Positions 1 through 44,644 of a stretch of DNA of 44,644 nucleotides are shown piece by piece. How positions within the stretch are numbered: the first letter of the stretch is position 1; each line of letters opens with the position of its first letter. The position numbers and the translations under genes were made by a program. The stretch covers positions 1 through 44,644 of IMG/VR virus record IMGVR_UViG_2563366806_000004; one strand, 5' to 3'. This DNA is from a virus. Taxonomy: Duplodnaviria > Heunggongvirae > Uroviricota > Caudoviricetes. The notes under the pieces were generated by a model, which saw only the letters and a list, made by a program, of their open reading frames with translations, did not search any database and was not told where the DNA came from.

Positions 1-1284
1 TTACTTCTTCGCCTCTGCAACCACTTTACTACCCACGCCGCGGTTATTGTATTCCCACATGCGGTTGTAGTTAGTGTCATTCAGATTGCGCTGTATTTCG
101 TCGTTATCATCTACGCTGCCGGTATTACCCGCAAACGGACGATTAGAGATCACCGCATCGGCCCACGGTTTAGCCGTGTTAAAACCTTCGTTGATGGCGC
201 TATCACGGATCACCACCTGACCGTTGGTATTGGCATCAACATCCAGCGAGCGGCCCAGTTGCGCCACACCATCACCGAAAGCATTGAAACGGCTGTTTAC
301 GGCGAGGAAACCGTAGTAAATGTTGGACAGCGTAGCCGGTGCAAACACATACGCTTCTTGCTGAGTACGTGAGTTCACCACGCGGAATTCGGTGTTATCG
401 AACACCACTGCGCCGCGACCAGAAACGATATCCACATCCCCTTCAATGTAGCTGTTGGTCACCAGCGTACGCGGCTGACGATTCGTTTCCAGACGGTTCT
501 GCACACCGCTGTTGGTGACAAAGAAGGTGTTCTGACGACCGAGAATGTTAACGTTGTTAATCTGTACCTGGTCACCATCAGTACGCAGTGCCACCGCCGG
601 ATGGTTACCTGCATCTACGCTATCGCCCAGCGTGTTTTCGATGGTCAGATTTTGCAGTTGCAGGCCATTGTTTTGTGACCAGAAGACCGCAGAGCAGAGA
701 ACACCGATACTGTCGCTACGTTTGCTCTGGCAGCTATCGTACATATACCACGCTGGTTTACCTGGCATATATTTGCCGCGCGGGTTGACGTCGTGACGCC
801 AGTCGGCAGGGCTCATGCCACCATCAAGGGAAAGCCCAATCTTCACATCAATCGGTTTTTCACCTGTACCGTACAGAGTAATTCCACCCGGAGCGGCAGG
901 GACATATACCGTTCCCTGATACTCACCAGGCATCACGGCAATATACTGGCGCTTGTTGGTACGCTTGATAATTGCCGCATCTACCGCCGCCTGAATCGTG
1001 GTATGCGTTACACCTTGAGTGCCCGCCGGGCCGACAACAAATTCAGGTTGCGCAGGCAGGGTAATCGGGGAAGGATTCCACGCTGCAGCACCTGGTGTCA
1101 GGGATGCAAAATAGTGTTGAGCATCGAAATTCTGCGCTTCTTTTGCCGACAGAATCGGGCGAGAAGAGGTACCAGGCGCGGTTTGATCAGAAGGACGTTG
1201 ATCGGGCGGGGTTGAGCTACAGGCGGTCAGCGTCACGCCAAAAGCCAATGCCAGCGCCAGACGGGAAACTGAAAATGTGTTCAC
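1..1284 (-). CDS. ybhC: Pectinesterase-family lipoprotein YbhC (host chromosomal gene flanking attB-lambda)
   Basis: Complete 427-aa ORF with GTG start at 1284; N-terminal signal peptide with lipobox LTAC; sequence recognised as E. coli YbhC, the gene bordering the lambda attachment site. Confidence 0.8.
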   Translation of the reverse strand: MNTFSVSRLALALAFGVTLTACSSTPPDQRPSDQTAPGTSSRPILSAKEAQNFDAQHYFASLTPGAAAWNPSPITLPAQPEFVVGPAGTQGVTHTTIQAAVDAAIIKRTNKRQYIAVMPGEYQGTVYVPAAPGGITLYGTGEKPIDVKIGLSLDGGMSPADWRHDVNPRGKYMPGKPAWYMYDSCQSKRSDSIGVLCSAVFWSQNNGLQLQNLTIENTLGDSVDAGNHPAVALRTDGDQVQINNVNILGRQNTFFVTNSGVQNRLETNRQPRTLVTNSYIEGDVDIVSGRGAVVFDNTEFRVVNSRTQQEAYVFAPATLSNIYYGFLAVNSRFNAFGDGVAQLGRSLDVDANTNGQVVIRDSAINEGFNTAKPWADAVISNRPFAGNTGSVDDNDEIQRNLNDTNYNRMWEYNNRGVGSKVVAEAKK

Positions 1285-1330
1285 AGGTTGCTCCGGGCTA
1301 TGAAATAGAAAAATGAATCCGTTGAAGCCT

Positions 1331-1345
1331 GCTTTTTTATACTAA
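1331..1345. other. attL: attL core (15-bp lambda common core GCTTTTTTATACTAA)
   Basis: Exact lambda core sequence at the junction between host ybhC flank and the phage P' arm. Confidence 0.85.
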
Positions 1346-1425
1346 GTTGTCATTATAAAAAAGCATTGCTTATCAATTTGTTGCAACGAACAGGTCACTA
1401 TCAGTCAAAATAAAATCATTATTTG
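1346..1425. promoter_or_regulatory. Lambda P' arm with arm-type Int binding sites
   Basis: Sequence GTTGTCATTATAAAAAAGCATTGCTTATCAATTTGTTGCAACGAACAGGTCACTATCAGTCAAAATAAAATCATTATTTG recognised as the lambda P' arm, including tandem arm-type sites. Confidence 0.7.
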
Positions 1426-2489
1426 ATTTCAATTTTGTCCCACTCCCTGCCTCTGTCATCACGATACTGTGATGCCATGGTGTCCGACTTATGCCCGAGA
1501 AGATGTTGAGCAAACTTATCGCTTATCTGCTTCTCATAGAGTCTTGCAGACAAACTGCGCAACTCGTGAAAGGTAGGCGGATCCCCTTCGAAGGAAAGAC
1601 CTGATGCTTTTCGTGCGCGCATAAAATACCTTGATACTGTGCCGGATGAAAGCGGTTCACGACGAGTAGATGCAATTATGGTTTCTCCGCCAAGAATCTC
1701 TTTGCATTTATCAAGTGTTTCCTTCATTGATATTCCGAGAGCATCAACATGCAATGCTGTTGGGATGGCAATTTTTACGCCTGTTTTGCTTTGCTCGACA
1801 TAAAGATATCCATCTACGATATCAGACCACTTCATTTCGCATAAATCACCAACTCGTTGCCCGGTAACAACAGCCAGTTCCATTGCAAGTCTGAGCCAAC
1901 ATGGTGATGATTCTGCTGCTTGATAAATTTTCAGGTATTCGTCAGCCGTAAGTCTTGATCTCCTTACCTCTGATTTTGCTGCGCGAGTGGCAGCGACAGG
2001 GTTTGTTGTTATATGGCCTTCAGCTATTGCCTCTCGGAATGCATCGCTCAGTGTTGATCTGATTAACTTGGCTGATGCCGCCTTGCCCTCGTCTATGTAT
2101 CCATTGAGCATTGCCGCAATTTCTTTTGTGGTGATGTCTTCAAGTGGAGCATCAGGCAGCCCCCTCCTTATTGCTTTAATTTTGCTCATGTAATTTATGA
2201 GTGTCTTCTGCTTGATTCCTCTGCTGGCGAGGATTTTTTCGTAGCGATCAAGCCATGAATGTAACGTAACGGAATTATCACTGTTGATTCTCGCTGTCAG
2301 AGGCTTGTGTTTGTGTCCTGAAAATAACTCAATGTTGGCCTGTATAGCTTCAGTGATTGCGATTCGCCTGTCTCGGCCTAATCCAAACTCTTTACCCGTC
2401 CTTGGGTCCCTGTAGCAGTAATATCCATTGTTTCTTATATAAAGGTTAGGGGGTAAATCCCGGCGCTCATGACTTCGCCTTCTTCCCAT
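1419..2489 (-). CDS. int: Tyrosine integrase, lambda Int
   Basis: 356-aa ORF starting MGRRRSHERRDLPPNLYIRNNGYY, recognised as lambda Int; directly adjacent to attL. Confidence 0.95.
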   Translation of the reverse strand: MGRRRSHERRDLPPNLYIRNNGYYCYRDPRTGKEFGLGRDRRIAITEAIQANIELFSGHKHKPLTARINSDNSVTLHSWLDRYEKILASRGIKQKTLINYMSKIKAIRRGLPDAPLEDITTKEIAAMLNGYIDEGKAASAKLIRSTLSDAFREAIAEGHITTNPVAATRAAKSEVRRSRLTADEYLKIYQAAESSPCWLRLAMELAVVTGQRVGDLCEMKWSDIVDGYLYVEQSKTGVKIAIPTALHVDALGISMKETLDKCKEILGGETIIASTRREPLSSGTVSRYFMRARKASGLSFEGDPPTFHELRSLSARLYEKQISDKFAQHLLGHKSDTMASQYRDDRGREWDKIEIK

Positions 2490-2685
2490 TTCTGATCCTC
2501 TTCAAAAGGCTACCTGTTACTGGTCGATTTAAGTCAACCTTTACCGCTGATTCGTGGAACAGATACTCTCTTCCATCCTTAACCGGAGGAGGGAATATCC
2601 TGCATTCGCGCACCCATCGACGAACTGTTTCAAGGCTTCTTGGACGTCGCTGGCGTGCGTTCCACTCCTGAAGTGTCAAGTACAT
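2467..2685 (-). CDS. xis: Excisionase, lambda Xis
   Basis: 72-aa ORF MYLTLQEWNARQRRPRSLETVRRWVRE, overlapping the int start by 23 nt as in lambda. Confidence 0.9.
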   Translation of the reverse strand: MYLTLQEWNARQRRPRSLETVRRWVRECRIFPPPVKDGREYLFHESAVKVDLNRPVTGSLLKRIRNGKKAKS

Positions 2686-2900
2686 CGCAAAGTCTCCGCA
2701 ATTACACGCAAGAAAAAACCGCCATCAGGCGGCTTGGTGTTATTTCAGTTCTTCAATTCGAATATTGGTTACGTCTGCATGTGCTATCTGCGCCCACAGC
2801 ATCCAGTGGTCATAGCAGTCGTTGATGTTCTCCGCTTCGATAACCCTGTTGAATGGCTCTCCATTCCATTCTCCTGTGACTCGGAAGTGCATTTATCATC

Positions 2901-2929
2901 TCCATAAAACAAAACTCGCCGTAGCGAGT
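2901..2929 (-). terminator. Putative intrinsic terminator downstream of the 132-aa gene
   Basis: Hairpin ACTCGC-cgta-GCGAGT followed on the minus strand by TTTGTTTTATGG. Confidence 0.45.
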
Positions 2930-2992
2930 TCAGATAAAAGAAATCCCCGCGAGTGCGAGGATTGTTATTCACCTTTGACGGCAAGTTGCAGG

Positions 2993-3391
2993 TTAGCCAT
3001 GGTTAACCTCCTGCTCAATATTTTTAAGGTCATTTTCCGCATACAGTATTGCAGTCCTTGCTGCTCGCAACCGTGCTTTGGTGTTCTTTTCTTCGCGCTC
3101 AAGGTTGGCTACAGACTCGCGCAACTCATCACGGCGACGATGGAGTTGCTCAATCTCAGTGACGATATGCTCACCATCAGTAGCTACCTGCAGGATGTGC
3201 TCGAAGGGGTCAATAACGCAGCCGCACTTTGTGCAACGAACAACGCGATCAGTTTCACAAACCTCGATAGCCCGATGCTTACAGCTATGTTGTATGTAGT
3301 TTTTTCTGTCAGTTACAGTGATGTTCAGCAGTTTCTCTTCATTGCGCTTTGGCTGCACCAGAGAGATGACGTTGTCGCTTTCATTTTCCAT
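2993..3391 (-). CDS. Hypothetical protein with Cys/His-rich putative zinc-binding region
   Basis: 132-aa ORF; start overlaps stop of upstream gene (ATGA); CKHRAIEVCETDRVVRCTKCGC cysteine cluster. Confidence 0.55.
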   Translation of the reverse strand: MENESDNVISLVQPKRNEEKLLNITVTDRKNYIQHSCKHRAIEVCETDRVVRCTKCGCVIDPFEHILQVATDGEHIVTEIEQLHRRRDELRESVANLEREEKNTKARLRAARTAILYAENDLKNIEQEVNHG

Positions 3392-4191
3392 TACTTCGCC
3401 TCCAGCGGAGGTTCTGGTAGCGGCATCCAGTGAGTTGCTTGCTCAATACCATTACCCGGCTTAATCATTGCATCTCCGCGCCGAAAGGTGCTTCCGGTAT
3501 AGCGTGCGGAGCATATTAGCGGTTCAACCAGAGAGCTATCGAAATTCACCGAAATAAGCACGTTCTGGCCCTTTTCAGGCATTCGCTCACTACAGCTTAT
3601 CCAACCATCCGGAGTTAACGGAGAGTTGCCACCCTGAACAGTAGGCATATCCGGACCTTTGCGAATCGCCCTGGCAAGATCGATTTGGTCGTCGTACAAC
3701 CAGTCACCTGTTTGCGGATGATTGGCTTCTGCCAATTGTGCAGCCCATTCAAGGCCGTCTTTGTGACCTTGCAGATAGTCCAGCGGTAACTCATCACTAT
3801 TACTTACAGGTTCGGCCTGAAGCATGGCGGCGCGATAGGCGTTCCAGCCGACAGCTTTTCCGTGTTCAAACGCGCTGTCAAAGTCATCATCAATTTCCAT
3901 CGCAGCGGGCACAGATACCGGCGCTGGCGGGGAGGCGTAAAGCGGCGTTACTTCTCGCAGCGGGTCGGCATAAGCATTGCCACTATCGAAGCTGACGTTG
4001 TTTTTTGCCCCGCCTCCTGACAGCAACCACGCCACCGGCTCCGCTTCGAGCGATGCCAGTGCGATACGCGCATTATTAATCAGGAGGCTATCAGCAGGAG
4101 ATAAAACAACATGAGCGTTTCCCTCCGCATCAATTTCAGAATTCGTAATTTTTCTGAACAGCTTTGCCAGTTCTCTGGTAATAGTGCTCAT
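3391..4191 (-). CDS. DUF551-like prophage protein
   Basis: 266-aa ORF; C-terminal region DGWISCSERMPEKGQNVLISV...THWMPLPEPP resembles the DUF551 domain common in enterobacterial prophages. Confidence 0.55.
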   Translation of the reverse strand: MSTITRELAKLFRKITNSEIDAEGNAHVVLSPADSLLINNARIALASLEAEPVAWLLSGGGAKNNVSFDSGNAYADPLREVTPLYASPPAPVSVPAAMEIDDDFDSAFEHGKAVGWNAYRAAMLQAEPVSNSDELPLDYLQGHKDGLEWAAQLAEANHPQTGDWLYDDQIDLARAIRKGPDMPTVQGGNSPLTPDGWISCSERMPEKGQNVLISVNFDSSLVEPLICSARYTGSTFRRGDAMIKPGNGIEQATHWMPLPEPPLEAK

Positions 4192-4466
4192 GGGCGAATC
4201 TCCGTCCTGCCACCAAGTAAGCGGATTGCCACTCGTTCCCGGAAGGTAAGCGGTCGATGGTGTCCGCGGGCATTAACAATTTCAGGCTTTCCATTAGGCG
4301 GATAATTGACTCTGACCGATTGACCATCTAGCGCGTGAGAAGCCTCGAGTAGTGCTGACTTTAAGTGCGCAGGGCACTCTTTCTGCACCCGCTCGCCGTC
4401 TGAAATGACACCTGCAATCCCCTGAAGCATGCTGGCTAAATTGCTGAGATAATTTTTCACATTCAC
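4188..4466 (-). CDS. Hypothetical protein
   Basis: 92-aa ORF, start/stop overlap with neighbours in a tightly packed leftward operon. Confidence 0.45.
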   Translation of the reverse strand: MNVKNYLSNLASMLQGIAGVISDGERVQKECPAHLKSALLEASHALDGQSVRVNYPPNGKPEIVNARGHHRPLTFRERVAIRLLGGRTEIRP

Positions 4467-4903
4467 TCTCCTTTACCGGTGCCATAGGCAGATAAGCACT
4501 CTTCAAATCCAGCCTGATTATCCGTTTGACCAAAACTGAAGCCATGCTGAAGACCATGACGAAATGCGCTATCTTGCAATTTATCTGCGGTTTCGAGCTT
4601 CGCCTCCAGTTCTGCTATGCGCTCTTCATAGCGAGCACCAACCGATACGGCTTTATGGAAGGCTTCGCACCACTTTGACGATTGCGCCTGCGTCTTCTCC
4701 AGCTCATCCAGCAGCGCCAGCACGGTAGTGGGGTTTGCTGCGGAGTTCAGCGCGTTCAAGGCAGTGATATCTGCATCAAGCTGAGGTCCTTCTGCCAGTG
4801 AGATATCGAAAATGTCATCAGGCGGCATAACACTAAGGCGCTCATGTGCGCCAACTGCTGCCGCTGCGATTTCACGCAGCGCCTGTTTGTCGATGTTGCT
4901 CAT
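4463..4903 (-). CDS. Ead/Ea22-like protein
   Basis: 146-aa ORF starting [16 protein letters not shown], coiled-coil; resembles Ead/Ea22-like proteins of E. coli prophages. Confidence 0.5.
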   Translation of the reverse strand: MSNIDKQALREIAAAAVGAHERLSVMPPDDIFDISLAEGPQLDADITALNALNSAANPTTVLALLDELEKTQAQSSKWCEAFHKAVSVGARYEERIAELEAKLETADKLQDSAFRHGLQHGFSFGQTDNQAGFEECLSAYGTGKGE

Positions 4904-5655
4904 TGGACTGCCTCCTGGCGGTCTATGCGTTCAATTTCGGCCAGAATAAGTGCGCCAGCTTTCACCAGGTCACGGCGTGGATTTGTCGGCTTCCACCATT
5001 CTGGTGTCCACGGCCAGTCAAATGGAATGCGGTTAAATGGATGGATGGCATTCAGTACGTAGCATGAGGATGCCCACAGTAACTGCGATTTGCTGTACTG
5101 GTCATCATGCTCAGGCGTCCATCCCTCAGCTGATTGATGGCGTTGACGCTCTGCAATTACTGACTGAACGGCATTGGATAGCGATTTCACACCCTGCGCA
5201 CGCACTTCAGCCAGGAAAGCATCGGTGGCTGGGGTTTCTGGAATGGCGTCTGGAATAACCTCTGAGTAGACGCGTTCCATTGCCGACTCCCATCCGTAGT
5301 AACAAGCCGAATAGCCGTCGCGCTGGTAGCCGTGGTCTTCAACTCCACATCCCATGCCCTGGTCATGGTATTCAGGCTGATTGTCGGGATTAATGCAGTA
5401 TTCAATGACCGACTTCATCCCCGCATTCTCCGCTGCCAGCGCAGTGCACTTGGCCTCAAGGTTATCAATCGTGATTCCAGCAGAACGACACTCCCGCAAC
5501 GCCGTTTCTAGTTTTGATTCAAGTTCACCGAACTTACGGACAAGATATTCAGCGTTTGTTTCGTTAACCTTTAAATCTCGTGGGATGCATTTACCTTTCA
5601 GAAAACCATCCATCTCAATTAGTGACATTTGTTTCATTTTTTCCCACTCCGCCAC
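4900..5655 (-). CDS. DUF550-domain protein (Ea22-like family)
   Basis: 251-aa ORF; C-terminal [10 protein letters not shown]...[33 protein letters not shown] resembles DUF550. Confidence 0.5.
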
Positions 5656-5816
5656 ATCGCATTCAGATGTTTGTTTTGATTTACTGACGGAAAAGAATTT
5701 CTCTTAAGCAATTCCTCTCTCGATGGCATTGGCTTTACGCGTTGGCGAATAATCATTTCTGCCGGAAGAATGCCGGGATTGTATGCAAGTCCTCTCATGG
5801 TAAATTCCTCAGTCAT
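5634..5816 (-). CDS. Small hypothetical protein (start uncertain)
   Basis: 60-aa reading frame from internal ATG whose start overlaps the stop of the upstream 98-aa gene (ATGACTGA); alternative longer ORF 5634..5981 overlaps that gene. Confidence 0.3.
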
Positions 5817-6105
5817 TACTGATAGCGCCATAGCGTGAGCGGTAATTACGCAGGCGCGGGTCGATATATTCAGGGAAGTGGGTATATGTGGCTTTGCGGA
5901 ATGGTCGGATTGATGTCTGGTAAATTCGCTCGCGTTCTTCTTTCTCTGCAAGCCATATACAATGGCGAAATTCCTTTTCATCTTTCGTTTCCTGCGGTAG
6001 AGACATTATCTGGTCGTAGTTTTTCCTGAATTTATCCAGCACCTCCGATACGGAATTGCCGGAACAGCGGCGCGGGTCATCCGCACCATACTGAGGCGCT
6101 GGCAT
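5809..6105 (-). CDS. Hypothetical protein
   Basis: 98-aa ORF in leftward operon. Confidence 0.45.
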
Positions 6106-6118
6106 GATTTTCTCCTGA

Positions 6119-6598
6119 TTAAATTGCGTGAATAGCGTGACGAGGGAAGGGGAGAGTTACTGGCTCCTCGTCTGGGTAGATAGGTTTGTTATGTTTGTGC
6201 CACTCGACATGACATGACTTGCAGAGCCACATCACATCGGTTGGTTTACTGTAGTCGCAGTGGTGCGCCTGTGGTTTACATTCTGATCCGCAGCACTCAC
6301 ATTGTGGTGGTCGGATTAGCTTACCGTCGCGCAAAAAATTACCCACAATGATGTGGGCTTTTCTTTTCCATGGGTTGCTCTGAATGAACCGATTTTTGGC
6401 TGCGTTACACCGTTCTCTTCCGCGTTCCGATGATTGATATTCTCTCCTTGCTGATACTCGATGTGGCAATCCAGCGCGTTCTTTGTCGTATTCAGCCAGG
6501 CAAGCCCGGCAAGCGGCAGTTAATCCATCTCTGGATGCTCTTCTGATTTGAAAGTCCCTTTCTTCCTTCTGTTGATGGCATCTTGAGCAGATTTTCAT
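6119..6598 (-). CDS. HNH-motif endonuclease-like protein
   Basis: 159-aa ORF with Cys-rich N-terminus and C-terminal HHCDYSKPTDVMWLCKSCHVEWH HNH-type motif. Confidence 0.55.
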   Translation of the reverse strand: MKICSRCHQQKEERDFQIRRASRDGLTAACRACLAEYDKERAGLPHRVSARREYQSSERGRERCNAAKNRFIQSNPWKRKAHIIVGNFLRDGKLIRPPQCECCGSECKPQAHHCDYSKPTDVMWLCKSCHVEWHKHNKPIYPDEEPVTLPFPRHAIHAI

Positions 6599-6607
6599 AT
6601 TCAGCTC

Positions 6608-7081
6608 CTAGAACGGAATATCCGAATCGTCGAAGTTCATAGGTGGTTCGCTGTGATCCCCCTGCTGCTGAGGTTGCTGTCTTTGTTGCTGACCGCTATT
6701 TCGCTGAGGAGAAGACTGTTCATTGCCTCCTTGCTTGCCACCAAGCATTTGCATGGTTCCACCAACGCCCACGATGACTTCGGTAGTGAACCGATCCTGT
6801 CCGCTTTGATCCTGCCATTTTCTTGTCCGCAATTTGCCTTCAAGATAAACCTCAGAGCCTTTTCGCAGATATTCGCTGGCAATTTCTGCCAGTTTCCCGC
6901 TCATTACCACGCGGTGCCACTCCGTCTGCTCCTTTTGCTCTCCAGTTTGCTTATCACGCCATTGTTCTGACGTAGCAACTGTAAGGTTTGCAAATGCCGT
7001 TCCTGATGGTGAATATCTGATTTCTGGATCATGCCCAAGGCGACCAATAATGATCACCTTATTTACGCCTCTGCTTGCCAT
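6608..7081 (-). CDS. ssb: Single-stranded DNA-binding protein
   Basis: 157-aa [26 protein letters not shown]...TEWHRVV...DIPF; closely resembles E. coli SSB including the acidic C-terminal tail. Confidence 0.9.
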
Positions 7082-7789
7082 TTATGCCGCCTGTTTTAGT
7101 TCGTTAACTCTGATGTTCATTACCTGAACGCATTTAGCCTGCGCCTCCTCGTTGCCAGCCATTAATTGCCAGTCACGCTGATAACGCTCGATGAGTTTTT
7201 TCTTGTCAGTTTCTGTTGACGCATAATCGCTGAAGTCTTTCAGGATTTGTTCGCAGTCAACCGATGGAGATTTCTGGTTGATATTTTCTGGTGATGGTTT
7301 GTTATCTGATGCTGGGATTGCCCATCCCGGAAGCGATGGAGGGAGCCAGTAAAATCCTGTTCCATCTTTCAGTTTTGCCCTGTGCCATCCCTGCTTTTTA
7401 TCGAGAGATGTTTGTGCGAAACCTTCCTCAAGGTTATACAGATACCGACCGATTCCCCACTGAACGGCAGCGCGCTTCATTGCACCGGAACGACCACCTT
7501 TGACGGCTTCTACCTGCGTGTTTTCAGCAGCATCCCATTTGGTTACCCATTCGGAATCAATCTTGATTGATATGCCGCATTCAACTCCGCCGTTGTTGGG
7601 AATATCGCGGTATTCATTGCGCCATCCTGCTTTGCCGCAAACATCGTCCAGGCGTTTCATGATTGCCCGGTTCGTGACATAAGCCAGCACCATAGCCCAC
7701 ACCTTGCCATCGCGTGTTTTACCGCTTTGCTGTATTCGCCATTCGATATCTTCAGGGCTGAATGGCTCATCGAATTTATTCAAATCCAT
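7082..7789 (-). CDS. Rad52/Sak-like single-strand annealing protein
   Basis: 235-aa ORF; region GGVECGISIKIDSEWVTKWDAAE...GAMKRAAVQWGIGRYLY resembles Rad52-family annealing proteins; occupies the position of lambda bet. Confidence 0.55.
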   Translation of the reverse strand: MDLNKFDEPFSPEDIEWRIQQSGKTRDGKVWAMVLAYVTNRAIMKRLDDVCGKAGWRNEYRDIPNNGGVECGISIKIDSEWVTKWDAAENTQVEAVKGGRSGAMKRAAVQWGIGRYLYNLEEGFAQTSLDKKQGWHRAKLKDGTGFYWLPPSLPGWAIPASDNKPSPENINQKSPSVDCEQILKDFSDYASTETDKKKLIERYQRDWQLMAGNEEAQAKCVQVMNIRVNELKQAA

Positions 7790-7797
7790 AATTCACC

Positions 7798-7986
7798 TCA
7801 GAATGGTAATTCGGATGGGGAGGAAAGAAATTCGCGCTCATTCATGCGCTCTCTTTGTGCTTGCCATAAACAAAGTTGTTTCTTTGATTTATCTCCCGCT
7901 TTACGCCAGTAACGAGCCTCAGCAATGTGATATTCTCTTTTTAATCGACTTAACTCTGGAGTTTTCGCCAGCTCTACCGGAATCAT
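7798..7986 (-). CDS. Hypothetical protein
   Basis: 62-aa basic ORF between the annealing-protein gene and the kil-like gene. Confidence 0.4.
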   Translation of the reverse strand: MIPVELAKTPELSRLKREYHIAEARYWRKAGDKSKKQLCLWQAQRERMNEREFLSSPSELPF

Positions 7987-8096
7987 TTAGACCTCCATTT
8001 TCTGTAGGCTTCGACGGCCTCACGAAACATCTTTTCATCGCCAATAAAAGTGGCGATAGTGAATTTAGTCTGAATAGCCATAAGTGTTTTATCCAT
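7983..8096 (-). CDS. kil: Kil-like host-killing protein
   Basis: MDKTLMAIQTKFTIATFIGDEKMFREAVEAYRKW closely resembles the lambda Kil N-terminus (MDQTLMAIQTKFTIATFIGDEKMFREAV); an in-frame upstream ATG at 8186 would give a 67-aa form. Confidence 0.55.
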   Translation of the reverse strand: MDKTLMAIQTKFTIATFIGDEKMFREAVEAYRKWRSK

Positions 8097-8259
8097 TTTT
8101 TGGAACTCTTGGCTGATTAAGTACGTCGATGAGTCGTTTCCATCCGTCACGTAATTTACGGGTGATTCGTTCAAGTAAAGATTCATTTAGTTGGAAGGCA
8201 CCCATGCGAGCGCCTCCCGCGATTGCGTAAATCATGGGTGGTTCCTTATGTTGGTTTTA

Positions 8260-9228
8260 TTAGTAGGTTATTTTTGTTGCGAATACTTCGCCTTTTACGA
8301 TGGCTGTTATGATATTTTTAGCAACATCTTCTGATGCGCCAACCTTGATAAGGTCAGCAAGTATTTTGTTATTTACTTCTTTCCGGTGAGCTTTATCCTT
8401 TGCTCTACGCTCTTCTTCTTCCTTGATTCTTTTTTCTTCTGCTATTCTGGCTTGCTCTTTTGCTTCAGCCTCGCGCCGGATTCGTTCAGCCTCCTCCTGT
8501 GCTTTTCGGCGTTCTGCTTCAATTGCCGCCTGCTTTTCTCTTTCAGCTCGTTCTGCTGCCTCTTTTGCTTCGCGCTGTGCTCGTTGCTCGGCTTCAATGC
8601 GTTCACGCTCTGCACGTTCCGCTGCGGCCTTAGCTTCTGCTTCTCGCCTTGCTGCTGATTCAATTTCGGCTTTTGCCTTTGCTTCGGCTTCTGCTCTGGC
8701 TTTCTCTTCAGCTTCTCTTTTTAAGCGTTCTTCATGCTCTCGCTTTTCCTGCTCCGCTTTGAGTCTTGCCTCTTCTCTTTGGCGGTCAAATTCGCGATCC
8801 ATCAAAATAGCTATTTCATGATCAGACTCAATTTGCTTTGCGAGAGCTTCAGCTGCTGCCTTAGCTTCTTCTTCGGCTTTAATCCGCGCCTGTTCCTCCT
8901 CATAATCAGTAAGAGGCTGGCGAGCCTTGGCTTTCAGTTCATCAAGGCGATCGCGCACTGTCTTGCGGTTGGCATCAATTAGCTTTGGAATTTCCTTCAG
9001 TTCAGCAACAAGGTCTTTGCCAAGACCATCGAGATATGTTTTCGTCTGCGCAACTTTATACGCCAGAGAAGCGATCTCCTTTCTGCCCTTTGCCGTTGTG
9101 ATATCAGGCACAAAGGACATAACTTCACGTTCAACCTTTTGAAGGATTTCTTCAATCTGGTCTGCAGACTGAAATACAGTCATTGCATTTGCTTTTTCAA
9201 TAAAAACTAAGTCTGTTACTTCACTCAT
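8260..9228 (-). CDS. Lys/Ala/Glu/Arg-rich coiled-coil protein (TolA-like repetitive helical region)
   Basis: 322 aa from ATG at 9228 preceded by GGAGGA; the track ORF extends to 9282 but would run through a terminator hairpin; ~170-aa low-complexity stretch of EAKAKAE/ERAERE repeats. Confidence 0.6.
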   Translation of the reverse strand: MSEVTDLVFIEKANAMTVFQSADQIEEILQKVEREVMSFVPDITTAKGRKEIASLAYKVAQTKTYLDGLGKDLVAELKEIPKLIDANRKTVRDRLDELKAKARQPLTDYEEEQARIKAEEEAKAAAEALAKQIESDHEIAILMDREFDRQREEARLKAEQEKREHEERLKREAEEKARAEAEAKAKAEIESAARREAEAKAAAERAERERIEAEQRAQREAKEAAERAEREKQAAIEAERRKAQEEAERIRREAEAKEQARIAEEKRIKEEEERRAKDKAHRKEVNNKILADLIKVGASEDVAKNIITAIVKGEVFATKITY

Positions 9229-9240
9229 ATATCCTCCATC

Positions 9241-9267
9241 AAAAAAATCGCCCTCACATCGGAGGGC
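9241..9267 (-). terminator. Intrinsic terminator upstream of the coiled-coil gene
   Basis: Stem GCCCTC/GAGGGC with 6-nt loop followed on the minus strand by a run of seven T. Confidence 0.55.
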
Positions 9268-9362
9268 AAAGAAGATTTCCAATAATCAGAACAAGTCGGC
9301 TCCTGTTTAGTTACGAGCGACATTGCTCCGTGTATTCACTCGTTGGAATGAATACACAGTGC

Positions 9363-9575
9363 TTATTCGCGAGCTTTGAGCATGGCATCAGCAATAAAGT
9401 AGGCATCATCTGCTAATTCTTTGTACTGTGGTGAATTCTGTCCACCGCCAAAGGAATGTCCGTCCCATCTGCGCACTATTGCTGCCATAGCCTTAGCAGC
9501 GAAGTAATCACGTAATGTCGCATCACTTGCCATTTCTGGGCGTTTGATATCTGCTTCATAAAACTCGCACATCAT
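9363..9575 (-). CDS. Hypothetical protein
   Basis: 70-aa ORF, stop/start overlap with the upstream gene. Confidence 0.4.
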   Translation of the reverse strand: MMCEFYEADIKRPEMASDATLRDYFAAKAMAAIVRRWDGHSFGGGQNSPQYKELADDAYFIADAMLKARE

Positions 9576-9850
9576 TCACCTCCCAGAGCCTTGCTGATTG
9601 CTGCCTTGGCTCGTTTGTATTCGGTTAACTCTCTGCACCCTTCGTCATGCTCGTAAAGGAAGACAAGCTCTTGCAGTGCTTCAAGCAAATCAGGAGCTGC
9701 TGCTATCAGTAGCGCATCCTCCCTTTCATTTCTTGTTGCTGCTTCAATGTATGTGTCACCAATCGTCACACCATGGAACGTAGTCATCATCTCGTTGACG
9801 TTTCTAACCGTGTACTTCCATTTACCAGGCGTACCCTTAAACTCTTTCAT
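9572..9850 (-). CDS. Hypothetical protein
   Basis: 92 aa from ATG at 9850 with upstream GAGGTGGA; track ORF starts at GTG 9856. Confidence 0.45.
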   Translation of the reverse strand: MKEFKGTPGKWKYTVRNVNEMMTTFHGVTIGDTYIEAATRNEREDALLIAAAPDLLEALQELVFLYEHDEGCRELTEYKRAKAAISKALGGE

Positions 9851-9857
9851 ATCCACC

Positions 9858-9898
9858 TCTGTTGTTTATGCCAAAAATAAAGGCCGACTATGCGGCCT
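9858..9898. repeat. Direct repeat copy 1 (~40 bp, contains terminator hairpin)
   Basis: TCTGTTGTTTATGCCAAAAATAAAGGCCGACTATGCGGCCT, repeated with two differences at 10401..10439. Confidence 0.8.
9871..9898 (-). terminator. Intrinsic terminator after the 156-aa gene
   Basis: Stem AGGCCG/CGGCCT with loop ACTATG, followed on the minus strand by TTATTTTTGG. Confidence 0.55.
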
Positions 9899-10367
9899 AG
9901 TAGAATACCCAATTTTCTGTTTCTTGGTTGTGTCCAAAGTTATATTCAATATCTGGTGTTGATGTATCAATATTCTTCATCCCATCAACAAGAGTTGATA
10001 CAACAGCCAAATCTTGTTTGATTCTCATCAAATGGTATTTCTTCCGGCGCAATAAACTTTCAATGGCAAGTTTCTTCGTCGGGAACGCAAAAGATCTTTC
10101 TGCATTTTTTGCTACTTTCTTAATTGCATATCTATTTCTCCTTTGTTTCCATTCCTGTAACCACTGATTTGGTGCTGGTTTAAAATTAACAATCCAATGC
10201 GCAGGAACCAACCATGCATAATGCTCTGTCTGATGAAAAGCTATATATTGAAGTGCGAATATTTTGATTCCATCTTCTTCAACTGTCGCTTGGAATCTCC
10301 AGAAAACAGGCATTCCATCATGTTCAGTTTCTGATTCAGGAAAAGGTACGCTCCATGATTTTGTCAT
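9897..10367 (-). CDS. Hypothetical protein encoded by an AT-rich cassette
   Basis: 156-aa ORF with AT-rich codon usage unlike neighbours; own leader TTATTTGAGGTGAGATATG and own terminator; no recognisable motif. Confidence 0.55.
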   Translation of the reverse strand: MTKSWSVPFPESETEHDGMPVFWRFQATVEEDGIKIFALQYIAFHQTEHYAWLVPAHWIVNFKPAPNQWLQEWKQRRNRYAIKKVAKNAERSFAFPTKKLAIESLLRRKKYHLMRIKQDLAVVSTLVDGMKNIDTSTPDIEYNFGHNQETENWVFY

Positions 10368-10400
10368 ATCTCACCTCAAATAATTCAGTGCAGTGTTTAT

Positions 10401-10439
10401 TCTGTTGTTTATGCCAAAAGAAGGCCGACTATGCGGCCT
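10401..10439. repeat. Direct repeat copy 2 (contains terminator hairpin)
   Basis: TCTGTTGTTTATGCCAAAAGAAGGCCGACTATGCGGCCT. Confidence 0.8.
10412..10439 (-). terminator. Intrinsic terminator after the membrane-protein gene
   Basis: Same AGGCCG-actatg-CGGCCT hairpin as at 9881..9898, followed on the minus strand by a T-rich tract. Confidence 0.55.
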
Positions 10440-10443
10440 GAAA

Positions 10444-10893
10444 TTACTTAACCAATGATGCTGCATATTCGATAAGGTAAAGATTTGGGGTCAGCCAAAT
10501 TTTTAACCAAGTCATATTGGTTACTACACCAATAATAAAAATCCCCCACAGAGTCAAAACTACAACCAATGGCATGATAAGAAGATTAATATCACCTTTG
10601 CTATCCCAAACCATTGTCGGCCTGTATTTGGGATTTCCTTTCTCCCATGAATATCCTTCATCACCGATTTTACCTGTCTCAACTCTTTGGCACTGCTTCT
10701 TCATAAACCAGAAAACCAGTGGGATTGTTAGAATGGCCATTAATGTTTTAATCAGACTGTCAACCATATTCCATAGCAGCAACTGATGAACAACATCAGG
10801 AATCTGTGCCTGGCTAAATGAAACAGCCGCGTCTATTCCATTACTGGCTTTTTGCAGTAGTTCTACGAGAATCTTGTTTGCTTGTTCTTCCAT
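10444..10893 (-). CDS. Two-pass membrane protein encoded by an AT-rich cassette (possible superinfection-exclusion or abortive-infection function)
   Basis: 149-aa ORF; two hydrophobic helices (LIKTLMAILTIPLVFWFM and INLLIMPLVVVLTLWGIFIIGVV); leader identical to that of the 156-aa gene; position left of N is where lambda and P22 carry sieB. Confidence 0.55.
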   Translation of the reverse strand: MEEQANKILVELLQKASNGIDAAVSFSQAQIPDVVHQLLLWNMVDSLIKTLMAILTIPLVFWFMKKQCQRVETGKIGDEGYSWEKGNPKYRPTMVWDSKGDINLLIMPLVVVLTLWGIFIIGVVTNMTWLKIWLTPNLYLIEYAASLVK

Positions 10894-10947
10894 ATCTCAC
10901 CTCAAATAAGTGGTTTGCTGCGAAAGTAAATACGCTTAAGTTACCTG

Positions 10948-11085
10948 TTATTTATCCCACCAAGTTCCGTATCTATCTATCCAGTTACACCAATCATCGA
11001 CACTCCATTTTGTTGTGTCGCATTTTGGCAACTGGCATGAATATCTACCTTCTTTGTAAAGTCGGCGTTTGACTTTCTTGAGCAT
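10948..11085 (-). CDS. Small Cys-containing hypothetical protein
   Basis: 45-aa ORF MLKKVKRRLYKEGRYSCQLPKCDTTKWSVDDWCNWIDRYGTWWDK directly after the N stop codon with GAGGTGAG Shine-Dalgarno; below the ORF-track length cut-off. Confidence 0.4.
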   Translation of the reverse strand: MLKKVKRRLYKEGRYSCQLPKCDTTKWSVDDWCNWIDRYGTWWDK

Positions 11086-11093
11086 GGCTCACC

Positions 11094-11426
11094 TCAATCG
11101 TAATAAGCTGGAATTGATTTTCCGCGTTGCTTCTGGCGGCCTGAGCAGGTCAACCCCATTTCACTGCGTGGCTTGCTGTACCATGTGCGCTGATTCTTGC
11201 GCTCAATACGCTGCAGGTTGCTTTCAATCTGTTCGTGGTATTCAGCCAGCACCGTAAGGTCTATCGGATTCAGTGCGCTTTCTACTCGTGATTTCGGTTT
11301 GCGATTCAGCGAGAGAATAGGGCGGTTAACTGGTTTTGCGCTTACCCCAACCAACAGGGGATTTGCTGCTTTCCATTGAACCTGTTTCTCTGCGCGACGT
11401 TCGCGGCGGCGTGTTTGTGCATCCAT
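11094..11426 (-). CDS. N: Antitermination protein N
   Basis: 110-aa ORF MDAQTRRRERRAEKQVQWKAANPLLVGVSAKPVNRPILSL, recognised as lambda N; nutL lies upstream. Confidence 0.9.
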   Translation of the reverse strand: MDAQTRRRERRAEKQVQWKAANPLLVGVSAKPVNRPILSLNRKPKSRVESALNPIDLTVLAEYHEQIESNLQRIERKNQRTWYSKPRSEMGLTCSGRQKQRGKSIPAYYD

Positions 11427-11694
11427 CTGGATTCTCCTGTCAGTTAGCTTTGGTGGTGTGGTGGCTGGTAGTCTAGCTCCAGCTTGTTGAGTCTCATTCG
11501 GAGGGGTATAACCGGCACCCCAGCGATTTTTCCATGCGACAACGTGCGCGTTATGGCGGCCTTATCGCCCGCGGCTCCCCATCTCGTCCACGCTATTGCT
11601 AGCGTTGGGAGCGCTTCACCGCTCAACAGTAGGTAAGCACTTGCCAGTGACTAGCTGGCTTCACCACACCCCAAAGCCTTCTGCTTTGAATGCT

Positions 11695-11725
11695 GCCCTT
11701 CTTCAGGGCTAAATTTTTAAGAGCC
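11695..11725 (-). promoter_or_regulatory. nutL: nutL (boxB hairpin GCCCTGAAGAAGGGC plus boxA-like GCTCTTA)
   Basis: Reverse complement of 11691..11724 reads GCTCTTAAAAATTTAGCCCTGAAGAAGGGCAGCA, matching lambda nutL. Confidence 0.8.
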
Positions 11726-11764
11726 TCACCTTCATGGTGGTCAGTGCGTCCTGTTGATGGCTAG

Positions 11765-11828
11765 ATAATCACAAATTGTGTTCGTGCTGTCAACACGAAA
11801 TGTGATTGTTTTTATCACAACACGTGTT
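11765..11828 (-). promoter_or_regulatory. pL promoter with three operator sites (oL)
   Basis: Three 15-bp sites of form ATCACA-N3-YGTGTT at 11768..11782, 11792..11806, 11814..11828; minus-strand -35 TTGACA (11793..11788) and -10 GATTAT (11770..11765), 17-nt spacer. Confidence 0.65.
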
Positions 11829-11865
11829 TTCATTGATTTTTAAGGTAATTTAATTTTCTTTGGGC

Positions 11866-11889
11866 AACAAAAAACCCGCCGAAGCGGGT
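11866..11889 (-). terminator. Intrinsic terminator after the repressor gene
   Basis: Stem ACCCGC/GCGGGT with loop CGAA, followed on the minus strand by TTTTTTGTTG. Confidence 0.6.
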
Positions 11890-11914
11890 TTGATGTTTTT
11901 AAGTGGCGGGTATA

Positions 11915-12556
11915 TCAGGAGAATTTCATCATCATCTGCACTGCTACGCCGATTATCTTGCAGTTGCCGTCGATTGGGATCAACGGATAGGCAGGGTTAA
12001 GCCCTTTCAGGTATTTGTTACCGCCATCAATGATTAGCTTCTTGAACGTGGCTTCATTAGCATCTGTCAGCTTCGCAACTACCAGGCTTCCATTAACGGC
12101 TTCCTTTCCAGTGTCGAACAGAACCAGCATACCCTCAGGAACGCTAAGGCCGGTAGGAGCTGTCATTGAGTCGCCCTGAACCCTGAGCCAGAAGGCGTCA
12201 CCGACAACGTGACAATCTGATTCATACCACTCATCCACTGCCTGAGGGTTGTACGGCTCTACGGCCTCACTCCATGCACCTGCGCTAACCCAGCTAATCA
12301 ACGGAAACTTTTCCCCTGGCTTGTATTGTCCCTGATAGTTGTCGCCAAAAAGCAGTTCTGCCGGAGCGACGCCCAAAGCTTTAGCTATTACCTCTGCGTC
12401 ATCAACACTAACGCTTCTGGTTCCTGATTCATAGTTGCCGATCCGAGATTGTGAAGCCCAGCCGCAAAGCTCCGCCAGAGCCTTCTGTGAAAGCCCTTTA
12501 TCTTCCCGTAATCGCTTGATACGCGCGGCGATAGTTTCTGTTCTGTTCATGCGCAT
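11915..12556 (-). CDS. cI: CI-like prophage repressor (XRE-type HTH plus S24 LexA-like autopeptidase domain)
   Basis: 213-aa ORF; N-terminal HTH (LSQKALAELCGWASQSRIGNYESG); Ala-Gly cleavage site (SAGAW); GDSM serine motif and downstream Lys; flanked by oL and oR; not lambda cI. Confidence 0.8.
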   Translation of the reverse strand: MRMNRTETIAARIKRLREDKGLSQKALAELCGWASQSRIGNYESGTRSVSVDDAEVIAKALGVAPAELLFGDNYQGQYKPGEKFPLISWVSAGAWSEAVEPYNPQAVDEWYESDCHVVGDAFWLRVQGDSMTAPTGLSVPEGMLVLFDTGKEAVNGSLVVAKLTDANEATFKKLIIDGGNKYLKGLNPAYPLIPIDGNCKIIGVAVQMMMKFS

Positions 12557-12561
12557 TTTAT

Positions 12562-12627
12562 ATCACATTCCGTGGTTTAAGGCTTTACACGATTTGTGTT
12601 GACTATCAATCACAATATGTGTTTAAT
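12562..12627 (+). promoter_or_regulatory. pR promoter with three operator sites (oR)
   Basis: 15-bp sites at 12562..12576, 12586..12600, 12609..12623 matching ATCACA-N3-YGTGTT; -35 TTGACT 12599..12604, -10 TTTAAT 12622..12627. Confidence 0.65.
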
Positions 12628-12660
12628 AAAGACTGAGTGAACTAGCTCTTAAGGAAACCT

Positions 12661-12876
12661 ATGAACAACATTGCCAACGAACGGAAAAAGCTTGGCATCA
12701 CTCAATCTGCGTTAGCAGGCGCGTGTGGCTGGAACCAGTCCCGCTTAGCTAACTACGAGTCAGGTATCCGGACTCCAGATTTAGAGTCGTGCCGTCGCCT
12801 GGTAAAGGCGCTGAATAAATTGGGGAGCAAGACAACGCTAGATGGCTTGTTCCCGCCGGAACACAAAGCCGCTTAA
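12661..12876 (+). CDS. cro: Cro-like HTH regulator
   Basis: 71-aa ORF with XRE-type HTH (LGITQSALAGACGWNQSRLANYESG), first gene rightward of oR, RBS AAGGAAAC. Confidence 0.7.
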   Translation: MNNIANERKKLGITQSALAGACGWNQSRLANYESGIRTPDLESCRRLVKALNKLGSKTTLDGLFPPEHKAA

Positions 12877-12884
12877 GACATTCC

Positions 12885-12916
12885 CGCTCTTACACATCCC
12901 AGCCCTGAAAAAGGGC
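12885..12916 (+). promoter_or_regulatory. nutR: nutR (boxA CGCTCTTA and boxB GCCCTGAAAAAGGGC)
   Basis: boxA at 12885..12892 and boxB hairpin at 12902..12916 match lambda nutR. Confidence 0.8.
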
Positions 12917-12995
12917 ATCAAATTAAACCACACCTATGGTGTATGCATTTATTTGCATACATTCAATCAATTGTTATCTAAGGAAATACTTACAT

Positions 12996-13274
12996 ATGCA
13001 ACTTACAAGTACTCGCAAGAAAGCGAATGCAATTACAAGCAACATCCTGAATCGAATTGCTGTACGTGGTCAGCGAAAGGTTGCCGACGCGTTAGGGATT
13101 AATGAATCGCAAATTTCGCGATGGAAAGACAGCTTCATCCCAAAAATGGGAATGCTTCTGGCTGTTCTTGAATGGGGTGTTGAAGACGAGGAGTTGGCGG
13201 AACTGGCTAAGAAAGTAGCCAGAATGCTGACAAAAGAAAAAGCCCCGAAGAACGGCGAATTCTTCGAGGCCTGA
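12996..13274 (+). CDS. cII: Transcriptional activator CII
   Basis: 92 aa from ATG 12996 with the lambda cII leader TTATCTAAGGAAATACTTACATATG; KVADALGINESQISRWK...PKMGMLLAVLEWGV resembles lambda CII. Confidence 0.8.
   Translation: MQLTSTRKKANAITSNILNRIAVRGQRKVADALGINESQISRWKDSFIPKMGMLLAVLEWGVEDEELAELAKKVARMLTKEKAPKNGEFFEA
13231..13270 (-). terminator. Minus-strand intrinsic terminator overlapping the cII 3' end (oop-RNA-like position)
   Basis: 11-bp stem with one mismatch (GCCCCGAAGAA/TTCTTCGAGGC), 7-nt loop, followed on the minus strand by TTTTTCTTTTG. Confidence 0.45.
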
Positions 13275-13308
13275 TGTAGAAAGACTGGATCAATCCACAG
13301 GAGTAATT

Positions 13309-13953
13309 ATGACATACGAAAATGACAAATTCCAGGTTCTGAAGAGCATGAAGGTGCCAGATGATTTTAAATCAAATGGCTTTGTTTATGTGCTTTCTAA
13401 TGAGTGCATGCCAGGAATTTATAAGATTGGGATGACTAAGCATTCACCAGAAGTTAGGGCTAAAGAAATTTCAGCCTCTACTGGCGTTCCTAAGCCATTT
13501 AAGGTGATAGCAGCCTTTCATTCAAATAATCCCGCATCAGATGAAAAACTCATTCATAAAGCCTTTGCAAAAGAGAGGCTTAGTGATAATCGAGAGTTTT
13601 TCAAGCTTGAAGATAATGAGCTTTCTGAATCTCTAAATGAAATAAGGGCGCTGGTTGGCCCTGAAAGAAATGGCGAGACGGCAGAATACGCAATTTACGA
13701 CTCATTCATTTCTTTTCGCCATGAAAATGAGCTTGATCTTAATGAGGAGCTTATAGAGCAAGGTCTGGGTAGTGTAGTTGGTCATCTTCCTGCGGTGAAA
13801 AATTTCCTTATTCGCGCCGGAATTGATTACGCGAAGCAACTGATAAGCAAATATAACTCATCGATAGTTATTAATACAGATGGCAGTGTGGTGATGGTTA
13901 AGTCTCTTGAAGCCCAATGCTTTGATGCGGAGGTTGGAAATGAGCCTGGCTGA
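13309..13953 (+). CDS. T5orf172 / GIY-YIG-like domain protein (accessory gene between cII and O)
   Basis: 214-aa ORF, RBS CAGGAG; N-terminal NGFVYVLSNECMPGIYKIGMTKHSPEVRAKEIS...PFKVIAAFHSNN...REFFKL resembles the T5orf172 (GIY-YIG-like) domain; AT-rich; 3' end overlaps O start by 14 nt. Confidence 0.6.
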   Translation: MTYENDKFQVLKSMKVPDDFKSNGFVYVLSNECMPGIYKIGMTKHSPEVRAKEISASTGVPKPFKVIAAFHSNNPASDEKLIHKAFAKERLSDNREFFKLEDNELSESLNEIRALVGPERNGETAEYAIYDSFISFRHENELDLNEELIEQGLGSVVGHLPAVKNFLIRAGIDYAKQLISKYNSSIVINTDGSVVMVKSLEAQCFDAEVGNEPG

Positions 13954-14782
13954 AGTATTTTACCTGTCGAAGAGTGAACCTGTTGAACAGGAGCGAAGAG
14001 TGGCTGATATCGATGATGGTTACACCAGATTCGCTAACGAGCTGCTGGAAGCTATCGCAAGTGCTGATTTAACCGCTCGCCAGTTGAAAGTTATGCTGGC
14101 CTACGTCCGGAAAACATATGGATTCAATAAGAAAACAGATCGAATAGCCGATGAGCAAATTGCTCAGTTAACAGGACTGTCAAGGCAGAATGTTAACAAG
14201 GCTAAAAAAGAACTGATTTCAATGAATTGCCTGTTTATGGATGGAAATCAAATCGGTGTAAACAGTGAGGTATCTGCGTGGCAATTCAGCAAGTGTCTCC
14301 AAGTTAGCAACTTTGTCTCGAAGTTAGAGACAAAAAATGTCTCCAAATTAGAGACACTCAATGTCTCGAAGTTAGAGACACACAAAAGACATTCTTTAAA
14401 GACAAAAGAAAATATTAATAAACCCCCTATATCCCCCAAAAAAGTTTCTCAGAAGTTCGACCCGCTAGAAACAGAGTTGCCTGATTGGTTATCAGCAGAA
14501 ACATGGTTGTCGTGGGTTACCTATCGCAAGGAGATAGGTAAGTCGATCAAGTCTAAGCAAAGTGTCACTCAGGCTATCAACGTTCTAAGCAGAAGTCTGG
14601 AGAAGGGATATACACCTGAAGAAATTATAAACCAGAGCATCGCCAGTGGTTGGCAGGGGATTTTTGAACCCAAGACTCCAAAGGGGAAATCTCAACCGAG
14701 GCCGCAGCAGCGAGCTATGCAGGAAAACTTTGCCGCCAAAGATTACGGGCAAACTGAAATGCCTTCATGGGCGCAGGAGTGA
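13940..14782 (+). CDS. O: Replication initiator, lambda O-like (N-terminal iteron-binding domain)
   Basis: 280 aa from ATG 13940 (RBS GGAGG); ERRVADIDDGYTRFANELLEA...LKVMLAYVRKTYGFNK resembles lambda O N-terminus; iterons inside the gene. Confidence 0.75.
   Translation: MSLAEVFYLSKSEPVEQERRVADIDDGYTRFANELLEAIASADLTARQLKVMLAYVRKTYGFNKKTDRIADEQIAQLTGLSRQNVNKAKKELISMNCLFMDGNQIGVNSEVSAWQFSKCLQVSNFVSKLETKNVSKLETLNVSKLETHKRHSLKTKENINKPPISPKKVSQKFDPLETELPDWLSAETWLSWVTYRKEIGKSIKSKQSVTQAINVLSRSLEKGYTPEEIINQSIASGWQGIFEPKTPKGKSQPRPQQRAMQENFAAKDYGQTEMPSWAQE
14294..14380. repeat. ori: Replication origin iterons (four ~19-bp repeats at 20-24 bp spacing)
   Basis: TGTCTCGAAGTTAGAGACA-type repeats at 14294, 14314, 14338, 14362, followed by an A/T-rich tract 14390..14450. 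Confidence 0.75.
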
Positions 14783-14784
14783 AT

Positions 14785-15678
14785 ATGAATACGACAAATG
14801 GTTACAATCTGGCACTGCAAAGGCAACTTGTAGACTCAAAAATCAATGACATTTCTGATCTGAAACAGAAACTTGAGTTTAGCAAAATTGGATCAGCATC
14901 AGATGGAATGTCAGTTACCAGCACAGTGGAAGAGTGCGAGAAACACGGTAAATATACTTCCTATGAGAAATATCTGACCATCTCAGGAAAAAGAATTACT
15001 TCAAGTAAATCTGAGTGCCCACAGTGCCTTGAGGAGAAAATTCGTAAGAAAGAGATTGAACGTGAGCAGGCAGAACAAAGAGCAAGACAATCAAAAATTG
15101 AATATTTGTTGAATTCTCTCAATATTCCAGAGAGGTTCAAAAATTGCACTCTTCAGAATTATGAGCCTGTTAACGATGATGCAAAGCGAGTTCTTAAGGT
15201 ATGCCAGGCATATGCCAGTAAGTGGCCTGAACGCCTTCAGAAAGGTGGCGGACTGGTCATGTGTGGTAAGCCTGGAACTGGAAAGAACCACCTTGCACTG
15301 GCTATCGCTAGGCACGCCATTATCGAGCATCAAAGCTCTGTGATATTTACCACTGCGTTGAAAATTGCCAGAGAGTACAAATCAACATGGTCTAAGGCCG
15401 CAACCAGAACTGAAGAAGAAGTCATTAGGCAATTTACGCATCCTGACTTGTTAATAATCGATGAGGTTGGCGTGCAGTTCGGCAGTGATGCTGAAAAGCT
15501 AATCATGTTCGAAATTATCAACACCAGATATGAATACATGAAGCCAACAATCCTGATTAGTAATCAGAGCAAAGATGAACTTTCGGCATTCATTGGTGAG
15601 CGTGTTATTGACAGGATGAATGATGGCGGCGGATGCACCCTTGCGTTTACATGGGATAGTTACAGGAGCAGATCGTGA
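14785..15678 (+). CDS. DnaC/IstB-like AAA+ helicase loader
   Basis: 297 aa from ATG 14785; Walker A GKPGTGKNHLALAIA and Walker B LLIIDEVG; occupies the position of lambda P. Confidence 0.75.
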   Translation: MNTTNGYNLALQRQLVDSKINDISDLKQKLEFSKIGSASDGMSVTSTVEECEKHGKYTSYEKYLTISGKRITSSKSECPQCLEEKIRKKEIEREQAEQRARQSKIEYLLNSLNIPERFKNCTLQNYEPVNDDAKRVLKVCQAYASKWPERLQKGGGLVMCGKPGTGKNHLALAIARHAIIEHQSSVIFTTALKIAREYKSTWSKAATRTEEEVIRQFTHPDLLIIDEVGVQFGSDAEKLIMFEIINTRYEYMKPTILISNQSKDELSAFIGERVIDRMNDGGGCTLAFTWDSYRSRS

Positions 15679-15965
15679 CTGGAAAAGAAATCATCCTGGA
15701 ATATCTGAAAACTCATGAACAATTCTCCCCACATGAATTAGCTCTGATCACCGGAATACCAAATAACAGAATCGCTCAAGCAGCAAGGCATATGGTGAAA
15801 CAAGGGCATTTGAGTGTTGTTGAGCGTAAGTGGAAGACGGTTATTTATGCGAAACGCAAAGTGAAGAAGGAGCCAATTAAAAGAAATCCAGATGGTACGG
15901 GGTGGGGATGTGCAAATCCAATGACGGCGTTTATTAATAGGGCGCTTATGGAGGTAAGGCAATGA
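15675..15965 (+). CDS. Hypothetical protein with possible winged-helix DNA-binding fold
   Basis: 96-aa ORF with GTG start overlapping upstream stop; ELALITGIPNNRIAQAARHMVKQGHL resembles an HTH. Confidence 0.45.
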   Translation: MTGKEIILEYLKTHEQFSPHELALITGIPNNRIAQAARHMVKQGHLSVVERKWKTVIYAKRKVKKEPIKRNPDGTGWGCANPMTAFINRALMEVRQ

Positions 15966-16231
15966 ATAAAAAACAATTAGCCATTCTCGAAAAGGCATGG
16001 GATGCACAAATATCATGCGCTTTGAAAGAACAGGCACTACCAATAATCCAGACCAAATCGAAAATAGCCAGGCAGTTATGCGATGACGGATTCCTGAACG
16101 AAGTTGAGATTACGCGCCAGATGGTAACGTTCAAAGGGTATGAGATAAATCATCATGGTATAGCGGCGTATTGCTCCCACCTTCCTGATGACGTTGACAT
16201 TGATGAAATGGAAAGGGAGATGAAGCAATGA
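15962..16231 (+). CDS. Hypothetical protein
   Basis: 89-aa ORF, ATGA start overlap with upstream gene. Confidence 0.45.
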   Translation: MNKKQLAILEKAWDAQISCALKEQALPIIQTKSKIARQLCDDGFLNEVEITRQMVTFKGYEINHHGIAAYCSHLPDDVDIDEMEREMKQ

Positions 16232-16256
16232 CCATCTACATCACTGAGCTAATAAC

Positions 16257-16288
16257 AGGCCTGCTGGTAATCGCAGGCCTTTTTATTT
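16257..16288 (+). terminator. Intrinsic terminator in the early-right operon (tR2-like position)
   Basis: 8-bp stem AGGCCTGC/GCAGGCCT with loop TGGTAATC, followed by TTTTATTT. Confidence 0.55.
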
Positions 16289-16317
16289 GGGGGAGAGGGA
16301 ATTGGAGGCTTTAAGAA

Positions 16318-16533
16318 ATGAGTACGATAGCTGAGCTTGTCAGGGCTAATTTTCGTGAAGAGTTGGTGCGTTGGTATCGGTATCGTTCATCGTCCAGTTT
16401 GCCGATTGATGAGTTGTATGAGCATTCACCTGCTGCACGACGCTATCCGCGTGACCGTGTTCTTCGACGGTTGTCCAAACTCAACAATGAGTTTCAGCGC
16501 AACAGAATTATTCGGAGTCTGGATTTAAAGTAA
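16318..16533 (+). CDS. Hypothetical protein
   Basis: 71-aa ORF with RBS GGAGG upstream. Confidence 0.45.
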   Translation: MSTIAELVRANFREELVRWYRYRSSSSLPIDELYEHSPAARRYPRDRVLRRLSKLNNEFQRNRIIRSLDLK

Positions 16534-16543
16534 AGGAGTGAGC

Positions 16544-16750
16544 ATGACAAATCAGCAGCAAATAGAGTTCATCCTTGAGCAGATTCGAAAAATGCGAGAA
16601 AAGAACCAGCCAGACATGATGGAAATATGGAGACGCCAGCAGGAAGAATACCGCAAGCATATTTTTGGTGAGAGAAAACAGGATGACTGGAGCCTATATG
16701 GCTATGGCACCAGGACAAATAAAAACGGATATAGCCTTTACACATATTGA
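16544..16750 (+). CDS. Hypothetical protein
   Basis: 68 aa from ATG 16544 with RBS AAGGAG. Confidence 0.45.
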   Translation: MTNQQQIEFILEQIRKMREKNQPDMMEIWRRQQEEYRKHIFGERKQDDWSLYGYGTRTNKNGYSLYTY

Positions 16751-16758
16751 GGAATTCC

Positions 16759-17169
16759 ATGAAACAGACAATTTTCCTCAGGAGTAAGCAACAACAGCAA
16801 GCCGCAATCACCGCCATCCTCGCAACACCACTCGATAAAGACAAGCCAGTTACCATCCGCATTACTGACTACAAGCGCAACCTTGACCAGAACGCAAAAT
16901 TTCACGCGATGCTGGCGGATATCGCAAGTCAGGTTCAATGGTGCGGCAAATGGTTAAAACCAGAACAATGGAAGGTTTTGTTGATAAGCGGTCATGCAGT
17001 GGCAACAAAGCAGGAAGCTGATGTTTTGCCCGGGCTTGAAGGCGAATACGTCAACATTCGCGAAAGTAGCGCGCAGATGAGCGTGAAGCGCATGGCAAGC
17101 CTGATTGAGTACACGACAGCATGGGCTATTGGTCAGGGTGTCAGATTTACCGACAGGAGGTACGAATGA
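16759..17169 (+). CDS. ninB: NinB-like recombination protein
   Basis: 136 aa from ATG 16759; [39 protein letters not shown] resembles lambda NinB. Confidence 0.7.
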
Positions 17170-17348
17170 GACGACAGCGACGAAGCATCACCGACATCAT
17201 CTGCGAAAACTGCAAATACCTTCCAACGAAACGCTCCAGAAATAAACGCAAGCCAATCCCAAAAGAATCTGACGTAAAAACCTTCAACTACACGGCTCAC
17301 CTGTGGGATATCCGGTGGCTTAGAGAACGTGCGAGGAAAACAAGGTGA
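17166..17348 (+). CDS. ninE: NinE
   Basis: 60-aa [63 protein letters not shown], near-identical to lambda NinE. Confidence 0.8.
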
Positions 17349-17524
17349 TTGACCAAAATCGAAGTTACGAACAAGGAAGTGTCGAGCGAGCTTTAACGTG
17401 CGCTAACTGCGGTCAGAAGCTGCATGTGCTGGAAGTTCACGTGTGTGAGCGTTGTATATATGAATGCTTAAATATGGTGGAACATAATGAGAAATATAAG
17501 CAACATAGACGAATTAAGAAATAA
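17345..17524 (+). pseudogene. ninF: ninF, 5' fragment interrupted by an HNH-gene insertion
   Basis: GTG-start ORF encodes ...ESVERALTCANCGQKLHVLEVHVCE as in lambda NinF, then diverges into AT-rich inserted sequence and stops at 17522..17524. Confidence 0.65.
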
Positions 17525-17993
17525 ATTATCATATGATGATGTTTTAGGTGTACTTAGATGGAAAGTGTCTCCTTCTAATAATGTTAAGGTTGGCAGTGTT
17601 GCTGGTTACATTAGGAGTGATGGTTATAGGATGTTAACTATCGATGGTGTAATTACTTATGCTCACCACGTTATATGGATGATAAATAATGGTGAGATTC
17701 CATTAGGGTATAAAATTGATCATATAAATGGAGTAAGGTCAGATAATAGGCTATCTAATCTTCGATTGGTTACACACCAACAGAATGCACAGAACCAAAA
17801 GAGAAAAATAACAAATTCGTCAGGAGTGACTGGAGTATATTTCAATAAAGAGAGATGTAAGTGGATTGCGAATATATGCGTAGATGGGCGCACCAAATAT
17901 CTTGGAATATTTGCTAGCATCATTGACGCTATTACAGAAAGGAAGAGGGCAGAAAAAGAACTGGGTTTTCATGAAAACCATGGTAGACCATAA
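17487..17993 (+). CDS. HNH homing-endonuclease-like protein inserted in ninF
   Basis: 168-aa ORF; AT-rich; RBS GGTGGA; resembles free-standing HNH homing endonucleases; lambda-like ninF sequence is found on both sides. Confidence 0.65.
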   Translation: MRNISNIDELRNKLSYDDVLGVLRWKVSPSNNVKVGSVAGYIRSDGYRMLTIDGVITYAHHVIWMINNGEIPLGYKIDHINGVRSDNRLSNLRLVTHQQNAQNQKRKITNSSGVTGVYFNKERCKWIANICVDGRTKYLGIFASIIDAITERKRAEKELGFHENHGRP

Positions 17994-18054
17994 CTGCGCA
18001 GAACTGATGAGCGATCCGAATAGCTCAATGTACGAGGAAGAAGACGATGAGTGA
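17980..18054 (+). pseudogene. ninF: ninF, 3' remnant
   Basis: Encodes (MVDHN)CAELMSDPNSSMYEEEDDE matching the lambda NinF C-terminus; out of frame with the 5' fragment. Confidence 0.6.
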
Positions 18055-18556
18055 TGTTAAAGAAAAAGATATCCCCGGCTTTGAGGGTATATATAAAGTA
18101 ACTGAAAATGGAGACATCATTTCATGCCGTAAATCAAAAAAATTATCTCATGGCATTAAACCAGGAGGATATGCATTTGTCGGTCTGTATCCAGGTGGCG
18201 GGAAAAGACCATCATATAAAATGGTTCACAGAATTGTTGCAGAAGTATTTATTGATAACCCAGATGGCAAACCGGAAGTTAATCACAAGGATGGAAATAA
18301 ACTTAATAATAAAGTTGAAAATCTTGAGTGGGTAACGCGAACAGAAAATGCGAAACATGGATTTGATTCCGGATTGCTTGTTCATGGGTTTAATCATCAC
18401 TTCTGCAAACTAACGCCAGAACAAGTGAAATCAATATATAAATCAAAAGGCAAATACAGAGATATAGCCAAAGAATTTGGTGTTTGTGCGCAGACAGTGT
18501 GCAACATAAAAAACAAATCAGCGTACCGACGTTTTTTGGAGGGGATTGATGTTTAG
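18047..18556 (+). CDS. Second HNH homing-endonuclease-like protein
   Basis: 169-aa ORF; GFEGIYKVTENGDIIS N-terminal motif and HKDGNKLNNKVENLEWVTRTEN HNH core; AT-rich. Confidence 0.65.
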   Translation: MSDVKEKDIPGFEGIYKVTENGDIISCRKSKKLSHGIKPGGYAFVGLYPGGGKRPSYKMVHRIVAEVFIDNPDGKPEVNHKDGNKLNNKVENLEWVTRTENAKHGFDSGLLVHGFNHHFCKLTPEQVKSIYKSKGKYRDIAKEFGVCAQTVCNIKNKSAYRRFLEGIDV

Positions 18557-18824
18557 AAGCAAAAAATGGCTTCAGGCAGTCAGGGATATTGAATTTTGCG
18601 TTCTTTGCGGAAGATACGGAGTTCAGGCCGCTCATAGAAATGAAGGGAAGGGGGTTGGGATTAAAGTAGATGATTGCCTTACTGCTGCGCTATGTGTTGA
18701 TTGTCATTCAAGAATTGATAATGGGAGAGATATGAGCAGGGAAGAGCGAAGGGCTGAAATGGATCGGGCCATTGTGCTTACCCTTAAAAAATTGGTTAAC
18801 AATGGGAGGGTGTTTGTCCAATGA
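18546..18824 (+). CDS. DUF1364-like small Cys/His protein (YbcO-like)
   Basis: 92-aa ORF with CVLCG...AAH...CVDCH metal-binding pattern, immediately upstream of rusA as in DLP12-type prophages. Confidence 0.4.
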   Translation: MMFRSKKWLQAVRDIEFCVLCGRYGVQAAHRNEGKGVGIKVDDCLTAALCVDCHSRIDNGRDMSREERRAEMDRAIVLTLKKLVNNGRVFVQ

Positions 18825-19183
18825 ACGAATATCAGTTTGTGCTTCCATACCCGCCGTCGGTGAACACCTACTGGCGAAGACGGGGAAGCCAATACTACAT
18901 CAGCGATAAAGGCCAGAAATACCGAAAAGACGTTCAGCAAATCATCCGCCAACTCAAGTTAGACATTTTCACCAAATCACGACTCCGCATCAAAGTAATC
19001 GCAGACGTTCCAGACTCCCGCCGCCGCGACCTCGATAACATCCTGAAAGGTTTACTCGATTCCCTTATCCACGCAGGATTTGCGGAAGACGACGAGCAAT
19101 TCGATGACATTCGCGTAATTCGTGGTGTGAAAGTACCAGGCGGACGGCTTGGAATAAAAATCACCGAACTGGAGAACGTATGA
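18821..19183 (+). CDS. rusA: Holliday-junction resolvase RusA
   Basis: 120-aa ORF; YPPSVNTYWRR...RRRDLDNILKGLLDSLIHAGF...GGRLGIKITE resembles E. coli RusA. Confidence 0.85.
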   Translation: MNEYQFVLPYPPSVNTYWRRRGSQYYISDKGQKYRKDVQQIIRQLKLDIFTKSRLRIKVIADVPDSRRRDLDNILKGLLDSLIHAGFAEDDEQFDDIRVIRGVKVPGGRLGIKITELENV

Positions 19184-19368
19184 ACGCCACAATTCAAACG
19201 ATACCAGAGCTTCTTATCCAGACACGAGGCAATCAGACCGAAGTGGCAAGGATGCTTTCCTGCGCAAGAGGAACAGTGCTCAAGTACAACCGAGACAGTA
19301 AAGGCGAGCGTCACGTAATAGTTAACGGCGTCCTGAGGGTCAAACAGGGAAAAAGGGGAAGGCCATGA
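19180..19368 (+). CDS. ninH: NinH
   Basis: 62-aa ORF; GNQTEVARMLSCARGTVLKY resembles lambda NinH. Confidence 0.7.
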   Translation: MNATIQTIPELLIQTRGNQTEVARMLSCARGTVLKYNRDSKGERHVIVNGVLRVKQGKRGRP

Positions 19369-19988
19369 GACTCGAAAGCGTAGCTAAATTTCATTCGCCA
19401 AAAAGCCCGATGATGAGCGACTCACCACGGGCCACGGCTTCTGACTCTCTTTCCGGTACTGATGTGATGGCTGCTATGGGGATGGCGCAATCACAAGCCG
19501 GATTCGGTATGGCTGCATTCTGCGGTAAGCACGAACTCAGCCAGAACGACAAACAAAAGGCTATCAACTATCTGATGCAATTTGCACACAAGGTATCGGG
19601 GAAATACCGTGGTGTGGCAAAGCTCGAAGGAAATACTAAGGCAAAGGTACTGCAAGTGCTCGCAACATTCGCTTATGCGGATTATTGCCGTAGTGCCGCG
19701 ACGCCGGGGGCAAGATGCAGAGATTGCCACGGTACAGGCCGTGCGGTTGATATATCAAAAACAGAGCTGTGGGGGAGAGTTGTTGAGAAAGAATGCGGAA
19801 GATGCAAAGGTGTCGGCTATTCAAGAATGCCAGCAAGCGCCGCATATCGCGCTGTGACGATGCTAATACCCAACCTTACCCAACCAACCTGGTCACGCAC
19901 TGTTAAGCCGCTGTATGACGCTCTGGTGGTGCAATGCCACAAGGAAGAGTCAATCGCAGACAACATTTTGAATGCGGTCACACGTTAG
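19365..19988 (+). CDS. Q: Late-gene antiterminator Q (lambda type)
   Basis: 207-aa ORF MRLESVAKFHSPKSPMMSDSPRATASDSLSG..., recognised as essentially lambda Q. Confidence 0.9.
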   Translation: MRLESVAKFHSPKSPMMSDSPRATASDSLSGTDVMAAMGMAQSQAGFGMAAFCGKHELSQNDKQKAINYLMQFAHKVSGKYRGVAKLEGNTKAKVLQVLATFAYADYCRSAATPGARCRDCHGTGRAVDISKTELWGRVVEKECGRCKGVGYSRMPASAAYRAVTMLIPNLTQPTWSRTVKPLYDALVVQCHKEESIADNILNAVTR

Positions 19989-20030
19989 CAGCATGATTGC
20001 CACGGATGGCAACATATTAACGGCATGATA

Positions 20031-20059
20031 TTGACTTATTGAATAAAATTGGGTAAATT
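20031..20059 (+). promoter_or_regulatory. Late promoter pR' with Q-utilisation region
   Basis: TTGACTTATTGAATAAAATTGGGTAAATT matches lambda pR' (-35 TTGACT 20031..20036, -10 TAAATT 20054..20059). Confidence 0.8.
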
Positions 20060-20092
20060 TGACTCAACGATGGGTTAATGCCTTCGTTTCAA

Positions 20093-20120
20093 GCCCCGCG
20101 GATAACACCGTGGGGCTTTT
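20093..20120 (+). terminator. Intrinsic terminator ~30-55 nt downstream of pR' (tR'-like)
   Basis: 9-bp stem GCCCCGCGG/CCGTGGGGC (one G-U pair), loop ATAACA, followed by TTTT. Confidence 0.6.
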
Positions 20121-20163
20121 GCGTTTCTGGAGGTAACGGCGAGGCGCTACCCTCGCCTTAACA

Positions 20164-20580
20164 TTAAGGGAGGGTTTTCATTACGCTATCAATCTCCCTT
20201 CCTTCAAATCTTGAAGTCCAGCCGCAGGAGCCGCAATGGTAAGGAAAGTCATCGAACCCGCTACCGACCTGTTTAAGACAGTTGGGGCAATAAACCGCGC
20301 TGATATACCCACCCGCGGGATTTTTTCTAAAGGCCGCACCCATGTGCTCGACAAACTCATCCTTTGCCCGATAAGCCGCTATTTCCTTCTCAAGTTCTAC
20401 GTTCTTGGCTTTCGCCTCGGCAAGTTCTGCTATGGTGGCAGCATGGGCTTTTTGAAGTACGTCGATCTGCTCTCCAATGAAAGCGATGCGCTCGCGCAGG
20501 ACCTCGTTACTTTGCACAGCAGAAAGCGCGCCGATCCCGTTTTTAAGGGACGCGATAAGTAATCCTACATCCATGGTCAT
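20164..20580 (-). CDS. Hypothetical coiled-coil protein with C-terminal CxxC...CxxC zinc-ribbon motif (antisense accessory gene between pR' and S)
   Basis: 138-aa ORF; start overlaps the stop of an upstream small ORF (ATGA); N-terminal heptad-like helix; C-terminal CPNCLKQVGSGFDDFPYHCGSCGW. Confidence 0.55.
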   Translation of the reverse strand: MTMDVGLLIASLKNGIGALSAVQSNEVLRERIAFIGEQIDVLQKAHAATIAELAEAKAKNVELEKEIAAYRAKDEFVEHMGAAFRKNPAGGYISAVYCPNCLKQVGSGFDDFPYHCGSCGWTSRFEGREIDSVMKTLP

Positions 20581-20714
20581 TCCCTAATTGTCTGTGGAAT
20601 GACCAATTTAGCAATTTCCTTTGTCTGTGGAAAGCAGGGAAACCACGCGCCGGGCGTGGATAAATATCCCGGTATTGAATCGACTGTTGGCTGCCGCTTG
20701 GCGGCCTTTTTCAT
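20577..20714 (-). CDS. Small basic hypothetical protein (translationally coupled to the 138-aa gene; start uncertain)
   Basis: 45 aa from ATG 20714 (MKKAAKRQPTVDSIPGYLSTPGAWFPCFPQTKEIAKLVIPQTIRE); the longer track ORF runs antisense into the holin gene. Confidence 0.35.
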   Translation of the reverse strand: MKKAAKRQPTVDSIPGYLSTPGAWFPCFPQTKEIAKLVIPQTIRE

Positions 20715-20829
20715 TTCAGGCTCACGGGAATCATCCGCTACGTGCTTTGTTGATAAATCCAGCCCGTGAAGCCTGACCCTTTTCAAACACACACACACAG
20801 CGCCATCCGAAAAATCGGAGGTGAGGCCT

Positions 20830-21153
20830 ATGAAAATGCCATACAAACAAGATTTCATCGCTGCGCTACTTGCCGCCAAGGAGCAGGGTATTGGTGCAAT
20901 GCTGGCTTTTATCATGGCGTATCTGCGTGGTCGCTATAACGGCGGCGCGGTAACAAAAACGCTAATTGATGCGCTGATGTGCGCGATGATTGCCTGGTTC
21001 GTTCGTGACCTTCTGGACTTTATCGGCCTGAGCAGCAACCTCGCCTACATAGCCAGCGTCTTTATTGGATACATCGGCACCGATTCGATCGGCAATCTTA
21101 TTAAAAAACTTGCAGCAAAAAAGGCGGGAGTTGACGATGCAAACCAGTCCTGA
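20830..21153 (+). CDS. S: Holin S (lambda class I, dual-start MKM motif)
   Basis: 107 aa from ATG 20830; [27 protein letters not shown]... resembles lambda S. Confidence 0.9.
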
Positions 21154-21586
21154 CGGAATTGCTCTGATAAAAAAATTTGAAGGTTGTCGGCTGACTGCTT
21201 ACCCCGACCCCGGAACGGGAGATGCGCCGTGGACCATCGGCTATGGCTGGACCCATCCGGTTGACGGAAAGCCAGTAAAGCGCGGTATGACTATCGACCA
21301 GCAAACCGCTGACAGGCTTCTGAAAACAGGGCTTGTTGGTTATGAGAATGACGTGCTGAAAGTTGTCAGGGTGAAGCTGACACAAGGCCAGTTCGACGCA
21401 CTGGTGTCGTTCGCTTACAACGTTGGGTCGCGTGCTCTTTCCACATCTACACTGCTGAAAAAGCTGAATGCTGGCGATATAAAAGGCGCGGCAGATGAAT
21501 TTCTGCGCTGGAATAAATCAGGCGGAAAGGTGATGCCGGGGCTCACGAATCGCCGCAAGGCAGAGCGAGCTCTGTTCCTGTCATGA
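21137..21586 (+). CDS. Endolysin, T4/P22-type lysozyme (glycoside hydrolase family 24)
   Basis: 149 aa from ATG 21137 overlapping the S stop; [33 protein letters not shown] and C-terminal [12 protein letters not shown] resemble P22 gp19 lysozyme, not lambda R. Confidence 0.85.
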
Positions 21587-22050
21587 TTAGCGCACTGGTT
21601 AAGCGTTACTGGCTGCAGTTGCTGGTGCTGGCGTTAATCGGCGCACTGGCTTTCTTCGTGAACCACTACCGCGACAACGCCATCACTTACAGAGACCAGC
21701 GCGATAAGGCCACTGAGAAACTCCTCCTGGCGACCGCCACCATTAAAGACATGCAGACCCGCCAGCGTGATGTCGCTGCACTGGATGCCAAATACACCGG
21801 AGAACTGGCTGATGCGAAAGAAACCATTGAGCGTCTGCATAGCGATGTCATTGCTGGCCGTAAGCGGCTGCAAGTCGCCGCCACCTGTGCAAAGTCAACG
21901 ACCGGAGCCAGCAGCATGGGCGATGGAGAAAGCCCAAGACTTACAGCAGATGCTGAACTCAATTATTACCGTCTACGAAGTGGAATCGACAAGATAACCG
22001 CGCAGGTTAACTACCTGCAGGAATACATCAGGACGCAATGCCTGAAATAA
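21583..22050 (+). CDS. Rz: i-spanin Rz
   Basis: 155-aa ORF; N-terminal transmembrane helix ([16 protein letters not shown]) and coiled-coil periplasmic domain; follows endolysin. Confidence 0.8.
21812..21997 (+). CDS. Rz1: o-spanin Rz1 (lipoprotein embedded in Rz in the +1 frame)
   Basis: 61 aa from ATG 21812: [20 protein letters not shown] lipobox followed by proline-rich segment; entirely within Rz. Confidence 0.7.
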
Positions 22051-22083
22051 TTTTTTTGCAAATCACAAAGTCAATTTAATGAG

Positions 22084-22106
22084 CCTCGCGATGCGGGGCT
22101 TTTTTT
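22084..22106 (+). terminator. Putative intrinsic terminator after the lysis cassette
   Basis: Hairpin CCTCGC-gat-GCGGGG followed by CTTTTTTT. Confidence 0.45.
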
Positions 22107-22255
22107 ACATCTGAATTTCACAGCGCATCTCACGCGCATATTACATCACCCGAGCCTTTCAGAAAGTTGAGCCTGAGAACTGCCGTATATGGTGGCGACC
22201 ATCTCGGGGCGGCTTTTCTGTGAGACAGGCTCACTTTCTAAAAGGTAAAGACGCT

Positions 22256-22774
22256 ATGAATAATCCGTCAGTTATTCCGGCCTTCGACTTCCGCGAAATG
22301 GTCACGACCCTCGACAACAAGATAATCACCACATCACTCAAGGTGGCGGATTACTTTGGCAAGCGACACAAAGACGTTTTGCGTGCCATACGTAACCTGA
22401 AATGCTCCGATGACTTCACCCAGCGCAATTTTGCGCCCATTGATTTCATTGATAAAAATGGCGATGTTCAGCCTATGTATAACATCACCCGCGACGGATG
22501 CATGATGCTAGTGATGGGATTCACTGGCAAAACAGCTGCCGCAGTGAAGGAGTGTTACATCAATGCCTTCAACTGGATGGCCGAGCAGCTAAACCGGCGC
22601 ATGGCGATGGGTGAAGAATTGCAGCATCGCTACGCCATCAAAGAAACGCGCTCAAAGCTGAAAGGCACGATCGGAAGCCGTTTGATGAACGAGCGGAAGA
22701 AAGAGAAGCGCGTCCTGGAGCTCGAACATGAGCACATCATGCAGGTAACGCAGCCGGAATTACTTATTGGCTGA
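22256..22774 (+). CDS. Rha-family phage regulatory protein
   Basis: 172 aa from ATG 22256; ITTSLKVADYFGKRHKDVLRAIRNL resembles the Rha family N-terminus. Confidence 0.65.
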   Translation: MNNPSVIPAFDFREMVTTLDNKIITTSLKVADYFGKRHKDVLRAIRNLKCSDDFTQRNFAPIDFIDKNGDVQPMYNITRDGCMMLVMGFTGKTAAAVKECYINAFNWMAEQLNRRMAMGEELQHRYAIKETRSKLKGTIGSRLMNERKKEKRVLELEHEHIMQVTQPELLIG

Positions 22775-22834
22775 TCGCGGCATTACAGAAGCCCTTCATT
22801 GAGGGGCTTCGATAATGGAGCACTGGAATTATTC

Positions 22835-23455
22835 ATGAACAGACCACACCCACCAGCGCATTTTACGATGCCACCTGACCCGAAGCCGTACATCAGCATT
22901 ATGCCCGCTAATGACGTTGGCGAGTGGCTGAATCAGCACATCCTGAGCGATGAGGGTGACCTCTACAACCCTGACCACCAGCATTTGCTTGAAGCGGATC
23001 TGTGCTTTCTCTGGGCGTCGAACGCTTTCGAGAAGAAAGGGCGTTCCGTGCTGGGGCAGGCGGAAGAAGTGGCAATGCGTGCCGGAGGCTGGCAGAAAGC
23101 GCGGATGGAGCAGCAGATGTATGAATGGTTCGGCAGGGTGCCGCATTTCATCATCACGCTCGCCGCCGATTACTGTTCGCAATGTTCCGATCTGGAGTTC
23201 TGCGCGCTGATAGAGCACGAGCTTTATCACATCTGCCAGGCGACAGATGAGTTTGGCGCGCCGAAGTTCACGCAAGAGGGGCTGCCAAAGCTGAAGCTGC
23301 GCGGCCATGACGTGGAAGAGTTTGTGGGCGTGGTTCGCCGTTACGGTGCGAGCCGGGACGTGCAGGAAATGATTGATGCGGCGAATCAGCCAGCGGAGGT
23401 TGCTCATCTCGATATTGCCAGAGCGTGCGGGACGTGCATGCTGCGACTGGCTTAA
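22835..23455 (+). CDS. Putative zinc metallopeptidase-like protein (HExxH motif)
   Basis: 206 aa from ATG 22835; HELYH motif in ALIEHELYHICQATDEF. Confidence 0.45.
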   Translation: MNRPHPPAHFTMPPDPKPYISIMPANDVGEWLNQHILSDEGDLYNPDHQHLLEADLCFLWASNAFEKKGRSVLGQAEEVAMRAGGWQKARMEQQMYEWFGRVPHFIITLAADYCSQCSDLEFCALIEHELYHICQATDEFGAPKFTQEGLPKLKLRGHDVEEFVGVVRRYGASRDVQEMIDAANQPAEVAHLDIARACGTCMLRLA

Positions 23456-23486
23456 ATACTGGACTGTATAAGACGAATGGTGATTT

Positions 23487-23960
23487 ATGGCTGCATTAAA
23501 ACCTGATGTGAAAGCCTTCATCATTCAGTCGCTTGCGTGCTATGACACGCCATCGCAGGTGGTCGAGGCTGTCCAAAAAGAATTCGGGATCAGGATCACC
23601 CGCCAGCAGGCTGAATCTCACGACCCCACGAAGGCCAGCGGTAAGACGCTCGCCAAAAAGTGGATCGAGATGTTCCACGCGACGCGCGAACGGTTCCTGA
23701 CCGAAACCAGCGACATTCCGATAGCGAACAAATCCTATCGCCTCCGCGTGCTTGACCGCATGGCAACCAAAACCGAGGGGATGAAAAACTTCTCCCTGAC
23801 GGCGCAGCTTATCGAACAGGCCGCGAAAGAGGTTGGCGACGCTTACACCAATAAGCTGAAGGTTGAGAGCACTGGCAAGGATGGCGGCCCGATCAAGACC
23901 GAGACGACCAACCTCACCGCAGATCAGGCCGCAGAGATTTACCGCAAGATGATGGGGTGA
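23487..23960 (+). CDS. Putative terminase small subunit
   Basis: 157-aa ORF immediately upstream of and overlapping the terminase large subunit gene; assignment by position. Confidence 0.4.
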
Positions 23961-25585
23961 TCATGCCTCTCCCGTTTGAATTCGATTTCAGAAACCCTGA
24001 TTACCAGATGGTTTTTGAATGGCGGATGGAGCGCTTACAGCGCATTCGCCAGAACCCTGAAATGCTGCCAGCGCTAAAGCAGTTTTATCGCACCAACCCG
24101 GCACAGTTCATCATCGACTGGGGTATGACTACTGACCCGCGTAACATCGATTATGGCCTGCCGGTCACCATCCCTTTTCTGCTGTTCCCGAAACAGGAAG
24201 AGTGGATTCACTGGATCATGGAGCGGCGCGAACGACTGGAGAACGGCATCACCGAAAAGAGCCGCGAAATGGGGCTCAGTTGGACCGCGATCGGGCTGGC
24301 CTGCTCGCTTTGTCTCTTCAACAAAGAAATGGTTATCGGTTTCGGCTCCCGTAAAGAGGAATACGTCGACAGCACCGGTGACCCGAAGGCGCTGTTCTGG
24401 AAGGCGCGAAAGTTCGTGGAAACACTGCCCATCGAGTTTCGTGGTTCGTGGGACGAGAAGAAGCATGCGCCGTATATGCGCGTTGAGTTTCCCGATACTG
24501 GCGCGGTCATCAAAGGCGAGGCTGGCGACAATATCGGTCGTGGTGACCGTACCACGCTCTACCTGGTGGATGAAGCTGCATTCCTCCAGCGTCCTCTGTT
24601 GATTGATGCGGCGCTGTCGCAAACCACCCGTTGCCGTATTGACCTGAGCTCGGTTAATGGCATGGCGAACCCGTTCGCGCAGAAGCGTCACGGCGGGAAG
24701 ATACCGGTATTCACATTCCACTGGCGGGATGATCCTCGCAAGGATGAAGAGTGGTATCGCAGGGAGTGCGAGAAAATCGACAATCCGGTGGTGGTGGCGC
24801 AGGAACTTGACCTGAACTACAGCGCATCTGCGGAAGGCGTCCTGATCCCGTCCGACTGGGTACAGGCTGCCGTCGACGCGCATATCAAACTTGGTATTCA
24901 GCCAACGGGCAAGCGACTGGGCGCGATGGACGTCGCCGACGAAGGCCGGGACAAAAATGCCTTTTCGACCCGTCACGGCTTCCTTCTGGAGAACGTGCGT
25001 GAATGGTCCGGCGTGGGCAGCGACATTTACCAGTCCGTTGAGAAGGTCTTCGGCTTTTGCGAACAGGACAACCTCGAAGAATTTCGCTTCGACGAGGACG
25101 GCCTGGGCGCTGGCGTTCGCGGCGATGCACGCGCCATCAACGAACTGCGTAACGCTGCGCGCCGACCGTCAATACTCGCCACACCGTTTCGTGGTAGCGG
25201 CGCGGTATTTGATCCGGACGATGAAGCGGTGCGCGGGGACAACGGACAGGCCGCACGCCTGAACAAGGACTTCTTCGCCAACGCCAAGGCCCAGAGCTGG
25301 TGGTGGCTACGCAAGCTTTTCCAGAACACCTATCGCGCCGTGGTTGAGGGCATGGCCTACAACCCGGACGAAATCATCTCAATCAGCAGCGCCATGGCGA
25401 GCAAAGACAAACTCATCATCGAGCTGTCGCAGCCGACCTACTCCATTAATGGCGTGGGGAAAATCGTTGTTGATAAACAGCCTGATGGCACCAAGTCGCC
25501 GAACCTCGCCGACTCGGTGATGATCAGCTACGCGCCAATGAATTCAGCCCTGAACATCTGGGAGCTGCTAGGGAGACAGGCCTGA
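23957..25585 (+). CDS. Terminase large subunit
   Basis: 542-aa ORF; ATPase Walker B-like LYLVDEAAF; followed by portal gene. Confidence 0.75.
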
Positions 25586-34906: not shown

Positions 34907-37163
34907 CGCAGATACGATTAAAGATTTCCTTGTTTCGCTGGGATTCGATATCGATCAGGCTGGCGCTAATAAGTTTGAAGCCGTGCTGAAAGGCGTTACA
35001 GCTAACGTTCTGAAGGTCGGCGCGGTGGTGGAAGGCGCAGCGCTGAGCATTGTCGGATTTACCACTCAGATCGCGAACGGTCTGGATAAAATTTACTGGG
35101 CATCCCAGCGGACGGGGGCCAGTGTCCAGGGCATCAAAGCGCTGGGATACGCCGCATCGCAAACCGGTGCCAGCGCCGAGTCGGCTATGTCCTCCCTCGA
35201 AGGGCTGGCCGGTTTCATGCGTAGCAATCCGGGCGCGGAAGGCTTCCTGAACCGCCTGGGCGTCCAGACTCGCGATGCCAGCGGAAAGATGCGTGATACT
35301 GCGGCCATCTTTACTGGCGTTGGGCAAAAGCTCAACAACATGCCGTATTACCGCGCGAAACAATACGCGCAGATGCTTGGCATCGATGAAAACACGCTGA
35401 TGGCGATGCGGCGCGGCATGAATGGCTTTACCGCCGATTACCAGTCGATGCTGCAAAAGACAGGGTTCAACGCTGATAAAGCGGCTGTTCAGTCCAACAA
35501 ATTCATGACGTCCATGCGCGGGCTTACGTCGCTGTTCGGCATCATGCGGGACAAGATCGGCTCAAACCTCGCTGGTGGCCTGGCTGGTTCGCTGGACAGC
35601 CTGCGGCGGCGCATCCTCGACAATTTCCCGAAGATTGAAGAGACGCTGACCAGAGTTATTAAAGGCGTGATCTGGCTTGCGAACGCATTCACGAGAATGG
35701 CGTGGCGGCTGATACAGGGCGCTGGCTCTGTCATCGACTGGTGGAAGCGTCTTGACGATGGCAGTAAAAATCTGCTGAAAATATTCGGTGCTCTACTTGT
35801 CGCATGGCGTCTGCTTAATTCTGCGTTCCTGAAATCCCCGATTGGAATTATCACCACGCTGATTCTGGCGATCGGATTACTCTATGACGATTATCAGACG
35901 TGGAAAGAAGGCGGTAAAAGCCTGATTGACTGGTCCAAGTGGGAGCCTGCAATAGAAAAGGCGAAAAAGGCAATTCTCTGGCTGCGCGATAAGCTTCTGG
36001 GGCTGAAAGATTCTGTTGGTGGATGGCAGAACTCGCTGGAAATTTTGGCTACTTTCATCGCTGGGGTATGGGTAACAAAAGTATTGGGAGCATTCGCAAA
36101 AATATCCGGTCTTCCGATACCTCCATGGCTTAAATTATGGGGAGCGTATGCTGGTTACCTGGTTTCAGATCGTGAAAACATAAAAGCCAGTGCTAAATCA
36201 TCTTTGGACTATACCAAAAGGAACATTGGTGATGCTCTTGCTACGGTTGGCATCAAAACCGACCTTGGGCGAAAAGATGTTAGCGAGGTAAGAGAATGGC
36301 CCGCATGGATGGATTGGCTGCATGGTGGCCCAGGTAAGATTATTCGTCAGGCGCAAAGCAATGGCGTCGTTTATGGCGATAATGTTCAGCCTGACATTCC
36401 CGGGGCGGAACAGCATGTTCGTAGTAATGAAATTGCCCCGCATGAAAGAGATGAAATAAAAAACCGTCAGCAGGCTGCTAATGGTTATCTTGAAAAAATC
36501 TCAGACGGGATTGCCAAAATCGGTAATTTATTTTTCTCCCCGGCTGGAGCTGCTGAAATCTCTCCAAATATATCGGGTGACCCCTCCCAGTTTGCGCAAT
36601 CAGTCAAACGTCCACAGGCCACAGCCCAGGGCAAAGTATTGCTCGACTGGATGGGGCCAATGTTCAATAAACTTGAGTCGCTTTATCAACTTCCAGCTGG
36701 TCTATTGAAAAGTGTGGCGATAACCGAGTCAGGTGGTAACCAGTTCGCCATGTCCGGCGCAGGCGCGAAAGGTCTGTTTCAGTTTATGGATGGTACGGCG
36801 CGCGACATGGGCCTTCGCGGAAACGATGTATTCGACCCGCAAAAGTCAGCTCAGGCCGCAGCTAAGTACCTCAGCCAGCTGTTGCGGCAGAACGGCGGAG
36901 ACCTTAGCAAAGCACTGGCATCATATAACTGGGGGATCGGGAATGTTAAGCGCTATGGCATGGGGTTAATGCCGCAGGAAACGCGTAACTACATTCCGAA
37001 AGTAATGAGCAACATGCCCACCAGCGCCCCGGTGATTCAGCAGGAAACGAATATTAACATCCACGGCGTTTCCGATCCGCGCGAGGCTGCCCGTTTGACT
37101 GTTGATCGTCAAAAGGGCGTGAATTCACAGTTAACCCAGCAACTCCCCGCAGGACCGAGATAA
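34896..37163 (+). CDS. Tail tape measure protein with C-terminal lytic transglycosylase (SLT) domain
   Basis: 755-aa ORF after the frameshifted chaperone; C-terminal AITESGGNQFAMSGAGAKGLFQFMDGTARDMGL...YNWGIGNV resembles the SLT domain. Confidence 0.65.
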   Translation: MSGNADTIKDFLVSLGFDIDQAGANKFEAVLKGVTANVLKVGAVVEGAALSIVGFTTQIANGLDKIYWASQRTGASVQGIKALGYAASQTGASAESAMSSLEGLAGFMRSNPGAEGFLNRLGVQTRDASGKMRDTAAIFTGVGQKLNNMPYYRAKQYAQMLGIDENTLMAMRRGMNGFTADYQSMLQKTGFNADKAAVQSNKFMTSMRGLTSLFGIMRDKIGSNLAGGLAGSLDSLRRRILDNFPKIEETLTRVIKGVIWLANAFTRMAWRLIQGAGSVIDWWKRLDDGSKNLLKIFGALLVAWRLLNSAFLKSPIGIITTLILAIGLLYDDYQTWKEGGKSLIDWSKWEPAIEKAKKAILWLRDKLLGLKDSVGGWQNSLEILATFIAGVWVTKVLGAFAKISGLPIPPWLKLWGAYAGYLVSDRENIKASAKSSLDYTKRNIGDALATVGIKTDLGRKDVSEVREWPAWMDWLHGGPGKIIRQAQSNGVVYGDNVQPDIPGAEQHVRSNEIAPHERDEIKNRQQAANGYLEKISDGIAKIGNLFFSPAGAAEISPNISGDPSQFAQSVKRPQATAQGKVLLDWMGPMFNKLESLYQLPAGLLKSVAITESGGNQFAMSGAGAKGLFQFMDGTARDMGLRGNDVFDPQKSAQAAAKYLSQLLRQNGGDLSKALASYNWGIGNVKRYGMGLMPQETRNYIPKVMSNMPTSAPVIQQETNINIHGVSDPREAARLTVDRQKGVNSQLTQQLPAGPR

Positions 37164-37777
37164 TGGATATTTTATCAGCGATTTTTCGCCAGCAATCCCG
37201 GCGAATTGGAATATTAATCCCCAGCGTGGTTGTTTCTGAAAAGCATTCTGATGCGCTCGAAATTACTGAGCACCCGGTGGAGAAGCCAACAACGAATAGC
37301 GCTTCGGGCTTCATCGCCGATCATGCGTATAAGCGCCCAAGCGAAGTCACGATGGAATGCGGCTTCGCTGGTGGCGGTTCATTGCTGGACTTCATTGATA
37401 CATCGTCAATCGGCCTCAGCGCCGGACTTAGCCCGAAAGAGACATACCAAAAGCTGCTGGATATGCAGCTTGAGCGCGTACCGTTCGATGTGGTTACCGG
37501 GAAGAGGGTGTACACCAATATGCTGGTGCGTGCCATTGAGGTGACGACCGATAAAACCAGCGAGAACGTGCTGAACTGCACGCTTACCCTGCGTGAAGTG
37601 ATCATGTCGCAGACATTTAAAAAGCAGGTCGCAGATAAGTCGGATATGCAGGATGGTGTCAGTACGTCAGCAGTGCAGAATTCCGGGACGAAATCGGTTA
37701 CATCGGTGAATGATTCGCTCTTGGGGCAGGTCACGGGTGCGAGTAAGGTTGGCGGACGTTATCAGTTACCTTTCTAA
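37163..37777 (+). CDS. Putative tail/baseplate protein
   Basis: 204-aa ORF, ATGA overlap with the tape measure gene. Confidence 0.4.
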   Translation: MDILSAIFRQQSRRIGILIPSVVVSEKHSDALEITEHPVEKPTTNSASGFIADHAYKRPSEVTMECGFAGGGSLLDFIDTSSIGLSAGLSPKETYQKLLDMQLERVPFDVVTGKRVYTNMLVRAIEVTTDKTSENVLNCTLTLREVIMSQTFKKQVADKSDMQDGVSTSAVQNSGTKSVTSVNDSLLGQVTGASKVGGRYQLPF

Positions 37778-37787
37778 TGAGGTTTAT

Positions 37788-38093
37788 ATGCAGTTTAACG
37801 AAATACCGCTTTCTCCTGACAATCAGCAGTTCCGCGTTTTGCTGGGCAATACCACCTATACGCTCAGGATCATCTGGCGCGATGCGGCTGGCTGGATCAT
37901 GGACGTGATGGATAGCGGCGGTGCTGCGCTTCTTTCTGGCGTACCTCTACTGACCGGCGTGAACCTTTTACGACAATTTCCACAGCTTGGCATTGATGGT
38001 GCGCTGGTGGTGGCTACCGATAAGGGGGCACCAGACGAACCCACCAAAACCAACCTCGGCACATACAGCCACCTTATTTTCGTACAGGAGTAG
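37788..38093 (+). CDS. Putative tail/baseplate protein
   Basis: 101 aa from ATG 37788 with RBS upstream (track ORF begins at 37710). Confidence 0.4.
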   Translation: MQFNEIPLSPDNQQFRVLLGNTTYTLRIIWRDAAGWIMDVMDSGGAALLSGVPLLTGVNLLRQFPQLGIDGALVVATDKGAPDEPTKTNLGTYSHLIFVQE

Positions 38094-38095
38094 AA

Positions 38096-39157
38096 ATGTC
38101 TCTTAACTGGATGCGCCATTTTGAGCTGCAACTGTTGGACCAGAACGGGCAGGGCGTTTCCCTGTCTGACTTTAAGGTCACGTTCCAGATCGAGTGGGCA
38201 GACACACGCTGGCCGCGCGTGGCGAACGTGAAAATTTACAACCTTTCGACCGATACCACGAACAAGATACTGGGGCAGGAGTTTGCAAAAATTCGCATCA
38301 TTGCCGGGTATGACGGTATTGCGCCGGATGTTGATGCGAGCCAGGTTGGTGTCGCCCGGGAGATTTCACCAGACCAGGTAGGGCAGGTGAACGGTCAGAA
38401 CTACGGCCTGATATTTGACGGTGATATTCGCTTCACCGTCACCGGGAAGGACAACATTACGGATTCCTGGGTGCTGATTCAGGCCATCAGTAACCACGAA
38501 GCGTTCCTCTACGCGACTACCATCACCACGCTTGCCGCTGGCTATACCGTTGCGGATCTGCACCGGGCGACGATGCAGGATTTCAACGCGTTCGGCGTGA
38601 CGCAGGGCATTACCGGCGACTTTCCTGATACTGTGTTTCCTCGTGGCCGCGCGATTTACTCATCCACCCGTAACGTGATGGACAATATTGCTGCGCAGTG
38701 CAAAGCGACATGGCAGTTAGTGGATGGGCAGGTGCAGATGGTGCCGGAGGATAAATACATTCACGAAGCCATCGTGCTGAATGCCGATACTGGCCTGATC
38801 GGTATGCCGCAACAAACGATGGGCGGCGGAGTAAACGTGCGGTGCCTGATAAACCCAAACATCCGTATTAATGGTCTTATCCAGCTCGATCAGGCTTCGG
38901 TGTACCGCGCCGCGCTCGGCAATAGCGAAATCGCACAGTCGCCCGGGCGTATCACCGAAACAGAAGAGAACGGCAACCGTGTGCTGACCGGCACGACGTC
39001 ACAGGCTGCCAGCATTGCGACGGATGGCGTTTATATCGTCAAAGCTATCGACTATACTGGCGACACCAGAGGTCAGGCGTGGTACATGGATTTGATGTGT
39101 TTTGCGCGTGGCAGCCGCGATTTGCAGAGTAACGCATCACTTAACCGGACGTTTTAA
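38096..39157 (+). CDS. Putative baseplate hub-like protein
   Basis: 353-aa ORF in tail operon. Confidence 0.4.
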   Translation: MSLNWMRHFELQLLDQNGQGVSLSDFKVTFQIEWADTRWPRVANVKIYNLSTDTTNKILGQEFAKIRIIAGYDGIAPDVDASQVGVAREISPDQVGQVNGQNYGLIFDGDIRFTVTGKDNITDSWVLIQAISNHEAFLYATTITTLAAGYTVADLHRATMQDFNAFGVTQGITGDFPDTVFPRGRAIYSSTRNVMDNIAAQCKATWQLVDGQVQMVPEDKYIHEAIVLNADTGLIGMPQQTMGGGVNVRCLINPNIRINGLIQLDQASVYRAALGNSEIAQSPGRITETEENGNRVLTGTTSQAASIATDGVYIVKAIDYTGDTRGQAWYMDLMCFARGSRDLQSNASLNRTF

Positions 39158-39160
39158 AAA

Positions 39161-39511
39161 ATGAAAAAACTCATCCTGATGATTGCTTGCAGCTCTTTTG
39201 TCTTGGCGGGCGTGGCTCATGCTGATTCCCAGTGTGGGCCTTTCCACTTGGGCACGAGCCCGACAAATGATGGATGGGCACGCATTAACGGTGCGAAGCC
39301 TGAAAGTCAGAAGGTAACGTTCCTTAAGCAAAAAGAAGACTACGAGAACATTAAGATGGAATGGCGCATGGCTACTGACCAGCCTGGAAGATGGGTTGGT
39401 CTTGAGTACATCAAGCGCAACGGCAAAGCCATTCTCAACGCACAGTGGTTGCAAGCCAGCATGGATGCGCCGCGTCAGTATGCAACATACGACTGCGTGA
39501 AGGTGAAATGA
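39161..39511 (+). CDS. Secreted small protein (accessory gene inside the baseplate operon)
   Basis: 116-aa ORF with cleavable signal peptide MKKLILMIACSSFVLAGVAHA-DS; two Cys in mature part; no structural-protein features. Confidence 0.55.
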   Translation: MKKLILMIACSSFVLAGVAHADSQCGPFHLGTSPTNDGWARINGAKPESQKVTFLKQKEDYENIKMEWRMATDQPGRWVGLEYIKRNGKAILNAQWLQASMDAPRQYATYDCVKVK

Positions 39512-39540
39512 TGATCCGCATCCTTAAACATCAATAATCG

Positions 39541-39583
39541 TTGATCTCGCGTTTTTATTATGCACTAATCTGTACATGTACAG
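39541..39583 (+). promoter_or_regulatory. Putative promoter and palindromic operator of the toxin-antitoxin operon
   Basis: Perfect 14-bp palindrome CTGTACATGTACAG at 39570..39583 overlapping candidate -10 TAATCT (39566..39571) with -35 TTGATC (39541..39546). Confidence 0.5.
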
Positions 39584-39593
39584 AGAGGGTGCC

Positions 39594-40007
39594 ATGAAAA
39601 TCATTACTTACACGCAAATGCGATCGGATTTATCTGCAACGCTGGACTGTTTACGCTCTGGTGAAAGCGTCACAGTTACGCAGCGCGGAAAGCCCGACCT
39701 TGTCATCAGTGCAAAATCAGTTGATGAAATCGCTTCCGCAGATGAGGTAAAAACATCTGCGAAAACAATAGACACGCATCTTGCGCAATTAATTGCATCG
39801 AATTTGTCACCACAGATAACGGAGGGTGTCATGAAGCTTACTAAGCAATTGGATGCCCTTCTTCAGTCTGATGAGGCTCGCCAGACTATGATGAAGGCCA
39901 CTAATGCAGCAGTTGCTTTGCAGGGCGTGTCTGAGTCATTTATCAAAGCTCTGCAACATACTCAGACCAAGCATGCGGACATCATAAAAAAACTGGAAGA
40001 TAAGTAA
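39594..40007 (+). CDS. phd: Phd/YefM-like antitoxin with extended C-terminal region
   Basis: 137 aa from ATG 39594; N-terminal MKIITYTQMRSDLSATLDCLRSGESVTVTQRGKPDLVISAKSVDE resembles Phd/YefM; stop overlaps doc start. Confidence 0.6.
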   Translation: MKIITYTQMRSDLSATLDCLRSGESVTVTQRGKPDLVISAKSVDEIASADEVKTSAKTIDTHLAQLIASNLSPQITEGVMKLTKQLDALLQSDEARQTMMKATNAAVALQGVSESFIKALQHTQTKHADIIKKLEDK

Positions 40008-40414
40008 TGACTGAGATTACATTCCTTTCGGTAGATGAGGTCATCGCTATTCAGAAGAGCACATTGCCAAATAGCGGACAACCAGACCGGGGAAAACTCG
40101 AAGGTGCCCTCAATCGCGTCGATAACTTACGCATGTATGAAGGATGTGAGGATTTATTTAAATTTGCAGCTATGTACATGGTTGCGATAGCGAAGTCTCA
40201 CGCTTTTAATGACGCCAATAAGCGAACGGCTTTCCAGGCCGCCAGCGTGTTTTTGCTTTTGAATGGCTATGAACTGAATACCTCAATGGAGTTAGTCAAG
40301 CTGACCATCTTTGCTGCTACGGGAGAGGCCGACTGCGATAACACTGCTTTGGCGCTTAAACTTTTGTCAGATTATAAGAATGAGCTGCTGGCAGATACGA
40401 TAACTGGCTACTGA
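40007..40414 (+). CDS. doc: Doc (death-on-curing) Fic-family toxin
   Basis: 135-aa ORF; HAFNDANKRTAFQAASVFLLLNGYEL resembles the P1 Doc Fic-like motif (HIFNDANKRTALNSALLFLRRNG). Confidence 0.75.
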   Translation: MTEITFLSVDEVIAIQKSTLPNSGQPDRGKLEGALNRVDNLRMYEGCEDLFKFAAMYMVAIAKSHAFNDANKRTAFQAASVFLLLNGYELNTSMELVKLTIFAATGEADCDNTALALKLLSDYKNELLADTITGY

Positions 40415-40437
40415 TAGCAAAAAGTAAATTGTACACA

Positions 40438-40461
40438 ACCCGCCGCCGAGCGGGTTTTTTT
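40438..40461 (+). terminator. Intrinsic terminator after doc
   Basis: Stem ACCCGC/GCGGGT, loop CGCCGA, followed by TTTTTTT. Confidence 0.6.
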
Positions 40462-40472
40462 ATGGAGTTTTT

Positions 40473-41213
40473 ATGCCAATTCCAACTCAATCACAGATCG
40501 GCGGCGAGCAGCAGACCGCGCAGGCCATAGCCGATTCGGTGTCTACCCAGATGCGCGTAGCGATGCCAGGCATCATTCAGTCGTTCGATCCTGACGCTGT
40601 AACCTGCACAGTAGAAGTGGCGCTTCGCGGTATTGTTGGCGACGGCTCCACCGAATTAAAACCGCTGGTGGATGTTCCTGTCATCTTCCCGCGCGGCGGC
40701 GGCTGCACGCTGACCTTTCCGGTTAAAGAAGGCGACGAGTGCCTGCTGCTCTTTGCCGACCGTTGCATCGATTTCTGGTGGCAGAGCGGCGGCGTGCAGG
40801 AGACCGTCGACCCGCGCCAGCATGACTTATCTGATGCGTTCGCCATCGTTGGCCCACAGTCGCAAGCACGGAAAATCAGCGGTATCAGTACCAGCGCCGC
40901 GCAGCTGCGAACCGATGATGGTGCGGCGTTTGTAGAAGTCGCCGCAGGACATAACATCACCATTAAAACACCGGGCCAGCTTACAGCTACGGCTGAAGGT
41001 GGAACGACAATCACATCCCCGACTATCACGCTGAACGGCAACGTAACGATTAATGGCAACTTGTCTCAGGGAATGGGCGAAAGCGGCGGTACTGCGACGA
41101 TGCTTGGGCCGGTGACGGTAACGAATGACGTAACAGCTTCTGGTATCAGTGTCGCCACGCATAAACATGGCGGAGTACAGACTGGCGGGGGAACTACCGG
41201 AGGGCCGCAATAA
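40473..41213 (+). CDS. Baseplate central spike protein (Gp138 N-terminal-domain-like)
   Basis: 246-aa ORF; LVDVPVIFPRGGGCTLTFPVKEGDECLLLFADRCIDFWW resembles the Gp138_N domain; C-terminal Gly/Thr-rich repeats. Confidence 0.5.
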   Translation: MPIPTQSQIGGEQQTAQAIADSVSTQMRVAMPGIIQSFDPDAVTCTVEVALRGIVGDGSTELKPLVDVPVIFPRGGGCTLTFPVKEGDECLLLFADRCIDFWWQSGGVQETVDPRQHDLSDAFAIVGPQSQARKISGISTSAAQLRTDDGAAFVEVAAGHNITIKTPGQLTATAEGGTTITSPTITLNGNVTINGNLSQGMGESGGTATMLGPVTVTNDVTASGISVATHKHGGVQTGGGTTGGPQ

Positions 41214-41566
41214 TGCGATACCGTCGCGAAGATACTGAAGGCGATTACACTTTCGGCCAGGGTGACGATACTTTCCTTATCGACAGTCCGGAATGTGTCG
41301 CCCAGGCCGTAAAAACCCGTTTCGAGCTGTGGCGCGGTCAGTGGTTTCTCGATCTGACGGAAGGCACGCCGTATGTTCAGTCAGTGCTTGGGAAGCAGCG
41401 ATCAGATGTCTACATCCTGGCTATACGCGAACGCATACAGGATACACCGGGCGTTCTGTCGATTCTTTCCTTCGATACCAATTATGACGGCACCAGCCGA
41501 CGCGTCACTTTCACTTCCTCCATTGACACAATCTACGGCCAGACGACTGTAAAAAGCGAGGCATAA
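41213..41566 (+). CDS. Putative baseplate protein
   Basis: 117-aa ORF between spike and baseplate-J-like genes, ATGA overlap. Confidence 0.4.
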   Translation: MRYRREDTEGDYTFGQGDDTFLIDSPECVAQAVKTRFELWRGQWFLDLTEGTPYVQSVLGKQRSDVYILAIRERIQDTPGVLSILSFDTNYDGTSRRVTFTSSIDTIYGQTTVKSEA

Positions 41567-42766
41567 ATGGCTTTGAACCTCGACACGCTGGGGCTATCGG
41601 CAACGGTAACCGCCCAGGGGATTAGTGCGCCTGATTACCAGACAATCCTAGATACACTGACCAGCTATTTCAGGCAGATTTACGGTAGTGATGCCTACCT
41701 CGAACCAGACAGCAAAGACGGGCAGATGGTCGCGCTGGTGGCTCTTGCCGTGCATGACGCTAACAACACCGCTATCGGGATCTACAACTCTTTTTCACCG
41801 ACGACAGCGCAGGCCGCAGCGCTTAGCAGCAATGTGAAAATTAACGGGATCACGCGAAAAGTAGCGACAAACTCTACTGCTGACCTTCTGTTAACCGGTA
41901 CGGCAGGCACGACTATCACGAATGGCTCCGCACGGGATAAAAACGGCATTATCTGGAATTTTCCCGCAAGTGTAGCGATCGGCGTTGATGGTACTGTGCT
42001 GGTGACGGCCACATGTGCGAATAGCGGTTCGGTTGCTGCGATGGCCGGGACTATCACCACCATTAATACACCGACTCGCGGCTGGGTGTCGGTAACCAAC
42101 CCGGCTGCGGCTACTGTCGGATCACCAGCTGAAACCGACGCAGAGCTGCGCATTCGGCAGGGGCAAAGCGTCGCGCTACCATCGATCACACCGTTTGAAG
42201 GTGTCGACGGTGCAATAGCTAACGTTGCTGGCGTGACACGTCACAAGTTGTATGAGAACGACACAGGAACAACAGACAGCAACGGGCTGCCGCCGCACTC
42301 AATTTCCGCCATCGTCGATGGTGGGGATGTTACCGAAATAGCCCAGACCATCAGGGGGAATAAAGGACAGGGAACGGCAACCTACGGGACAACTTCTGTC
42401 ACGGTGCCGGATACTTATGGTAATCCTCACGTCATCAGTTTTTCGCGCTCTACCGACGTACCGATTTTCGTAGCCATTACCCTGAAAGTTTTTACCGGGT
42501 ATACCTCTCAAATCGGCGAGCAGATCAAACAGGCTGTTGCCGACTATATTAATGGCCTGACAATTGGCGACGACGTTCTGCTGAGCCGTATTTATTCCCC
42601 GGCAAACCTCGGCGTTGTGAGCGGCGGGAATGCCCGCTATTACGATATTACCGACCTGCTGATCGGTAAGTCGTCTGGCAGCGTATCGGCATCAAACATT
42701 GATATTGCCTATGATGCTTCAGCGTTCTGTAGCACCGCGAATATCAGTATCACGGTGACCTCATGA
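41567..42766 (+). CDS. Baseplate J-like protein
   Basis: 399-aa ORF in the position and size expected of baseplate J; followed by tail fibre genes. Confidence 0.45.
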   Translation: MALNLDTLGLSATVTAQGISAPDYQTILDTLTSYFRQIYGSDAYLEPDSKDGQMVALVALAVHDANNTAIGIYNSFSPTTAQAAALSSNVKINGITRKVATNSTADLLLTGTAGTTITNGSARDKNGIIWNFPASVAIGVDGTVLVTATCANSGSVAAMAGTITTINTPTRGWVSVTNPAAATVGSPAETDAELRIRQGQSVALPSITPFEGVDGAIANVAGVTRHKLYENDTGTTDSNGLPPHSISAIVDGGDVTEIAQTIRGNKGQGTATYGTTSVTVPDTYGNPHVISFSRSTDVPIFVAITLKVFTGYTSQIGEQIKQAVADYINGLTIGDDVLLSRIYSPANLGVVSGGNARYYDITDLLIGKSSGSVSASNIDIAYDASAFCSTANISITVTS

Positions 42767-43443
42767 GCAAATACACCGAACTGATCACTAACTACCACGC
42801 TACCAAGCCACTCTTTTTTGACCATATAGATCTGAGCACCCGCCCGCTGATTGATGTGTCCAGCACTATGTCAGGGCTTATAACAGCCTTCGATATCGAT
42901 ACTGCTGTCGGTGTACAGCTCGACATCCTCGGTCTGTGGATCGGACGCAGTCGCATAGTCAGCCAGCCAATTAGCGGAGTTTATTTCAGCTGGGACACTG
43001 ACGGGCTTGGGTATGACCAGGGCATCTGGCAAGGGCCATATGATCCTGATTCTGGCTATACGACGCTAAGCGATGAGACGTACCGCATCATTCTGAAAGC
43101 GAAAATCGCTATCAACAACTGGGACGGTCGGAACGACTCTCTGCCTCCCATCCTTGACGCTGCTACCGCAGGCTCAGGCCTGAGGATGCAGATCGTCGAC
43201 AACCAGGACATGACGATTTCGGTCTGGGTTTTCCCTGAAACTGATATTTCTGATGTGTCTCTCGAACTGATCGCCGCTATCAAACATGGCTATCTCACCG
43301 TTAAATCAGCTGGCGTATGGGCCGGTGATGTTGAAACGCCTTCGGTAGAAACACCGTCAGAAGGCTCTAAATTCTTTGGGTTTGATATGGATAACGAATA
43401 CATCGGCGGGTTCGATGTTGGAGCATGGGGGACAATACTCTAA
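42763..43443 (+). CDS. Putative baseplate/tail protein
   Basis: 226-aa ORF, ATGA overlap, immediately upstream of the tail fibre gene. Confidence 0.4.
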   Translation: MSKYTELITNYHATKPLFFDHIDLSTRPLIDVSSTMSGLITAFDIDTAVGVQLDILGLWIGRSRIVSQPISGVYFSWDTDGLGYDQGIWQGPYDPDSGYTTLSDETYRIILKAKIAINNWDGRNDSLPPILDAATAGSGLRMQIVDNQDMTISVWVFPETDISDVSLELIAAIKHGYLTVKSAGVWAGDVETPSVETPSEGSKFFGFDMDNEYIGGFDVGAWGTIL

Positions 43444-44207
43444 TGGCAATAAACAACTTTAAACCTTTCGCGCTTGATCCGAACGCTAACGTCACCTCAC
43501 AAGCTGACTGGGAAGCACTTCCGGCTCTGCTTTCAGGGTTTACGGCAGGTAAAGCATCCAGCGCACAGGTCAACAAAGCTATTCGGCAAGCCAGCTTTAT
43601 CGCGGCAGCGTTGGCGCAGTACACCGCCAACAAAAGCAGGCTGGATGTGCTTGATGATGGAGACCTGAACGGGTTTATATCCAAAATGGGGACCGCTTTC
43701 GGGAAAGATTTCCAGGCGCTTGACGCCACGCTGACGGCATTGGCTGGTCTAGCAACTGGTGCAAATAAACTCCCGTATTTCACTGGAACTGATAAAGCAG
43801 CTCAGACTGATTTAACTTCTGTTGGCCGTGACATTATTGGGAAAAATACTATTGCTGACATTCTCACATACCTTGGTTTGGGAGAAGCGGCGAAAAGGAA
43901 TGTGGGGACTGGGGCGAATCAGATACCTGATATGTCATCATATGCATCAGGTTCAGGCTGGCGAAAAATGCCAGATGGTTCAATTGAACAGTGGGGACGA
44001 ATTAATTTCCCGACTAACGCCGCGGCGGTATCTACAAATGTGACTTTCCCCATTCCTTTTACGCAGGAGCCAGACGTAGTGATTGTATATGACGGCGGTT
44101 TTGGTGGTGGGAATATGTGGGGCGCAACTAACTGGACGAAAACAGGTTTCGTTGCTCATTGTAACTATGGCTTTGAAGGTGGAGCCTTCTACGCGAAAGG
44201 GCGTTAA
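43443..44207 (+). CDS. Tail fibre protein
   Basis: 254 aa from ATG 43443 (overlaps upstream stop); MAINNFKPFALDPNANVTSQADW N-terminus; followed by assembly protein gene. Confidence 0.55.
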   Translation: MAINNFKPFALDPNANVTSQADWEALPALLSGFTAGKASSAQVNKAIRQASFIAAALAQYTANKSRLDVLDDGDLNGFISKMGTAFGKDFQALDATLTALAGLATGANKLPYFTGTDKAAQTDLTSVGRDIIGKNTIADILTYLGLGEAAKRNVGTGANQIPDMSSYASGSGWRKMPDGSIEQWGRINFPTNAAAVSTNVTFPIPFTQEPDVVIVYDGGFGGGNMWGATNWTKTGFVAHCNYGFEGGAFYAKGR

Positions 44208-44209
44208 TT

Positions 44210-44644
44210 ATGAAATATTTGTATGTTGATAATCTGGCGTACCCTTATGCCCTCCAGTCTGTTTACGCTGCAAAAGGCCAATGGCCCGAAGGTAAAGGCG
44301 TGGATATAGACGAAGCTATTTTCAGGGAATATTTCCATGATACGCCGCCTGACGGTAAGTACAGAATTACCGGAGACGATGGAATGCCAGCATGGGCAGA
44401 TGTTCCACCGCCAACACGTGAAGAACAAATTGCATCAGCCGAAACTAAAAAGCAGCAATTGATTAATCAGGCCAACGATTATATGAACAGTAGACAATGG
44501 GTTGGTAAAGCGGCTATTGGTCGTCTGAAAGGTGAGGAACTGGCGCAATATAATTTGTGGCTGGATTATCTGGACGCACTGGAGCTGGTCGATACTTCCA
44601 GTGCACCAGATATTGAATGGCCGGAAGAACCAGACACAATGTAA
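44210..44644 (+). CDS. Tail fibre assembly protein (Tfa-like)
   Basis: 144-aa ORF directly after the tail fibre gene; ends with stop at the window edge. Confidence 0.55.
   Translation: MKYLYVDNLAYPYALQSVYAAKGQWPEGKGVDIDEAIFREYFHDTPPDGKYRITGDDGMPAWADVPPPTREEQIASAETKKQQLINQANDYMNSRQWVGKAAIGRLKGEELAQYNLWLDYLDALELVDTSSAPDIEWPEEPDTM

Follow-up and report, generated by a model that had tools for sequence, protein, structure and literature searches.

The Salmonella phage SEN34 is a myovirus with a long contractile tail as seen by electron microscopy; it carries lambda-like early genes, and its authors could not identify its packaging signal (PMC5261728). Its particles have been imaged with a contractile sheath. 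The prophage described here begins in a window of 44,644 nucleotides (the whole stretch of DNA analyzed) and ends shortly beyond it. With a probability of roughly 88%, this prophage is a single, apparently intact temperate phage genome of ~43.6 kb, integrated in the lambda manner at attB-lambda of E. coli, between ybhC and ybhB-bioA, in which lambda integration and gene-control cassettes are joined to a SEN34-type virion operon, a myovirus being the expected particle. Judged by its alignments, the genome is a three-way mosaic of lambda integration and antitermination genes, P22-like early alleles (99% identical to those of phage Bas106) and SEN34/Omnitron-type myovirus structural genes. The initial annotation, which had proposed a mosaic of lambda regulatory genes and a non-lambda tail and baseplate module, is supported with small corrections. 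The combination of cassettes is not unusual and the virion type has already been described in SEN34, in such a way that the prophage represents a well-formed but ordinary case of mix-and-match phage evolution.

The left boundary was defined by the following features, the lambda prophage of strain J53 being the reference against which each lambda-like item was checked.
1-1284, minus strand: host gene ybhC (427-aa ORF), chromosomal flank outside the prophage
1331-1345, plus strand: attL core, the lambda O region (GCTTTTTTATACTAA), exact match, adjoining ybhC
1346-1418, plus strand: P' arm of attL, one base different from the lambda P' arm

The 15-bp att core, for which no chance copies are expected in a comparable search, starts at position 1331. 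Homology to lambda attP starts at this core, one aligned base 2 nt to the left also being identical, and the P' arm, int and xis are ~99% identical to lambda (99.1% by blastn over 537-2968). On the bacterial side, ybhC is ~99% identical to the gene of the K-12 lineage and shows 99.2% amino acid identity to J53 ybhC over the 249 aa available there. The prophage had been placed at attB-lambda with its right end outside the window, and both points were confirmed by extension into the source contig, which is identical to the window across the 11,202-nt overlap. A second core, attR, was located there, 299 nt to the right of base 44644, with ybhB and then bioA after it; because of this position, the prophage extends over 1331-44957, or 43.6 kb. 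The P arm of attR is of lambda type, agreeing at 228 of 255 aligned positions and retaining arm sites P1 and P2. Between attL and attR, a single pair of lambda type, lies one uninterrupted element whose genes follow the lambdoid order.

The source genome was assembled as draft scaffolds, and E. coli genomes typically carry several lambdoid prophages with shared segments (a median of 2 matching places per genome), so the junction between early and late genes could in principle be a chimera assembled from two collapsed prophages sharing sequence. This is extremely improbable, as the 11.2 kb of the window compared with a 3.7-Mb scaffold showed no difference from it, both flanks (ybhC; ybhB-bioA) are the correct neighbors of attB-lambda, one complete genome has the same type of element between the same flanks, and a second genome, that of strain 81, matches a query running from the spike gene to attR/ybhB at 85% coverage.

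Alignment to lambda at the DNA level totals only 4.3 kb for the whole genome, and corresponds to int/xis, kil/cIII, N with nutL, nutR, ninE/F and Q with pR', with S and Rz aligning weakly. The main lambda-derived features are the following.
1419-2489, minus strand: int, lambda integrase allele (356 aa, 99.4% to lambda Int)
2467-2685, minus strand: xis, lambda excisionase allele (72 aa, 98.6% to lambda Xis)
7983-8096, minus strand: kil (91% to lambda Kil over 34 aa)
8089-8235, minus strand: cIII, core ESLLERITRKLRDGWKRLID conserved
11094-11426, minus strand: N antiterminator (92% to lambda N over 106 aa; DNA 97%)
11695-11709, minus strand: nutL boxB GCCCTGAAGAAGGGC, exactly that of lambda, in DNA 96.8% identical to lambda
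12885-12916, plus strand: nutR, with exact boxA CGCTCTTA and boxB GCCCTGAAAAAGGGC motifs
19365-19988, plus strand: Q late antiterminator, lambda allele (207 aa, 99.5% to lambda Q; Pfam Antiterm 1e-57)
20031-20059, plus strand: pR' late promoter, TTGACT-17-TAAATT, found by scan in lambda qut-region DNA
20091-20118, plus strand: intrinsic terminator with an 11-bp stem, found by scan downstream of pR'

The kil/cIII region (7983-8235) is 93% identical to lambda, the segment 12883-12998 is 99% identical to the nutR-tR1-cII start region, and the Q/pR' DNA is 97.4% identical up to position 20088. Most of the early region around these cassettes is of other origin.
2740-6105, minus strand: accessory early-left genes of the 'ea/b-region' type: lambdap35-like ORF, DUF551, Ead/Ea22-like, unknowns and Abc2 (Pfam DUF551, Ead_Ea22)
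5809-6105, minus strand: Abc2 anti-RecBCD protein (Pfam Anti-RecBCD_p2 8e-61)
6608-7081, minus strand: SSB (Pfam SSB 1e-38)
7082-7789, minus strand: Rad52/Rad22-type single-strand annealing protein (Pfam Rad52_Rad22 5e-26)
11768-11828, no strand assigned: OL, three 15-bp operators (AYCAC-N5-GTGDT) over a pL-like promoter, found by pattern scan
11915-12556, minus strand: cI-type repressor, HTH plus S24 self-cleaving peptidase (Pfam HTH_3/HTH_31; Peptidase_S24 3e-25)
12562-12623, no strand assigned: OR, same operator motif between cI and cro, exact sites at 12562-12576 and 12609-12623
12661-12876, plus strand: cro-type repressor (Pfam HTH_3 1e-12)
12996-13274, plus strand: cII, diverged allele (59% to lambda cII; ATG at the lambda-homologous position)
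13309-13953, plus strand: ORF with a T5orf172/MUG113 (GIY-YIG-like) nuclease domain, between cII and O (Pfam T5orf172 1e-15, MUG113 7e-16)
13940-14782, plus strand: O-like initiator (Pfam Phage_rep_O 4e-36; N-terminus 48% to lambda O)
14785-15678, plus strand: DnaC/IstB-type helicase loader (Pfam IstB_IS21 1e-18, Bac_DnaA)

The immunity allele is not that of lambda, with cI only 34% identical and Cro unrelated (no significant blastp match to lambda Cro). The operator pattern has six matches at five different sites (one of them matches on both strands), where 0.46 would be expected, and all of them are confined to the two immunity intergenic regions; the middle site of OR, read directly from the sequence, has one mismatch and lies between two exact ones. 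Lambda Exo/Bet/Gam are replaced by the Rad52-type annealing protein, SSB and Abc2, the SSB and annealing module (6608-7789) having no match to lambda, and the helicase loader, also without a match to lambda P, stands in its place. The lambdap35-like ORF (2740-2892) is 98% identical to the lambda orf by tblastn. Many of the non-lambda early alleles are 99% identical to those of the podovirus Bas106, which covers 57% of positions 1-22000 at 99.2%. As a separate observation, the T5orf172/MUG113 ORF matches the PADLOC candidate PDC-S57 at 4.5e-29.

Between the replication genes and the packaging genes, the nin region and the lysis genes were found.
15675-19368, plus strand: nin region with ren-like gene, unknowns, ninB-ninH, HNH genes, YbcO/DUF1364-like gene and RusA (tblastn to lambda; Pfam)
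16759-17169, plus strand: ninB (39% to lambda NinB)
17166-17348, plus strand: ninE (92% to lambda NinE)
17345-17524 and 17994-18054, plus strand: split ninF (pieces 81% and 65% to lambda NinF)
17487-17993 and 18047-18556, plus strand: two HNH endonuclease genes (Pfam HNH_3, NUMOD4)
18821-19183, plus strand: RusA (Pfam RusA)
19180-19368, plus strand: ninH (54% to lambda NinH)
20164-20580, minus strand: moron ORF, coiled coil plus Cys4 zinc ribbon (PHROG phrog_1244 6e-26)
20830-21153, plus strand: S holin with MKM dual start (Pfam Phage_holin_3_1; 81% to lambda S)
21137-21586, plus strand: lysozyme-type endolysin (Pfam Phage_lysozyme)
21583-22050, plus strand: Rz spanin (Pfam Phage_lysis; 52% to lambda Rz)
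22220-22774, plus strand: Rha-family regulator (Pfam Phage_pRha 8e-31)
22799-23455, plus strand: putative phage metallopeptidase (Pfam PhageMetallopep 1e-42)

The ren-like ORF is 43% identical to lambda Ren (tblastn). An HNH endonuclease gene splits ninF, and the junctions of the insertion are visible in the sequence; the nin region of lambda, where ninF sits, is dispensable. The 742-bp interval that holds the reverse-strand moron ORF recurs in phages HK225 and Louie with 99% identity, and the Rha region shares 95.6% identity with phage phi80. The endolysin has no significant match to lambda R. In the initial annotation, int/xis, kil, N/nut, cII, NinB, NinE, NinH, Q/pR' and S were listed as lambda-like, and immunity, recombination, replication with a DnaC-type loader, and endolysin as heterologous. 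The second group holds, the IstB/DnaC-type ATPase domain being present in the loader. Within the first, S is related to its lambda counterpart, and cII, NinB and NinH, although homologous to those of lambda, are diverged alleles whose DNA is not lambda-like; the rest agree closely with lambda.

The late half encodes the virion.
23487-32674, plus strand: packaging, head and neck module (Pfam; PHROG terminase)
25585-27054, plus strand: portal
28916-29419, plus strand: cement/minor capsid protein
29431-30372, plus strand: major capsid protein (97% to the SEN34 capsid protein)
between major capsid and neck terminator, plus strand: DUF4054 and other connector proteins
about 32126-32674, plus strand: neck terminator
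32678-33838, plus strand: tail sheath (Pfam DUF3383 6e-104; 65% to SEN34 sheath)
33849-34289, plus strand: tail tube (Pfam PF11681 6e-60; PDB Pam3 tube 4e-10)
34293-34718, plus strand: tail assembly chaperone (Pfam Phage_TAC_15 5e-33), -1 frame open to 34906
34896-37163, plus strand: tape measure with C-terminal lytic transglycosylase domain (Pfam SLT 2e-24; weak PhageMin_Tail)
37163-37777, plus strand: Dit-like protein, inner baseplate (Pfam Dit_like 9e-29)
37788-38093, plus strand: plug, inner baseplate (Pfam Pam3_gp18 2e-24)
38096-39157, plus strand: hub, inner baseplate (Pfam E217_GP41 6e-6, just below the curated cutoff)
39161-39511, plus strand: conserved 116-aa protein, inner baseplate (phrog_3443)
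40473-41213, plus strand: central spike, outer baseplate (Pfam PF18352 3e-41 plus GpV Apex motif)
41213-41566, plus strand: sheath initiator/gp25-like wedge (Sheath_initiator in the source contig annotation)
41567-42766, plus strand: Baseplate_J wedge (Pfam Baseplate_J)
42763-43443, plus strand: wedge-1 DUF2612 (Pfam DUF2612)
43443-44207, plus strand: tail fiber (Pfam Gp53-like_C; 45% to lambda Stf over 129 aa)
44210-44644, plus strand: tail fiber assembly protein, complete (Pfam Caudo_TAP 1e-32; 36% to lambda Tfa over 69 aa)

The first module follows the order small terminase (DUF2280), large terminase, portal, Mu-F-like head morphogenesis protein, DUF2213, cement, capsid, connectors and neck terminator. 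Frame analysis of the chaperone gene revealed a candidate -1 frameshift site, A AAT TTT / T TTT TTG, at 34664-34673, and the source contig annotation has a DUF6889 ORF at the equivalent position. For the fiber, the start at 43443 is confirmed by the gene annotated in that contig, whose protein is identical. By tblastn, the packaging, head, tail and baseplate proteins gave zero matches to lambda, fiber and fiber-assembly genes aside; the proposal that all virion genes are heterologous holds for those four groups and is slightly too strong given these two exchangeable genes, the only structural ones that align to lambda siphovirus proteins.

The sheath, tube, spike and Baseplate_J genes already noted in the tail module, and the contractile tail with baseplate that they had suggested, fit the complete set detected here: sheath, tube, frameshift chaperone, tape measure, hub, plug, spike, sheath initiator, two wedges, fiber and fiber chaperone. 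In the PDB, the sheath matches those of XM1 (gp6, 3e-35) and Pam3 (4e-26), the spike matches E217 gp43, Pam3 gp20 and P2 gpV, and the wedge matches XM1 gp16, Pam3 gp22 and E217 gp44; the tail is predicted to be of the 'minimal' contractile type of XM1/Pam3/E217. Several of the tail families are named only as DUFs and contraction is unreadable from sequence, so 'contractile' might be a misreading of domain names for a siphovirus-like tail. There is scarcely any likelihood of this, because the sheath matches experimentally solved contractile sheaths over nearly the whole of its own length (Pam3 residues 5-381), the genome encodes a sheath initiator, wedges and a spike, and SEN34, with the related sheath and capsid proteins listed above, has been imaged with its contractile sheath (PMC5261728).

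From the large terminase through the N-terminus of the fiber, every protein has a collinear SEN34 homologue, with identities of 34-98%, or 48-98% once the conserved 116-aa protein is set aside; those of the head module are 75-98% identical to SEN34 gp2-gp12. The small terminase has no counterpart in SEN34. Citrobacter phage Omnitron aligns to 82% of the late half with 96.2% identity, and vB_EcoM isolates to 43% of it with 86%. Among 5,426 complete E. coli genomes, 56 (about 1%) match part of the spike/baseplate-slot segment (39161-41213), and further E. coli genomes carry sibling prophages, at least one of which sits at the same att site.

The best database matches differ between the two halves, and GC content also increases, the early region having about 43-47% and the DNA beginning at Q about 52-56% (head genes, 56%), as would be seen if a lambdoid remnant running from att to lysis lay beside an independent myovirus-type element or an R-type tailocin cluster. 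Such a pair is very unlikely, given that the whole region lies within one attL/attR pair and has a single integrase, that integrase, repressor and replication genes are all missing from the late half, which does contain the terminase, portal and capsid genes that a tailocin lacks, and that the join from lysis to terminase recurs in other prophages and in isolated phages, which also link this virion module to lambdoid early genes.

A single lambdoid prophage of this kind would be silenced by the LexA-like cI repressor acting on the three-part OL and OR operators, and the SOS response would lead to cI self-cleavage and firing of pL and pR. N would antiterminate at nutL and nutR, which are both of lambda type; the roles of cII, cIII and Kil would be those known from lambda, and replication would depend on the O-like initiator and the DnaC-type loader. 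Lambda Q, acting at the lambda pR'/qut site, would allow readthrough of the terminator directly downstream, yielding one long rightward transcript that spans the lysis genes together with the complete virion operon, while Int and Xis of lambda would excise the genome. The predicted virion would be a myovirus, combining a cement-bearing capsid of the HK97 fold with a 'minimal' contractile tail. Both the inducibility of the prophage and the contraction of its tail are inferred.

None of the essential genes shows visible disruption. The same architecture could nevertheless belong to a defective prophage, domesticated or decaying and giving no plaque-forming phage, for example through incompatibility at a mosaic joint or hidden missense damage. 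This is unlikely, although several observations point that way: ninF is broken by the HNH gene; the large terminase is 95% identical to that of SEN34 with an unlike small terminase; and decay is common in the lineage, since the sibling prophage at the same site has many frameshifts and an IS element. The ORFs for essential lambdoid and virion functions are, by contrast, all full length, both att sites, the operators, nut sites, pR', chaperone frameshift site and dual-start holin are intact, and the DUF2280 small terminase also lies beside this head module in another E. coli prophage. We assume that both terminase subunits are compatible. No packaging signal (cos or pac) was identified in the prophage.

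Within the baseplate operon, a moron cassette encodes a Phd/YefM-like antitoxin (39594-40007, plus strand; Pfam PhdYeFM 1.5e-6, below the curated cutoff) and a Doc toxin (40007-40414, plus strand; Pfam Fic/DOC 1.5e-11; PHROG Doc-like toxin 1.5e-33) with the Doc motif HAFNDANKR. This cassette is missing from SEN34 and most sibling prophages, and its GC content is 44.5%, versus 52-53% in its flanks.

The evidence supports that the prophage is a single temperate phage of lambdoid type, contiguous and apparently intact, that lambda Int would have integrated at attB-lambda, and that its virion would be a "minimal" myovirus of the type of the Salmonella phage SEN34. The initial annotation had placed the start of the element at 1331, and alignment with lambda attP showed this to be exact, as this is the first base of the lambda att core:

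1-1284, minus strand: host ybhC, 427 codons, protein 99% identical to the ybhC product of a K-12-lineage strain
1331-1345, plus strand: lambda att core, 15 bp, GCTTTTTTATACTAA

When aligned with the attP-int-xis region of lambda, the sequence to the left of the core is unrelated, except for one aligned base 2 nt away, and identity is around 99% rightward from the core, across the P' arm and the genes int (1419-2489) and xis (2467-2685). An attL (BOP') junction is recognised by just such a pattern of core and P' arm. The right end had been assigned to the outside of the window, and this was borne out: the final ORF encodes a complete fibre assembly protein of 144 aa, with its stop at base 44644, and the source scaffold (3.7 Mb, assembly GCA_000350685.1), identical to the window over an 11,202-nt overlap, carries a second att core 299 nt beyond 44644 (11501-11515 of L005, the segment of the source contig that spans the right end). 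The prophage therefore corresponds to window-equivalent positions 1331-44957, about 43.6 kb. The P arm at attR is of the lambda type, with the Int arm sites P1 and P2 conserved and 228 of the 255 aligned positions identical, and 3' of the core the contig continues with the B' arm, ybhB, bioA and bioBFCD. The identical 15-bp cores, the P and P' arms and the cognate Int and Xis (99%) are those of the lambda Int/attB-lambda system. The P arm (11306-11515 of L005, 104-313 nt past the window end) is clearly diverged in the approximately 70 nt adjoining the core, despite Int and Xis being 99% identical to those of lambda. With only around 300 nt between the fibre assembly gene and the core, the phage is essentially devoid of a "b region".

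The full lambda prophage of strain J53, inserted at the same chromosomal site, was used as reference for the comparison with lambda. Of the prophage, 43,314 bases lie in the window, and blastn aligns 4,318 of them (around 10%) to this reference. The aligned segments and the associated regulatory sites are the following:

1331-2968: att, int, xis and the next small ORF, DNA 99% identical to lambda
7994-8184: kil/cIII, 93%
9229-9362: between a coiled-coil ORF and the next gene, 96%, aligning just downstream of lambda ea10
9858-9891 and 10386-10432: two short stretches either side of the ORF at 9897-10367, 94% and 90%
11170-11473: N, 97%
11665-11759: nutL, 97%, with an exact boxB motif, GCCCTGAAGAAGGGC
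12883-12998: nutR to the start of cII, 99%, with exact boxA, CGCTCTTA, and boxB, GCCCTGAAAAAGGGC, motifs
13987-14130: O-like gene, N-terminal portion, 70%
16228-16301: short segment downstream of ren, 99%
17173-17450 and 17994-18049: ninE and ninF, 94-96%
19355-20088: Q and pR', 97%
20031-20059: pR', TTGACT-17-TAAATT
20091-20118: strong hairpin terminator after pR'
lysis genes: parts of S and Rz, 73-75%

At the protein level, Int (99.4%), Xis (98.6%), Kil (91%), N (92%), NinE (92%), Q (99.5%) and S (81%) are close to their lambda counterparts, as the initial annotation had it for these genes together with nut and pR'. The same list included cII, NinB and NinH, and for these it has to be corrected, as they are homologous to lambda (59%, 39% and 54% amino acid identity, respectively) but diverged, and not lambda-like in DNA. 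Rz (52%), the N-terminus of O (48%), Ren (43%) and cI (34%) are diverged as well, and in the comparison with the J53 lambda no protein match was found for Cro, the helicase loader, the recombination genes or the endolysin. The ORF map, the Pfam matches and the lambda comparisons show a divergent pL/pR transcription layout and the lambdoid gene order (att-int-xis, recombination, N, cI/cro, cII, replication, nin, Q, lysis, virion), in which both antitermination cassettes, N/nut and Q/pR', are present. The holin has the Met-Lys-Met dual start found in lambda. A 15-bp operator motif, AYCAC-N5-GTGDT, has six matches in the window at five distinct sites, against 0.46 expected, and all of them lie within the two immunity intergenic regions. 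In summary of the likeness, lambda and the prophage share the chromosomal attachment site, the att core and the order of regulatory genes, with near-identical Int, Xis, N, nutL/nutR and Q/pR' and related Kil, cIII, NinE, S and Rz, whereas immunity, recombination, helicase loader and endolysin are represented by other alleles. The segments sharing 97-99% identity would be possible crossover points for recombination with lambda.

That immunity, replication loader, recombination and endolysin are heterologous had been proposed before, and both Pfam and the lambda comparison agree with it. The recombination module can now be specified as a Rad52-type annealing protein, an SSB and the anti-RecBCD protein Abc2; immunity consists of a repressor with HTH and S24-peptidase domains and an HTH_3 Cro; replication is encoded by a Phage_rep_O protein and an IstB/DnaA-type ATPase, which corresponds to the "DnaC-type loader" of the initial annotation; and RusA and a Phage_lysozyme endolysin were also found. 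For the early half (1-22000), the top single database match was the P22-like podovirus CurroJimenez_Bas106 (Bas106), with 99.2% DNA identity over 57% of this half, and coverage of the half stays below 80% in every record of the phage and complete-E. coli collections. Bas106 shares the recombination genes, N, the immunity region, cII, a T5orf172 ORF, O and the DnaC-like loader, but it has podovirus structural genes (with a tail spike), another integration module and another Q, and its pR'-to-holin interval carries tRNA genes where the window has a reverse-strand ORF.

Several accessory genes lie in this half:

8260-9228, minus strand: coiled-coil protein, 322 aa (340 from an upstream TTG), rich in Glu, Ala, Lys and Arg
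9897-10893, minus strand: two ORFs, of 156 aa (phrog_1636) and 149 aa (phrog_3054)
13309-13953, plus strand: T5orf172/MUG113 (GIY-YIG-like) ORF, 214 aa
17345-18054, plus strand: ninF, split by an insert at 17451-17993
18047-18556, plus strand: second HNH gene (NUMOD4 and HNH_3)
20164-20580, minus strand: ORF of 138 aa with a coiled coil and a CxxC...CxxC zinc ribbon (phrog_1244, function unknown)

The coiled-coil protein is located between cIII and the N-proximal genes and is frequent in P22-like early regions; it has no Pfam match, it matches phrog_1376/21365 (function unknown), and PGAP names its relatives "cell envelope biogenesis protein TolA". The two ORFs at 9897-10893 coincide with the GC minimum of the window (38.6% at 10001-11000), and hydrophobic stretches in the 149-aa product suggest a membrane protein. 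Neither has a Pfam or PADLOC match. Their position, between cIII and N (upstream of N when read on the plus strand), corresponds to the part of the early-left region occupied by ral and sieB in lambda, which makes them candidates for exclusion or anti-defence functions. The T5orf172 ORF, between cII and the O-like gene, is found at the equivalent position in Bas106 and in an E. coli argW prophage (L001), and its N-terminal domain matches the PADLOC candidate PDC-S57 (4.5e-29) and also the C-terminal domain of PD-Lambda-1. When ten accessory ORFs were submitted to PADLOC, no known defence system was detected; the Doc (see below) and T5orf172 proteins gave weak or partial matches, to candidate systems only.

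In ninF, the insert of 543 bp contains an ORF for a 168-aa HNH endonuclease and separates the codons for ...HVCE(H/R)C from those for CAELMSDP..., in such a way that a 59-aa N-terminal piece with a new tail and an orphan C-terminal piece in a different frame are left. A group I intron or an intein was considered and rejected, as the HNH ORF leaves only 36 of the 543 nt uncovered, three different reading frames are involved and Rfam gave no intron match; the insert looks like a free-standing homing endonuclease insertion. The second HNH gene adjoins the ninF remnant at the position of lambda ninG, and its product shares only 30% identity with that of the first over 50 aa. Four HNH genes are annotated in the equivalent region of the related phages Louie and Dewey. 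Downstream, homology to lambda ends around 30 nt past pR', with the terminator immediately after. The 742-bp interval from pR' to the holin (20089-20830) is 99% identical in HK225 and Louie, and in relatives its place downstream of Q is taken by tRNA-Asn and tRNA-Thr; a tRNA scan of the window detected no tRNA genes, and a scan against Rfam at gathering thresholds gave zero matches. Another reverse ORF, at 20577-20915, was considered as a second moron and is probably spurious, as it overlaps the start of the holin, has one weak PHROG match, and its N-terminal part is a match to the antisense strand of lambda S.

All the genes from 23487 on are on the plus strand, and matches to lambda were found solely for the last two. 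Pfam and PHROG identify a packaging module with a DUF2280 small terminase (23487-23960) and a large terminase, followed by head genes for a Phage_portal_3 portal, a Mu-F-like head morphogenesis protein, a DUF2213 protein, a cement protein of the XM1-gp53/E217-gp24 family and a PF09950 major capsid protein, and by neck genes for a DUF4054 protein and a neck terminator. The tail genes encode a DUF3383 sheath, a PF11681 tube, a tail chaperone and a tape measure with an SLT domain. The inner baseplate is represented by a Dit-like protein, a plug like gp18 of Pam3 and a hub like gp41 of E217 (E217_GP41, just under cutoff), and the outer part by a spike with PF18352 and Apex domains, a sheath initiator, Baseplate_J and a DUF2612 wedge; PF18352 we take to be the N-terminal domain of phi92 gp138. 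A Gp53-like fibre and a Caudo_TAP protein close the operon. The fibre start at 43425 given by the longest ORF is wrong, 43443 being the right one by exact protein match in the source scaffold. As the fibre and its assembly protein are 45% and 36% identical to lambda Stf and Tfa, the earlier claim that all virion genes are heterologous holds from 23487 to the wedges and fails for these two. The chaperone gene has the features below:

34664-34673, plus strand: overlapping canonical -1 slippery heptamers, A AAT TTT and T TTT TTG
34664-34906, plus strand: -1 frame extension, within a frame open from 34604 up to the start of the tape measure

A slippery site followed by an open -1 frame up to the tape measure is the usual arrangement of tail chaperones. 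It is a programmed-frameshift layout of the G/GT type, here within a contractile-tail module.

Sequence searches against the PDB matched the sheath to gp6 of Vibrio phage XM1 (3e-35) and, near full length, to the sheath of cyanophage Pam3 (4e-26), the tube to that of Pam3 (4e-10), the spike to E217 gp43, Pam3 gp20 and P2 gpV, and the wedge to XM1 gp16, Pam3 gp22 and E217 gp44. Together with Pfam, these matches to contractile tails sustain the sheath-like, tube-like, gp138-like spike and baseplate-J-like genes of the initial annotation. The families of cement, sheath, tube, plug, hub, spike and wedge are shared with XM1, Pam3 and Pseudomonas phage E217, although the homology is distant (E-values of 1e-6 to 1e-35) and the hosts are others; Pam3 has been described as a minimal myophage whose baseplate is simple (PMC9942802). 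The homologous sheath and tube and the presence of hub, plug, spike, gp25-like initiator, two wedges and fibre are those of a contractile tail with a simple baseplate, in contrast to lambda, whose tail is of siphovirus type and whose head, tail and baseplate set is unrelated. A non-contractile tail fits the data less well, and we would expect the tail to contract.

One of the closest known relatives of this module is SEN34. In tblastn with all the window ORFs, SEN34 gave 24 consecutive collinear matches, from the large terminase to the N-terminus of the fibre, with amino acid identities of 34-98% (48-98% leaving out a conserved 116-aa protein), reaching 97% in the capsid protein, 94% in the portal, 83% in baseplate J and 65% in the sheath, and the DNA over the head genes is 88.8% identical. 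Head, neck, tail and baseplate genes are thus collinear with those of SEN34. This phage, of the genus Brunovirus and the "temperate 26" lambda cluster cited in PMC5261728, combines, as the prophage does, a lambdoid early layout with an equivalent myovirus virion operon; its particle was imaged by electron microscopy as a myovirus and it was proposed as prototype of a new lambda cluster (PMC5261728). SEN34 differs in its integrase and att site, Exo/Bet/Gam, O/P replication pair, Q, holin and small terminase, it carries an O-acetyltransferase moron and no Phd-Doc pair, and only 17.7 of 43.3 kb are alignable at the DNA level. Against the ICTV genus criterion of around 70% or more nucleotide similarity genome-wide (as used in PMC12945033), the approximately 10% of bases aligned to lambda and the 17,673 of 43,314 aligned to SEN34 by blastn (around 41%) place the prophage in neither Lambdavirus nor Brunovirus; it is a mosaic member of an already described kind of phage.

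For the late half, the nearest isolated phages are Citrobacter phage Omnitron, whose record is without annotation, with 82% of this half covered at 96.2% and a sheath 99.5% identical, and the vB_EcoM isolates 689R2, 611R5, 683R1 and 606R2 (43% at 86%). A 2026 study imaged as a myovirus an induced urinary E. coli phage nearest to vB_EcoM-683R1 (PMC12945033). Omnitron and the vB_EcoM isolates lie outside the 25 best matches of the early half. Two adjacent elements, or a chimera of the assembly, fit the data less well than one contiguous phage; the whole prophage has a single integrase and a single att pair. At least 80% of the late half is covered in 15 of 5,426 complete E. coli genomes, and the element type, its int and xis being of the lambda type, occupies the ybhC-ybhB site in at least one of them (NZ_LR536431.1) and probably in another (NZ_CP088131.1). 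In NZ_CP109924.1 an equivalent virion module belongs to the argW prophage, with a different integrase. The full combination of lambda Int/att and Q/pR', Bas106-type immunity and replication and SEN34-type virion was absent from the phage and complete-E. coli collections.

The baseplate operon includes a slot, bounded by 39511 and 40473, with a gene pair in it:

39594-40414, plus strand: Phd-Doc pair, with the conserved 116-aa gene on its left and the spike gene on its right

The Fic-fold motif HxFx(D/N)(A/G)NKR of Doc is intact as HAFNDANKR, with matches to Fic/DOC (1.5e-11) and to a Doc-like toxin PHROG (1.5e-33). The ORF upstream overlaps doc by one base and matches the N-terminal part of Phd at 1.5e-6, under the Pfam cutoff; the motif and the overlapping Phd/YefM-type gene place the pair among type II Phd-Doc systems, and in two other genomes the NCBI PGAP names of the equivalent pair are Phd/YefM antitoxin and death-on-curing toxin. 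The antitoxin has 137 aa, about twice the usual length, Phd of P1 having around 73. The GC content of the pair is 44.5% vs 52-53% in the flanks. The segment 39161-41213 is partly matched in 56 of the 5,426 complete E. coli genomes, and in two of these 56 the slot holds Phd-Doc; in others the cargo is a DUF4236 protein, short hypothetical genes, or antirepressor fragments together with an IS element. SEN34 also has a small variable slot between hub and spike genes, with two small genes of unknown function. The interval thus looks like a variable cargo slot amid a late operon.

Gene content, homologies, both att sites and regulatory motifs are direct observations on this DNA. From them, the prophage would be inducible, and Q-dependent read-through from pR' would reach the virion operon; a lambda Q/pR' cassette appears to drive a wholly unrelated set of genes. 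A defective prophage, in which these parts would persist without yielding phage, fits less well with the apparently intact element, but of the rivals it alone has an appreciable probability. It is a tentative proposal, with a probability of roughly 0.3, that the element is a viable inducible myovirus using the attachment site of lambda and that the prophage expresses the Phd-Doc of the slot, which would serve in stabilisation or in abortive infection (anti-phage).

The prophage offers a clean and fully delimited textbook example of modular phage evolution, with cassettes from three tail types, those of lambda (long flexible), a P22-like phage (short) and SEN34 (contractile), and with mosaic breakpoints at the boundaries of genes or regulatory sites. 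The baseplate operon can accommodate variable cargo in one gene slot, here a toxin-antitoxin pair. For annotation, a lambda int at attB-lambda implies neither a lambda-type particle nor a lambda-type host range. Current understanding is unchanged by these data, as lambdoid myoviruses of the SEN34 type have been known since 2017.

The sibling prophage between ybhC and ybhB in NZ_LR536431.1 (L006, positions 3474601-3524600) shares the virion module. Several of its structural genes are frameshifted and it has an ISL3 insertion, so that decay is visible in the lineage. Its large terminase is of the PBSX family, and it has an invertible-fibre arrangement, consisting of a recombinase and opposed fibre and assembly genes. 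With the different large terminase and fibre arrangement, mosaicism extends inside the virion module.

Follow-up and report, generated by a model that had tools for sequence, protein, structure and literature searches.

The closest described counterpart of the locus reported here is the block of genes 25-32 of Shigella phage Sf6 (GenBank AF547987; Casjens et al. 2004), in which abc2, gene 26, ssb, the Rad52-type 'erf-like' gene 28, kil and cIII follow one another in the same order as in our sequence. Escherichia phages Bas106, N7 and IME10 are the other closest systems; Bas106 differs by an extra 561-bp DnaQ-like exonuclease gene lying between its gene 26 homologue and abc2. According to Zheng, Casjens, Davidson, Amundsen and Smith (2025, Genome Res; PMC12315714), an ES18-type class combining an anti-RecBCD protein, an SSB, a nuclease and an SAP is found in 25 of 325 lambdoid phages. 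Its modules resemble ours in forming a contiguous early-left set with Abc2, an SSB-1-type SSB and a 235-aa annealing protein. Two further lambdoid systems share the operon position: the Red genes of lambda, which lie downstream of cIII-kil and serve the same overall task, and the erf-arf-abc1-abc2 genes of P22. An (exonuclease)-SSAP-SSB-HNH order, similar to that seen here, is known from SPP1 (34.1-35-36-36.1) and from staphylococcal phages (Sak3/Erf-ssb-HNHc_6) (PMC6316719, PMC8093625).

Abc2 has been reported to convert RecBCD to a resecting nuclease (Murphy 2000, as cited in PMC5928155), and an annealing protein is stimulated by its cognate SSB (PMC5928155). Genes for free-standing homing endonucleases typically have no promoter of their own and point the same way as the adjacent genes, and one of them, T4 segG, adjoins and targets gene 32, the T4 SSB gene (PMC2988022).

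We analysed a window of 44,644 nt, which is the whole stretch of viral DNA available under IMG/VR record IMGVR_UViG_2563366806_000004. The minus-strand ORFs were confirmed at the positions at which a sequence-only reading of the same DNA had placed them (Table 1). We read the region as the homologous-recombination (Rec) module of a lambdoid prophage integrated at att-lambda, carried in the early-left operon (pL, N-antiterminated). The pL-like promoter, N, cIII and kil are followed downstream by a cluster with the order abc2-X-ssb-SAP and spacers of 13, 9 and 0 nt, where X denotes the HNH-like gene. The genes are tightly packed, and a consensus scan found no promoter-like sites inside the module. 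Pfam, PHROG and PDB assignments all support the identity of the module, whose arrangement is best described as Sf6/ES18-type: cIII, kil, a 62-aa ORF (orf62), a Rad52-type annealing protein, SSB, X and Abc2. The ES18-type set is present, with X as the candidate for its nuclease.

Table 1. Positions of the features in the window (strand as annotated)
Feature	Position	Strand	Description
abc2, anti-RecBCD protein 2 (98 aa)	5809..6105	-	PF11043 8.3e-61; PDB 8b1t 2.5e-55
X (159 aa)	6119..6598	-	predicted: Cys4 zinc ribbon at the N-terminus, helical hairpins, HNH (beta-beta-alpha-Me) domain at the C-terminus; counterpart of Sf6 gp26
Last 14 codons of X plus stop (PVTLPFPRHAIHAI and stop)	6119..6163	-	insertion/deletion joint, from sequence comparison of window, HK75, epsilon34 and Bas106
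ssb (157 aa)	6608..7081	-	OB fold, Gln/Gly-rich linker, acidic tail NFDDSDIPF
Annealing protein, whole (235 aa)	7082-7789	-	Rad52-type
C-terminal three-helix domain (aa 157-235)	7082..7321	-	homologous to P22 Erf C-terminal domain
N-terminal Rad52/Sak-type ssDNA-annealing core (aa 1-136)	7382..7789	-	PF04098
62-aa ORF (orf62)	7798..7986	-	phrog_1723 1.6e-33; position of P22 arf
kil (37 aa, internal ATG)	7983..8096	-	PF06301 4e-21; lambda-like first 34 residues, different C-terminus
Sole lambda DNA homology block in module	7994..8184		93%; blastn, window vs lambda 27000-36500
cIII (48 aa)	8089..8235	-	75% identical to lambda CIII, 74% to P22 C3
lambda-type N gene	11109-11459		93% identical to lambda N
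pL-like promoter (putative)	11765..11793	-	TTGACA-17-GATTAT, consensus scan match only; expected driver of the leftward early operon with the module

At the DNA level, Sf6 genes 25-28 were 98.3-98.5% identical to the module, and phage Bas106 was 98.9% identical. Identity between Sf6 and the window amounted to 98.3% over 5795-7806 and 98.2% over 8134-9362, whereas the intervening part of the window (7806-8134; orf62 and most of kil) matched Bas106, ES18 and epsilon34 instead. Because of this 98-99% identity to Sf6 genes 25-28 and Bas106, the published ES18-type class and the recovery of the module at full length from 100 of 5,426 complete E. coli genomes, the module must be regarded as already known, from the Sf6 sequence of 2004 (genes 25-32) and the class described in 2025. 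The sequence-only reading had presented the locus as a recombination module swap. Such a swap is real when lambda is the reference, but the arrangement itself is not new; as written, that finding was a correct reading of well-known lambdoid mosaicism and added nothing new.

A prophage in decay might contain the cluster merely as an inactive remnant in which no mechanism operates. The window is indeed a prophage, adjoined by a ybhC-like gene, and among the database relatives of X, many have been fused to adjacent genes by deletion. However, none of the seven ORFs was disrupted; they are closely coupled, and their identity to the ORFs of the plaque-forming phages Bas106, Sf6 and N7 is 98-99%. 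Outside the module, the window contains early and late regions that are complete and match phage genomes. We therefore consider a remnant very improbable.

The junction with lambda-like DNA lies within kil. The predicted Kil protein scored 74.6 bits against PF06301 (cut-off 27.6), and residues 1-34 of lambda Kil were 91% identical to it (tblastn). The left edge of the lambda homology, at 7994, coincides with the lambda gam start codon, the homology ending 4 nt inside lambda gam; on this blastn alignment, the edge is the mosaic breakpoint. The lambda-like Kil N-terminus and a mosaic junction had been correctly seen from the letters. Translation of kil almost certainly begins at M31 within the 67-aa ORF (position 8096), giving a protein of 37 aa; kil is annotated as 114 nt in Bas106, ES18, epsilon34 and RefSeq. 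Two genes omitted from the sequence-only reading flank kil. The first, cIII, lies over the 5' portion of the long 'kil' ORF and shares 8 nt with kil itself. The second, orf62, lies between kil and the annealing protein gene, its start overlapping the kil stop (ATGA), and has equivalents in ES18 gp50, epsilon34 gp37 and Bas106_0035. Orf62 was also considered as a candidate Arf; this was ruled out, as it has no similarity to P22 Arf, which has no counterpart in the window.

The 235-aa protein had been taken for a Rad52/Sak-like annealing protein, with a profile search named as the test of that claim, and the search came out in its favour. PF04098 matched residues 4-136 with 91.9 bits (cut-off 20.3; E 5.1e-26) and was present in all listed homologues; the fold of the core is likewise of Rad52 type. 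Membership of the Rad52/Sak family is thus well supported by profile, while ssDNA-annealing activity and oligomeric rings are predicted properties. The remainder of the protein, which the sequence-only reading had not commented on, has a different origin: by BLASTP, its last 79 residues aligned with P22 Erf over aa 134-205 only (63% identity, 2e-30), and an AF2 model placed helices at residues 179-234. An ERF-type N-terminal domain was absent, as there was no PF04404 match and the BLASTP alignment was confined to the Erf C-terminal domain. On these comparisons the annealing protein is a chimera of a Rad52-type core and the C-terminal domain of P22 Erf.

The Erf-type C-terminal domain occurs on both ERF-type and Rad52-type cores. 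A search of a large protein collection with the 70-aa domain returned fragments only, and an exhaustive representative search gave 16 matches, including a spurious Ig-repeat protein (P0097), a set that suffices only to establish this co-occurrence with the two cores. Presumably the domain serves partner interaction. If so, the annealing protein would clearly exemplify the exchange of such a domain, a type of shuffling that Zheng et al. (PMC12315714) name as unanalysed. With P22 the module shares Abc2 (91% identical) and this domain, but nothing in the window corresponds to the N-terminal core of Erf or to the Arf, Abc1 and Kil proteins of P22; the Rad52-type core, SSB and X are present instead.

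The proposal of a full-length SSB was borne out in every comparison. The protein matched PF00436 over aa 6-105 (1.1e-38) and TIGR00621 (1.7e-53; 181 bits against a cut-off of 53.95), aligned with E. coli SSB structures (1eqq) at 1e-63, and ends in an acidic tail. Abc2 gave 202.7 bits against PF11043 (cut-off 25), and its match to P22 Abc2 was full-length. Encoded directly downstream of X, it was missed in the sequence-only reading and is probably the functional counterpart of lambda Gam. That reading had also noted that gam, bet and exo are lacking. Indeed, tblastn over the whole window detected no homologue of Gam, Bet or Exo (best E 0.34, 0.83 and 0.43, respectively), but for gam the statement is misleading, as Abc2, the neighbouring gene product, would supply the anti-RecBCD function.

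With the biochemical activities of all module proteins taken as predicted, recombination may proceed as follows. Abc2 would bind RecC and turn host RecBCD into a Chi-blind resecting enzyme. Since resection would then be carried out by the reprogrammed RecBCD, no replacement for Exo would be needed and the phage could do without both Exo and Gam. This would differ from lambda Red, in which Exo resects and RecBCD is inhibited by Gam (PMC5928155). The resulting ssDNA would be coated by the phage SSB, whose acidic tail may assist the cognate annealing protein. Complementary strands would be annealed by the Rad52-type core, with the Erf-type C-terminal domain presumably contacting a partner. X probably stands outside this machinery, as a promoterless, free-standing homing endonuclease gene placed directly after the ssb 3' end and, in this lineage, inside it. 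We consider the module identity and the general mechanism together to be very probable, and give the full statement, an Sf6/ES18-type module with this mechanism and a homing endonuclease at X, a probability of about 0.5.

X differs from Sf6 gp26 by one residue. Its HNH motif, noted from the letters, holds, but no HNH profile matched the protein: Pfam (E<=10, noise apart) and NCBIfam gave none, no PDB match was obtained by phmmer/sequence or profile search, and Foldseek against PDB gave nothing significant. The only profile match was PHROG 2340, 'endonuclease'. The catalytic-type residues were invariant across homologues of 33-89% identity. A gene annotated as HNH in ES18 was considered as the same protein and rejected; ES18 gp47 is an unrelated HNH_3, T7 gp7.7-like nuclease with no detectable similarity to X. 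The HNH proteins of SPP1 and the staphylococcal phages likewise belong to other subfamilies (I-HmuI-like and HNHc_6), whereas X has no Pfam HNH match.

X was mainly found in Rec modules of temperate phages, and its family also has members of a mobile kind. I-KsaII, encoded in a polA intron of a Staphylococcus Kayvirus, was 35% identical to X over 84% of its length (E 3e-20), and another homologue lies between primase/helicase and DNA polymerase genes in a Chaseviridae phage. The family thus includes an intron-encoded member as well as copies in replication modules of virulent phages. The setting of X also resembles that of the T4 seg/mob genes, since it is promoterless, co-oriented and wedged beside a conserved DNA-metabolism gene. 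SegG likewise adjoins a phage SSB gene; it is a GIY-YIG enzyme, whereas X is HNH-like, with homing predicted from sequence.

The 3' end of ssb provides the most specific evidence on the origin of X. The module is also present in HK75 and epsilon34, where it lacks X; X is dispensable. In these two phages, SSB ends with ...DFDDDIPF followed by APVTLPFPRHAIHAI, and its last 14 residues are identical to the C-terminus of X in the window. The same 45 nt thus encode a C-terminal extension of SSB in X-less modules and the 3' end of X in the window. The joint between the HK75/epsilon34 and window/Sf6/Bas106 states falls exactly after the ssb IPF codon, 45 nt before the X stop. Similar extensions after ...DDDIPF were present in SSBs of distant X-less phages, and the extension therefore probably belonged to SSB first, with X inserted after the IPF codon; the last 14 residues of X would then be a captured SSB extension. 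The HK75/epsilon34 state could in principle also be an in-frame deletion rather than an empty site.

Linkage to ssb tails extended well beyond these phages. Searches with X gave about 576 matches in IMG/VR and 532 among GenBank phages. Among the best 80 of ~576 IMG/VR matches to X, an ORF with an acidic ..IPF-type tail stopped within ~100 nt upstream of X in 76 loci, against a background of 1.4% in the same loci. These tail-bearing ORFs fell into about ten families unlinked by BLAST. X proteins 70-85% identical to one another sat behind three unrelated SSB types: two of them (L067/L072 and L078/L085/L086) share the tail and extension DFDSEIPF[LR]PL..AGA, and the third (L071, SSB-2 type) ends in DDQIPF without an extension. 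Non-orthologous ssb replacement could also bring related X proteins behind unrelated SSB types. Duplications of the IPF codons, 10-13 nt long, were present in ssb 3' ends beside X in Vibrio K68 and Klebsiella VLCpiS13b, and in Vibrio D60 a 9-nt stop-bearing insertion lay inside the ssb tail beside X. In ES18 and two further loci (L005 and L013), this junction or one close by was occupied by unrelated HNH_3 homing-type genes. Tails were also compared (DFDDDIPF in X-less alleles, variants in those with X), but the comparison is not used as evidence, because the X-less alleles had been found by searching with the DFDDDIPF consensus itself.

We give roughly even odds to X being a homing endonuclease that has settled at the 3' end of ssb. 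A narrower proposal, that the Sf6 gp26 family as a whole consists of free-standing HNH homing endonucleases whose site is the DNA coding for the SSB acidic tail (...DFDDDIPF), is somewhat more tentative. This conserved DNA is the probable target of X, predicted only as the sole element common to all genes upstream. Literature searches for a link between homing endonucleases and the ssb tail returned nothing, and the accessible sections of PMC12315714 do not discuss a homing origin of such nuclease genes.

The sequence-only reading had instead suggested that HNH proteins beside annealing proteins act as partner nucleases. X would then be a genuine endonuclease or nickase of the Rec module that works with the annealing protein and SSB and fills the slot left by the missing Exo, for example by binding the SSB tail and then producing ends or nicks or acting on branched intermediates. 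X does lie, promoterless and tightly packed in the operon, directly after ssb in modules whose annealing protein is of the Rad52, ERF or Sak4 type and whose end-protection protein is Abc2 or of the MuGam type. Its retention there, with invariant catalytic-type residues, speaks for function in the module and against homing. Because phages often keep gene order by function despite family swaps, functional synteny could give the same pattern. Published surveys regard such HNH genes as probable module members and describe recurrent SSAP-ssb-HNH orders, such as those of SPP1 and staphylococcal phages, which also weigh against homing (PMC8093625, PMC6316719, PMC12315714).

Against a partner nuclease, resection would already be supplied by Abc2-modified RecBCD (PMC5928155), and equivalent modules exist without X, the HK75 type comprising 27 phages in Table 1 of Zheng et al. 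(PMC12315714). In other phages, unrelated genes fill the X slot: a gene for a DnaQ-like 3'-5' exonuclease, one of the HNH_3 type, or abc1. HNH enzymes are also not known to act as processive 5'-3' exonucleases. Moreover, X is tied to the tail codons of ssb irrespective of the family to which the protein belongs, these sites bearing scars and an insertion inside an ORF, and the family of X has intron-encoded members and others in virulent-phage replication modules. Given the linkage to the ssb 3' end rather than to the annealing protein gene, the captured SSB extension, the absence from equivalent modules and the kinship with I-KsaII, a partner nuclease is the weaker reading and, in our estimate, unlikely.

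Less probable still is that X has been domesticated as a weapon that cuts ssb or other sites of co-infecting phages or the host, homing being secondary to a benefit to the carrier through marker exclusion or host takeover. The data on X-ssb linkage apply equally here, and by sequence logic the tail-coding DNA is common to the ssb genes of host and rival phages. Marker exclusion has been described for HNH endonucleases of Skunavirus (PMC12724721). However, the same sequence data fit simple homing equally well.

Homing to the tail-coding DNA, if correct, would explain why, in phages infecting Enterobacteria, Vibrio and other hosts, X directly follows some ten unrelated proteins with such a tail, why the ssb 3' ends beside it are scarred, and why X has swallowed the last 14 ssb codons in Sf6-like phages. 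The 'nuclease' of many annotated SSAP-SSB-HNH modules would then have no part in recombination but parasitise ssb, and adjacency-based surveys of recombination partners would need correcting. X might also cut ssb genes of the host or of rival phages. It would provide a new example of a selfish element exploiting a short motif that ranks among the most conserved of bacterial DNA metabolism. At present, X either passes for a nuclease of the Rec module or has no annotation in RefSeq; in N7 and IME10 the gene is present but unannotated. A 90% protein cluster that mixed X with proteins named 'SSB' proved to be an artefact, bridged by deletion-fusion chimeras.

The sequence-only reading had described this region as a recombination module exchanged relative to lambda. 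Our analysis confirmed that observation: the module swap, the Rad52-type annealing protein and the SSB all held, but Abc2 and the chimeric nature of the annealing protein had been missed, and the role given to the HNH-like protein (the Sf6 gp26 equivalent, here called X) is probably wrong. The seven module genes all lie on the minus strand and are tightly packed, with very short spacers. The orf62 start overlaps the kil stop (ATGA), the ssb ATG directly abuts the stop of the annealing-protein gene, and only 9 nt separate ssb from X and 13 nt X from abc2; a previously cited 67-aa ORF overlaps cIII. No promoter-like site was found within the gene cluster, and a pL-like promoter (TTGACA-17-GATTAT) lies upstream of a lambda-type N gene (93% identity to lambda N). 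The orf62 gene occupies the position of P22 arf, with no similarity between its product and P22 Arf. Just upstream of cIII lies a gene for a Glu/Ala/Lys/Arg-rich, coiled-coil-like protein, the equivalent of Sf6 gene 33 ("similar to D3 orf53"), named "TolA" by PGAP.

Features of the recombination module and other parts of the window
Feature	Position	Strand	Description
ybhC-like gene	1-1284		pectinesterase lipoprotein; runs off left end
Integrase	1419-2489		lambda-type
Abc2	5809-6105	-	98 aa
X	6119-6598	-	159 aa
SSB	6608-7081	-	157 aa
Annealing protein	7082-7789	-	235 aa
Three-stranded element	7310-7414	-	annealing protein aa 126-160
orf62	7798-7986	-	62 aa
kil	7983-8096	-	37 aa from internal ATG
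Lambda DNA homology	7994-8184		93% identity
cIII	8089-8235	-	48 aa
Coiled-coil-like protein	8260-9282	-	340 aa
Hairpin, first copy	9858-9898		terminator-like
ORF between hairpins	9897-10367		156 aa
Hairpin, second copy	10386-10439		terminator-like
pL-like promoter	11793-11765
Chi sites	22850-41734		ten top-strand, six bottom-strand

The SSB is full-length, with an OB fold and an acidic tail (NFDDSDIPF). Kil matched the lambda Kil profile; its identity to lambda Kil was 91% across residues 1-34, beyond which the two sequences diverge. Used as tblastn queries, lambda Gam, Bet and Exo matched nothing in the whole 44.6 kb. The predicted mosaic junction was also present: lambda DNA homology in the module was limited to a single segment ending at lambda coordinate 33228, which places the edge 4 bases inside gam (start codon at 33232). 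A second lambda junction was absent; the sequence downstream of the module is P22-like (abc2 and orf56, 84%).

Abc2, the next gene product downstream of X, was identified by a Pfam match (8e-61), 91% identity to P22 Abc2 and a match to PDB 8b1t. Abc2 is reported to hijack RecBCD and turn it into a 5'-3' resecting enzyme (Murphy 2000, cited after Hutinet et al., PMC5928155), and Zheng et al. (PMC12315714) describe RecC binding and a block of Chi activation. Because Abc2 is present and is published to redirect RecBCD, the module would have a counterpart to Gam and would outsource the Exo function. The annealing protein is chimeric: its similarity to P22 Erf is confined to the final 79 residues (63% identity to Erf residues 134-205). 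A structure model showed this Erf-type C-terminal domain as a separate three-helix bundle after a disordered linker, and among public proteins it occurs on both Rad52-type and ERF-type cores. Between the Rad52 core and this domain lies a small three-stranded element (GWHRAKLKDGTGFYWLPPSLPGWAIP) with invariant W148, P151, W156 and P159; its weak likeness to WW domains (PRP40, E 0.12-0.14) was not significant.

The module is already known, and the finding as such is therefore of low interest. By megablast, it was 98.9% identical to Escherichia phage Bas106, 98.2-98.5% to Sf6 and IME10, and 97.7% to N7, and the Sf6 GenBank record (Casjens et al.) annotates abc2, gene 26, ssb, erf-like, kil and cIII among genes 25-32. 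Among 5,426 complete E. coli genomes, 100 carried a full-length copy and 2,151 carried parts of it. Lambdoid Rec modules were catalogued by Zheng, Casjens, Davidson, Amundsen and Smith (2025, PMC12315714); their ES18 type (anti-RecBCD, SSB, nuclease and SAP) covers 25 of 325 phages, and the HK75 type, without nuclease, 27. The orf62-kil segment of the window is of ES18/epsilon34 rather than Sf6 type. Unlike the window, Bas106 carries a 561-bp DnaQ-like exonuclease gene between X and abc2 (3'-5' exonuclease, 182 aa, L001 3523-4071, PF16473 at 2.9e-73). This gene is cleanly absent from the window (6105-6119), and it stands in for X in epsilon34, g341c and mEpX2.

X differs from Sf6 gp26 by one residue. 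It had no sequence match in Pfam, NCBIfam or PDB, and "hypothetical protein" is the name given to its homologues. Alignment of 36 homologues revealed an N-terminal CxxC...CxxC zinc ribbon followed by helical repeats, and an invariant C-terminal block, CxxC...AHHCDY...WLCxxCHxEWH. All catalytic-type residues are kept in X, which favours a genuine recombination nuclease, the partner role suggested for it by the sequence-only reading. Phages keep gene order by function via non-orthologous replacement, such that SSAP-SSB-nuclease synteny could be functional, and the literature, which reports similar orders for SPP1 and staphylococcal phages, leans in this direction. The family, matched in 532 phage records by tblastn, nevertheless has mobile members: a relative at 35% identity is I-KsaII, encoded within a polA intron in Staphylococcus Kayvirus. 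In a Chaseviridae phage, a further member is located between the genes for primase/helicase and DNA polymerase. Among the database "homologues" of X, many are deletion fusions with the DnaQ-like gene or ssb (proteins P0011, P0014, P0025, P0051, P0060 and P0063). PGAP leaves the intact 159-aa ORF unannotated in RefSeq E. coli genomes (e.g. PI24, L023 7308-7787), as does the N7 GenBank record (L019 1017-1496), so that a 500-bp stretch from abc2 to ssb looks "empty".

The genomic distribution of X also argues against a partnership with the annealing protein. X was always behind ssb in the sampled genomes, whether accompanied by a Rad52, ERF, Sak4 or exonuclease-linked recombinase and whether followed by abc2, a helicase, an exonuclease or a regulator. 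At 76 of the 80 best IMG/VR loci, an ORF with an acidic ..[IVLM]P[FW] tail stopped no more than ~100 nt from X (at three of the remaining four, upstream sequence was missing), against a background of 36/2,524 ORFs (1.4%) in those loci. With the tail removed, the upstream proteins fell into about ten BLAST-unlinked clusters, including canonical SSB, HK620-type SSB-2, several small families and a 395-aa protein. X proteins 70-85% identical followed three unrelated SSB types, two of which share the tail and extension. X is missing from the otherwise equivalent module of HK75 and epsilon34, and the slot after ssb variously holds X, X plus the DnaQ-like exonuclease, the exonuclease alone, an HNH_3 gene, abc1 or nothing; its ES18 occupant, gp47, is an HNH_3 protein unrelated to X. 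We consider a recombination nuclease unlikely on these grounds, and a domesticated exclusion nuclease less probable still.

We favour X being a homing endonuclease, at a probability of about 0.5. The tail-coding DNA is a candidate homing or cleavage site, because it is common to all upstream genes and nothing else is. A precedent exists in T4 segG, which adjoins and targets gene 32 (PMC2988022). The tight packing of X cannot discriminate between a homing and a recombination enzyme, since free-standing endonuclease genes typically lack promoters and run in the same direction as the genes around them (PMC2988022). For the gp26 family, the linkage to ssb tails deserves experimental work.

The ssb ends beside X are scarred, which again counts against a recombination nuclease. 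IPF codons are duplicated in Vibrio K68 and Klebsiella VLCpiS13b, and in Vibrio phage D60 (L028 2360-2420) a 9-nt stop-bearing insertion splits the acidic tail. The D60 ssb reads ...DFDDD-RS-stop, then in-frame DIPF-stop; at least seven Vibrio phage genomes of the D60 group gave X matches of identical statistics (52.2% identity), the ssb end having been read in D60 alone. The SSB of HK75 and epsilon34 terminates in ...PPMDFDDDIPF plus APVTLPFPRHAIHAI; its final 14 residues, and the corresponding 45 nt, match the end of X in the window exactly. The shared end also accounts for an odd entry in the Sf6 annotation, by which 14 contiguous residues of gp26 are found in an E. coli SSB. X appears to have inserted directly after the IPF codon in the Sf6 lineage, now reading into the former ssb end. 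The extension is probably native to SSB, because comparable ones occur in distant proteins without X directly after IPF; Vibrio phiV039C SSB, Hafnia Pocitis76 SSB and a Klebsiella Mydovirus protein all lack X, and at locus L013 X follows a retained extension.

A class of phage SSBs, together with the 406-aa non-SSB Mydovirus protein, carries this extension, ~15 residues past the canonical terminal ...DDDIPF with the motif AP[VI]GL.YGR..[IL]H.I (L021 (HK75) 1017-1523, L020 (epsilon34) 1556-2062, L031 442-990, L032 472-990, L033 1-987, L013 3555-4025). E. coli SSB partners bind the terminal Phe carboxylate, which the extension would bury; we know of no description of a post-IPF SSB extension. 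Unrelated HNH_3 (I-HmuI/T7 gp7.7-like) endonuclease genes were also found at other junctions in Rec modules of this kind (loci L005 4060-4527, L013 2442-2909 and L022 (ES18) 876-1397); they are inserted between the Rad52 gene and ssb, upstream of erf, or after ssb, which marks such modules as possible hot spots of homing-type genes.

The element is a lambdoid prophage at att-lambda, because a ybhC-like gene and, next to it, a lambda-type integrase gene lie at the window's left end. It is a mosaic of lambda int and N, an early region resembling P22-like phages (e.g. Bas106, Sf6), and a late region resembling Citrobacter phage Omnitron and SEN34-like phages. All Chi sites (GCTGGTGG) lay within the late region (55% G+C), the early region having none; their number is far above chance expectation (~0.7 per strand) and unusual for an Abc2-encoding phage, ES18-type phages having 0-5 top-strand sites according to Zheng et al. 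(PMC12315714). The same terminator-like hairpin (AGGCCGCATAGTCGGCCT followed by a T run) occurs in two copies, each matching lambda 34041-34087 adjoining ral; they flank a 39% G+C segment with a 156-aa ORF, which looks like a moron-type insertion between duplicated boundary sequences.

Follow-up and report, generated by a model that had tools for sequence, protein, structure and literature searches.

The closest described relative of the gene analyzed here is agt of phage phi80 (also called Lula). Its product (Agt or Mog; gp39; YP_007947961) is a 322-residue protein. The agt gene belongs to an N-dependent early-left operon in which it precedes the recombination genes, and gamL, recT, and exo come directly after it. 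In the phi80 GenBank record, agt carries the description "anti-toxin for Gam / Mog" and gamL the description "toxic without Mog"; according to this annotation, and to it alone, Agt neutralizes the toxic effect of GamL, an inhibitor of RecBCD. A search of the literature on Agt and GamL, on DUF1351, on coiled-coil proteins encoded beside annealing proteins, and on the naming of phage proteins after TolA retrieved no functional study of the Agt-like family, the phi80 genome paper (Rotman et al. 2012) being outside its coverage. Two other groups of phage proteins are encoded at comparable positions. In recombination modules, Gam-type genes are found directly upstream of the annealing-protein gene (PMC8093625; PMC12315714), and the genes for the DUF1351 (PF07083) proteins of Firmicutes phages lie next to those for Erf, RecT, or Sak4 and for SSB (PMC8093625). 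The gene order in Streptococcus phage MM1, for example, is Erf, DUF1351 (ORF10), SSB. With respect to shape, ER/K-type single alpha-helix (SAH) domains exist in myosin VI/X, caldesmon, and MAP4K4.

The stretch of DNA analyzed here (44,644 nucleotides, referred to as the window) encodes a protein that is, by sequence homology, a full-length member of the phi80 Agt family. BLASTP aligned it to phi80 Agt with 50% identity over 322 of 322 residues (E = 2e-64), and PHROG 1376 matched residues 1 to 322 (E = 5e-109). The two proteins are homologous throughout, the charged helix and the C-terminal domain included, with 68% identity in the middle region and 38 to 40% in the N- and C-domains. The three-part layout and the location in an early operon are shared with phi80 agt, whereas the adjacent gamL gene is not: tblastn found no gamL in the window. 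The sequence-only reading of this DNA had missed phi80 Agt, the informative relative.

The gene, its upstream signals, and the stability of its length

The open reading frame lies on the minus strand and ends at position 8260; its longest form in the ORF list, starting from a TTG codon at 9282, encodes 340 residues, and initiation at the ATG codon at 9228 gives a protein of 322 residues (8260..9228, stop codon 8260-8262). The choice of the shorter form, already made in the sequence-only reading, is upheld by a Shine-Dalgarno sequence, GGAGG, located 4 nt 5' of this ATG (9233..9237, minus strand) and conserved in close loci, and by the N-terminal sequence MSEVTDL common to every homologue, the same start Met being found in hundreds of them. 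The intrinsic-terminator-like hairpin proposed by the same reading just 5' of the gene, within the pL operon (9241..9267, minus strand), was also recovered by a terminator scan. It consists of a GCCCTC/GAGGGC stem closing a 6-nt loop and followed by seven T residues, with a predicted folding energy of -17.9 kcal/mol, and most close relatives retain the stem, their differences being concentrated in the loop. In the minimum-free-energy fold, an outer stem pairs positions 9276-9270 with 9237-9231 (z = -2.2), and on the basis of this predicted RNA fold we tentatively propose that a CU-rich stretch (9270..9276, minus strand) may pair with the Shine-Dalgarno region. Farther 5' than about 100 nt from the ATG, close loci no longer show homology to the window.

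Placement of the gene in the early-left (pL) operon, also suggested earlier, was confirmed. The gene for the N antiterminator (11094..11426, minus strand; Pfam N36, E = 1e-25) lies upstream in the same operon, a promoter scan revealed a pL-like promoter (11793-11765, minus strand), cI and cII are present in the window, and terminator-like hairpins separate N from the Agt-like gene. Transcription would proceed leftward from pL, and the gene would be expressed only when N-modified RNA polymerase passes the terminator hairpin directly upstream. Downstream, the constant neighbor is cIII (8089..8235, minus strand; Pfam Lambda_CIII, E = 1e-22), followed by kil and by a recombination module spanning 5809..7986 on the minus strand. 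According to Pfam and PHROG matches, this module encodes an Arf-like protein (7798-7986), a Rad52-type annealing protein (7082-7789), an SSB (6608-7081), an HNH nuclease (6119-6598), and the anti-RecBCD protein Abc2 (5809-6105), all of which differ from the gamL, recT, and exo genes that follow phi80 agt. This early gene of a lambda-like E. coli prophage is both real and intact.

The coding DNA had been described as a periodic repeat prone to slippage and misassembly. It proved to be only weakly repetitive, and the periodicity was not borne out: Tandem Repeats Finder detected three weak arrays (scores of 36 to 48), a repeat-family search detected only imperfect families of 27 to 37 nt, and autocorrelation gave modest peaks at 8 and 22 amino acids and at 24 nt (z of about 3 to 4). 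Misassembly is unlikely, since 78 of 80 near-identical IMG/VR loci encode exactly 322 residues. The two remaining loci contain 1-nt frameshifts, and contraction of the repeats was therefore rejected as the cause of these two shorter proteins. Deletion at microhomologies does take place occasionally: rare in-frame variants of 245 to 333 residues exist, with indels of 11, 13, 16, 18, 20, 22, 26, 32, 47, or 77 residues and most junctions at direct repeats of 4 to 9 nt, among them a loss of 22 residues in HK633, a loss of 77 in the 245-residue form, and a gain of 11. The length is otherwise stable. The dominant protein cluster at 90% identity (471 member sequences) has a length of 322 residues, and among 574 records of complete E. 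coli genomes with a match, 503 span 80% or more of the query. The versions from Enterobacter, Cronobacter, and Salmonella are 92 to 94% identical to the query in the N-domain and 85 to 95% identical in the C-domain. Their middle region is only 56 to 58% identical, yet it aligns with zero gaps in proteins of exactly 322 residues, suggesting that, as far as alignments can tell, the length of this region matters more than its sequence. These comparative data refute, with next to no room for doubt, the notion that the open reading frame is an artefact of assembly or slippage, or else a low-complexity frame in decay and read in the wrong phase. That notion could draw on a low-complexity coding strand with 72% A+G, on the long spurious antisense open reading frames that are also present, and on the length variants in databases; it conflicts with the constancy of the 322-residue form, with the coverage in E. 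coli, with the ungapped divergence of the middle region, and with a reading frame and a C-terminal domain that are conserved down to 35 to 40% identity.

Three-part architecture and the central helix

The division of the protein into an N-terminal domain, a charged middle region of about 170 residues, and a short C-terminal domain, as first read from the sequence, holds, with conservation of the N-domain extending to about residue 115. The N-terminal helical domain (residues 1 to 115; 8884..9228, minus strand) was delineated by phmmer, conserved columns, and AlphaFold2. A phmmer search with residues 1 to 135 matched 5,006 representative protein clusters, defined at 50% identity, and the match was always at the N terminus. 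This domain is basic, with 13 positions occupied by K or R in at least 80% of the sequences and a pI of 9.5 for residues 41 to 108; AlphaFold2 predicted helices at residues 12 to 20 and 22 to 38, followed by a long helix starting at residue 46. The central helix (residues 113 to 282; 8383..8892, minus strand), defined by composition, charge spacing, and AlphaFold2, is rich in Glu (28%), Ala (25%), Arg (16%), and Lys (11%), and the rare in-frame indels fall there. The C-terminal domain of about 40 residues (283 to 322; 8263..8382, minus strand) was identified by profile search, alignment, and a helix predicted by AlphaFold2 at residues 300 to 311. It displays the motif H..N..L..G.sE..AK....AI..G.I..V.I.Y, in which the terminal Tyr is the last residue, and its profile matched 86 of 150 representatives at a permissive reporting threshold (phmmer E <= 10), most E-values being far better. 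The three-part layout recurs among the approximately 84 to 86 diverse representatives examined, and in 84 of these the middle region has a median length of 181 residues (interquartile range, 159 to 197) and consists of 76% E, K, R, D, A, or Q.

The middle region had been taken for a coiled coil, which is not the best reading. Opposite charges at i/i+4 spacing are enriched (z = 7.4 and 4.6; median of 4.4 across the 84 diverse representatives), whereas the 3.5-residue hydrophobic periodicity of heptads is absent from residues 113 to 282 (z = -1.0). Because the charge pairing is strong and the heptad signal is absent, the segment looks more like an ER/K-type single alpha-helix spacer, which would function as a monomer. 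The AlphaFold2 monomer model (mean pLDDT of 81.7, pTM of 0.29) contains helices at residues 46 to 175 and 191 to 295, and models of family members superpose with rmsd values of 79 to 103 A; this very large rmsd suggests that the predicted structures are extended rods. As in SAH domains, the E+R+K content is very high, opposite-charge pairs are enriched at i/i+4, a hydrophobic seam is absent, physical length is conserved while sequence drifts, and the segment is placed between two putative binding domains. It differs from them by its high Ala content, with a stripe of 3.67-residue period, and by its length, about 170 residues being long for an SAH. Since length is conserved while sequence drifts, this probable single-alpha-helix spacer would provide a clean example from a bacterial virus.

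An alternative that leaves the protein and its role unchanged is that the charged region forms an oligomeric coiled coil packed via the Ala stripe, in a parallel, antiparallel, or hairpin arrangement, the antiparallel one setting the N-domain of one chain beside the C-domain of the other. We regard this as possible but doubtful. The Ala residues (period of 3.67 residues, z = 5.7 to 6.4) form one continuous face of the helix that could mediate helix-helix packing, the low-confidence break at residues 176 to 190 separates two long helices of similar length, and databases label relatives "coiled-coil domain-containing". The strong i/i+4 charge pairing, on the other hand, typifies ER/K single helices, the segment has few large hydrophobic residues (I+L of only about 8%) and no heptad periodicity, and the natural in-frame indels of 11 to 77 residues, which are variants known from sequence, break the heptad register. 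The pTM of the monomer and the rmsd between family models count against a compact hairpin in particular.

The conserved terminal domains did not match any described fold. Pfam, NCBIfam, and PADLOC (a library of defence rather than anti-defence proteins) returned no match to the protein, and sequence searches of the PDB, run both with the full protein and with profiles of its N- and C-domains, returned nothing significant. The best PDB matches of the C-domain were UBA-like (LATS2 UBA, E = 0.26; RuvA domain III, E = 0.58), providing a weak lead. Foldseek found nothing below E = 0.9 in the PDB and only the protein's own family in BFVD. None of these searches revealed a DNA-binding fold or any other known one.

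DUF1351 proteins resemble the Agt-like protein in size (330 residues for ORF10 of phage MM1) and in the predicted N-terminal order of coil, helix of about 15 residues, loop, and long helix with a Pro break, and one member of the Agt family bears a UniRef DUF1351 name. They are devoid of the long ER/K segment and of the C-terminal ...I.Y domain. Homology was unsupported by each comparison: hmmscan gave no DUF1351 match in 31 family members, nor in a search at E <= 10; hhalign gave a probability of 0.3 to 0.6% with a DUF1351 profile so shallow (members at least 78% identical) that a remote relationship may have escaped it; and a Foldseek search of BFVD with the AlphaFold2 model of a DUF1351 protein retrieved no Agt-like member. 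Lambda Gam, Mu Gam, and phi80 GamL are positional analogues only. The Agt-like protein has no sequence or fold similarity to Gam-type inhibitors, is much larger and rod-like, and co-occurs with inhibitors (Abc2 and GamL) instead of replacing them.

Linkage to recombination modules

Annealing-protein, exonuclease, or SSB genes were found near the Agt-like gene (same strand, -3 to +4 kb) in 59 of 69 diverse genome loci. The annealing proteins belong to five types (ERF, RecT, Rad52, Bet, and Sak4), and the same linkage was observed in phages D3 and phiV039C, in a Yersinia phage, and in prophages of Azotobacter, Stutzerimonas, Proteus, and Comamonas. The gene order is ERF-YqaJ-gene-SSB in Comamonas and ERF-SSB-gene in the Vibrio phage phiV039C. 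Among 64 loci with 99%-identical N-domains, the downstream annealing protein is Rad52 in 26, Erf in 23, RecT in 8, and Sak4 in 7. Because near-identical N-domains accompany four families of annealing proteins, the partner of the protein is probably not one particular annealing protein. In all 64 close loci with enough flank, a scan of the region lying about 1 to 6.5 kb downstream of the gene start found a cIII homologue. The terminator, the gene, and cIII form a mosaic unit, downstream of which the recombination module is freely swapped, and the N- and C-domains have themselves been shuffled between lineages. The synteny with recombination genes may reflect merely the conserved order of early-left operons.

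The gamL gene follows an agt-like gene only in phi80 and L102 among about 170 loci, the order in L102 being agt-like, gamL-like, annealing protein, as in phi80. The activity reported for Agt, relief of GamL toxicity, would be without a substrate in the window. Since gamL is absent here and present in 2 of about 170 loci, GamL relief cannot be the general activity of the family.

Proposed role and rival explanations

The reading that we favor, with confidence about evenly divided for and against it, is that the product is a delayed-early member of the Agt family, a rod-shaped cytoplasmic protein acting as an accessory of the recombination/anti-nuclease module on a target that such modules share. 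At 1.5 A per residue, a helix of about 170 residues would be about 25 nm long. The basic helical N-domain (about 115 residues) and the small C-domain (about 40 residues) would bind partners and the charged helix would hold them at a fixed spacing. The partner would be something common to all such modules, rather than one specific annealing protein; candidates are DNA ends or single-stranded DNA, host RecBCD or SSB, and DNA-mimicking nuclease inhibitors. A bolder version, which we consider speculative and rather improbable, is that the Agt-like family is an unrecognized, widespread core accessory of the single-strand-annealing modules of Proteobacteria phages, functioning as a molecular ruler with an ER/K helix of conserved length (about 25 nm), a basic N-domain binding DNA or a DNA mimic, and a C-terminal docking domain kept at a constant distance from it. 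If the ruler reading is true, DNA ends would be tethered or shielded by the protein, or RecBCD inhibitors such as GamL and Abc2 would be held in check, whichever annealing protein is used.

The phi80 record, with its "anti-toxin for Gam" and its gamL "toxic without Mog", can also be read narrowly: the protein would be an antitoxin or chaperone devoted to a Gam-like inhibitor of RecBCD. This reading would account for the recurrence of the agt-like, gamL-like, annealing-protein order in L102. We consider it quite improbable, given the lack of gamL in the window, the rarity of that gene beside Agt-like genes, and the genes that accompany close relatives: Abc2 in 56 of 64 loci and no recognized inhibitor in the other 8. 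A role in host takeover or anti-defence unrelated to recombination is unlikely but deserves more credit. The gene would then be early-left cargo, like ral, abc2, and gam, and its linkage to recombination genes would result from operon order. The mosaic unit of terminator, gene, and cIII, the end of homology about 100 nt 5' of the ATG, and the free exchange of the recombination module fit this scheme, as do the shuffling of N- and C-domains between lineages, which is expected under arms-race pressure, and the presence of Abc2 and Kil in the same operon. Against it, the gene stays next to annealing-protein, exonuclease, or SSB genes in gamma-, beta-, and alpha-proteobacterial prophages despite very different operon layouts; PADLOC gave no match, which also speaks against it to the extent that a library of defence proteins can inform on anti-defence.

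The last explanation comes from the databases, in which RefSeq, UniRef, and JGI entries name these proteins "cell envelope biogenesis protein TolA" or "colicin import membrane protein". The protein would in this case be a periplasm-spanning copy or mimic of TolA affecting colicin or phage import or envelope integrity. The resemblance noted by the sequence-only reading exists for composition: the long helical segment is Lys/Ala/Glu-rich, like domain II of TolA in the E. coli Tol-Pal system. It does not extend to homology. BLASTP against TolA of E. coli K-12 gave E = 0.27 over 60 low-complexity residues, leading us to reject a TolA homologue, and the TolA models of Pfam and NCBIfam did not match the protein. 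The N terminus is acidic, and no membrane anchor or signal peptide was found, the most hydrophobic 19-residue window having a Kyte-Doolittle value of 1.03; by sequence, the protein is cytoplasmic. Unlike TolA, it lacks the N-terminal anchor and the C-terminal domain III, its conserved N- and C-domains bear no relation to TolA domains I and III, and its neighborhood is a phage recombination module rather than tolQRA. The envelope explanation is effectively refuted, and the RefSeq name "cell envelope biogenesis protein TolA" on these prophage genes is a composition-driven misannotation. Nothing was found connecting the protein to division inhibition, which had been suggested along with TolA as a lead.

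The window gene is an ordinary intact member of a large uncharacterized family and is in itself of little importance. The interest lies in the family, which has about 5,000 protein clusters matching its N-domain, is devoid of a Pfam model or established biochemical function, and is tightly linked to recombination modules of five annealing-protein types. Returning to the accessory role favored above, the family could plausibly supply an accessory that recombineering systems lack, or a means of controlling RecBCD inhibitors. About one in ten complete E. coli genomes (10%) contains the sequence of which the window gene is a copy.

Gene boundaries and early-left operon context

The longest open reading frame (ORF) at the flagged site in the ORF listing extends on the minus strand from TTG 9282 to 8260 (340 aa), downstream of N. 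The sequence-only reading had preferred a start at ATG 9228, giving 322 aa, and had placed an intrinsic terminator at 9241..9267. On the minus strand, ATG 9228 is preceded by the Shine-Dalgarno motif GGAGG (9237-9233) and by a terminator-like hairpin (9267-9241; GCCCTC-CGATGT-GAGGGC, then GA and T7), which was also detected by the terminator scan (RNA fold, -17.9 kcal/mol). All database homologues begin with MSEVTDL, and the upstream extension is present in one automatic gene call. The shared N terminus, together with the hairpin, GGAGG, and ATG sequences, confirms both the 322-aa reading and the terminator. Close relatives keep the hairpin stem with a variable loop, and their similarity to the window ends ~100 nt upstream of the ATG, indicating that the hairpin and the agt-like gene move as one. 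Expression of the gene would require N-mediated read-through of this terminator. Pairing is predicted between a CU-rich stretch directly 5' of the hairpin (9276-9270, minus strand) and the Shine-Dalgarno region (9237-9231), giving an outer stem that encloses the terminator (ΔG, -17.9 kcal/mol; z = -2.2) and that could hide the ribosome-binding site in mRNAs extending past it.

The window represents a lambda-like prophage whose genes include those for an integrase (1419-2489), a cI-type repressor (11915-12556), cII (12936-13274), and an N protein of the lambda type (11094-11426); its pL-like promoter lies at 11793-11765. The minus-strand order is N, three small ORFs, the terminator, the agt-like gene, cIII, kil, an Arf-like gene, and genes for a Rad52-type annealing protein, SSB, an HNH nuclease, and Abc2. 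The assignment to the early-left operon therefore holds, with N and the pL-like promoter upstream and cIII and kil downstream. At its longest, the kil ORF (region 7983-8235, minus strand) encodes 67 aa from ATG 8186 and overlaps cIII (8089-8235) by ~100 nt; since the Pfam Kil match is limited to residues 32 to 62, the true start is probably an internal Met. Directly upstream of the agt-like gene, a 70-aa ORF (9363-9575, minus strand) belongs to phrog_2201, of unknown function. Its relatives (cluster 9 of the fetched loci L091 to L170) occur in 13 of 80 diverse genome loci, 0.4 to 1.9 kb upstream of the agt-like gene, making this ORF a second conserved neighbor besides the recombination genes. 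Further upstream, an intergenic cassette repeated at ~543-nt spacing (9858-9898, 10401-10439, and 10944-10962; also 10365-10383 and 10891-10909) includes an identical terminator-like hairpin, AGGCCGCATAGTCGGCCT, and an identical block with a ribosome-binding site and start codon also repeats. Two unrelated ORFs (9897-10367 and 10444-10893) thus have boundary sequences in common at both the 5' and 3' ends and are framed alike; these boundaries look like those of mosaic junctions or moron cassettes.

Protein architecture and length conservation

Residues 113 to 282 of the agt-like protein are composed of 28% Glu, 25% Ala, 16% Arg, and 11% Lys, and the composition is ordinary in residues 1 to 112 and again in residues 283 to 322, in agreement with the proposed layout of an N-terminal domain, a charged middle, and a short C-terminal domain. 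The charged segment had been described as a coiled coil. It contains few large hydrophobic residues, which display no 3.5-residue periodicity, and instead is strongly enriched in opposite charges at i/i+4 (z = 7.4 and 4.6), a pattern typical of an ER/K-type single alpha-helix and not of a classical heptad coiled coil. Ala recurs with a period of 3.67 residues (z ~6), and this stripe leaves room for helix-helix packing and so for an oligomeric state. An AlphaFold2 model built with a 48-sequence alignment (mean pLDDT, 81.7; pTM, only 0.29) comprises short helices (12-20 and 22-38) followed by a loop, then a long helix (46-175), a low-confidence break (176-190), a second long helix (191-295), and, at the C terminus, a small element that includes a helix (300-311). 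The protein has no hydrophobic anchor. On the plus strand, long antisense ORFs (90 to 132 aa), with products rich in Ser, Ala, Phe, Leu, and Cys, cross the charged segment (8386-8821); they are by-products of a coding strand with 72% purine, and such ORFs misled crude gene calling in 14 related loci.

The DNA had also been regarded as a periodic repeat prone to slippage and misassembly. Tandem Repeats Finder returned three arrays, all low scoring, the repeat search revealed imperfect families of 27 to 37 nt, and autocorrelation peaked modestly at lags of 8 and 22 aa and of 24 nt; the repeat is thus only weakly of the slippage-prone kind. The protein is exactly 322 aa long in 78 of 80 IMG/VR loci with 99%-identical N-domains, the remaining two carrying single-base frameshifts. 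These two copies (loci L007, gene from 6001, and L020, gene from 4734) have truncated C-terminal domains (306 and 284 aa), and one of the frameshifts sits in an A-run; such copies may represent pseudogenes or reflect sequencing errors. The sequence is present in 567 of 5,426 complete Escherichia coli genomes, mostly at 95 to 99% identity, with at least 80% of the query covered in 503 of 574 matching records. The Enterobacter, Cronobacter, Citrobacter, and Salmonella versions are likewise 322 aa long, with end domains 85 to 95% identical and a middle just 56 to 58% identical with zero gaps; length is kept while sequence drifts. Length variants (245 to 333 aa) are rare singletons among 98 to 99%-identical proteins. 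Their indels all fall within the charged helix, and most junctions match direct repeats of 4 to 9 nt (e.g., a 66-nt deletion at GCAGC in phage HK633), indicating that microhomology-mediated deletion does occur. Of the earlier concern, rare deletions of this type stand; a strong repeat and misassembly do not, and repeat instability is a minor issue.

The Agt-like family

No match for the agt-like protein was found in Pfam, NCBIfam, or PADLOC, and PHROGs assigned it to phrog_1376, of unknown function. TolA is not related to it (E value, 0.27); the RefSeq name "cell envelope biogenesis protein TolA," widespread for these genes, is a composition artifact, and the suggested TolA and division-inhibitor leads both fail. 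tblastn of phage genomes revealed near-identical genes in mEp043, mEp234, mEp213, HK633, Sf101, HF4s, and Stx1a phages and N-domain relatives in Pseudomonas, Vibrio, Yersinia, Erwinia, Klebsiella, and Acinetobacter phages. The informative match is phi80 agt, annotated in GenBank as "anti-toxin for Gam; Mog (modifier of Gam)" and followed by gamL ("gam-like host nuclease inhibitor; toxic without Mog"). Both proteins are 322 aa long and 50% identical end to end (N-domain, 40%; middle, 68%; C-domain, 38%). In two related proteins, the N- and C-domains are 89% and 22% identical (P0115) and 58% and 100% identical (P0117), respectively; these domains are swapped between lineages.

The N-domain alone (aa 1 to 135) matched 5,006 representative clusters at an E value of ≤1e-3 and 3,561 at ≤1e-10, always N-terminally in proteins of ~280 to 400 aa. 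In 84 diverse representatives, the middle region has a median length of 181 aa (IQR, 159 to 197), consists of 76% E/K/R/D/A/Q, and has a median i/i+4 charge z-score of 4.4. A C-terminal motif, H..N..L..G.sE..AK....AI..G.I..V.I.Y, stops at the last residue and was seen in 86 of 150 representatives. At 13 N-domain positions, Lys or Arg accounts for at least 80% of residues (pI 9.5 for residues 41 to 108), and their spacing, mostly i, i+3/4, i+7, suggests a single helical face. The feature singled out by the sequence-only reading is real and was mostly well described, and we hold its identity and architecture with high confidence: the protein belongs to a known, though uncharacterized, phage family and is ordinary among its members.

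Linkage to recombination modules and possible function

The gene is directly upstream of Erf and exonuclease genes in phage D3, follows ERF and SSB in Vibrio phage phiV039C, precedes cIII, a RecE-like gene, and RecT in a Yersinia phage, and lies between ERF-YqaJ and SSB in Comamonas; downstream genes are of the Sak4 type in Azotobacter and Stutzerimonas prophages and encode RecT, YqaJ, and SSB in Proteus. Crude ORF calls were clustered for 80 diverse genome loci, and those with flanks of 3 kb or more on both sides (69 loci) were counted. In 59 of these 69 loci, the same strand carried an annealing-protein, exonuclease, or SSB gene between -3 and +4 kb (annealing proteins: ERF, 19; RecT, 8; ERF/Rad52, 6; Bet, 5; Sak4, 3). 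Among 64 loci with a 99%-identical N-domain, the downstream annealing protein was Rad52-type (26), Erf (23), RecT (8), or Sak4 (7), Abc2 was present in 56, and a cIII homologue lay inside the scanned downstream region in all 64. Since four types of annealing protein accompany nearly the same N-domain, the agt-like protein cannot depend on one of them. It is a real, conserved, cytoplasmic, rod-like Agt-family protein whose gene belongs to the pL operon and shows tight linkage to recombination modules.

We propose only tentatively, and with some doubt, that it is an accessory of these modules. The central helix would act as a fixed-length spacer of ~25 nm (170 residues at a rise of 1.5 Å) that separates the basic N-domain from a small docking domain at the C terminus, and the partners would be those common to all recombination modules, i.e., DNA ends or single-stranded DNA, host RecBCD or SSB, or DNA-mimicking inhibitors. 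Lambda Gam is such a DNA mimic. Because GamL is predicted to have the same fold (PMC12315714), the basic, putatively DNA-binding N-domain could, speculatively, sequester GamL, which, if true, would explain the phi80 "antitoxin" phenotype without being a general role of the family. GamL is described as blocking RecBCD by an unknown mechanism in that account, which cites the original phi80 paper (PMC12315714). Among ~170 fetched loci, gamL is next after the agt-like gene only in phi80 and L102. The L102 homologue (9088-9369; 52% identity), the sole one outside phi80 in that set, has the agt-like gene directly before it and a Bet-like annealing protein gene directly after it.

Firmicutes phages carry Mu-Gam-like, DUF2483, gp157, or DUF1351 genes in the slot next to the annealing protein, which the survey authors took to indicate analogous function (PMC8093625). 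One Agt-like family member bears the UniRef name DUF1351, and a true DUF1351 protein, ORF10 of Streptococcus phage MM1 (330 aa), is encoded between Erf and SSB; its AlphaFold2 model (pLDDT, 68) has an N-terminal element order similar to that of the agt-like protein. hmmscan detected no DUF1351 match in 31 Agt-like members and was also negative at an E value of ≤10, hhalign of the family against the shallow DUF1351 profile gave probabilities of <1%, and a Foldseek search with the ORF10 model retrieved only DUF1351 proteins and no Agt-like member. DUF1351 is best described as a positional analogue for which these comparisons detected no homology. Avd and reverse-transcriptase genes resembling those of diversity-generating retroelements lie 4 to 5 kb downstream of the agt-like gene in five prophages of Pseudomonas or Achromobacter (L132:13938-15095, L165:12148-12537, and three loci like them).

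Follow-up and report, generated by a model that had tools for sequence, protein, structure and literature searches.

Two single-gene cassettes, probably exchanged at shared boundary sequences, in the N-proximal accessory region of a lambdoid phage early-left operon

To the left of gene N, the tailed-phage sequence analysed here (44,644 nucleotides, the whole of which is called the window) carries two AT-rich genes that begin with the same 19 nucleotides and are each followed by the same hairpin. The question raised by this locus is how two unrelated genes came to have the same borders. The answer that we regard as probable is that the locus is an N-proximal accessory region of the early-left (pL) operon, in which two single-gene cassettes have been exchanged at shared boundary sequences. 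The two genes are as follows.

10444-10893, minus strand: cassette 1, encoding a 149-aa two-pass membrane protein (phrog_3054, the family of Sf6 gp34)
9897-10367, minus strand: cassette 2, encoding a 156-aa soluble protein (phrog_1636, the 933W L0079 family)

A sequence-only reading had called both open reading frames at these positions and had noted the two-pass architecture and the low GC content, all of which hold. The 149-aa protein has two hydrophobic segments, at about residues 43-65 and 100-127. At 36.7% and 38.9%, the GC contents of the two genes lie below the window mean, which is 50.3% (sd 5.6%, 450-nucleotide windows); only 3.7% of such windows are at or below 39%. Homologues of both proteins occur in several genera of Enterobacterales, which indicates that these are real genes. 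The 149-aa family includes at least three unrelated core alleles, of 149, 140 and 121 aa.

The leader, CATATCTCACCTCAAATAA, is present in two copies in the window without a mismatch, and none of 100 shuffled sequences contained two or more matches. A weak third copy lies nearer to N.

10891-10909, minus strand: leader copy A, read on this strand as TTATTTGAGGTGAGATATG, with the GAGGTGA Shine-Dalgarno sequence separated by a spacer from the ATG of the 149-aa gene
10365-10383, minus strand: leader copy B, the same 19 nucleotides, including the ATG of the 156-aa gene
11083-11097, minus strand: weak third leader copy, CATGGCTCACCTCAA, at the start of a 45-aa DUF5484 open reading frame

The second shared element is a repeat of about 40 nucleotides, made up of TCTGTTGTTTATGCCAAAA and AAGGCCGACTATGCGGCCT. 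Its two copies differ only by a 2-nucleotide indel and one substitution, both of which fall between these two blocks.

9858-9898, minus strand: terminator repeat copy 1, with a hairpin at 9881-9898 followed by TTATTTTT
10401-10439, minus strand: terminator repeat copy 2, with a hairpin at 10422-10439 followed by TCTTTT
10384-10400, minus strand: spacer that separates terminator copy 2 from leader copy B; the minus-strand sequence ATAAACACTGCACTGAA spans 10399 to 10383, and its last base is the first base of leader copy B

The 18-nucleotide core of the hairpin, AGGCCGCATAGTCGGCCT, occurs exactly twice in the window, a number that none of 100 shuffles gave. On the minus strand, each hairpin resembles an intrinsic terminator, with a 6-bp stem that includes five G-C pairs and a loop of 6 nucleotides; the folding energies are -14.1 and -12.3 kcal/mol (z -2.0 and -2.6). 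Both copies have the G+C-rich hairpin and the following U-run on the transcribed strand that define such terminators, so that, judged from sequence, both presumably terminate transcription, with a stem of only 6-7 bp. The TAG stop codon of the 156-aa gene overlaps the first stem bases of its hairpin, and the 3' end of terminator copy 1, AACAACAGA, leads into the Shine-Dalgarno sequence of the following gene. In 8000-13500, no Rfam family matches at E <= 1. An identical leader on both genes, with near-identical repeats and a common terminator hairpin after each, had been proposed from the letters, and both elements are found where they had been placed.

The surroundings of the cassettes are those of a lambdoid early-left operon.

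11765-11793, minus strand: pL-like promoter, TTGACA-17-GATTAT, with 10/12 matches
11695-11709, minus strand: nutL boxB hairpin, GCCCTGAAGAAGGGC (minus-strand sequence, found as its plus-strand complement), which corresponds to boxB of lambda nutL
11094-11426, minus strand: antitermination protein N (Pfam N36, E 1.2e-25; phrog_271)
10948-11085, minus strand: the 45-aa DUF5484 open reading frame, between N and the first cassette
9572-9850, minus strand: 92-aa gene (phrog_1273), one of several alternative sequences after the repeat
9363-9575, minus strand: 70-aa gene
9244-9362, minus strand: conserved non-coding block common to lambda (downstream of ral) and Sf6 (bsq4 in the record), containing an inverted repeat at 9325-9362 and a tL2A-like terminator at 9248-9269

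The 45-aa open reading frame was left out of the sequence-only reading. The 70-aa gene is missing in phages whose repeat leads directly into the segment shared by lambda and Sf6. The pL-like promoter is located just downstream of a cI-like repressor gene (11915-12556), and no other strong sigma-70-like site lies upstream of the cassettes; the region 8000-13500 contains one further sigma-70-like site, within the 70-aa gene. From pL as far as the first hairpin, nothing resembles a promoter or a terminator. No promoter is predicted for either cargo gene, and the 17-55 nucleotides at the leaders have no -35/-10 match. With no promoter predicted at either gene, the two look like pL-driven early genes rather than exclusion genes expressed from a prophage. 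We infer that both are expressed from pL. Because the 149-aa gene precedes the first terminator, its protein would be made together with N, as an immediate-early product, and expression of the 156-aa gene and of everything beyond it would require N-mediated read-through of the hairpins.

The same observations bear on an alternative in which each gene is an independent transcription unit, either a moron or a defence gene, that is transcribed from its own promoter to its own terminator in the repressed prophage and excludes or aborts other phages, as do lambda sieB and rex or HK97 gp15. Their low GC content is unlike that of their neighbours, each has a terminator of its own, the locus is indeed at the position of ral and sieB when compared with lambda, as had been claimed, and the 149-aa protein has the small size and two-pass membrane architecture of several exclusion proteins. 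Morons (Juhala et al. 2000; PMC3594210) likewise have deviant composition, a terminator of their own and a site between genes that are adjacent in relatives, all of which are found here. However, morons also have their own promoter, whereas neither cassette has a sigma-70-like site upstream, and both look like parts of the pL operon. Moreover, neither protein has a credible match in PADLOC, and BLASTP against lambda SieB gives E-values of 29 and 0.21 for the two proteins, which is no similarity. An allele of the 149-aa protein, the 121-aa orf47, was included in an expression screen with eight phages (Silas et al. 2023, doi 10.1101/2023.04.06.535777), and orf47 is not among the genes with a reported phenotype in that screen. 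Overall, this explanation appears improbable, and the exclusion or abortive-infection role that had been hinted at is left without support from defence models, SieB similarity or promoter-like sites.

Profile and structure searches, which had been suggested as a check, give no Pfam, defence-model or structural match for either protein, including no solved structure or fold. The 156-aa protein has nothing credible in Pfam, PADLOC or PDB sequence profiles, and its AlphaFold2 model, built on a shallow alignment, is poor (pLDDT 59) and has no Foldseek match in PDB or BFVD at E <= 0.001. An exhaustive profile search for this family yields 87 representatives, all of them proteins of 130-170 aa; the 47 of these 87 that were scanned, and the window protein, belong to no Pfam family and match only PHROGs of unknown function. 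Among the matches listed, a literature search for "L0079" returns only unrelated papers, and the family is absent from the gene set of Silas et al. (doi 10.1101/2023.04.06.535777). Similarly, the 149-aa protein has no match in Pfam, PADLOC or PDB profiles, and its model (pLDDT 62, also built on a shallow alignment) has no Foldseek match in BFVD.

The shared borders are not peculiar to the two genes. A repeat-based scan of IMG/VR provides at least 119 loci, which together with six GenBank phages make 125 loci compared; these were collected by exact repeat match, so the apparent ubiquity of the repeat is biased. Among the matches listed and the six GenBank phages, the hairpin ends at least 13 clusters of open reading frames, about ten of them truly unrelated. 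Within the matches listed, these clusters include the 149-aa family (n at least 50), an Nmad5-domain protein (n at least 42), the 156-aa family (n at least 13), a 107-aa protein (n at least 9) and several singletons. After the AACAACAGA end of the conserved block, at least five different continuations are observed. The ATG of the leader is the exact start of at least seven clusters among the matches listed and the six GenBank phages; the seven include both families of the window and a truncated copy of the 156-aa gene, and about four to five gene families begin at the leader among the matches listed. Gene order around this hub is combinatorial, with dozens of orders between N and the cIII/D3-orf53-like genes. 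Thus, gene content varies between conserved flanking genes, which is how Silas et al. define an accessory region, and the 41-nucleotide block is a short conserved border flanked by non-homologous genes, which is how boundary sequences are defined. The tandem form with both cassettes is rare: of 5426 complete E. coli genomes, 3 carry it. Phages Bas106 and Gally each have a single cassette, that of the 156-aa protein in Bas106 and that of the 149-aa protein in Gally.

Pairwise blastn comparisons of the window with Bas106, Gally, EH2085, Sf6, 933W and lambda place joints at 10383/10891, 9898, 10386 and 9362, so that breakpoints coincide with the borders. Relative to Bas106, the window has an extra segment, 10384-10890, and this indel is bounded by the two perfect 19-nucleotide leader copies. 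The additional segment relative to Gally and Stx2_EH2085 is 9363-10385. Direct repeats at an indel are the footprint that recombination at these elements would leave, and the sequences are in this respect consistent with it. The proposal of cassette exchange by recombination at the repeats therefore gains support from alternative cargo between the same elements in related phages, from single-cassette phages and from breakpoints at the repeats.

Some joints also fall outside the two repeats, at the stop codon of the 156-aa gene and at GCACTG, which lies in the spacer 10384-10400 and is seen repeatedly as a mosaic joint. In 933W, the leader and the 156-aa gene are present and the terminator repeat is absent. 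In distant relatives, the same gene families occur elsewhere, with different leaders and terminators. Hence a finding named beforehand as counting against exchange, namely homologues in relatives that lack the repeats, is in part what is observed: it applies to the distant relatives and to the 156-aa gene of 933W.

Joints off the repeats and other terminators in distant relatives would also be expected if joints arose at random by illegitimate recombination and selection retained those at gene boundaries, with leader and terminator kept for translation and termination only. This is the favoured general model of phage mosaicism (discussed in PMC3029335). However, the near-identical 41-nucleotide block adjoins about ten unrelated genes on its upstream side and at least five sequences on its downstream side, and function alone would not call for such nucleotide-level identity, because many different hairpins terminate. 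The indel between Bas106 and the window is, moreover, bounded by perfect 19-nucleotide direct repeats. We therefore consider this model an unlikely explanation. Two points nevertheless weigh against exchange at the repeats: 19 nucleotides is short for RecA-dependent exchange, and the leader could have been retained as a good ribosome binding site and the hairpin as a good terminator, with joints made by illegitimate recombination and selection.

It might also be supposed that the tandem arose by local duplication, in which leader and terminator were copied and the genes then diverged. The two units are similar in length (526-543 nucleotide spacing) and in GC content, but the proteins belong to different PHROGs and differ in architecture (two-pass membrane for the 149-aa protein, soluble beta-plus-helix for the 156-aa protein), and each cassette is found alone elsewhere with the same flanks. 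Because the two proteins are unrelated, local duplication is effectively refuted, and we give it hardly any credence.

Exchange at the shared borders thus remains the preferred reading. In this proposal, each cassette would consist of a conserved leader for translation initiation, with a strong GAGGTGA Shine-Dalgarno sequence and ATG, an unrelated AT-rich cargo gene and an intrinsic-terminator hairpin followed by GGCATAAACAACAGA. Leader and terminator block would act as short boundary sequences common to many lambdoid phages, at which homologous or microhomology-mediated recombination could swap, add or delete cargo without loss of translation of any gene or disruption of the operon. Candidates for carrying out this exchange are RecA of the host and an annealase of Rad52/Erf type from the phage itself, whose genome includes genes for a Rad52/Erf-like annealase and an SSB. 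An unequal crossover would be expected to give the tandem arrangement if one parent phage carried the 149-aa cassette alone and the other the 156-aa cassette alone.

Integron cassettes present a similar picture, in that promoterless single genes, each with a hairpin element, are arranged in tandem behind a common promoter and vary in content. Integron arrays, however, depend on IntI and attC with a fixed crossover point, whereas the window has no adjacent IntI, a terminator stem of 6-7 bp and several short-homology joints. The sole integrase is a lambda-type Int at 1419-2489, 8 kb away. An integron-like mechanism is rejected because no IntI-type integrase is adjacent and the joints are multiple, and the resemblance is one of architecture only.

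Boundary sequences have been described before. PMC3029335 credits short conserved boundary sequences to Clark et al. 2001. As reported for HK620 (Clark et al. 2001) and Sf6 (record AF547987, Casjens et al. 2004), they are, as here, short conserved gene borders in the early operon that flank unrelated genes, and they were proposed as sites of homologous recombination that generates mosaicism. Sf6 bsq4 (24156-24268) aligns to window positions 9250-9362 and adjoins the Sf6 copy of the terminator repeat. Unlike the hairpin-plus-leader pair of the window, the annotated bsq4 ends just short of the hairpin element, so the pair may not have been singled out. Papers on phage L, epsilon34 and Chi hotspots discuss early-left mosaicism and do not discuss the element found in the window.

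Lambda itself has a single related unit, orf28-ral, which is also left of N. Its version of the leader before orf28 is CCACTATTTAAGGTGATATATGGAAGAA, which matches CCACTTATTTGAGGTGAGATATGGAAGAA of the window leader. The ral gene is followed by a hairpin that differs from that of the window (variant AAAGCTGCC...GTGGCCTTT) and then by TTTATTTTTGGCATAAATAACAGAATAAACACTGCACTG, so that the sequence after the hairpin is as in the window. The cargo is different, being Ral (restriction alleviation) in lambda and two uncharacterised proteins in the window, and lambda has one unit where the window has two.

Silas et al. 2023 (doi 10.1101/2023.04.06.535777), who name the region "Ral" in Supplementary File 2, ranked it second among the accessory regions that they inspected. 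Their region and the locus in the window are one hypervariable slot, defined in that work by gene content and not by repeats, and their screen tested two relatives of the cargo. Their orf184 (mEp213 AFM76385.1) is an alternative cargo that ends in the window's hairpin and is a known trigger of a host cell-death system with gop-beta-cII. Their orf47 (SPN9CC AEW47744.1) is the allele of the 149-aa protein mentioned above. The boundary-sequence idea and the accessory regions are thus already known, and what is new is one tidy further instance, in the rare tandem form. This is not a new kind of system: boundary sequences were described in 2001, and the hotspot is already known.

As for what the cargo does, our best guess is that both proteins act early, in an accessory role, in conflicts of the phage with its host or with other phages. 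The 149-aa protein might act at the inner membrane during infection, although we would not call this likely. A more specific and rather doubtful suggestion is that it is an immediate-early inner-membrane factor with a scaffold and a swappable core, serving lambdoid phages as a polymorphic determinant of exclusion or counter-defence. In that case, the conserved helices at the N and C termini would provide a shared functional scaffold, and specificity would be determined by the core, in which a loop connects the two transmembrane segments. The conserved gene ends, leader and terminator would then provide built-in homology arms for allele replacement.

The locus is a very clean natural example of accessory-gene shuffling in lambdoid phages. 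The terminator block of about 41 nucleotides and the 19-nucleotide ribosome-binding leader would serve as universal adaptors, which allow any cargo to be translated and keep the operon working under N antitermination. The two elements also provide search handles for uncharacterised early accessory genes in prophages, and they suggest ready-made homology arms for engineering this slot.

The leader and the terminator repeat each occur twice in the window, beside genes that are all coded on the minus strand. The leader, CATATCTCACCTCAAATAA, has just two occurrences in the window, 10365-10383 and 10891-10909; among 100 dinucleotide-preserving shuffles, a pair of matches never arose, even with three mismatches allowed. 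The terminator repeat, of about 40 nucleotides, spans 9858-9898 in one copy and 10401-10439 in the other. The copies agree fully in the blocks TCTGTTGTTTATGCCAAAA and AAGGCCGACTATGCGGCCT, and between these blocks lie a 2-nucleotide indel and one substitution. Exactly two copies of the hairpin core, AGGCCGCATAGTCGGCCT, are present, a number reached in none of the shuffles. On the minus strand, both copies have an intrinsic-terminator-like score, with a 6-bp stem (five G-C pairs), a 6-nucleotide loop, and then TTATTTTT or TCTTTT; predicted folding energies are -14.1 and -12.3 kcal/mol. The open reading frames of 156 codons (9897-10367) and 149 codons (10444-10893) were confirmed, with 36.7% and 38.9% GC, respectively, versus 50.3% for the window, in which only 3.7% of 450-nucleotide windows are at or below 39%. 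All of the features described in the sequence-only reading (leader, repeat, hairpin, reading frames, and low GC) were thus recovered at the same positions.

The window represents a phage or prophage of the lambdoid type, with the following landmarks:

1419-2489, lambda-type integrase
6608-7081, SSB
7082-7789, Rad52/Erf-type annealase
between N and the first cassette, 45-aa DUF5484 reading frame with a weaker third leader copy at its start
11094-11426, N (Pfam N36)
11793-11765, pL-like promoter
11915-12556, LexA-like repressor
12936-13274, CII protein

Other genes of the window were also noted. A 322-aa protein (8260-9228; phrog_1376), similar to D3 Orf53 and Sf6 gp33, has a long, highly charged center rich in E, A, K and R, and its gene stands out in the composition profile by its extreme AT skew. 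A 214-aa T5orf172/MUG113-domain protein is encoded at 13309-13953, between cII and the replication genes, where phage CurroJimenez_Bas106 has a gene annotated as hypothetical. A second low-GC patch (17300-18556, down to 33.6%) is found just after ninB and covers two HNH_3 endonuclease genes in tandem, 17487-17993 and 18047-18556 (the second with NUMOD4), which are probably homing-endonuclease insertions.

Each cassette is found without the other in related phages. Bas106 carries N, DUF5484, and the 156-aa gene without the 149-aa gene; in Gally and Stx2_EH2085, it is the 149-aa gene that is present and the 156-aa gene that is missing. Phage 933W carries the 156-aa gene (L0079) directly after N, and has neither the terminator repeat nor the two genes that follow this repeat in the window. 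In pairwise blastn comparisons, the joints between the window and its relatives fall on the repeats. The window is collinear with Bas106 at 99.8% to 10383 and again from 10891, so its extra 507 bp are flanked by both 19-nucleotide leader copies. Relative to Gally and Stx2_EH2085, the extra segment is 9363-10385, with GCACTG as the joint. This hexamer is at the edge of a 17-bp inverted repeat (9325-9362; 82% complementary; minus strand GCACTGTGTATTCATTC ... GAGTGAATACACGGAGC), which has no T-run and is conserved in lambda, Sf6, 933W, and many other loci.

Alternative cargo is common at the same elements. A scan of IMG/VR with the terminator repeat gave at least 119 loci, which were analyzed jointly with six GenBank phages. 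At least 13 clusters of reading frames end at the hairpin; because fragments of the two window families make up three of them, roughly 10 unrelated families are represented among the loci listed. The 149-aa family ends there in at least 50 loci, a 207-aa Nmad5-domain protein in at least 42, the 156-aa family in at least 13, and a 107-aa protein in at least nine; several others, including Cys-rich and zinc-ribbon-like proteins, each occur once among the loci listed. At least seven clusters start exactly at the leader ATG, including both window families and one cut 156-aa copy. On the 3' side, the conserved block always extends up to ...GGCATAAACAACAGA, followed by at least five different continuations: sequence shared by lambda and Sf6, three variants of a 92-aa gene, other genes, or the spacer and leader of the 156-aa gene. 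Gene orders around this hub are combinatorial among the loci listed, of which a few (L030, L072, and L061) share the tandem order of the window. Only three of 5426 complete E. coli genomes cover at least 80% of 9850-10950, and 1338 carry parts; the tandem order is rare in E. coli.

Several unrelated cargo genes run into the hairpin (L005, L007, L107, and others, and lambda, L127 1270-1295) and stop at a TAG in its loop, or TGA in the ral-type variant. The terminator therefore also provides a universal stop codon, and the proteins encoded by these genes all end in -KAA, -EAA, or -SAA. Two loci have more complex arrangements. Phage mEp213 (JQ182733 30879-32636) has two N genes, each with its own accessory genes and terminator repeat copy, as if an N-proximal module had been duplicated or stacked. 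Locus L061 (IMGVR_UViG_2630968826_000009) has three leader copies, two exact terminator hairpins, and a cut extra 156-aa copy between the 149-aa gene and the intact 156-aa gene. Another cycle of unequal exchange could have produced this arrangement, or it could be an assembly artifact, given that there is an N in the contig.

In lambda, ral is followed by AAAGCTGCCTGATAGTGGCCTTTATTTTTGGCATAAATAACAGAATAAACACTGCACTGTGTATTCATTCC..., a variant hairpin with the same downstream block as the window, and orf28 is preceded by CCACTATTTAAGGTGATATATGGAAGAA, whose window counterpart is CCACTTATTTGAGGTGAGATATGGAAGAA. Both elements therefore have a long history in the early-left operon of lambdoid phages, and the lambda cassette that corresponds to those of the window is orf28-ral. 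In the Sf6 record, the "boundary sequence" bsq4 aligns to 9250-9362 and the "tL2A" terminator to 9248-9269; both directly adjoin the Sf6 copy of the terminator repeat, and Sf6 gene 34 encodes an allelic form of the 149-aa protein.

The best-supported explanation is that the leader and terminator block serve as shared adaptors, at which recombination between lambdoid genomes would add, remove, or replace single accessory genes. The present tandem would be the product of such recombination between two single-cassette phages, and both of its genes would belong to the early pL operon, with the hairpins and N as gates. The cassette exchange at repeats that was proposed from the sequence is thus supported by single cassettes in relatives, joints on the repeats, and varied cargo. 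Illegitimate recombination followed by selection might produce individual joints, but accounts poorly for one near-identical 41-nucleotide block adjoining many unrelated neighbors. Local duplication was ruled out as the origin of the tandem because the two proteins are unrelated.

The pL-like promoter is followed by GCCCTGAAGAAGGGC at 11709-11695 (minus strand), which we take to be the boxB of lambda nutL. No terminator-like or promoter-like site was found from pL to the hairpin at 10439-10422. We infer that the 149-aa gene is part of an N-independent immediate-early transcript, and that the 156-aa gene and everything further left would need read-through of the hairpins by N-modified polymerase. 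The exclusion or abortive-infection role hinted at earlier, with the genes as morons or prophage-defense genes, fares less well, as neither gene has a predicted promoter of its own or similarity to a defense family, and neither protein resembles lambda SieB.

Both proteins are conserved across prophages of several Enterobacterales genera, and so represent real genes. They are uncharacterized members of existing phage protein families, phrog_1636 (156-aa) and phrog_3054 (149-aa), both of "unknown function". Inspection of the sequence had revealed no recognizable motif in either, and profile and structure searches likewise gave no match: none in Pfam, PADLOC, or PDB sequences, and none at E <= 0.001 in fold searches with the AlphaFold2 models, which are poor (pLDDT 59 and 62, respectively). 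The poor 156-aa model shows a beta unit at the N terminus, together with a basic stretch and a long helix. By exhaustive profile search, this protein is tied to a wider family of 130- to 170-aa phage proteins, with no annotation in the 47 members scanned or in the window protein.

The 149-aa protein has two hydrophobic spans, at about 43-65 and 100-127. Within its family, residues 1-42 and 129-149 are nearly invariant, and the core is variable. Among the fetched loci, at least three intact alleles are found (window gene and loci L028, L090, L092, and L001), of 149, 140 (Sf6 gp34), and 121 aa (SPN9CC orf47). Their N-terminal 39 and C-terminal ~21 residues are near-identical, whereas their cores (TM1, loop, and TM2) are unrelated, and DNA alignment between the window and Sf6 genes is confined to the gene ends. 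Truncated forms of 80 to 127 aa are also present.

More distant homologues occupy other positions. Those of the membrane protein in Pantoea stewartii and Enterobacteriaceae BIT-l23 (L129-L131 and L133; about 61-64% identical) lie in the late region, with holin, endolysin, and spanin before them and terminase after them, and do not adjoin N. The 156-aa homologue in Pectobacterium and Brenneria (L132 and L136) is just upstream of xis-int. The window-type leader and hairpin are not conserved in the seven distant-host loci, most of which have their own hairpin with a T-run before or after the gene, or both.

In PMC3029335, Clark et al. 2001 (HK620) are credited with the proposal that homologous recombination between lambdoid genomes takes place at short conserved boundary sequences, and the bsq annotations of the Sf6 record express this proposal. 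Silas et al. (doi 10.1101/2023.04.06.535777) ranked the "Ral" accessory region second among those inspected and synthesized genes from such regions. Their orf184 (mEp213 AFM76385.1), which triggers the gop-beta-cII cell-death system, is the 107-aa cargo ending in the window-type hairpin. Their orf47 (SPN9CC AEW47744.1), which is the 121-aa membrane-protein allele, is not mentioned among their genes with a phenotype; the 156-aa family is absent from their gene set. The window arrangement exemplifies a phenomenon already described, in a hotspot already recognized, and its most interesting component is the membrane protein, for its allelic architecture and its inferred immediate-early position.

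Follow-up and report, generated by a model that had tools for sequence, protein, structure and literature searches.

Several phages encode inner-membrane proteins that block the entry of a second phage genome, and their genes are found in different places. The T4 imm gene is an early gene, and to our knowledge Imm homologues are largely confined to T4-like phages. HK97 gp15 is the product of a moron, i.e., an accessory gene inserted in another operon, within the virion module, and sieA of P22 lies in the immI region, is expressed from the prophage and is not part of the PL operon. A membrane protein of another kind, SieB, is expressed from its own promoter; work by Ranade and Poteete from 1993 is said to have shown that the PL transcript yields an antisense RNA, sas, directed against sieB. 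As for the entry blockers themselves, the N terminus of T4 Imm, a small inner-membrane protein that binds the tape-measure protein, is periplasmic, and HK97 gp15 has been proposed to act like T4 Imm (bioRxiv 10.64898/2026.03.06.709160). P22 SieA is an inner-membrane injection blocker for which three transmembrane (TM) segments are predicted (PMC10883804).

The DNA analyzed here, hereafter the window, is the whole 44,644-nt stretch of an IMG/VR virus record (IMGVR_UViG_2563366806_000004). On its minus strand, a real 149-aa ORF occupies 10444..10893, exactly where the original prediction had placed it, with an ATG start codon at 10893 and a stop codon at 10446-10444. It encodes a two-TM inner-membrane protein that we assign to the phrog_3054 / Sf6 gp34 family. 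The exact protein is already present in public databases, where it is called “hypothetical protein” or “Phage transmembrane protein.” Its match to phrog_3054, which is annotated as “unknown function,” covers the full length (E 1e-62; residues 1-149 of the protein against positions 1-137 of a 137-position profile), and the same PHROG was matched by all 73 of the diverse relatives scanned. The only other PHROG matches were to two sister PHROGs, one unannotated and one labeled “membrane protein,” along with sporadic hits of single members. Close homologues form 398 clusters at 90% identity, and the family as a whole comprises 1633 clusters at 50% identity when searched exhaustively with HMMER (E<=1e-3) and 1788 clusters when searched with a profile, with members in 181 sequenced phages.

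Named homologues include gene 34 of Shigella phage Sf6, a “TM helix-containing protein” of HF4s, ECRS218_0047 of CUS-3 and Phi92_gp220, and the identity to the HF4s and Stx-phage copies reaches 95-96%. The Sf6, CUS-3 and HF4s homologues have the same length, the same two-TM layout and the same tail motifs, and they too lie in the PL operon downstream of N. The Sf6 and CUS-3 copies have been annotated with a shorter, 140-aa start, and otherwise nothing substantive sets them apart from the window protein; the 149-aa start is backed by the family alignments, in which M1 is conserved.

Searches beyond the family returned little. The protein has no match in Pfam (none at E<=1), NCBIfam or PADLOC, a Pfam scan of the 73 relatives gave only scattered chance matches to unrelated membrane families, and PDB sequences searched with the profile yielded nothing but chance matches to GPCRs (E>0.7). 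AlphaFold2, run on a 45-sequence alignment, produced a mostly helical model of low confidence (pLDDT 64.7, pTM 0.40), for which Foldseek against viral structures recovered only uncharacterized relatives. Homology to a housekeeping or virion membrane protein, which would have spoken against the original prediction, was not found in the Pfam, PHROG, NCBIfam and PDB sequence searches. Nor did the protein match any known exclusion or defense family: the comparison with Imm and other exclusion families that had been suggested yielded nothing beyond phrog_3054 (Pfam, PHROG, NCBIfam, PADLOC). Literature searches by accession, locus tag, PHROG identifier and topic found neither a functional study nor phenotype data for the gene or the family, and neither is mentioned in the papers searched. 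The sequence and its family have been cataloged without a function, and the protein belongs to a known kind, the small membrane proteins encoded by accessory genes in lambdoid early operons.

Hydropathy analysis (Kyte-Doolittle, 19-residue windows) revealed two hydrophobic helices, at residues ~45-64 and ~104-126, with maxima of 1.87 (residues 46-64) and 2.69 (residues 106-124), in agreement with the two strongly hydrophobic helices that had been predicted. The protein accordingly divides into five parts, all encoded on the minus strand. An N-terminal tail (residues 1-44; 10762..10893) forms an acidic amphipathic helix that ends in the near-invariant motif F26..QIPDV.HQLL.W41. It is followed by TM helix 1 (residues 45-64; 10702..10761, called by hydropathy), a loop that begins with a basic cluster, KKQCQR (residues 65-103; 10585..10701), and TM helix 2 (residues 104-126; 10516..10584), the protein sequence of which evolves fast. 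The C-terminal tail (residues 127-149; 10447..10515) carries a near-invariant aromatic motif, WLKIW.(A/T)P(K/N)LYLIEYAASLVK, and is predicted to sit at the membrane interface. The loop is indeed charged, as had been proposed, with 8 K/R and 6 D/E, but at 39 aa it is not especially short.

In alignments that extend down to ~30% identity, the N-tail motif and the C-tail motif, in its family form WLKIW.APKLYLIEYAASLVK, are almost invariant. The window protein carries both around its two TM helices, with T135 and N137 at positions where the family usually has A and K. More generally, the N-terminal 44 and the C-terminal 23 residues are almost invariant family-wide, whereas the loop and the TM helices vary freely. 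The loop differs both in sequence and in length (19-54 aa among the 73 members), and at the extremes of the family it is as short as ~10 aa or as long as roughly 60-75 aa, while the tails stay the same. We found that dN/dS among 55 distinct close alleles is 0.23 overall and, by segment, 0.10 for the N-tail, 0.15 for TM1, 0.25 for the loop, ~1.1 for TM2 and 0.075 for the C-tail. Given the many homologue clusters and the overall dN/dS, this is a real gene, beyond chance, and it is under purifying selection that is strongest on the tails. The near-neutral value of TM2, compared with the constrained TM1, may mark a specificity element or may merely reflect relaxed constraint on a membrane anchor.

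The distribution of charge differs between the tails and the loop. Across the 73 members the N-tail has a net charge of -3.6 and a K/R density of 0.05, and the first 8 residues of the loop contain on average 2.4 K/R. The loop has more K/R than both tails combined in 49 of the 73 members, the reverse being true in 15. By the positive-inside rule, this distribution predicts a cytoplasmic loop and an N-out/C-out orientation, in which both conserved tails would lie on the periplasmic side of the inner membrane. The long loops of roughly 60-75 aa are highly charged and rich in K, R and E, which is compatible with a cytoplasmic placement.

We then placed the gene in its transcription unit, calling promoters and terminators by consensus scans. 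The leftward order is a cI-like repressor gene (11915..12556), a strong terminator (11872..11891, minus strand), a PL-like promoter (11765..11793, minus strand), nutL, N, a 45-aa DUF5484 ORF, the target gene and a hairpin. The PL-like promoter reads TTGACA-17-GATTAT, with a TG before the second hexamer, and would drive N, the DUF5484 ORF and the target. At nutL (11693..11727, minus strand), boxB, GCCCTGAAGAAGGGC, is identical to that of lambda and boxA is one base off, and the antiterminator N (11094..11426, minus strand) is recognized by the Pfam family N36 (E 1e-25). The original prediction had put the gene next to N, which is approximately right: it does occupy the slot downstream of N but does not abut it, the DUF5484 ORF (10948..11085, minus strand), part of the same transcription unit, lying between the two. 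No terminator-like site was detected by the scan between PL-nutL-N and the target, and the first one downstream of N is the hairpin that follows the target; the same scan detected this hairpin and no promoter for the target in the window. Such a position, within the PL-nutL-N unit and ahead of the first terminator-like site, implies that the gene is probably expressed immediate-early, together with N, after infection or induction. The terminator after the cI-like gene (11891..11872) would block read-through from the repressor gene, and for this reason expression from the repressed prophage is not indicated. The window has neither sieB nor ral, and it carries its own Kil, CIII and Q. It also has a full lysis cassette of lambda type at 20821-22050, with holin S (Phage_holin_3_1, 20821-21153), lysozyme (21065-21586) and Rz (21583-22050), in view of which a holin reading of the target was rejected.

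The signals that flank the gene are shared with its neighbors. A Shine-Dalgarno (SD) block, TTATTTGAGGTGAGAT (10894..10909, minus strand), provides a strong ribosome-binding site (RBS) with the core GAGGTGA (10903..10897) located 3 nt 5′ of the target ATG. This block is present in three copies in the window (10365-10383, 10891-10909 and 11083-11097), and the SD block of the target also precedes the next two genes. Downstream, the scan detected a terminator-like hairpin, AGGCCGCATAGTCGGCCT, with a T-rich tail and a conserved trailer (10401..10439, minus strand), a cassette boundary element of which the hairpin proper, AGGCCGCATAGTCGGCCT plus TCTTTTGG, spans 10439..10412, 3′ of the target stop. 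It is weak in the window (RNA dG -9.7 kcal/mol, z -1.6), and a better T-run, TTTATTTTT, is found at this hairpin in most relatives. The 41-nt hairpin and tail are duplicated, one copy lying after the target (10401-10439) and the other after the next gene (9858-9898). The RBS and the terminator that the original prediction had described as the gene's own are thus present but are not private to it: the SD block and the hairpin are generic cassette boundaries.

To see how far this arrangement is conserved, we surveyed 80 IMG/VR prophage loci in which the target copies are 74-99% identical. The gene always lies on the N strand, sense to PL and downstream of N, in these 80 loci, although at least four types of N are found upstream and ral, DUF5484 and antisense sieB are each present or absent. 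In most of 78 relatives the upstream homology ends 0-26 nt from the ATG, with only the SD block in common, and in HF4s the target ATG follows the N stop codon after a mere 8 nt. Because the homology ends within 26 nt and the HF4s gap is this narrow, there is no room for a conserved promoter, and none was found upstream of the target in the 78 relatives. The downstream hairpin, by comparison, is conserved in nearly all loci.

The gene is also one that comes and goes. It is missing from Bas106, the closest sequenced phage, whose alignable parts (~half of the first 25 kb) are 99% identical to the window, and near-identical full-length copies are present in 112 of 5426 complete E. coli genomes (~2%). 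Besides this presence/absence polymorphism among near-identical phages, members of the family are found in five or more genomic contexts. In two loci, L010 and L096, a member in antisense orientation is flanked by capsid and head-tail genes; the module around it is of the E217-like myovirus kind and collinear with the virion module of the window itself. In L010, consensus scanning detected at this antisense member a promoter-like site, TTGACG-16-TATTGT, and a GC hairpin with a T-run. Other members are inserted between the gp4 and gp10 homologues of P22-type virion modules, between erf and ninG, on an island that interrupts the structural genes of a siphovirus of Citrobacter, and in the early or middle regions of virulent phi92-like, N4-like, Pseudomonas, Ralstonia and Vibrio phages. 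Overall, the carriers infect Enterobacteria, Vibrio, Pseudomonas and Ralstonia, and podo-, sipho- and myovirus virions are all represented among them. We compared the neighbors in 12 contexts and found no partner gene common to them. The contexts being variable and devoid of a shared neighbor, the family is a single-gene, autonomous, mobile accessory cassette. In some phages the gene is an antisense moron that has a promoter-like site and a terminator, an arrangement that is also found with known exclusion genes.

The original prediction drew its analogy from SieB, and we therefore compared the two proteins directly. The Pfam SieB family, PF14163, was matched at E<=1 neither by the target nor by any of the 73 relatives, while the controls, lambda SieB (1e-29) and SPN9CC SieB (7e-28), were readily detected. 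Alignment of the family profile with the SieB profile by hhalign gave a probability of 2%. A tblastn match of lambda SieB within the downstream 156-aa ORF (E 0.044) was rejected, as it is out of frame with this ORF. The architectures differ as well: SieB has 183-195 aa, with hydrophobic segments near the N terminus and a mostly polar C-terminal half, whereas the 149 aa of the target are arranged as a 44-aa N-tail, TM1, a 39-aa loop, TM2 and a 23-aa C-tail. By annotation, sieB runs antisense to PL in lambda, SPN9CC and 10 IMG/VR loci, whereas the target has the sense orientation, and both genes are carried by ~10 of the 80 related prophages and by phage SPN9CC. What they do have in common is that both are accessory membrane proteins encoded in the slot just downstream of N in lambda and P22-like phages. 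Judged from its unrelated sequence, its different architecture and its opposite strand, the target is not SieB. The positional analogy to sieB is real, in that the accessory slot is shared, but the protein is not a member of the SieB family, and expression of the SieB type is not indicated.

An exclusion factor, as first suggested, is a plausible candidate identity for this protein by analogy. Since entry blockers are the known phage proteins that most resemble it with regard to size, location in the membrane, encoding by a single gene and early or moron position, we tentatively propose early superinfection exclusion at the genome-entry step, in the manner of T4 Imm or HK97 gp15, as a possible but far from assured function. 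According to this model, the protein would be produced along with N as soon as the phage infects or is induced, and would insert with its basic loop in the cytoplasm and its two conserved tails on the periplasmic side of the inner membrane. There it would act alone, disturbing the tape-measure or ejection proteins that a second phage inserts into the membrane, a mode unlike abortive infection of the SieB type, and the fast-evolving TM2 could serve as a specificity element. One feature of the family points away from an entry block: parts that are invariant across hosts and virion types fit a conserved host target better than a rapidly diversifying injection protein.

The main rival to entry exclusion is a host-takeover factor, whose periplasm-facing tails would bind a conserved envelope machine of the host and re-tune the envelope for lytic development. 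The divisome, Tol/Ton, Sec/YidC, FtsH-HflKC, an envelope-stress sensor or a transporter are candidate machines, and exclusion would be at most a side effect. Tails that stay near-invariant down to ~30% overall identity across hosts and virion types, and on which purifying selection is strongest, argue for such a role, as do the immediate-early slot beside the host-directed early functions N, Kil and CIII and the occurrence of the family in early regions of virulent phages. We consider it possible yet on the doubtful side, since the gene is dispensable, being missing from near-identical phages and patchy among lambdoid phages, since the antisense moron with its promoter-like site suggests expression outside the lytic program in some phages, which would be odd for takeover, and since no candidate host partner was identified. 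Early neutralization of a membrane-associated defense of the host or of a resident prophage (Rex-, SieB-, Zorya- or Kiwa-type), comparable to the alleviation of restriction by ral, would agree with the N-proximal slot that many relatives share with this antirestriction gene, with the early expression suggested by the anatomy of the transcription unit, with the presence of the family in virulent phages and with its patchy, accessory distribution. Invariant tails are, however, difficult to reconcile with the diversity of membrane defense effectors, coexistence in cis with sieB in ~10 of the 80 prophages is neutral at best, and PADLOC found no match to components of cataloged systems, all of which makes such counter-defense unlikely.

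A prophage-expressed abortive-infection exclusion of the SieB kind would agree with the sieB neighborhood of lambda and P22-like phages in which this small membrane protein is encoded, as well as with the lack of sieB in the window itself. We nonetheless hold it to be very unlikely, given the hhalign result of 2%, the failure of all 73 members to match PF14163, the tails that flank the TM hairpin in a layout foreign to SieB, the sense orientation to PL without a conserved promoter where sieB is antisense, the coexistence of the two genes and the terminator after cI, which would block read-through. Least probable, to the point of being hardly credible, is a role in lysis timing as a holin, antiholin or lysis-inhibition factor. 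A small phage membrane protein with two TM helices, similar in size to class II holins, might invite this reading, but a complete lysis cassette of lambda type lies elsewhere in the window, the target belongs to the early and not the late operon, and none of the other contexts inspected places a relative beside lysis genes. In addition, holins typically have a highly charged C-terminal tail, unlike the hydrophobic, aromatic one found here, and no holin family was matched in Pfam or PHROG.

We can also envisage a broader reading, which we put forward as doubtful. The family would be a previously unrecognized and very widespread class of phage inner-membrane proteins, carried by temperate and virulent phages of Gamma- and Betaproteobacteria, that would protect the infected cell at its envelope. 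The two invariant, periplasm-facing tails would grip a conserved feature of the host or the membrane, and the rapidly evolving TM2 would set the specificity against the membrane-inserting injection proteins of incoming phages. If true, this would define a new superinfection-exclusion or envelope-takeover family with a modular design of constant tails and a variable helix.

Small phage membrane proteins are among the least understood products of phage genes, and this family, which is large, strongly constrained and present in both temperate and virulent phages, has been given no function. It is a tractable subject, being a single autonomous gene with sharply defined motifs that is probably carried on the first transcript of a lambdoid phage. 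Confirmation of exclusion or takeover would establish a new family and could matter for the host range of therapeutic phages in lysogens of E. coli, Salmonella and Shigella, while a negative outcome would remove a recurrent “candidate Sie” annotation.

Compared with the described entry blockers, the target is set apart by description from P22 SieA, for which three TM segments are predicted versus two here. It has no detectable sequence relationship to Imm or gp15 (Pfam, PHROG, NCBIfam, PADLOC), and its family spans many phage types, unlike Imm with its homologues largely from T4-like phages. Imm and gp15 nevertheless offer the best functional analogy for this family: they are, like its members, small inner-membrane proteins encoded by single genes, and the two positions in which they are found, early operon and moron, are both represented within the family.

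The gene for the two-TM inner-membrane protein (10444-10893, minus strand) belongs to the leftward early PL operon, in which three successive genes share a Shine-Dalgarno block, TTGAGGTGAG..ATG, found in the window at 10365-10383, 10891-10909 and 11083-11097. Two of these three genes are also followed by a 41-nt hairpin-plus-trailer element (9858-9898 and 10401-10439), and one repeat recurs at 9858, 10401 and 10944 with an even spacing of 543 bp, its third copy, at 10944, being only 74% identical. Together, the shared Shine-Dalgarno blocks and hairpin-trailers look like recombination "boundary sequences" that allow single-gene cassettes to be exchanged. In Sf6, a boundary sequence, bsq4, is annotated a short way downstream of gene 34, which belongs to the same family as the membrane protein gene.

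The next cassette (9897-10367, minus strand), bordered by the same boundary elements, encodes a 156-aa phrog_1636 protein (PHROG match, E 3e-112) from a family of unknown function; this gene is also found in Bas106, the closest sequenced phage to the window, immediately after a small 54-aa hypothetical ORF. On the other side, between N and the membrane protein gene and within their immediate-early unit, lies a 45-aa Cys/Trp-rich ORF (10948-11085, minus strand) matching Pfam DUF5484 (E 2.6e-12), whose Sf6 homologue is annotated as resembling T4 Orf55.4.

Across 55 close alleles of the membrane protein, the second TM helix (window 10516-10584) shows a dN/dS of ~1.1 with a low dS of 0.085, compared with 0.15 for the first helix and 0.08-0.10 for the tails. 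This rate could reflect either diversifying selection or relaxed constraint, in both cases confined to one helix.

Distant homologues occur in the virion modules of other phages. In two loci, L010 (5001-5429) and L096 (4001-4429), the homologue is an antisense moron between capsid and head-tail genes, in a virion module collinear with that of the window. In two others, L097 and L098 (4001-4453 in both), it lies in P22-type virion modules, with homologues of gp4 and gp10 on either side, and overlaps the stop codon of an unrelated gene of 166-184 aa. A metagenomic phage, L099, carries both a family member and an IS605 OrfB/TnpB (Cas12f-like) gene, inserted in its nin region (6483-7544).

At the left of the window, the minus strand encodes an integrase of the lambda type (1419-2489) that includes an arm-binding domain. 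It is adjoined by a pectinesterase-like ORF (1-1284) that extends to the window edge; because this ORF is probably the flanking host gene, the left prophage end likely falls somewhere in the first 1.4 kb. A plus-strand gene (13309-13953), flanked by the cII-like gene on one side and the replication genes on the other, encodes a protein of 214 aa that carries a T5orf172/MUG113 (GIY-YIG-like) domain, and Bas106 has an equal-sized hypothetical ORF at the matching position.

The window operator region contains ACAA..TTGT-type sequence elements. The nutL site (11693-11727) is nearly identical to that of lambda, with an identical boxB and a boxA that reads GGCTCTTA rather than the lambda CGCTCTTA, and the N protein shares 93% identity with lambda N. 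The virion module (23957-44644) is unlike that of lambda or P22. It encodes a Phage_portal_3 protein, a major capsid protein of PF09950, a DUF3383/E217_gp31-like sheath-type protein, a tape-measure protein that carries an SLT lytic transglycosylase domain, and Baseplate_J. This makes the prophage a mosaic, in which a lambda/P22-like early region is joined to an E217-like myovirus structural region.

Follow-up and report, generated by a model that had tools for sequence, protein, structure and literature searches.

Several lambdoid immunity regions have been described to which the locus reported here can be compared. In phage lambda the operators are tripartite (centre-to-centre spacings of 24 + 20 and 23 + 24 bp), OL2 and OR2 are separated by 2359 bp, the centres of OR3, OR2 and OR1 fall at -19, -42 and -66 from the cI start, and the repressor ends in an S24 self-cleaving domain. 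In co-crystal structures of the lambda system, residues Gln44 and Ser45 are in contact with A2 and with the G that pairs with C4. Phage 434 shares the layout of the present locus, with a Cro of the HTH_3 kind, and both the C2 repressor of P22 and the phage 21-type repressor carried by DE3 are likewise two-domain S24 proteins. The interval from the repressor gene to OL (the ‘cI-OL slot’) differs among these phages: it holds rexA and rexB in lambda, a gene annotated as ‘repressor protection protein’ (hex) between cI and N in 434, and nothing at all in P22, where c2 and OL are separated by 38 bp.

A further immunity group, that of phage mEp213, was reportedly defined by plating in 1999. Phage mEp213 comes from human faeces sampled in Mexico (PMC12315714); it is used as a representative of its own immunity group, its lysogens have been induced with mitomycin C, and double lysogens of lambda and mEp213 can be made (PMC3442831).

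The sequence analysed here (‘the window’, the whole stretch of 44,644 bp) opens within ybhC, followed by int and xis, which places the cassette described below within an integrated prophage, as a module maintaining lysogeny. As judged from its sequence, the region very probably serves this lambdoid prophage as its immunity module, a lambda-type bistable switch of the mEp213 group. The cassette itself is already known (it has been in GenBank since 2012) and is of a textbook kind rather than new.

Phages that carry the same cassette

The segment from 11755 to 12884, which comprises OL, a terminator, the repressor gene, OR and cro, is 100% identical to the corresponding DNA of mEp213 (JQ182733 / NC_019720 / PV340538) and of Bas106 ‘CurroJimenez’ (PQ850599), and the repressor and Cro are identical to the proteins of both phages. 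Over the wider interval from 11400 to 12700 there are no differences from Bas106 and three single-nucleotide differences from mEp213 (at 11711, 11725 and 11754), all of them to the left of pL in nutL and the leader. Phage ECP1 (KY979108) carries the cassette as well, with a repressor that is 99.5% identical, and the cassette is found in 14 of 5426 complete Escherichia coli genomes, in one of which it belongs to a P22-like prophage inserted at ybhC. Among phage repressors, those of 434, Sf101, HK446 and HK633 come next (54-56% identity), followed by that of HK620 (51%).

The present phage and mEp213 part company beyond the switch, where the cII gene of mEp213 is of another type and where a T5orf172 gene that follows cII here and in Bas106 is missing from mEp213. 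Judged by the shared sequence, the phage is expected to belong to the mEp213 immunity group. The GenBank records of these phages annotate the repressor, Cro and pRE but leave the operators unannotated; searches of the literature on mEp213, Bas106 and the mEp immunity groups turned up neither an account of the operators nor their literal sequences, nor any binding, footprint or transcript-start results for this repressor, so that an operator map for this cassette seems not to have been described before.

Bas106, which has an identical repressor, Cro and operators, forms clear plaques on K-12. Thus, the cassette alone is no guarantee of temperate behaviour; an Ala30Val substitution in the cII protein of Bas106 is a candidate cause of the clear plaques.

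A heterologous segment between lambda-like flanks

The initial annotation had described a heterologous repressor/Cro pair flanked by N, nutL, nutR and cII of the lambda type. The features of these flanks are as follows.

11094..11426, minus strand: N antiterminator of the lambda type, 110 aa (N36 PF11438, E=1.2e-25; 93% amino acid identity to lambda N)
11474..11664, minus strand: variable insert of 191 bp in the leader between pL and N, where lambda has 80 bp
11695..11725, minus strand: nutL, with boxB GCCCTGAAGAAGGGC at 11709..11695 and boxA GGCTCTTAA at 11725..11717
12885..12916, plus strand: nutR, with boxA CGCTCTTA at 12885-12892 and boxB GCCCTGAAAAAGGGC at 12902-12916
12996..13274, plus strand: cII-family activator, 92 aa (Phage_CII PF05269, E=1.8e-42)
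13005-13018, minus strand: putative pRE core TTGC-N6-TTGT, read from the sequence (the annotated pRE of mEp213 lies at the homologous place)

To the left of the switch, positions 11170-11473 are 97% identical to lambda 35104-35408, and positions 11665-11759 are 96.8% identical to lambda 35489-35583, an interval that includes the annotated nutL of lambda; the first base of the nutL boxA is G here and C in lambda and mEp213. Between these two blocks, the lambda-like arms around the insert pair into a long stem, the minus-strand fold of 11420-11760 reaching -132 kcal/mol (z = -4.76). A 60-aa open reading frame with a TTG start in this leader (11444-11626) has no PHROG match.

The homology to lambda stops at 11759, in the region of the pL start, and returns at 12883, seven bases past the cro stop codon, from where it spans rutA, nutR, rutB and tR1 up to the ATG of cII (12883-12998 being 99% identical to lambda 38247-38362, where rutA, nutR and rutB are annotated). 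These two breaks delimit a heterologous segment of 1.12 kb (11760-12882), in the manner of a classical ‘imm’ substitution, and the repressor and Cro genes lie in DNA that lacks homology to lambda, as had been proposed. The description of the flanks as lambda-like holds for N and for the nutL and nutR DNA (97-99% identical), but not for cII, whose product shares just 53% identity with lambda cII and belongs to the Sf6/HK446 type.

Promoters and operator sites of the switch

The divergent repressor gene (11915-12556, minus strand) and cro (12661-12876, plus strand) flank a control region of 105 bp that contains OR1-3, and the OL triplet lies about 0.8 kb away. The control elements on the two sides are the following.

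11765..11793, minus strand: pL, with -35 TTGACA (11793..11788), 17-bp spacer and -10 GATTAT (11770..11765); promoter scan, 10/12
11768-11782: OL1, ATCACAAATTGTGTT, overlapping the pL -10 by 3 bp
11792-11806: OL2, AACACGAAATGTGAT, overlapping the pL -35 by 2 bp
11814-11828: OL3, ATCACAACACGTGTT
12557..12564, minus strand: candidate -10 of pRM (GATATA or TATAAA), inside or adjoining OR3, predicted from the sequence
12562-12576: OR3, ATCACATTCCGTGGT, with one mismatch to the motif
12586-12600: OR2, TACACGATTTGTGTT, overlapping the pR -35 by 2 bp
12599-12627, plus strand: pR, with -35 TTGACT (12599-12604), 17-bp spacer and -10 TTTAAT (12622-12627), read from the sequence
12609-12623: OR1, ATCACAATATGTGTT, overlapping the pR -10 by 2 bp

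All six sites were located by a motif scan; the OL sites are kept in relatives, OR1 and OR2 are likewise seen in an alignment of 16 loci, and OR3 forms a conserved block in that alignment. The arrangement of pL is also kept in the relatives in which OL was aligned. A stringent promoter scan returned neither pR nor pRM; pR was missed because the second position of its -10 hexamer is T, where the rule demands A. It was instead placed by conservation across relatives, GTGTTTAAT of pR being invariant in 15 of 16 diverged relatives and the -10 TTTAAT equally so. The candidate hexamers of pRM are weak. The outer limits of the region in the initial annotation, 11765 and 12627, coincide exactly with the far ends of the pL and pR -10 hexamers.

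The sites were originally proposed as six 15-mers of the form ATCACA-N3-YGTGTT, three on each side and overlapping the pL and pR hexamers. A scan of the whole window found all six where they had been placed, with OL1 and OL2 on the -10 and -35 of pL and OR1 and OR2 on the -10 and -35 of pR, respectively. The form of the motif required adjustment: four sites match it exactly (11768-11782 and 11814-11828 on the plus strand, 11792-11806 on the minus strand and 12609-12623 on the plus strand), but two of the OR sites are imperfect (one mismatch at 12562-12576 and two at 12586-12600), position 2 being W and position 6 being R. The palindrome AWCACR-N3-YGTGWT is a better description of the operator, since both of its halves are then versions of a single half-site. 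With one mismatch or none, this palindrome has exactly six matches in the window, all of which correspond to OL1-3 and OR1-3, whereas shuffled sequences gave a mean of 1.45 and a maximum of 5 matches, and none of 100 shuffles reached six. A seventh site at 11819-11833, with two mismatches, was rejected as a frame-shifted overlap of OL3.

The centre-to-centre spacings (24 + 22 bp in OL, 24 + 23 bp in OR) are nearly identical to those of lambda, and the genes stand in the same order. The centres of OR3, OR2 and OR1 fall at -19, -43 and -66 from the ATG at 12550, a geometry that matches the one seen relative to the lambda cI start, but the distance from OL2 to OR2 is 794 bp, far below that in lambda.

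Co-occurrence of operators and repressor type across relatives

The assignment of the six sites was examined across 118 loci that encode relatives of the repressor, 38 of them from species-representative genomes and 80 from IMG/VR. The recognition helix QSRIGNYE is found in 32 of the 118, with repressors that are 70-100% identical, and every one of these 32 loci shows at least three matches to the palindrome (usually six, 185 in total over 112 kb). The other 86 loci lack QSRIGNYE in any reading frame; among them is one (L066) in which the N-terminus of the repressor is cut off by the end of the contig, and which nonetheless displays the OL triplet. The remaining 85 loci, which have different helices, contain seven scattered single matches in about 341 kb, with no locus having more than one. 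The triplets thus follow repressor type (33/33 loci versus 0/85), and in the positive loci their distances from the two ends of the repressor gene are constant. This strict co-occurrence of motif and recognition helix across the 118 loci, itself a comparison of sequences, strongly supports the identification of the six sites as operators.

A finer view of the same pattern comes from aligning the OR and OL regions of 16-17 non-identical loci. In relatives with repressors of 70-94% identity, half-sites and promoter hexamers are kept and the three central bases and the DNA between the sites vary; positions 3 and 4 of the half-site (C and A) are invariant in 51 unique sites. In OR2, every relative has a degenerate sequence at the two outermost bases of the left half, the one distal to the promoter, which suggests, by analogy with lambda, that this site may be intrinsically weaker and dependent on cooperativity. 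In the most distant relative (L004, from Izhakiella) no convincing OR2 and no HTH_3 cro were found, and this locus may be a decayed prophage.

Two other accounts of the 15-mers were weighed against this body of data. One holds that they are not operators, but by-products of a promoter duplicated as pL and pR or chance palindromes in AT-rich DNA; the layouts of pL and pR are indeed similar, each site is partly made up of a promoter hexamer, and the originally proposed pattern, when two mismatches are allowed, occurs in the window at about twice the frequency expected by chance (13 versus 6.3). However, OL3 and OR3 fall clear of the promoter hexamers and are conserved all the same, diverged relatives keep the half-sites while the central three base pairs and the spacers vary, and neither the association with one recognition helix nor the failure of any shuffle to reach six matches would follow from such an origin, to which we attach almost no probability. 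The other account assigns the sites to a host factor, for example CRP, instead of or besides the phage repressor. The consensus of CRP is TGTGA-N6-TCACA, and the half-sites contain both of its pentamers, TCACA and TGTGA. Their order and spacing are nevertheless wrong, with TCACA-N5-TGTG inside each site and, between neighbouring sites, TGTGA followed by TCACA at a spacing of 9 bp, and strict co-occurrence with a single phage recognition helix would be unexpected for a host-factor site. A CRP site was rejected on the order and spacing of the half-sites, and binding by a host factor more generally is very improbable.

The repressor, Cro and operator recognition

The two regulatory proteins encoded on either side of OR are listed here.

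11915..12556, minus strand: prophage repressor, 213 aa, with an N-terminal HTH_3 domain (PF01381, E=3e-14) and a C-terminal Peptidase_S24 domain (PF00717, E=3e-25)
12661..12876, plus strand: Cro, 71 aa (HTH_3 PF01381, E=1.3e-12)

The repressor has two possible ATG start codons, of which only the second, at 12550, is conserved in the relatives L068 and L071; counted from that codon the protein has 211 aa. There is no Shine-Dalgarno sequence before the repressor start, and the mRNA from the predicted pRM would, from the sequence, be leaderless or nearly so, beginning near the ATG at 12550.

In HMMER comparisons, the repressor aligns to the full-length structure of lambda cI (3bdn) with E=4.9e-27, with VSAGAW falling on VQAGMF of lambda, GDSMT on GNSMT and TFKKLI on TFKKLI. 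The LexA-like Ala-Gly and Ser/Lys motifs that had been noticed in the sequence are present at residues 92-93, 130 and 173, such that Ala92-Gly93, Ser130 and Lys173 align with Ala111-Gly112, Ser149 and Lys192 of lambda cI; Glu29 aligns (HMMER) with Asp38, the positive-control residue of lambda. The identity to lambda cI is only about 34% overall (33.6-35%; 38% in the C-terminal and 30% in the N-terminal domain), and that to the P22 C2 and phage 21-type repressors is 47.6% and 48.6%, respectively. The repressor of 434 is 54-59% identical over its full length, a value that is distributed unequally between the domains: the C-terminal domain is 71% identical to that of a 434-type repressor, the N-terminal, DNA-binding domain 37%. 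These figures are evidence, at the level of sequence, for a domain mosaic that combines a 434-like C-terminal domain with a distinct DNA-binding domain.

The intact S24 residues support the earlier suggestion that the repressor is probably SOS-inducible, as does the mitomycin C induction of lysogens of mEp213, whose repressor is identical. It could be argued that induction depends mainly on an antirepressor, or on some other SOS-controlled product of a gene elsewhere in the prophage (as with P22 immI, Gifsy and 186-type systems), and not on RecA-stimulated self-cleavage. The mitomycin result for mEp213, taken alone, is compatible with either route, and the P22-like prophage that harbors the same cassette has a Rha-family regulator. 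Against this, the cleavage site and the Ser/Lys pair are intact in a C-terminal domain that is close to the 434 type and homologous to that of lambda cI, and the same cassette functions in phages of three unrelated virion backgrounds, which argues for self-sufficiency; we therefore regard the antirepressor route as decidedly unlikely and continue with self-cleavage of the repressor as the probable mechanism.

Cro is related to the DNA-binding domain of the repressor (47% identity over 45 aa, E=6e-13), and its third helix, NQSRLANYESG, is nearly identical to the recognition helix of the repressor, SQSRIGNYESG, as expected if one set of operators is read by both proteins. This HTH_3 Cro has no detectable similarity to lambda Cro, and is of the same kind as that of 434.

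When each site is extended by one base on either side, the operators become 17-bp dyads with A-W-C-A-C at positions 2-6. The consensus half-site of lambda, TATCACCGC, shares this A-T/A-C-A-C core, which is in register with lambda TATCAC, and the two systems differ at positions 7-8, which are R-N here and C-G in lambda. Lambda OR2 (TAACACCGTGCGTGTTG) is a single mismatch away from the consensus derived here, with the other lambda operators at 3-4 mismatches, and GTGTTGACTAT at OR2/pR is common to lambda and this switch. The third helix likewise begins with Gln-Ser in both repressors and in both Cro proteins, Gln36-Ser37 of the present repressor aligning (HMMER) on Gln44-Ser45 of lambda cI. Given these shared residues, the two specificities must be set apart mainly by positions 7-8 and by the remaining residues of helix 3.

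Searches of 11700-12700 for operators of the described groups were negative in each case: the lambda pattern TATCACCG, the 434-type ACAA-N6-TTGT and the P22-type half-sites are all absent from that interval, and the locus does not classify with imm-lambda, imm434, immC or imm21. The recognition helix also differs from TSQQSIEQLENG, that of the 434-like protein of one related locus (L009), and both the helix and the operator sequence differ from those of P22 and 21; P22 moreover has a flank of the gene 24 type, where N and the nut sites here are of the lambda type. The view that this is a non-lambda immunity, for which a comparison with 434, P22, 21 and HK97 had been proposed, is borne out by an operator sequence and a recognition helix of its own. 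Since its half-site, A-W-C-A-C-R, and helix 3 are unlike those of lambda, 434 and P22/21, the phage should be heteroimmune to them.

The interval between the repressor gene and OL

The repressor stop codon (11915) and OL3 (11828) are separated by 86 bp that contain no open reading frame and whose sole feature is a terminator.

11872..11891, minus strand: intrinsic terminator, hairpin AAACCCGC-TTCG-GCGGGTTT followed by TTTTGTT; terminator scan

Relatives have a hairpin and T-tract at the same place with three different stem sequences, a pattern of conservation that supports a real terminator. An Rfam scan of 10800-13400, with E values up to 1, returned just a sub-threshold match to rsmX over the terminator and the 3' end of the repressor gene, which was dismissed (20 bits, where the gathering score is 56).

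Neither of the lambda rex genes is present: tblastn searches of the whole window with the lambda proteins as queries found no RexA or RexB homologues (best E 0.93-1.1). The initial annotation, which had a terminator as the only occupant of the slot and the place of the exclusion genes empty, was correct on both points. The slot is equally free of the hex gene seen in 434. In seven relatives (L056, L058, L060 and L062-L065), a gene for a 117-aa lipoprotein (phrog_3135, function unknown) lies between the repressor gene and the terminator. These comparisons indicate that the cI-OL slot carries variable cargo, with nothing in it here and the lipoprotein gene, hex or rexAB elsewhere; as the slot of P22 is empty too, its vacancy here is ordinary.

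Predicted operation of the switch

By analogy with lambda, 434 and P22, the elements described above can be assembled into a working model. In a lysogen, repressor dimers would bind cooperatively at OR1/OR2 and OL1/OL2 and thereby occlude the -35 and -10 elements of pR and pL, and the dimer at OR2, centred near -43 of pRM, would activate the repressor’s own leaderless transcript. Binding at OR3 would provide negative autoregulation, in which an OL-OR loop formed through the lambda/434-like C-terminal domains may assist, and a transcript from either pRM or pRE would end at the terminator (11872-11891), short of OL. Upon DNA damage, RecA filaments would be predicted to stimulate self-cleavage at Ala92-Gly93 by means of the Ser130/Lys173 dyad, after which pL and pR would fire and N would act at the lambda-type nutL and nutR sites. 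Cro, binding to the same sites, would then shut off pRM and later the early promoters. Specificity would reside in the reading of the half-site A-W-C-A-C-R by a third helix that starts with Gln-Ser.

Implications

The closeness of the two half-sites raises the question of whether the present operator code is closely derived from that of lambda, with weak cross-binding possible between heteroimmune systems; the present repressor or Cro might, for example, occupy lambda OR2, or lambda cI might occupy the sites described here. We consider this unlikely, and any such weak binding is itself unlikely to matter. If it did occur, it would mean regulatory cross-talk in polylysogens, and could add to the mutual interference that has been reported for induced lambda/mEp213 double lysogens.

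Beyond annotation the significance of the locus is small. What the analysis adds is a comparatively validated operator map and a consensus, AWCACR-N3-YGTGWT, for the mEp213 immunity group; together with the mosaic repressor and the variable cI-OL slot, the map should be useful for the annotation of prophages and could help in choosing heteroimmune lambdoid switches as orthogonal parts.

A single difference in cII between the prophage and phage Bas106

When the immunity region was compared at the sequence level with that of phage Bas106, a sole mismatch was found over positions 11400-13300, at 13084, where the window carries C and Bas106 carries T. The T in Bas106 changes cII codon 30 from alanine to valine (Ala30Val), inside the HTH region, at a position that is occupied by alanine in every other cII homologue inspected. 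Phage Huey, which forms turbid plaques, is 100% identical to the window over this segment. Given that Bas106 is reported to form clear plaques with no obvious defect in its genes for lysogeny control, the Ala30Val substitution is a candidate cause of that phenotype.

Variable gene slots around the immunity cassette

In seven of the comparison loci that encode relatives of the repressor (L056, L058, L060 and L062-L065), the stretch between the repressor gene and OL holds an additional gene, which is located as follows in L058:

L058 2163-2516, 117-aa lipoprotein gene (phrog_3135, unknown function), with the repressor gene on one side and the terminator plus OL on the other

The repressors of these relatives are 76-82% identical to that of the window, and the lipoprotein displays a lipobox, LLSGC. 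This location puts its gene within the repressor operon, in the slot that is occupied in lambda by rexAB, and it is probably a cargo gene expressed in the lysogen.

Three further genes lie beside the cassette in the window:

13309-13953, plus strand, 214-aa protein with a T5orf172/MUG113 (GIY-YIG-like) domain, between cII and replication gene O
10444-10893, minus strand, 149-aa predicted membrane protein (phrog_3054, a family with no assigned function), just left of N
10948-11085, minus strand, 45-aa ORF (phrog_1871), just left of N

The interval between cII and O is a variable cargo slot: Bas106 has the T5orf172/MUG113 gene there, as does the window, whereas mEp213 has a 53-aa HK97 gp53-like ORF and another prophage a DUF2740 ORF. 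The phrog_3054 and phrog_1871 genes occupy the position of sieB in lambda and P22, and are possible exclusion or cargo genes.

The pL-N leader and nutL

The leader between pL and N contains three features:

11474-11664, minus strand, replacement segment of 191 bp, in place of 80 bp of lambda
11444-11626, 60-aa ORF with a TTG start
11717-11725, minus strand, nutL boxA, reading GGCTCTTAA

The lambda-like arms that flank the replacement segment are predicted to pair into a long stem, which resembles the RNase III-type N-leader structure; the predicted fold of the 341-nt leader has a z of -4.76. This leader variant is common to the window, HK633, Sf101, mEp043 and mEp213. The TTG ORF is annotated only in Bas106, and comparison with PHROG returned no match for it. 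The boxA sequence is shared by the window and Bas106, whereas lambda and mEp213 have CGCTCTTAA; the boxA-boxB spacer of nutL has one further change, at 11711.

Operators in lambda and in a distant relative

Set against window positions 12585-12609, lambda OR2 (L122 3075-3091) lies in the same register and has one mismatch to the consensus for the operators of this group, and the 11-mer GTGTTGACTAT, which comprises the end of OR2 and the -35 element of pR, is identical between lambda and the window. In the most distant relative, from Izhakiella australiensis (L004, 1900-2800), the repressor is 70% identical with the same recognition helix (helix 3); OL1-3 are kept with identical spacing over TTGACA-N17-GATCAT, and both OR1 and OR3 are retained. 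Neither a clear OR2 within 1900-2800 nor an upstream HTH_3 cro was found in this locus, and an arginine-rich N-like ORF of a different kind follows pL.

A mosaic prophage and a cassette shared with other phages

Taken as a whole, the window represents an integrated prophage of mosaic composition; its left end carries host ybhC and then int and xis. This reading covers the whole window and its end stretches, 1-4000 and 40600-44644. The early region is Bas106-like (51% of positions 1-25000, at 99%), the late genes are nearest to those of Citrobacter phage Omnitron, and the baseplate genes are of myovirus type. This immunity cassette also occurs in the siphovirus mEp213, the podovirus Bas106 and a P22-like prophage.

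Follow-up and report, generated by a model that had tools for sequence, protein, structure and literature searches.

Why does a lambda-like prophage carry a nuclease-like gene directly ahead of its replication initiator? Lambdoid phages are textbook mosaic genomes, in which modules are swapped at short conserved boundary sequences, and the driver of exchange at these boundaries is still debated. The window considered here, the whole stretch of 44,644 nt that was analysed, is an Escherichia coli chromosomal prophage adjoining ybhC. Its early region (9055-17451) is 99.9% identical to that of Escherichia phage CurroJimenez_Bas106. The most likely role of the gene product, held tentatively, is that of a homing-endonuclease-like nuclease produced early from pR. 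The genes and domains of the region are the following.

11915-12556, minus strand: CI-like S24 repressor.
12661-12876: Cro-like HTH protein.
12996-13274, plus strand: cII-type activator gene, the left neighbour, with an antisense terminator in its 3' end (PF05269, E=1.8e-42; phrog_191).
13309-13953, plus strand: gene for a T5orf172/GIY-YIG-family protein of 214 aa, ATG start (ORF call, Pfam, PHROGs, PADLOC).
13366-13647, plus strand: N-terminal T5orf172 nuclease domain, about residues 20-113.
13648-13950, plus strand: family-specific acidic C-terminal domain, residues 114-214.
13940-14782, plus strand: replication initiator O, with variant N-terminus MSLAEVFYLSKSEPV and a Shine-Dalgarno (SD) sequence GGAGG at 13929-13933 inside the nuclease gene (PF04492, E=3.4e-36; phrog_678).
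14314-14385, no strand: ori iterons within O, 3 copies of a 24-nt unit (Tandem Repeats Finder).
14785-15678, plus strand: DnaC-like helicase loader, not lambda P (IstB_IS21 / phrog_50).

An earlier note on this DNA had described a 214-residue gene between cII and O that overlaps O by 14 nt. The ORF at 13309-13953 confirms it, its 3' end and the O start (ATG 13940) sharing 14 nt. Lambda has 32 nt between the cII stop and the O start, so that only the oop region occupies this position there, as the note had also stated. Its description of the gene as AT-rich holds in part: GC (0.405; GC3 0.353) lies below that of the neighbours (cII 0.466, O 0.437, DnaC-like gene 0.421; whole window 0.503), but the difference is modest. 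The equivalent protein of Bas106 (Bas106_0049) is annotated 'hypothetical protein', and in 19 E. coli genomes the database label is 'GIY-YIG nuclease family protein'.

The N-terminus had been likened to the T5orf172 (GIY-YIG-like) domain, and the assignment is upheld by profile search and by fold. Pfam T5orf172 (PF10544) matches residues 24-112 over profile positions 1-100 of 101 (E=1.4e-15; 58 bits against a cut-off of 20), and MUG113 (PF13455) matches the same domain with 59 bits against a cut-off of 22.3. The predicted model of the protein resembles the GIY-YIG nucleases SLX1, I-TevI and UvrC, as expected of a GIY-YIG fold, SLX1 being the best match among solved structures. In PHROGs the protein falls into two families of unknown function (phrog_8430, phrog_16524). 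An NCBIfam search gave no meaningful match, the family profile found no matches among PDB sequences at E<=10, and hhalign of that profile against an approximate I-TevI query sequence gave no signal. Residues invariant in 24 homologues, down to 33% identity, are Y27 (GFVY27), Y38-K39-I-G41, R50, E79, H83 and R95-E96-F-F. These fit the T5orf172/GIY-YIG motif described for Odn, the catalytic positions being mapped from motifs and literature. The putative core residues (two Tyr, Gly, Arg and Glu), of the kind that the earlier note had proposed to check, are thus invariant in all 24. The equivalent Glu is needed for nuclease activity both in the T5orf172 enzyme Odn (E180A, PMC8263062) and in SNIPE (E414A, PMC13190303). 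The Pfam call, the fold, the invariant putative catalytic residues and the requirement for this Glu in Odn and SNIPE all argue for a homing nuclease.

The same domain is recognized by defence-system profiles, and the protein could be a prophage-encoded anti-phage defence or superinfection-exclusion nuclease (moron), comparable to PDC-S57 or SNIPE/PD-lambda-1. PADLOC reports PDC-S57 (PDLC05041) at E=4.5e-29 and PD-Lambda-1 at E=4e-12. The PDC-S57 profiles are similar in length (212-245) and carry the T5orf172 domain at the N-terminus, and the gene is optional and somewhat richer in AT than its neighbours. Both matches are nevertheless confined to the N-domain, residues 21-113 alone, at profile positions 3-94 of 212 and 355-450 of 496; the C-terminal half of PDC-S57 and the transmembrane (TM) segment and DUF4041 of SNIPE are left unmatched. 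Within the pR operon the gene comes after cro and cII, and the promoter scan found no promoter-like site upstream on its strand, so that silence in the lysogen is expected and a defence role unlikely. It is always found in a replication operon, never in a defence island. A defence function is quite improbable on this evidence, and the link to phage-defence loci drawn in the earlier note is weak, given a PADLOC match confined to the nuclease domain and a gene that would hardly be expressed in the lysogen. The lack of a promoter-like site of its own upstream agrees with the homing reading.

Structure prediction gives the last 100 residues, with confidence, as a domain (pLDDT 80.7). It is acidic in the window protein (pI about 4.4) and in 24 of 24 homologues (pI 4.1-5.9, net charge -2 to -11). 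No relatives outside its own family occur among 1.84 billion representative proteins, comparison with known folds gave no match, and Zn-finger cysteines are absent. The DNA-binding modules of characterised GIY-YIG/T5orf172 homing enzymes are basic. In such enzymes the module is a separate one, e.g. a CapR-type Zn finger (PMC10448857), whereas no recognisable separate DNA-binding domain was found in this protein. The missing module and the acidity of the C-domain in all 24 homologues weigh against homing. In character this domain seems closer to a module for protein interaction than to a DNA binder. On sequence and predicted structure, the ORF is best read as a two-domain protein, with a T5orf172 (GIY-YIG superfamily) endonuclease domain whose core residues are intact and an acidic C-domain. 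It would represent a T5orf172 subfamily with an unusual C-domain and without the usual DNA-binding module.

A domain of this kind suits an accessory nuclease of the replication module that is recruited by a partner, a reading that is possible but somewhat doubtful, yet a serious rival of homing given the missing DNA-binding module. The C-domain would dock onto a protein, for instance a component of the replisome or of the initiation machinery, or one of the host, and the phage would profit from nuclease action on replication intermediates or on the DNA of host, competitor or satellite; mobility of the gene would be ordinary mosaic recombination. Acidic, family-specific and more like an interaction module than a DNA binder, the C-domain speaks for such recruitment. 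So does the match to SLX1, a GIY-YIG nuclease that requires the partner subunit SLX4. Origin-directed T5orf172 nucleases are known (Odn, PMC8263062), and phrog_8130 appears to fuse an initiator N-domain to a T5orf172 domain; tblastn and inspection of two Vibrio phage loci yielded no concrete example of a fusion of this type. Against recruitment, no partner was identified and the loaders vary too (P or DnaC). The initiator itself is unlikely to be the partner, because the C-domain is neither tied to initiator class nor homologous to initiators. Two proposals about this domain were rejected. A copy of the neighbouring initiator's DNA-binding domain, in the style of Odn, is contradicted by hhalign (probability <1%, both initiator classes). 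A C-domain type that tracks initiator class is refuted by loci L057 and L058, in which C-domains 76% identical accompany initiators of different classes. An apparent fusion of the C-domain to O (P0032) was set aside, as it looks like frameshifted metagenomic read-through.

How the gene sits in its locus is best seen from relatives that lack it. Those with shared flanks are lambda, N7, mEpX1 and the E. coli prophages L016 and L017; a second occupied prophage, L015, has a cII type unlike that of the window. Two features define the junction.

13275-13314, plus strand: conserved lambdoid cII/replication boundary sequence, with SD AGGAG at 13299-13303 and ATGACA (100% identity over 40 nt in Huey, HK446, HK544, mEp213, mEpX2 and others).
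13315-13984, plus strand: segment separating occupied from empty alleles, which replaces 42 nt AATACAGCAAAAATACTCAACTTCGGCAGAGGTAACTTTGCC of the lambda-type O 5' end (junction comparison of lambda, N7, mEpX1, L016/L017 and occupied L015).

The empty allele reads ...CCACAGGAGTcATTATGACA / AATACAGCAAAAATACTCAACTTCGGCAGAGGTAACTTTGCC / GAACAGGAGC..., and the occupied one, in the window and L015, ...CCACAGGAGTaATTATGACA / TACGAA...(gene)...GAACCTGTT / GAACAGGAGC... (slashes mark the junctions). The comparison of cII-O junctions advised by the earlier note thus gives exact endpoints and delimits the segment at 13315-13984. It takes in the first 45 nt of the window O, and the 42-nt stretch that it replaces is identical in lambda, N7 and mEpX1. 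The statement that the gene was inserted between cII and O consequently needs amending: the gene is indeed optional with respect to near-identical phages, but the differing segment also covers the O 5' end, and the slot is family-wide. Occupied and empty backgrounds are 98.7-99.6% identical, and both versions exist for each of two cII types. The occupied allele is present in 19 of 5426 complete E. coli genomes, the empty lambda-type junction in 1343 genomes; among phage records, one occupied junction compares with 134 empty lambda-type junctions. A homing nuclease would account well for such presence/absence polymorphism in nearly identical backgrounds with two cII types, for the rarity of the gene (19 against 1343 genomes, 1 against 134 records), and for precise junctions with loss of a highly conserved, target-like stretch of the O 5' end. 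Sporadic presence beside a conserved essential gene is likewise characteristic of homing endonucleases.

The left junction falls within the conserved boundary sequence, annotated in Sf6 as 'bsq5 boundary sequence', and lambdoid recombination there could yield presence and absence without any nuclease, which tells against homing. In Huey, HK446, HK544, mEp213 and mEpX2 the identical 40 nt are followed by other small first cistrons. The SD of the T5orf172 gene (AGGAG, 13299-13303), 5 nt ahead of its ATG, belongs to this boundary. The earlier note had taken the ribosome-binding site to be the gene's own, which it is not, since this SD/ATG is a conserved signal that serves O in other phages. Judged by alignment, the T5orf172 gene has taken over the SD/ATGACA that starts O in lambda-type phages. 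The design looks self-contained, O's start being borrowed and a new one supplied, which favours the homing reading.

The substitution also reaches the antisense RNA of this region.

13232-13298, minus strand: putative oop-like antisense RNA, its 5' end placed by homology to the oop RNAs of lambda and phage 21 (terminator scan, fold, homology).
13329-13334, minus strand: would-be oop -35, TGGAAT (3/6) against lambda TTGAGT, inside the nuclease gene (sequence reading).

The earlier note held that the oop terminator is retained at the 3' end of cII and that any promoter for it would lie inside the inserted gene. Both points are borne out. The terminator scan finds a minus-strand hairpin (stem 13272-13240, 14 pairs) followed by a T-run, and the 72-nt oop-like transcript (about 13298 to about 13232) folds at -27.7 kcal/mol (z=-5.0); the -35 slot falls within the nuclease gene. 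The 5' part of this RNA, GUGGAUUGAUCCAGU, resembles lambda GUUGAUAGAUCCAGU, and its position matches that of the annotated oopRNA of phage 21, which begins 10 nt before the O ATG. The -10 CATAAT, the reverse complement of ATTATG at 13306-13311, is kept because it sits in the boundary sequence and start codon. The promoter scan called no oop promoter at the altered -35. An Rfam scan of 11000-16000 (E<=1) returned chance-level matches only (mir-290, DicF, GcvB) and no curated oop family.

These changes raise the possibility that the gene matters for reasons other than cleavage. It could encode a catalytically silent, domesticated T5orf172 regulator like PLE CapR, or be a near-neutral passenger that acts through loss of the oop -35 and the altered O N-terminus. 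The original description of T5orf172 was that of a DNA-binding domain, and CapR provides a domesticated case. The substitution drops the lambda-type oop -35 (TTGAGT to TGGAAT) while keeping -10 and terminator, and clear plaques have been reported for Bas106, which has the same allele, although its lysogeny genes are intact. Integrated prophages, however, share this early region, so that the allele does not prevent lysogeny. Family-wide invariance of the putative catalytic residues and purifying selection across the whole ORF argue against a silent protein or passenger, and an acidic protein fits a DNA-binding regulator poorly. A silent regulator or passenger is hence a doubtful proposition that we would not expect to hold.

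The wider family places further limits on each reading. The sample collected consists of 89 loci with the family C-domain, which encode 72 different proteins and were drawn from GTDB genomes, IMG/VR and metagenome contigs. Downstream DNA sufficed for a judgement at 85 of them, and at each of the 85 a replication-initiator ORF follows directly, starting -73 to +13 nt from the gene stop. This initiator is lambda O-type (PF04492) at 29 loci and an unrelated 'MARSRNIKPGFF' initiator (phrog_17247/16167) at 56. The upstream neighbour is cII in 60 loci and a YdaT-like gene in 15, and 72 of the 89 loci have a GGAGTAATTATG-like start region, usually after ACTGGATCAATTCACA. The T5orf172 gene is real, conserved yet optional, and in strict synteny with the replication initiator; with 85 of 85 assessable loci in the same slot, it is not a one-off insertion. 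At locus L005 the O that follows the gene has kept a lambda-like beginning, M-NTAEILNF (MTNTAKILNF in lambda), its start overlapping the stop of the gene as ATGA, and the window O start, MSLAEVFYL, is a diverged form of the lambda-type O N-terminus. Because of these remnants, the ancestral event looks like an insertion immediately after the initiator's start codon.

The variant O N-terminus travels with the nuclease gene at two further loci, L124 and L125. Nucleotide identity to the window is 82% for the gene, 87% for the O core and 74.5% for dnaC at L124, and 66, 74 and 66%, respectively, at L125; cII lies outside this pattern. By these identities the gene appears to have co-diverged with the O-DnaC module in the window's lineage. 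The earlier note had set an inserted accessory gene against a constant part of the replication module: the second is half right, since the gene has co-diverged with O-DnaC, but it is optional in relatives. Co-divergence favours the partner-recruited nuclease and suits a long-term resident better than the frequent invader that homing would call for. All 13 close alleles are intact (pN/pS 0.33) and no decayed copies of the gene were seen. Intact copies under purifying selection speak for homing and for recruitment alike; the absence of decayed copies counts against homing. One T5orf172 allele occurs behind three different cII types, and the gene disagrees with its left flank, where three cII types or YdaT occur, and in occasional cases with the class of initiator. 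Such assortment independent of both flanks argues for homing. A single slot ahead of two unrelated initiator classes, with a 76%-identical C-domain before either, argues against it, since a target inside the initiator gene cannot then be general.

Constant position directly before an initiator, at 85 of 85 loci, implies co-expression or translational coupling and so fits an accessory nuclease recruited by a partner. That nuclease would nevertheless be dispensable, as the gene is absent from most lambdoid phages whose O is the same (99% identity). A more specific proposal is a two-part nuclease coupled to replication, of which the protein would supply the catalytic half. A component of the phage or host replisome or initiation machinery would capture its acidic C-domain and so bring the GIY-YIG domain to the replication origins or forks of the host, of satellites or of rival lambdoid replicons; alternatively, the phage's own replication intermediates would be nicked. 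We think this unlikely. If true, it would explain the constant first position of the family in the replication operon, whatever the initiator, and the protein would do in trans what the origin-directed nuclease Odn does by fusion.

The gene product is probably a selfish or competitive nuclease, since its relatives always occupy the same slot. The T5orf172 family literature points in the same direction: these genes are viewed as a homing-endonuclease family found beside essential genes, at the boundaries of genetic exchange (Barth, Dunham & Seed 2023, PMC10448857), and this supports the preferred homing reading. A course of events on that reading may be proposed. (i) The T5orf172 gene is an optional first cistron of the lambdoid replication operon, started at the boundary SD and ATG(ACA). 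(ii) Its position suggests that it belongs to the N-antiterminated pR transcript and is expressed soon after infection or induction, but not in the lysogen. (iii) Translation would be handed on to O through the 14-nt overlap, with the new SD and the variant O N-terminus. (iv) The nuclease may cut co-infecting or resident lambdoid genomes that have the empty cII/O junction ('marker exclusion'); the 42 nt of that junction, the presumed target, are exactly what the occupied allele lacks. (v) Repair by recombination would then tend to pass on the cassette, along with the O 5' end that belongs to it.

No paper was found on this T5orf172 subfamily or on a GIY-YIG gene at the lambdoid cII-O junction. 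The locus is valuable chiefly because it occurs in nature both with and without the gene, in an E. coli phage that is easy to work with. A nuclease gene stands at cII/O, one of the best-known boundaries, the two alleles share backgrounds 99% identical, and Bas106 can be cultivated. The idea that nuclease genes mark and drive boundaries of exchange would thereby become directly testable in the lambda system. A T5orf172 subfamily without the usual DNA-binding module also makes one ask how such a nuclease would find its target. Should the gene prove to be an ordinary selfish or accessory one, the gain is better annotation of a recurrent 'hypothetical protein' of Enterobacterales prophages.

Among known systems, the other optional first cistrons represented by Sf6 gene 42 and HK97 gp53 homologues and by the 'hypothetical protein' of HK446 and mEp213 share the identical 40-nt boundary, SD and ATG and the place between cII and the replication genes, but are about 50 aa long and have no nuclease domain. 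PDC-S57 provides the best N-domain profile match (E=4.5e-29), with similar length and domain order; the match ends at position 94 of 212, the C-terminal halves differ, and a replication operon contrasts with a defence island. PDC-S57 is itself a candidate defence system only. SNIPE/PD-lambda-1 (PMC13190303) has a related GIY-YIG/T5orf172 domain (PADLOC E=4e-12). It is, however, a defence protein encoded by the host, about 490 aa long, in which the nuclease is C-terminal and accompanied by a TM segment and the DNA-binding DUF4041. The latter two parts are lacking here, and Pfam finds no DUF4041 in the acidic 214-aa protein. Odn (ICP1 gp88, PMC8263062) is also a T5orf172 nuclease with conserved catalytic Glu and is tied in function to a replication initiator and origin. 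In Odn the nuclease is covalently joined to a RepA_N iteron-binding domain, whereas the link here is gene adjacency only (hhalign probability of initiator homology <1%). The putative T5orf172 homing endonucleases of ICP1 and T5-like phages (PMC10448857) resemble the window gene in nuclease domain family, in being free-standing beside an essential gene at an exchange boundary, and in sporadic presence among close relatives. About 87% of the ICP1-type proteins carry Zn-finger repeats of the CapR/DUF723/DUF4397 type (PMC10448857), where the window protein has an acidic, cysteine-poor C-domain; unlike those genes, the family described here resides in temperate lambdoid prophages, in one fixed slot. 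The T4 Seg proteins and I-TevI share its overall design, a catalytic N-domain of about 95 aa and a C-domain of about 100 aa in a total of roughly 200-250 aa. Their genes, too, lie between conserved genes, and the sequence of the neighbouring gene differs at the plus/minus junction.

The window begins with chromosomal DNA of the host, followed by the genes for integration and excision.

1–3000: host DNA (ybhC), then a tyrosine integrase and an excisionase

Because of this arrangement, the sequence is an integrated prophage at the ybhC side of the chromosome, and a free phage genome is excluded. Among the isolated phages of the collection, the nuclease gene is found in Bas106 (PQ850599.1) only, which carries the equivalent of window 9055–17451. 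Bas106 is reported to form clear plaques and to leave K-12 unlysogenised, although its lysogeny genes have no obvious defect (bioRxiv 10.1101/2024.09.12.612763). Since the prophage of the window has the same early region as Bas106, the nuclease gene does not preclude lysogeny. A connection of the plaque phenotype with the altered oop -35 or with the nuclease would be hypothetical. A segment of approximately 570 nt (10384–10952) has no counterpart in Bas106, which is elsewhere 99.9% identical. It contains the following reading frame.

10444–10893, minus strand: 149-aa open reading frame with hydrophobic stretches

This frame is a possible membrane-protein moron of the pL operon.

Two types of conserved boundary lie upstream of the family genes. 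In some loci (L053, L019, L099, L100, L070 and L058) the ACTGGATCAATTCACA type is replaced by a second, CACTGTGTTACGCCAAGTAACAGGAGTAATTATG, some 40 nt ahead of the gene. Both types share the same terminal SD/ATG. On the downstream side, the called start (5696) of the O-like gene in locus L005 is probably placed too far downstream. Within L005 5633–5700 an ATG overlaps the nuclease stop codon (ATGA), and the frame it opens starts with MNTAEILNF, which is homologous to the N-terminus of lambda O. The O gene of the window contains an internal repeat.

14314–14385, within O: three tandem 24-nt units (TGTCTCGAAGTTAGAGACACACAA)

These units, which code for a repeated VSKLET motif, are presumably the ori iterons; one of them was scored as a terminator-like hairpin.

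Annotated HNH endonuclease genes adjoin homologues of the class-0 replication initiator in Bordetella phage vB_BaM-IFTN3 (OM293952.1) and Pseudomonas phage vB_PaeS-D14C (BK061477.1), so that replication initiators flanked by nuclease genes may represent a wider pattern. The T5orf172 domain of the window (13378–13629) matches positions 181–257 of phrog_8130, a profile of 434 positions, and the N-terminal domain of the class-0 initiator (L009 5694–5969) matches positions 11–102 of the same profile. A concrete fusion of initiator and T5orf172 nuclease was not found by tblastn or by inspection of two Vibrio phage loci. Because both domains match the one profile, these sequence similarities suggest a phage protein family whose members combine a T5orf172 nuclease with the DNA-binding domain of an initiator. 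Such proteins would resemble Odn of ICP1, in which a T5orf172 nuclease is fused to a RepA_N iteron-binding domain.
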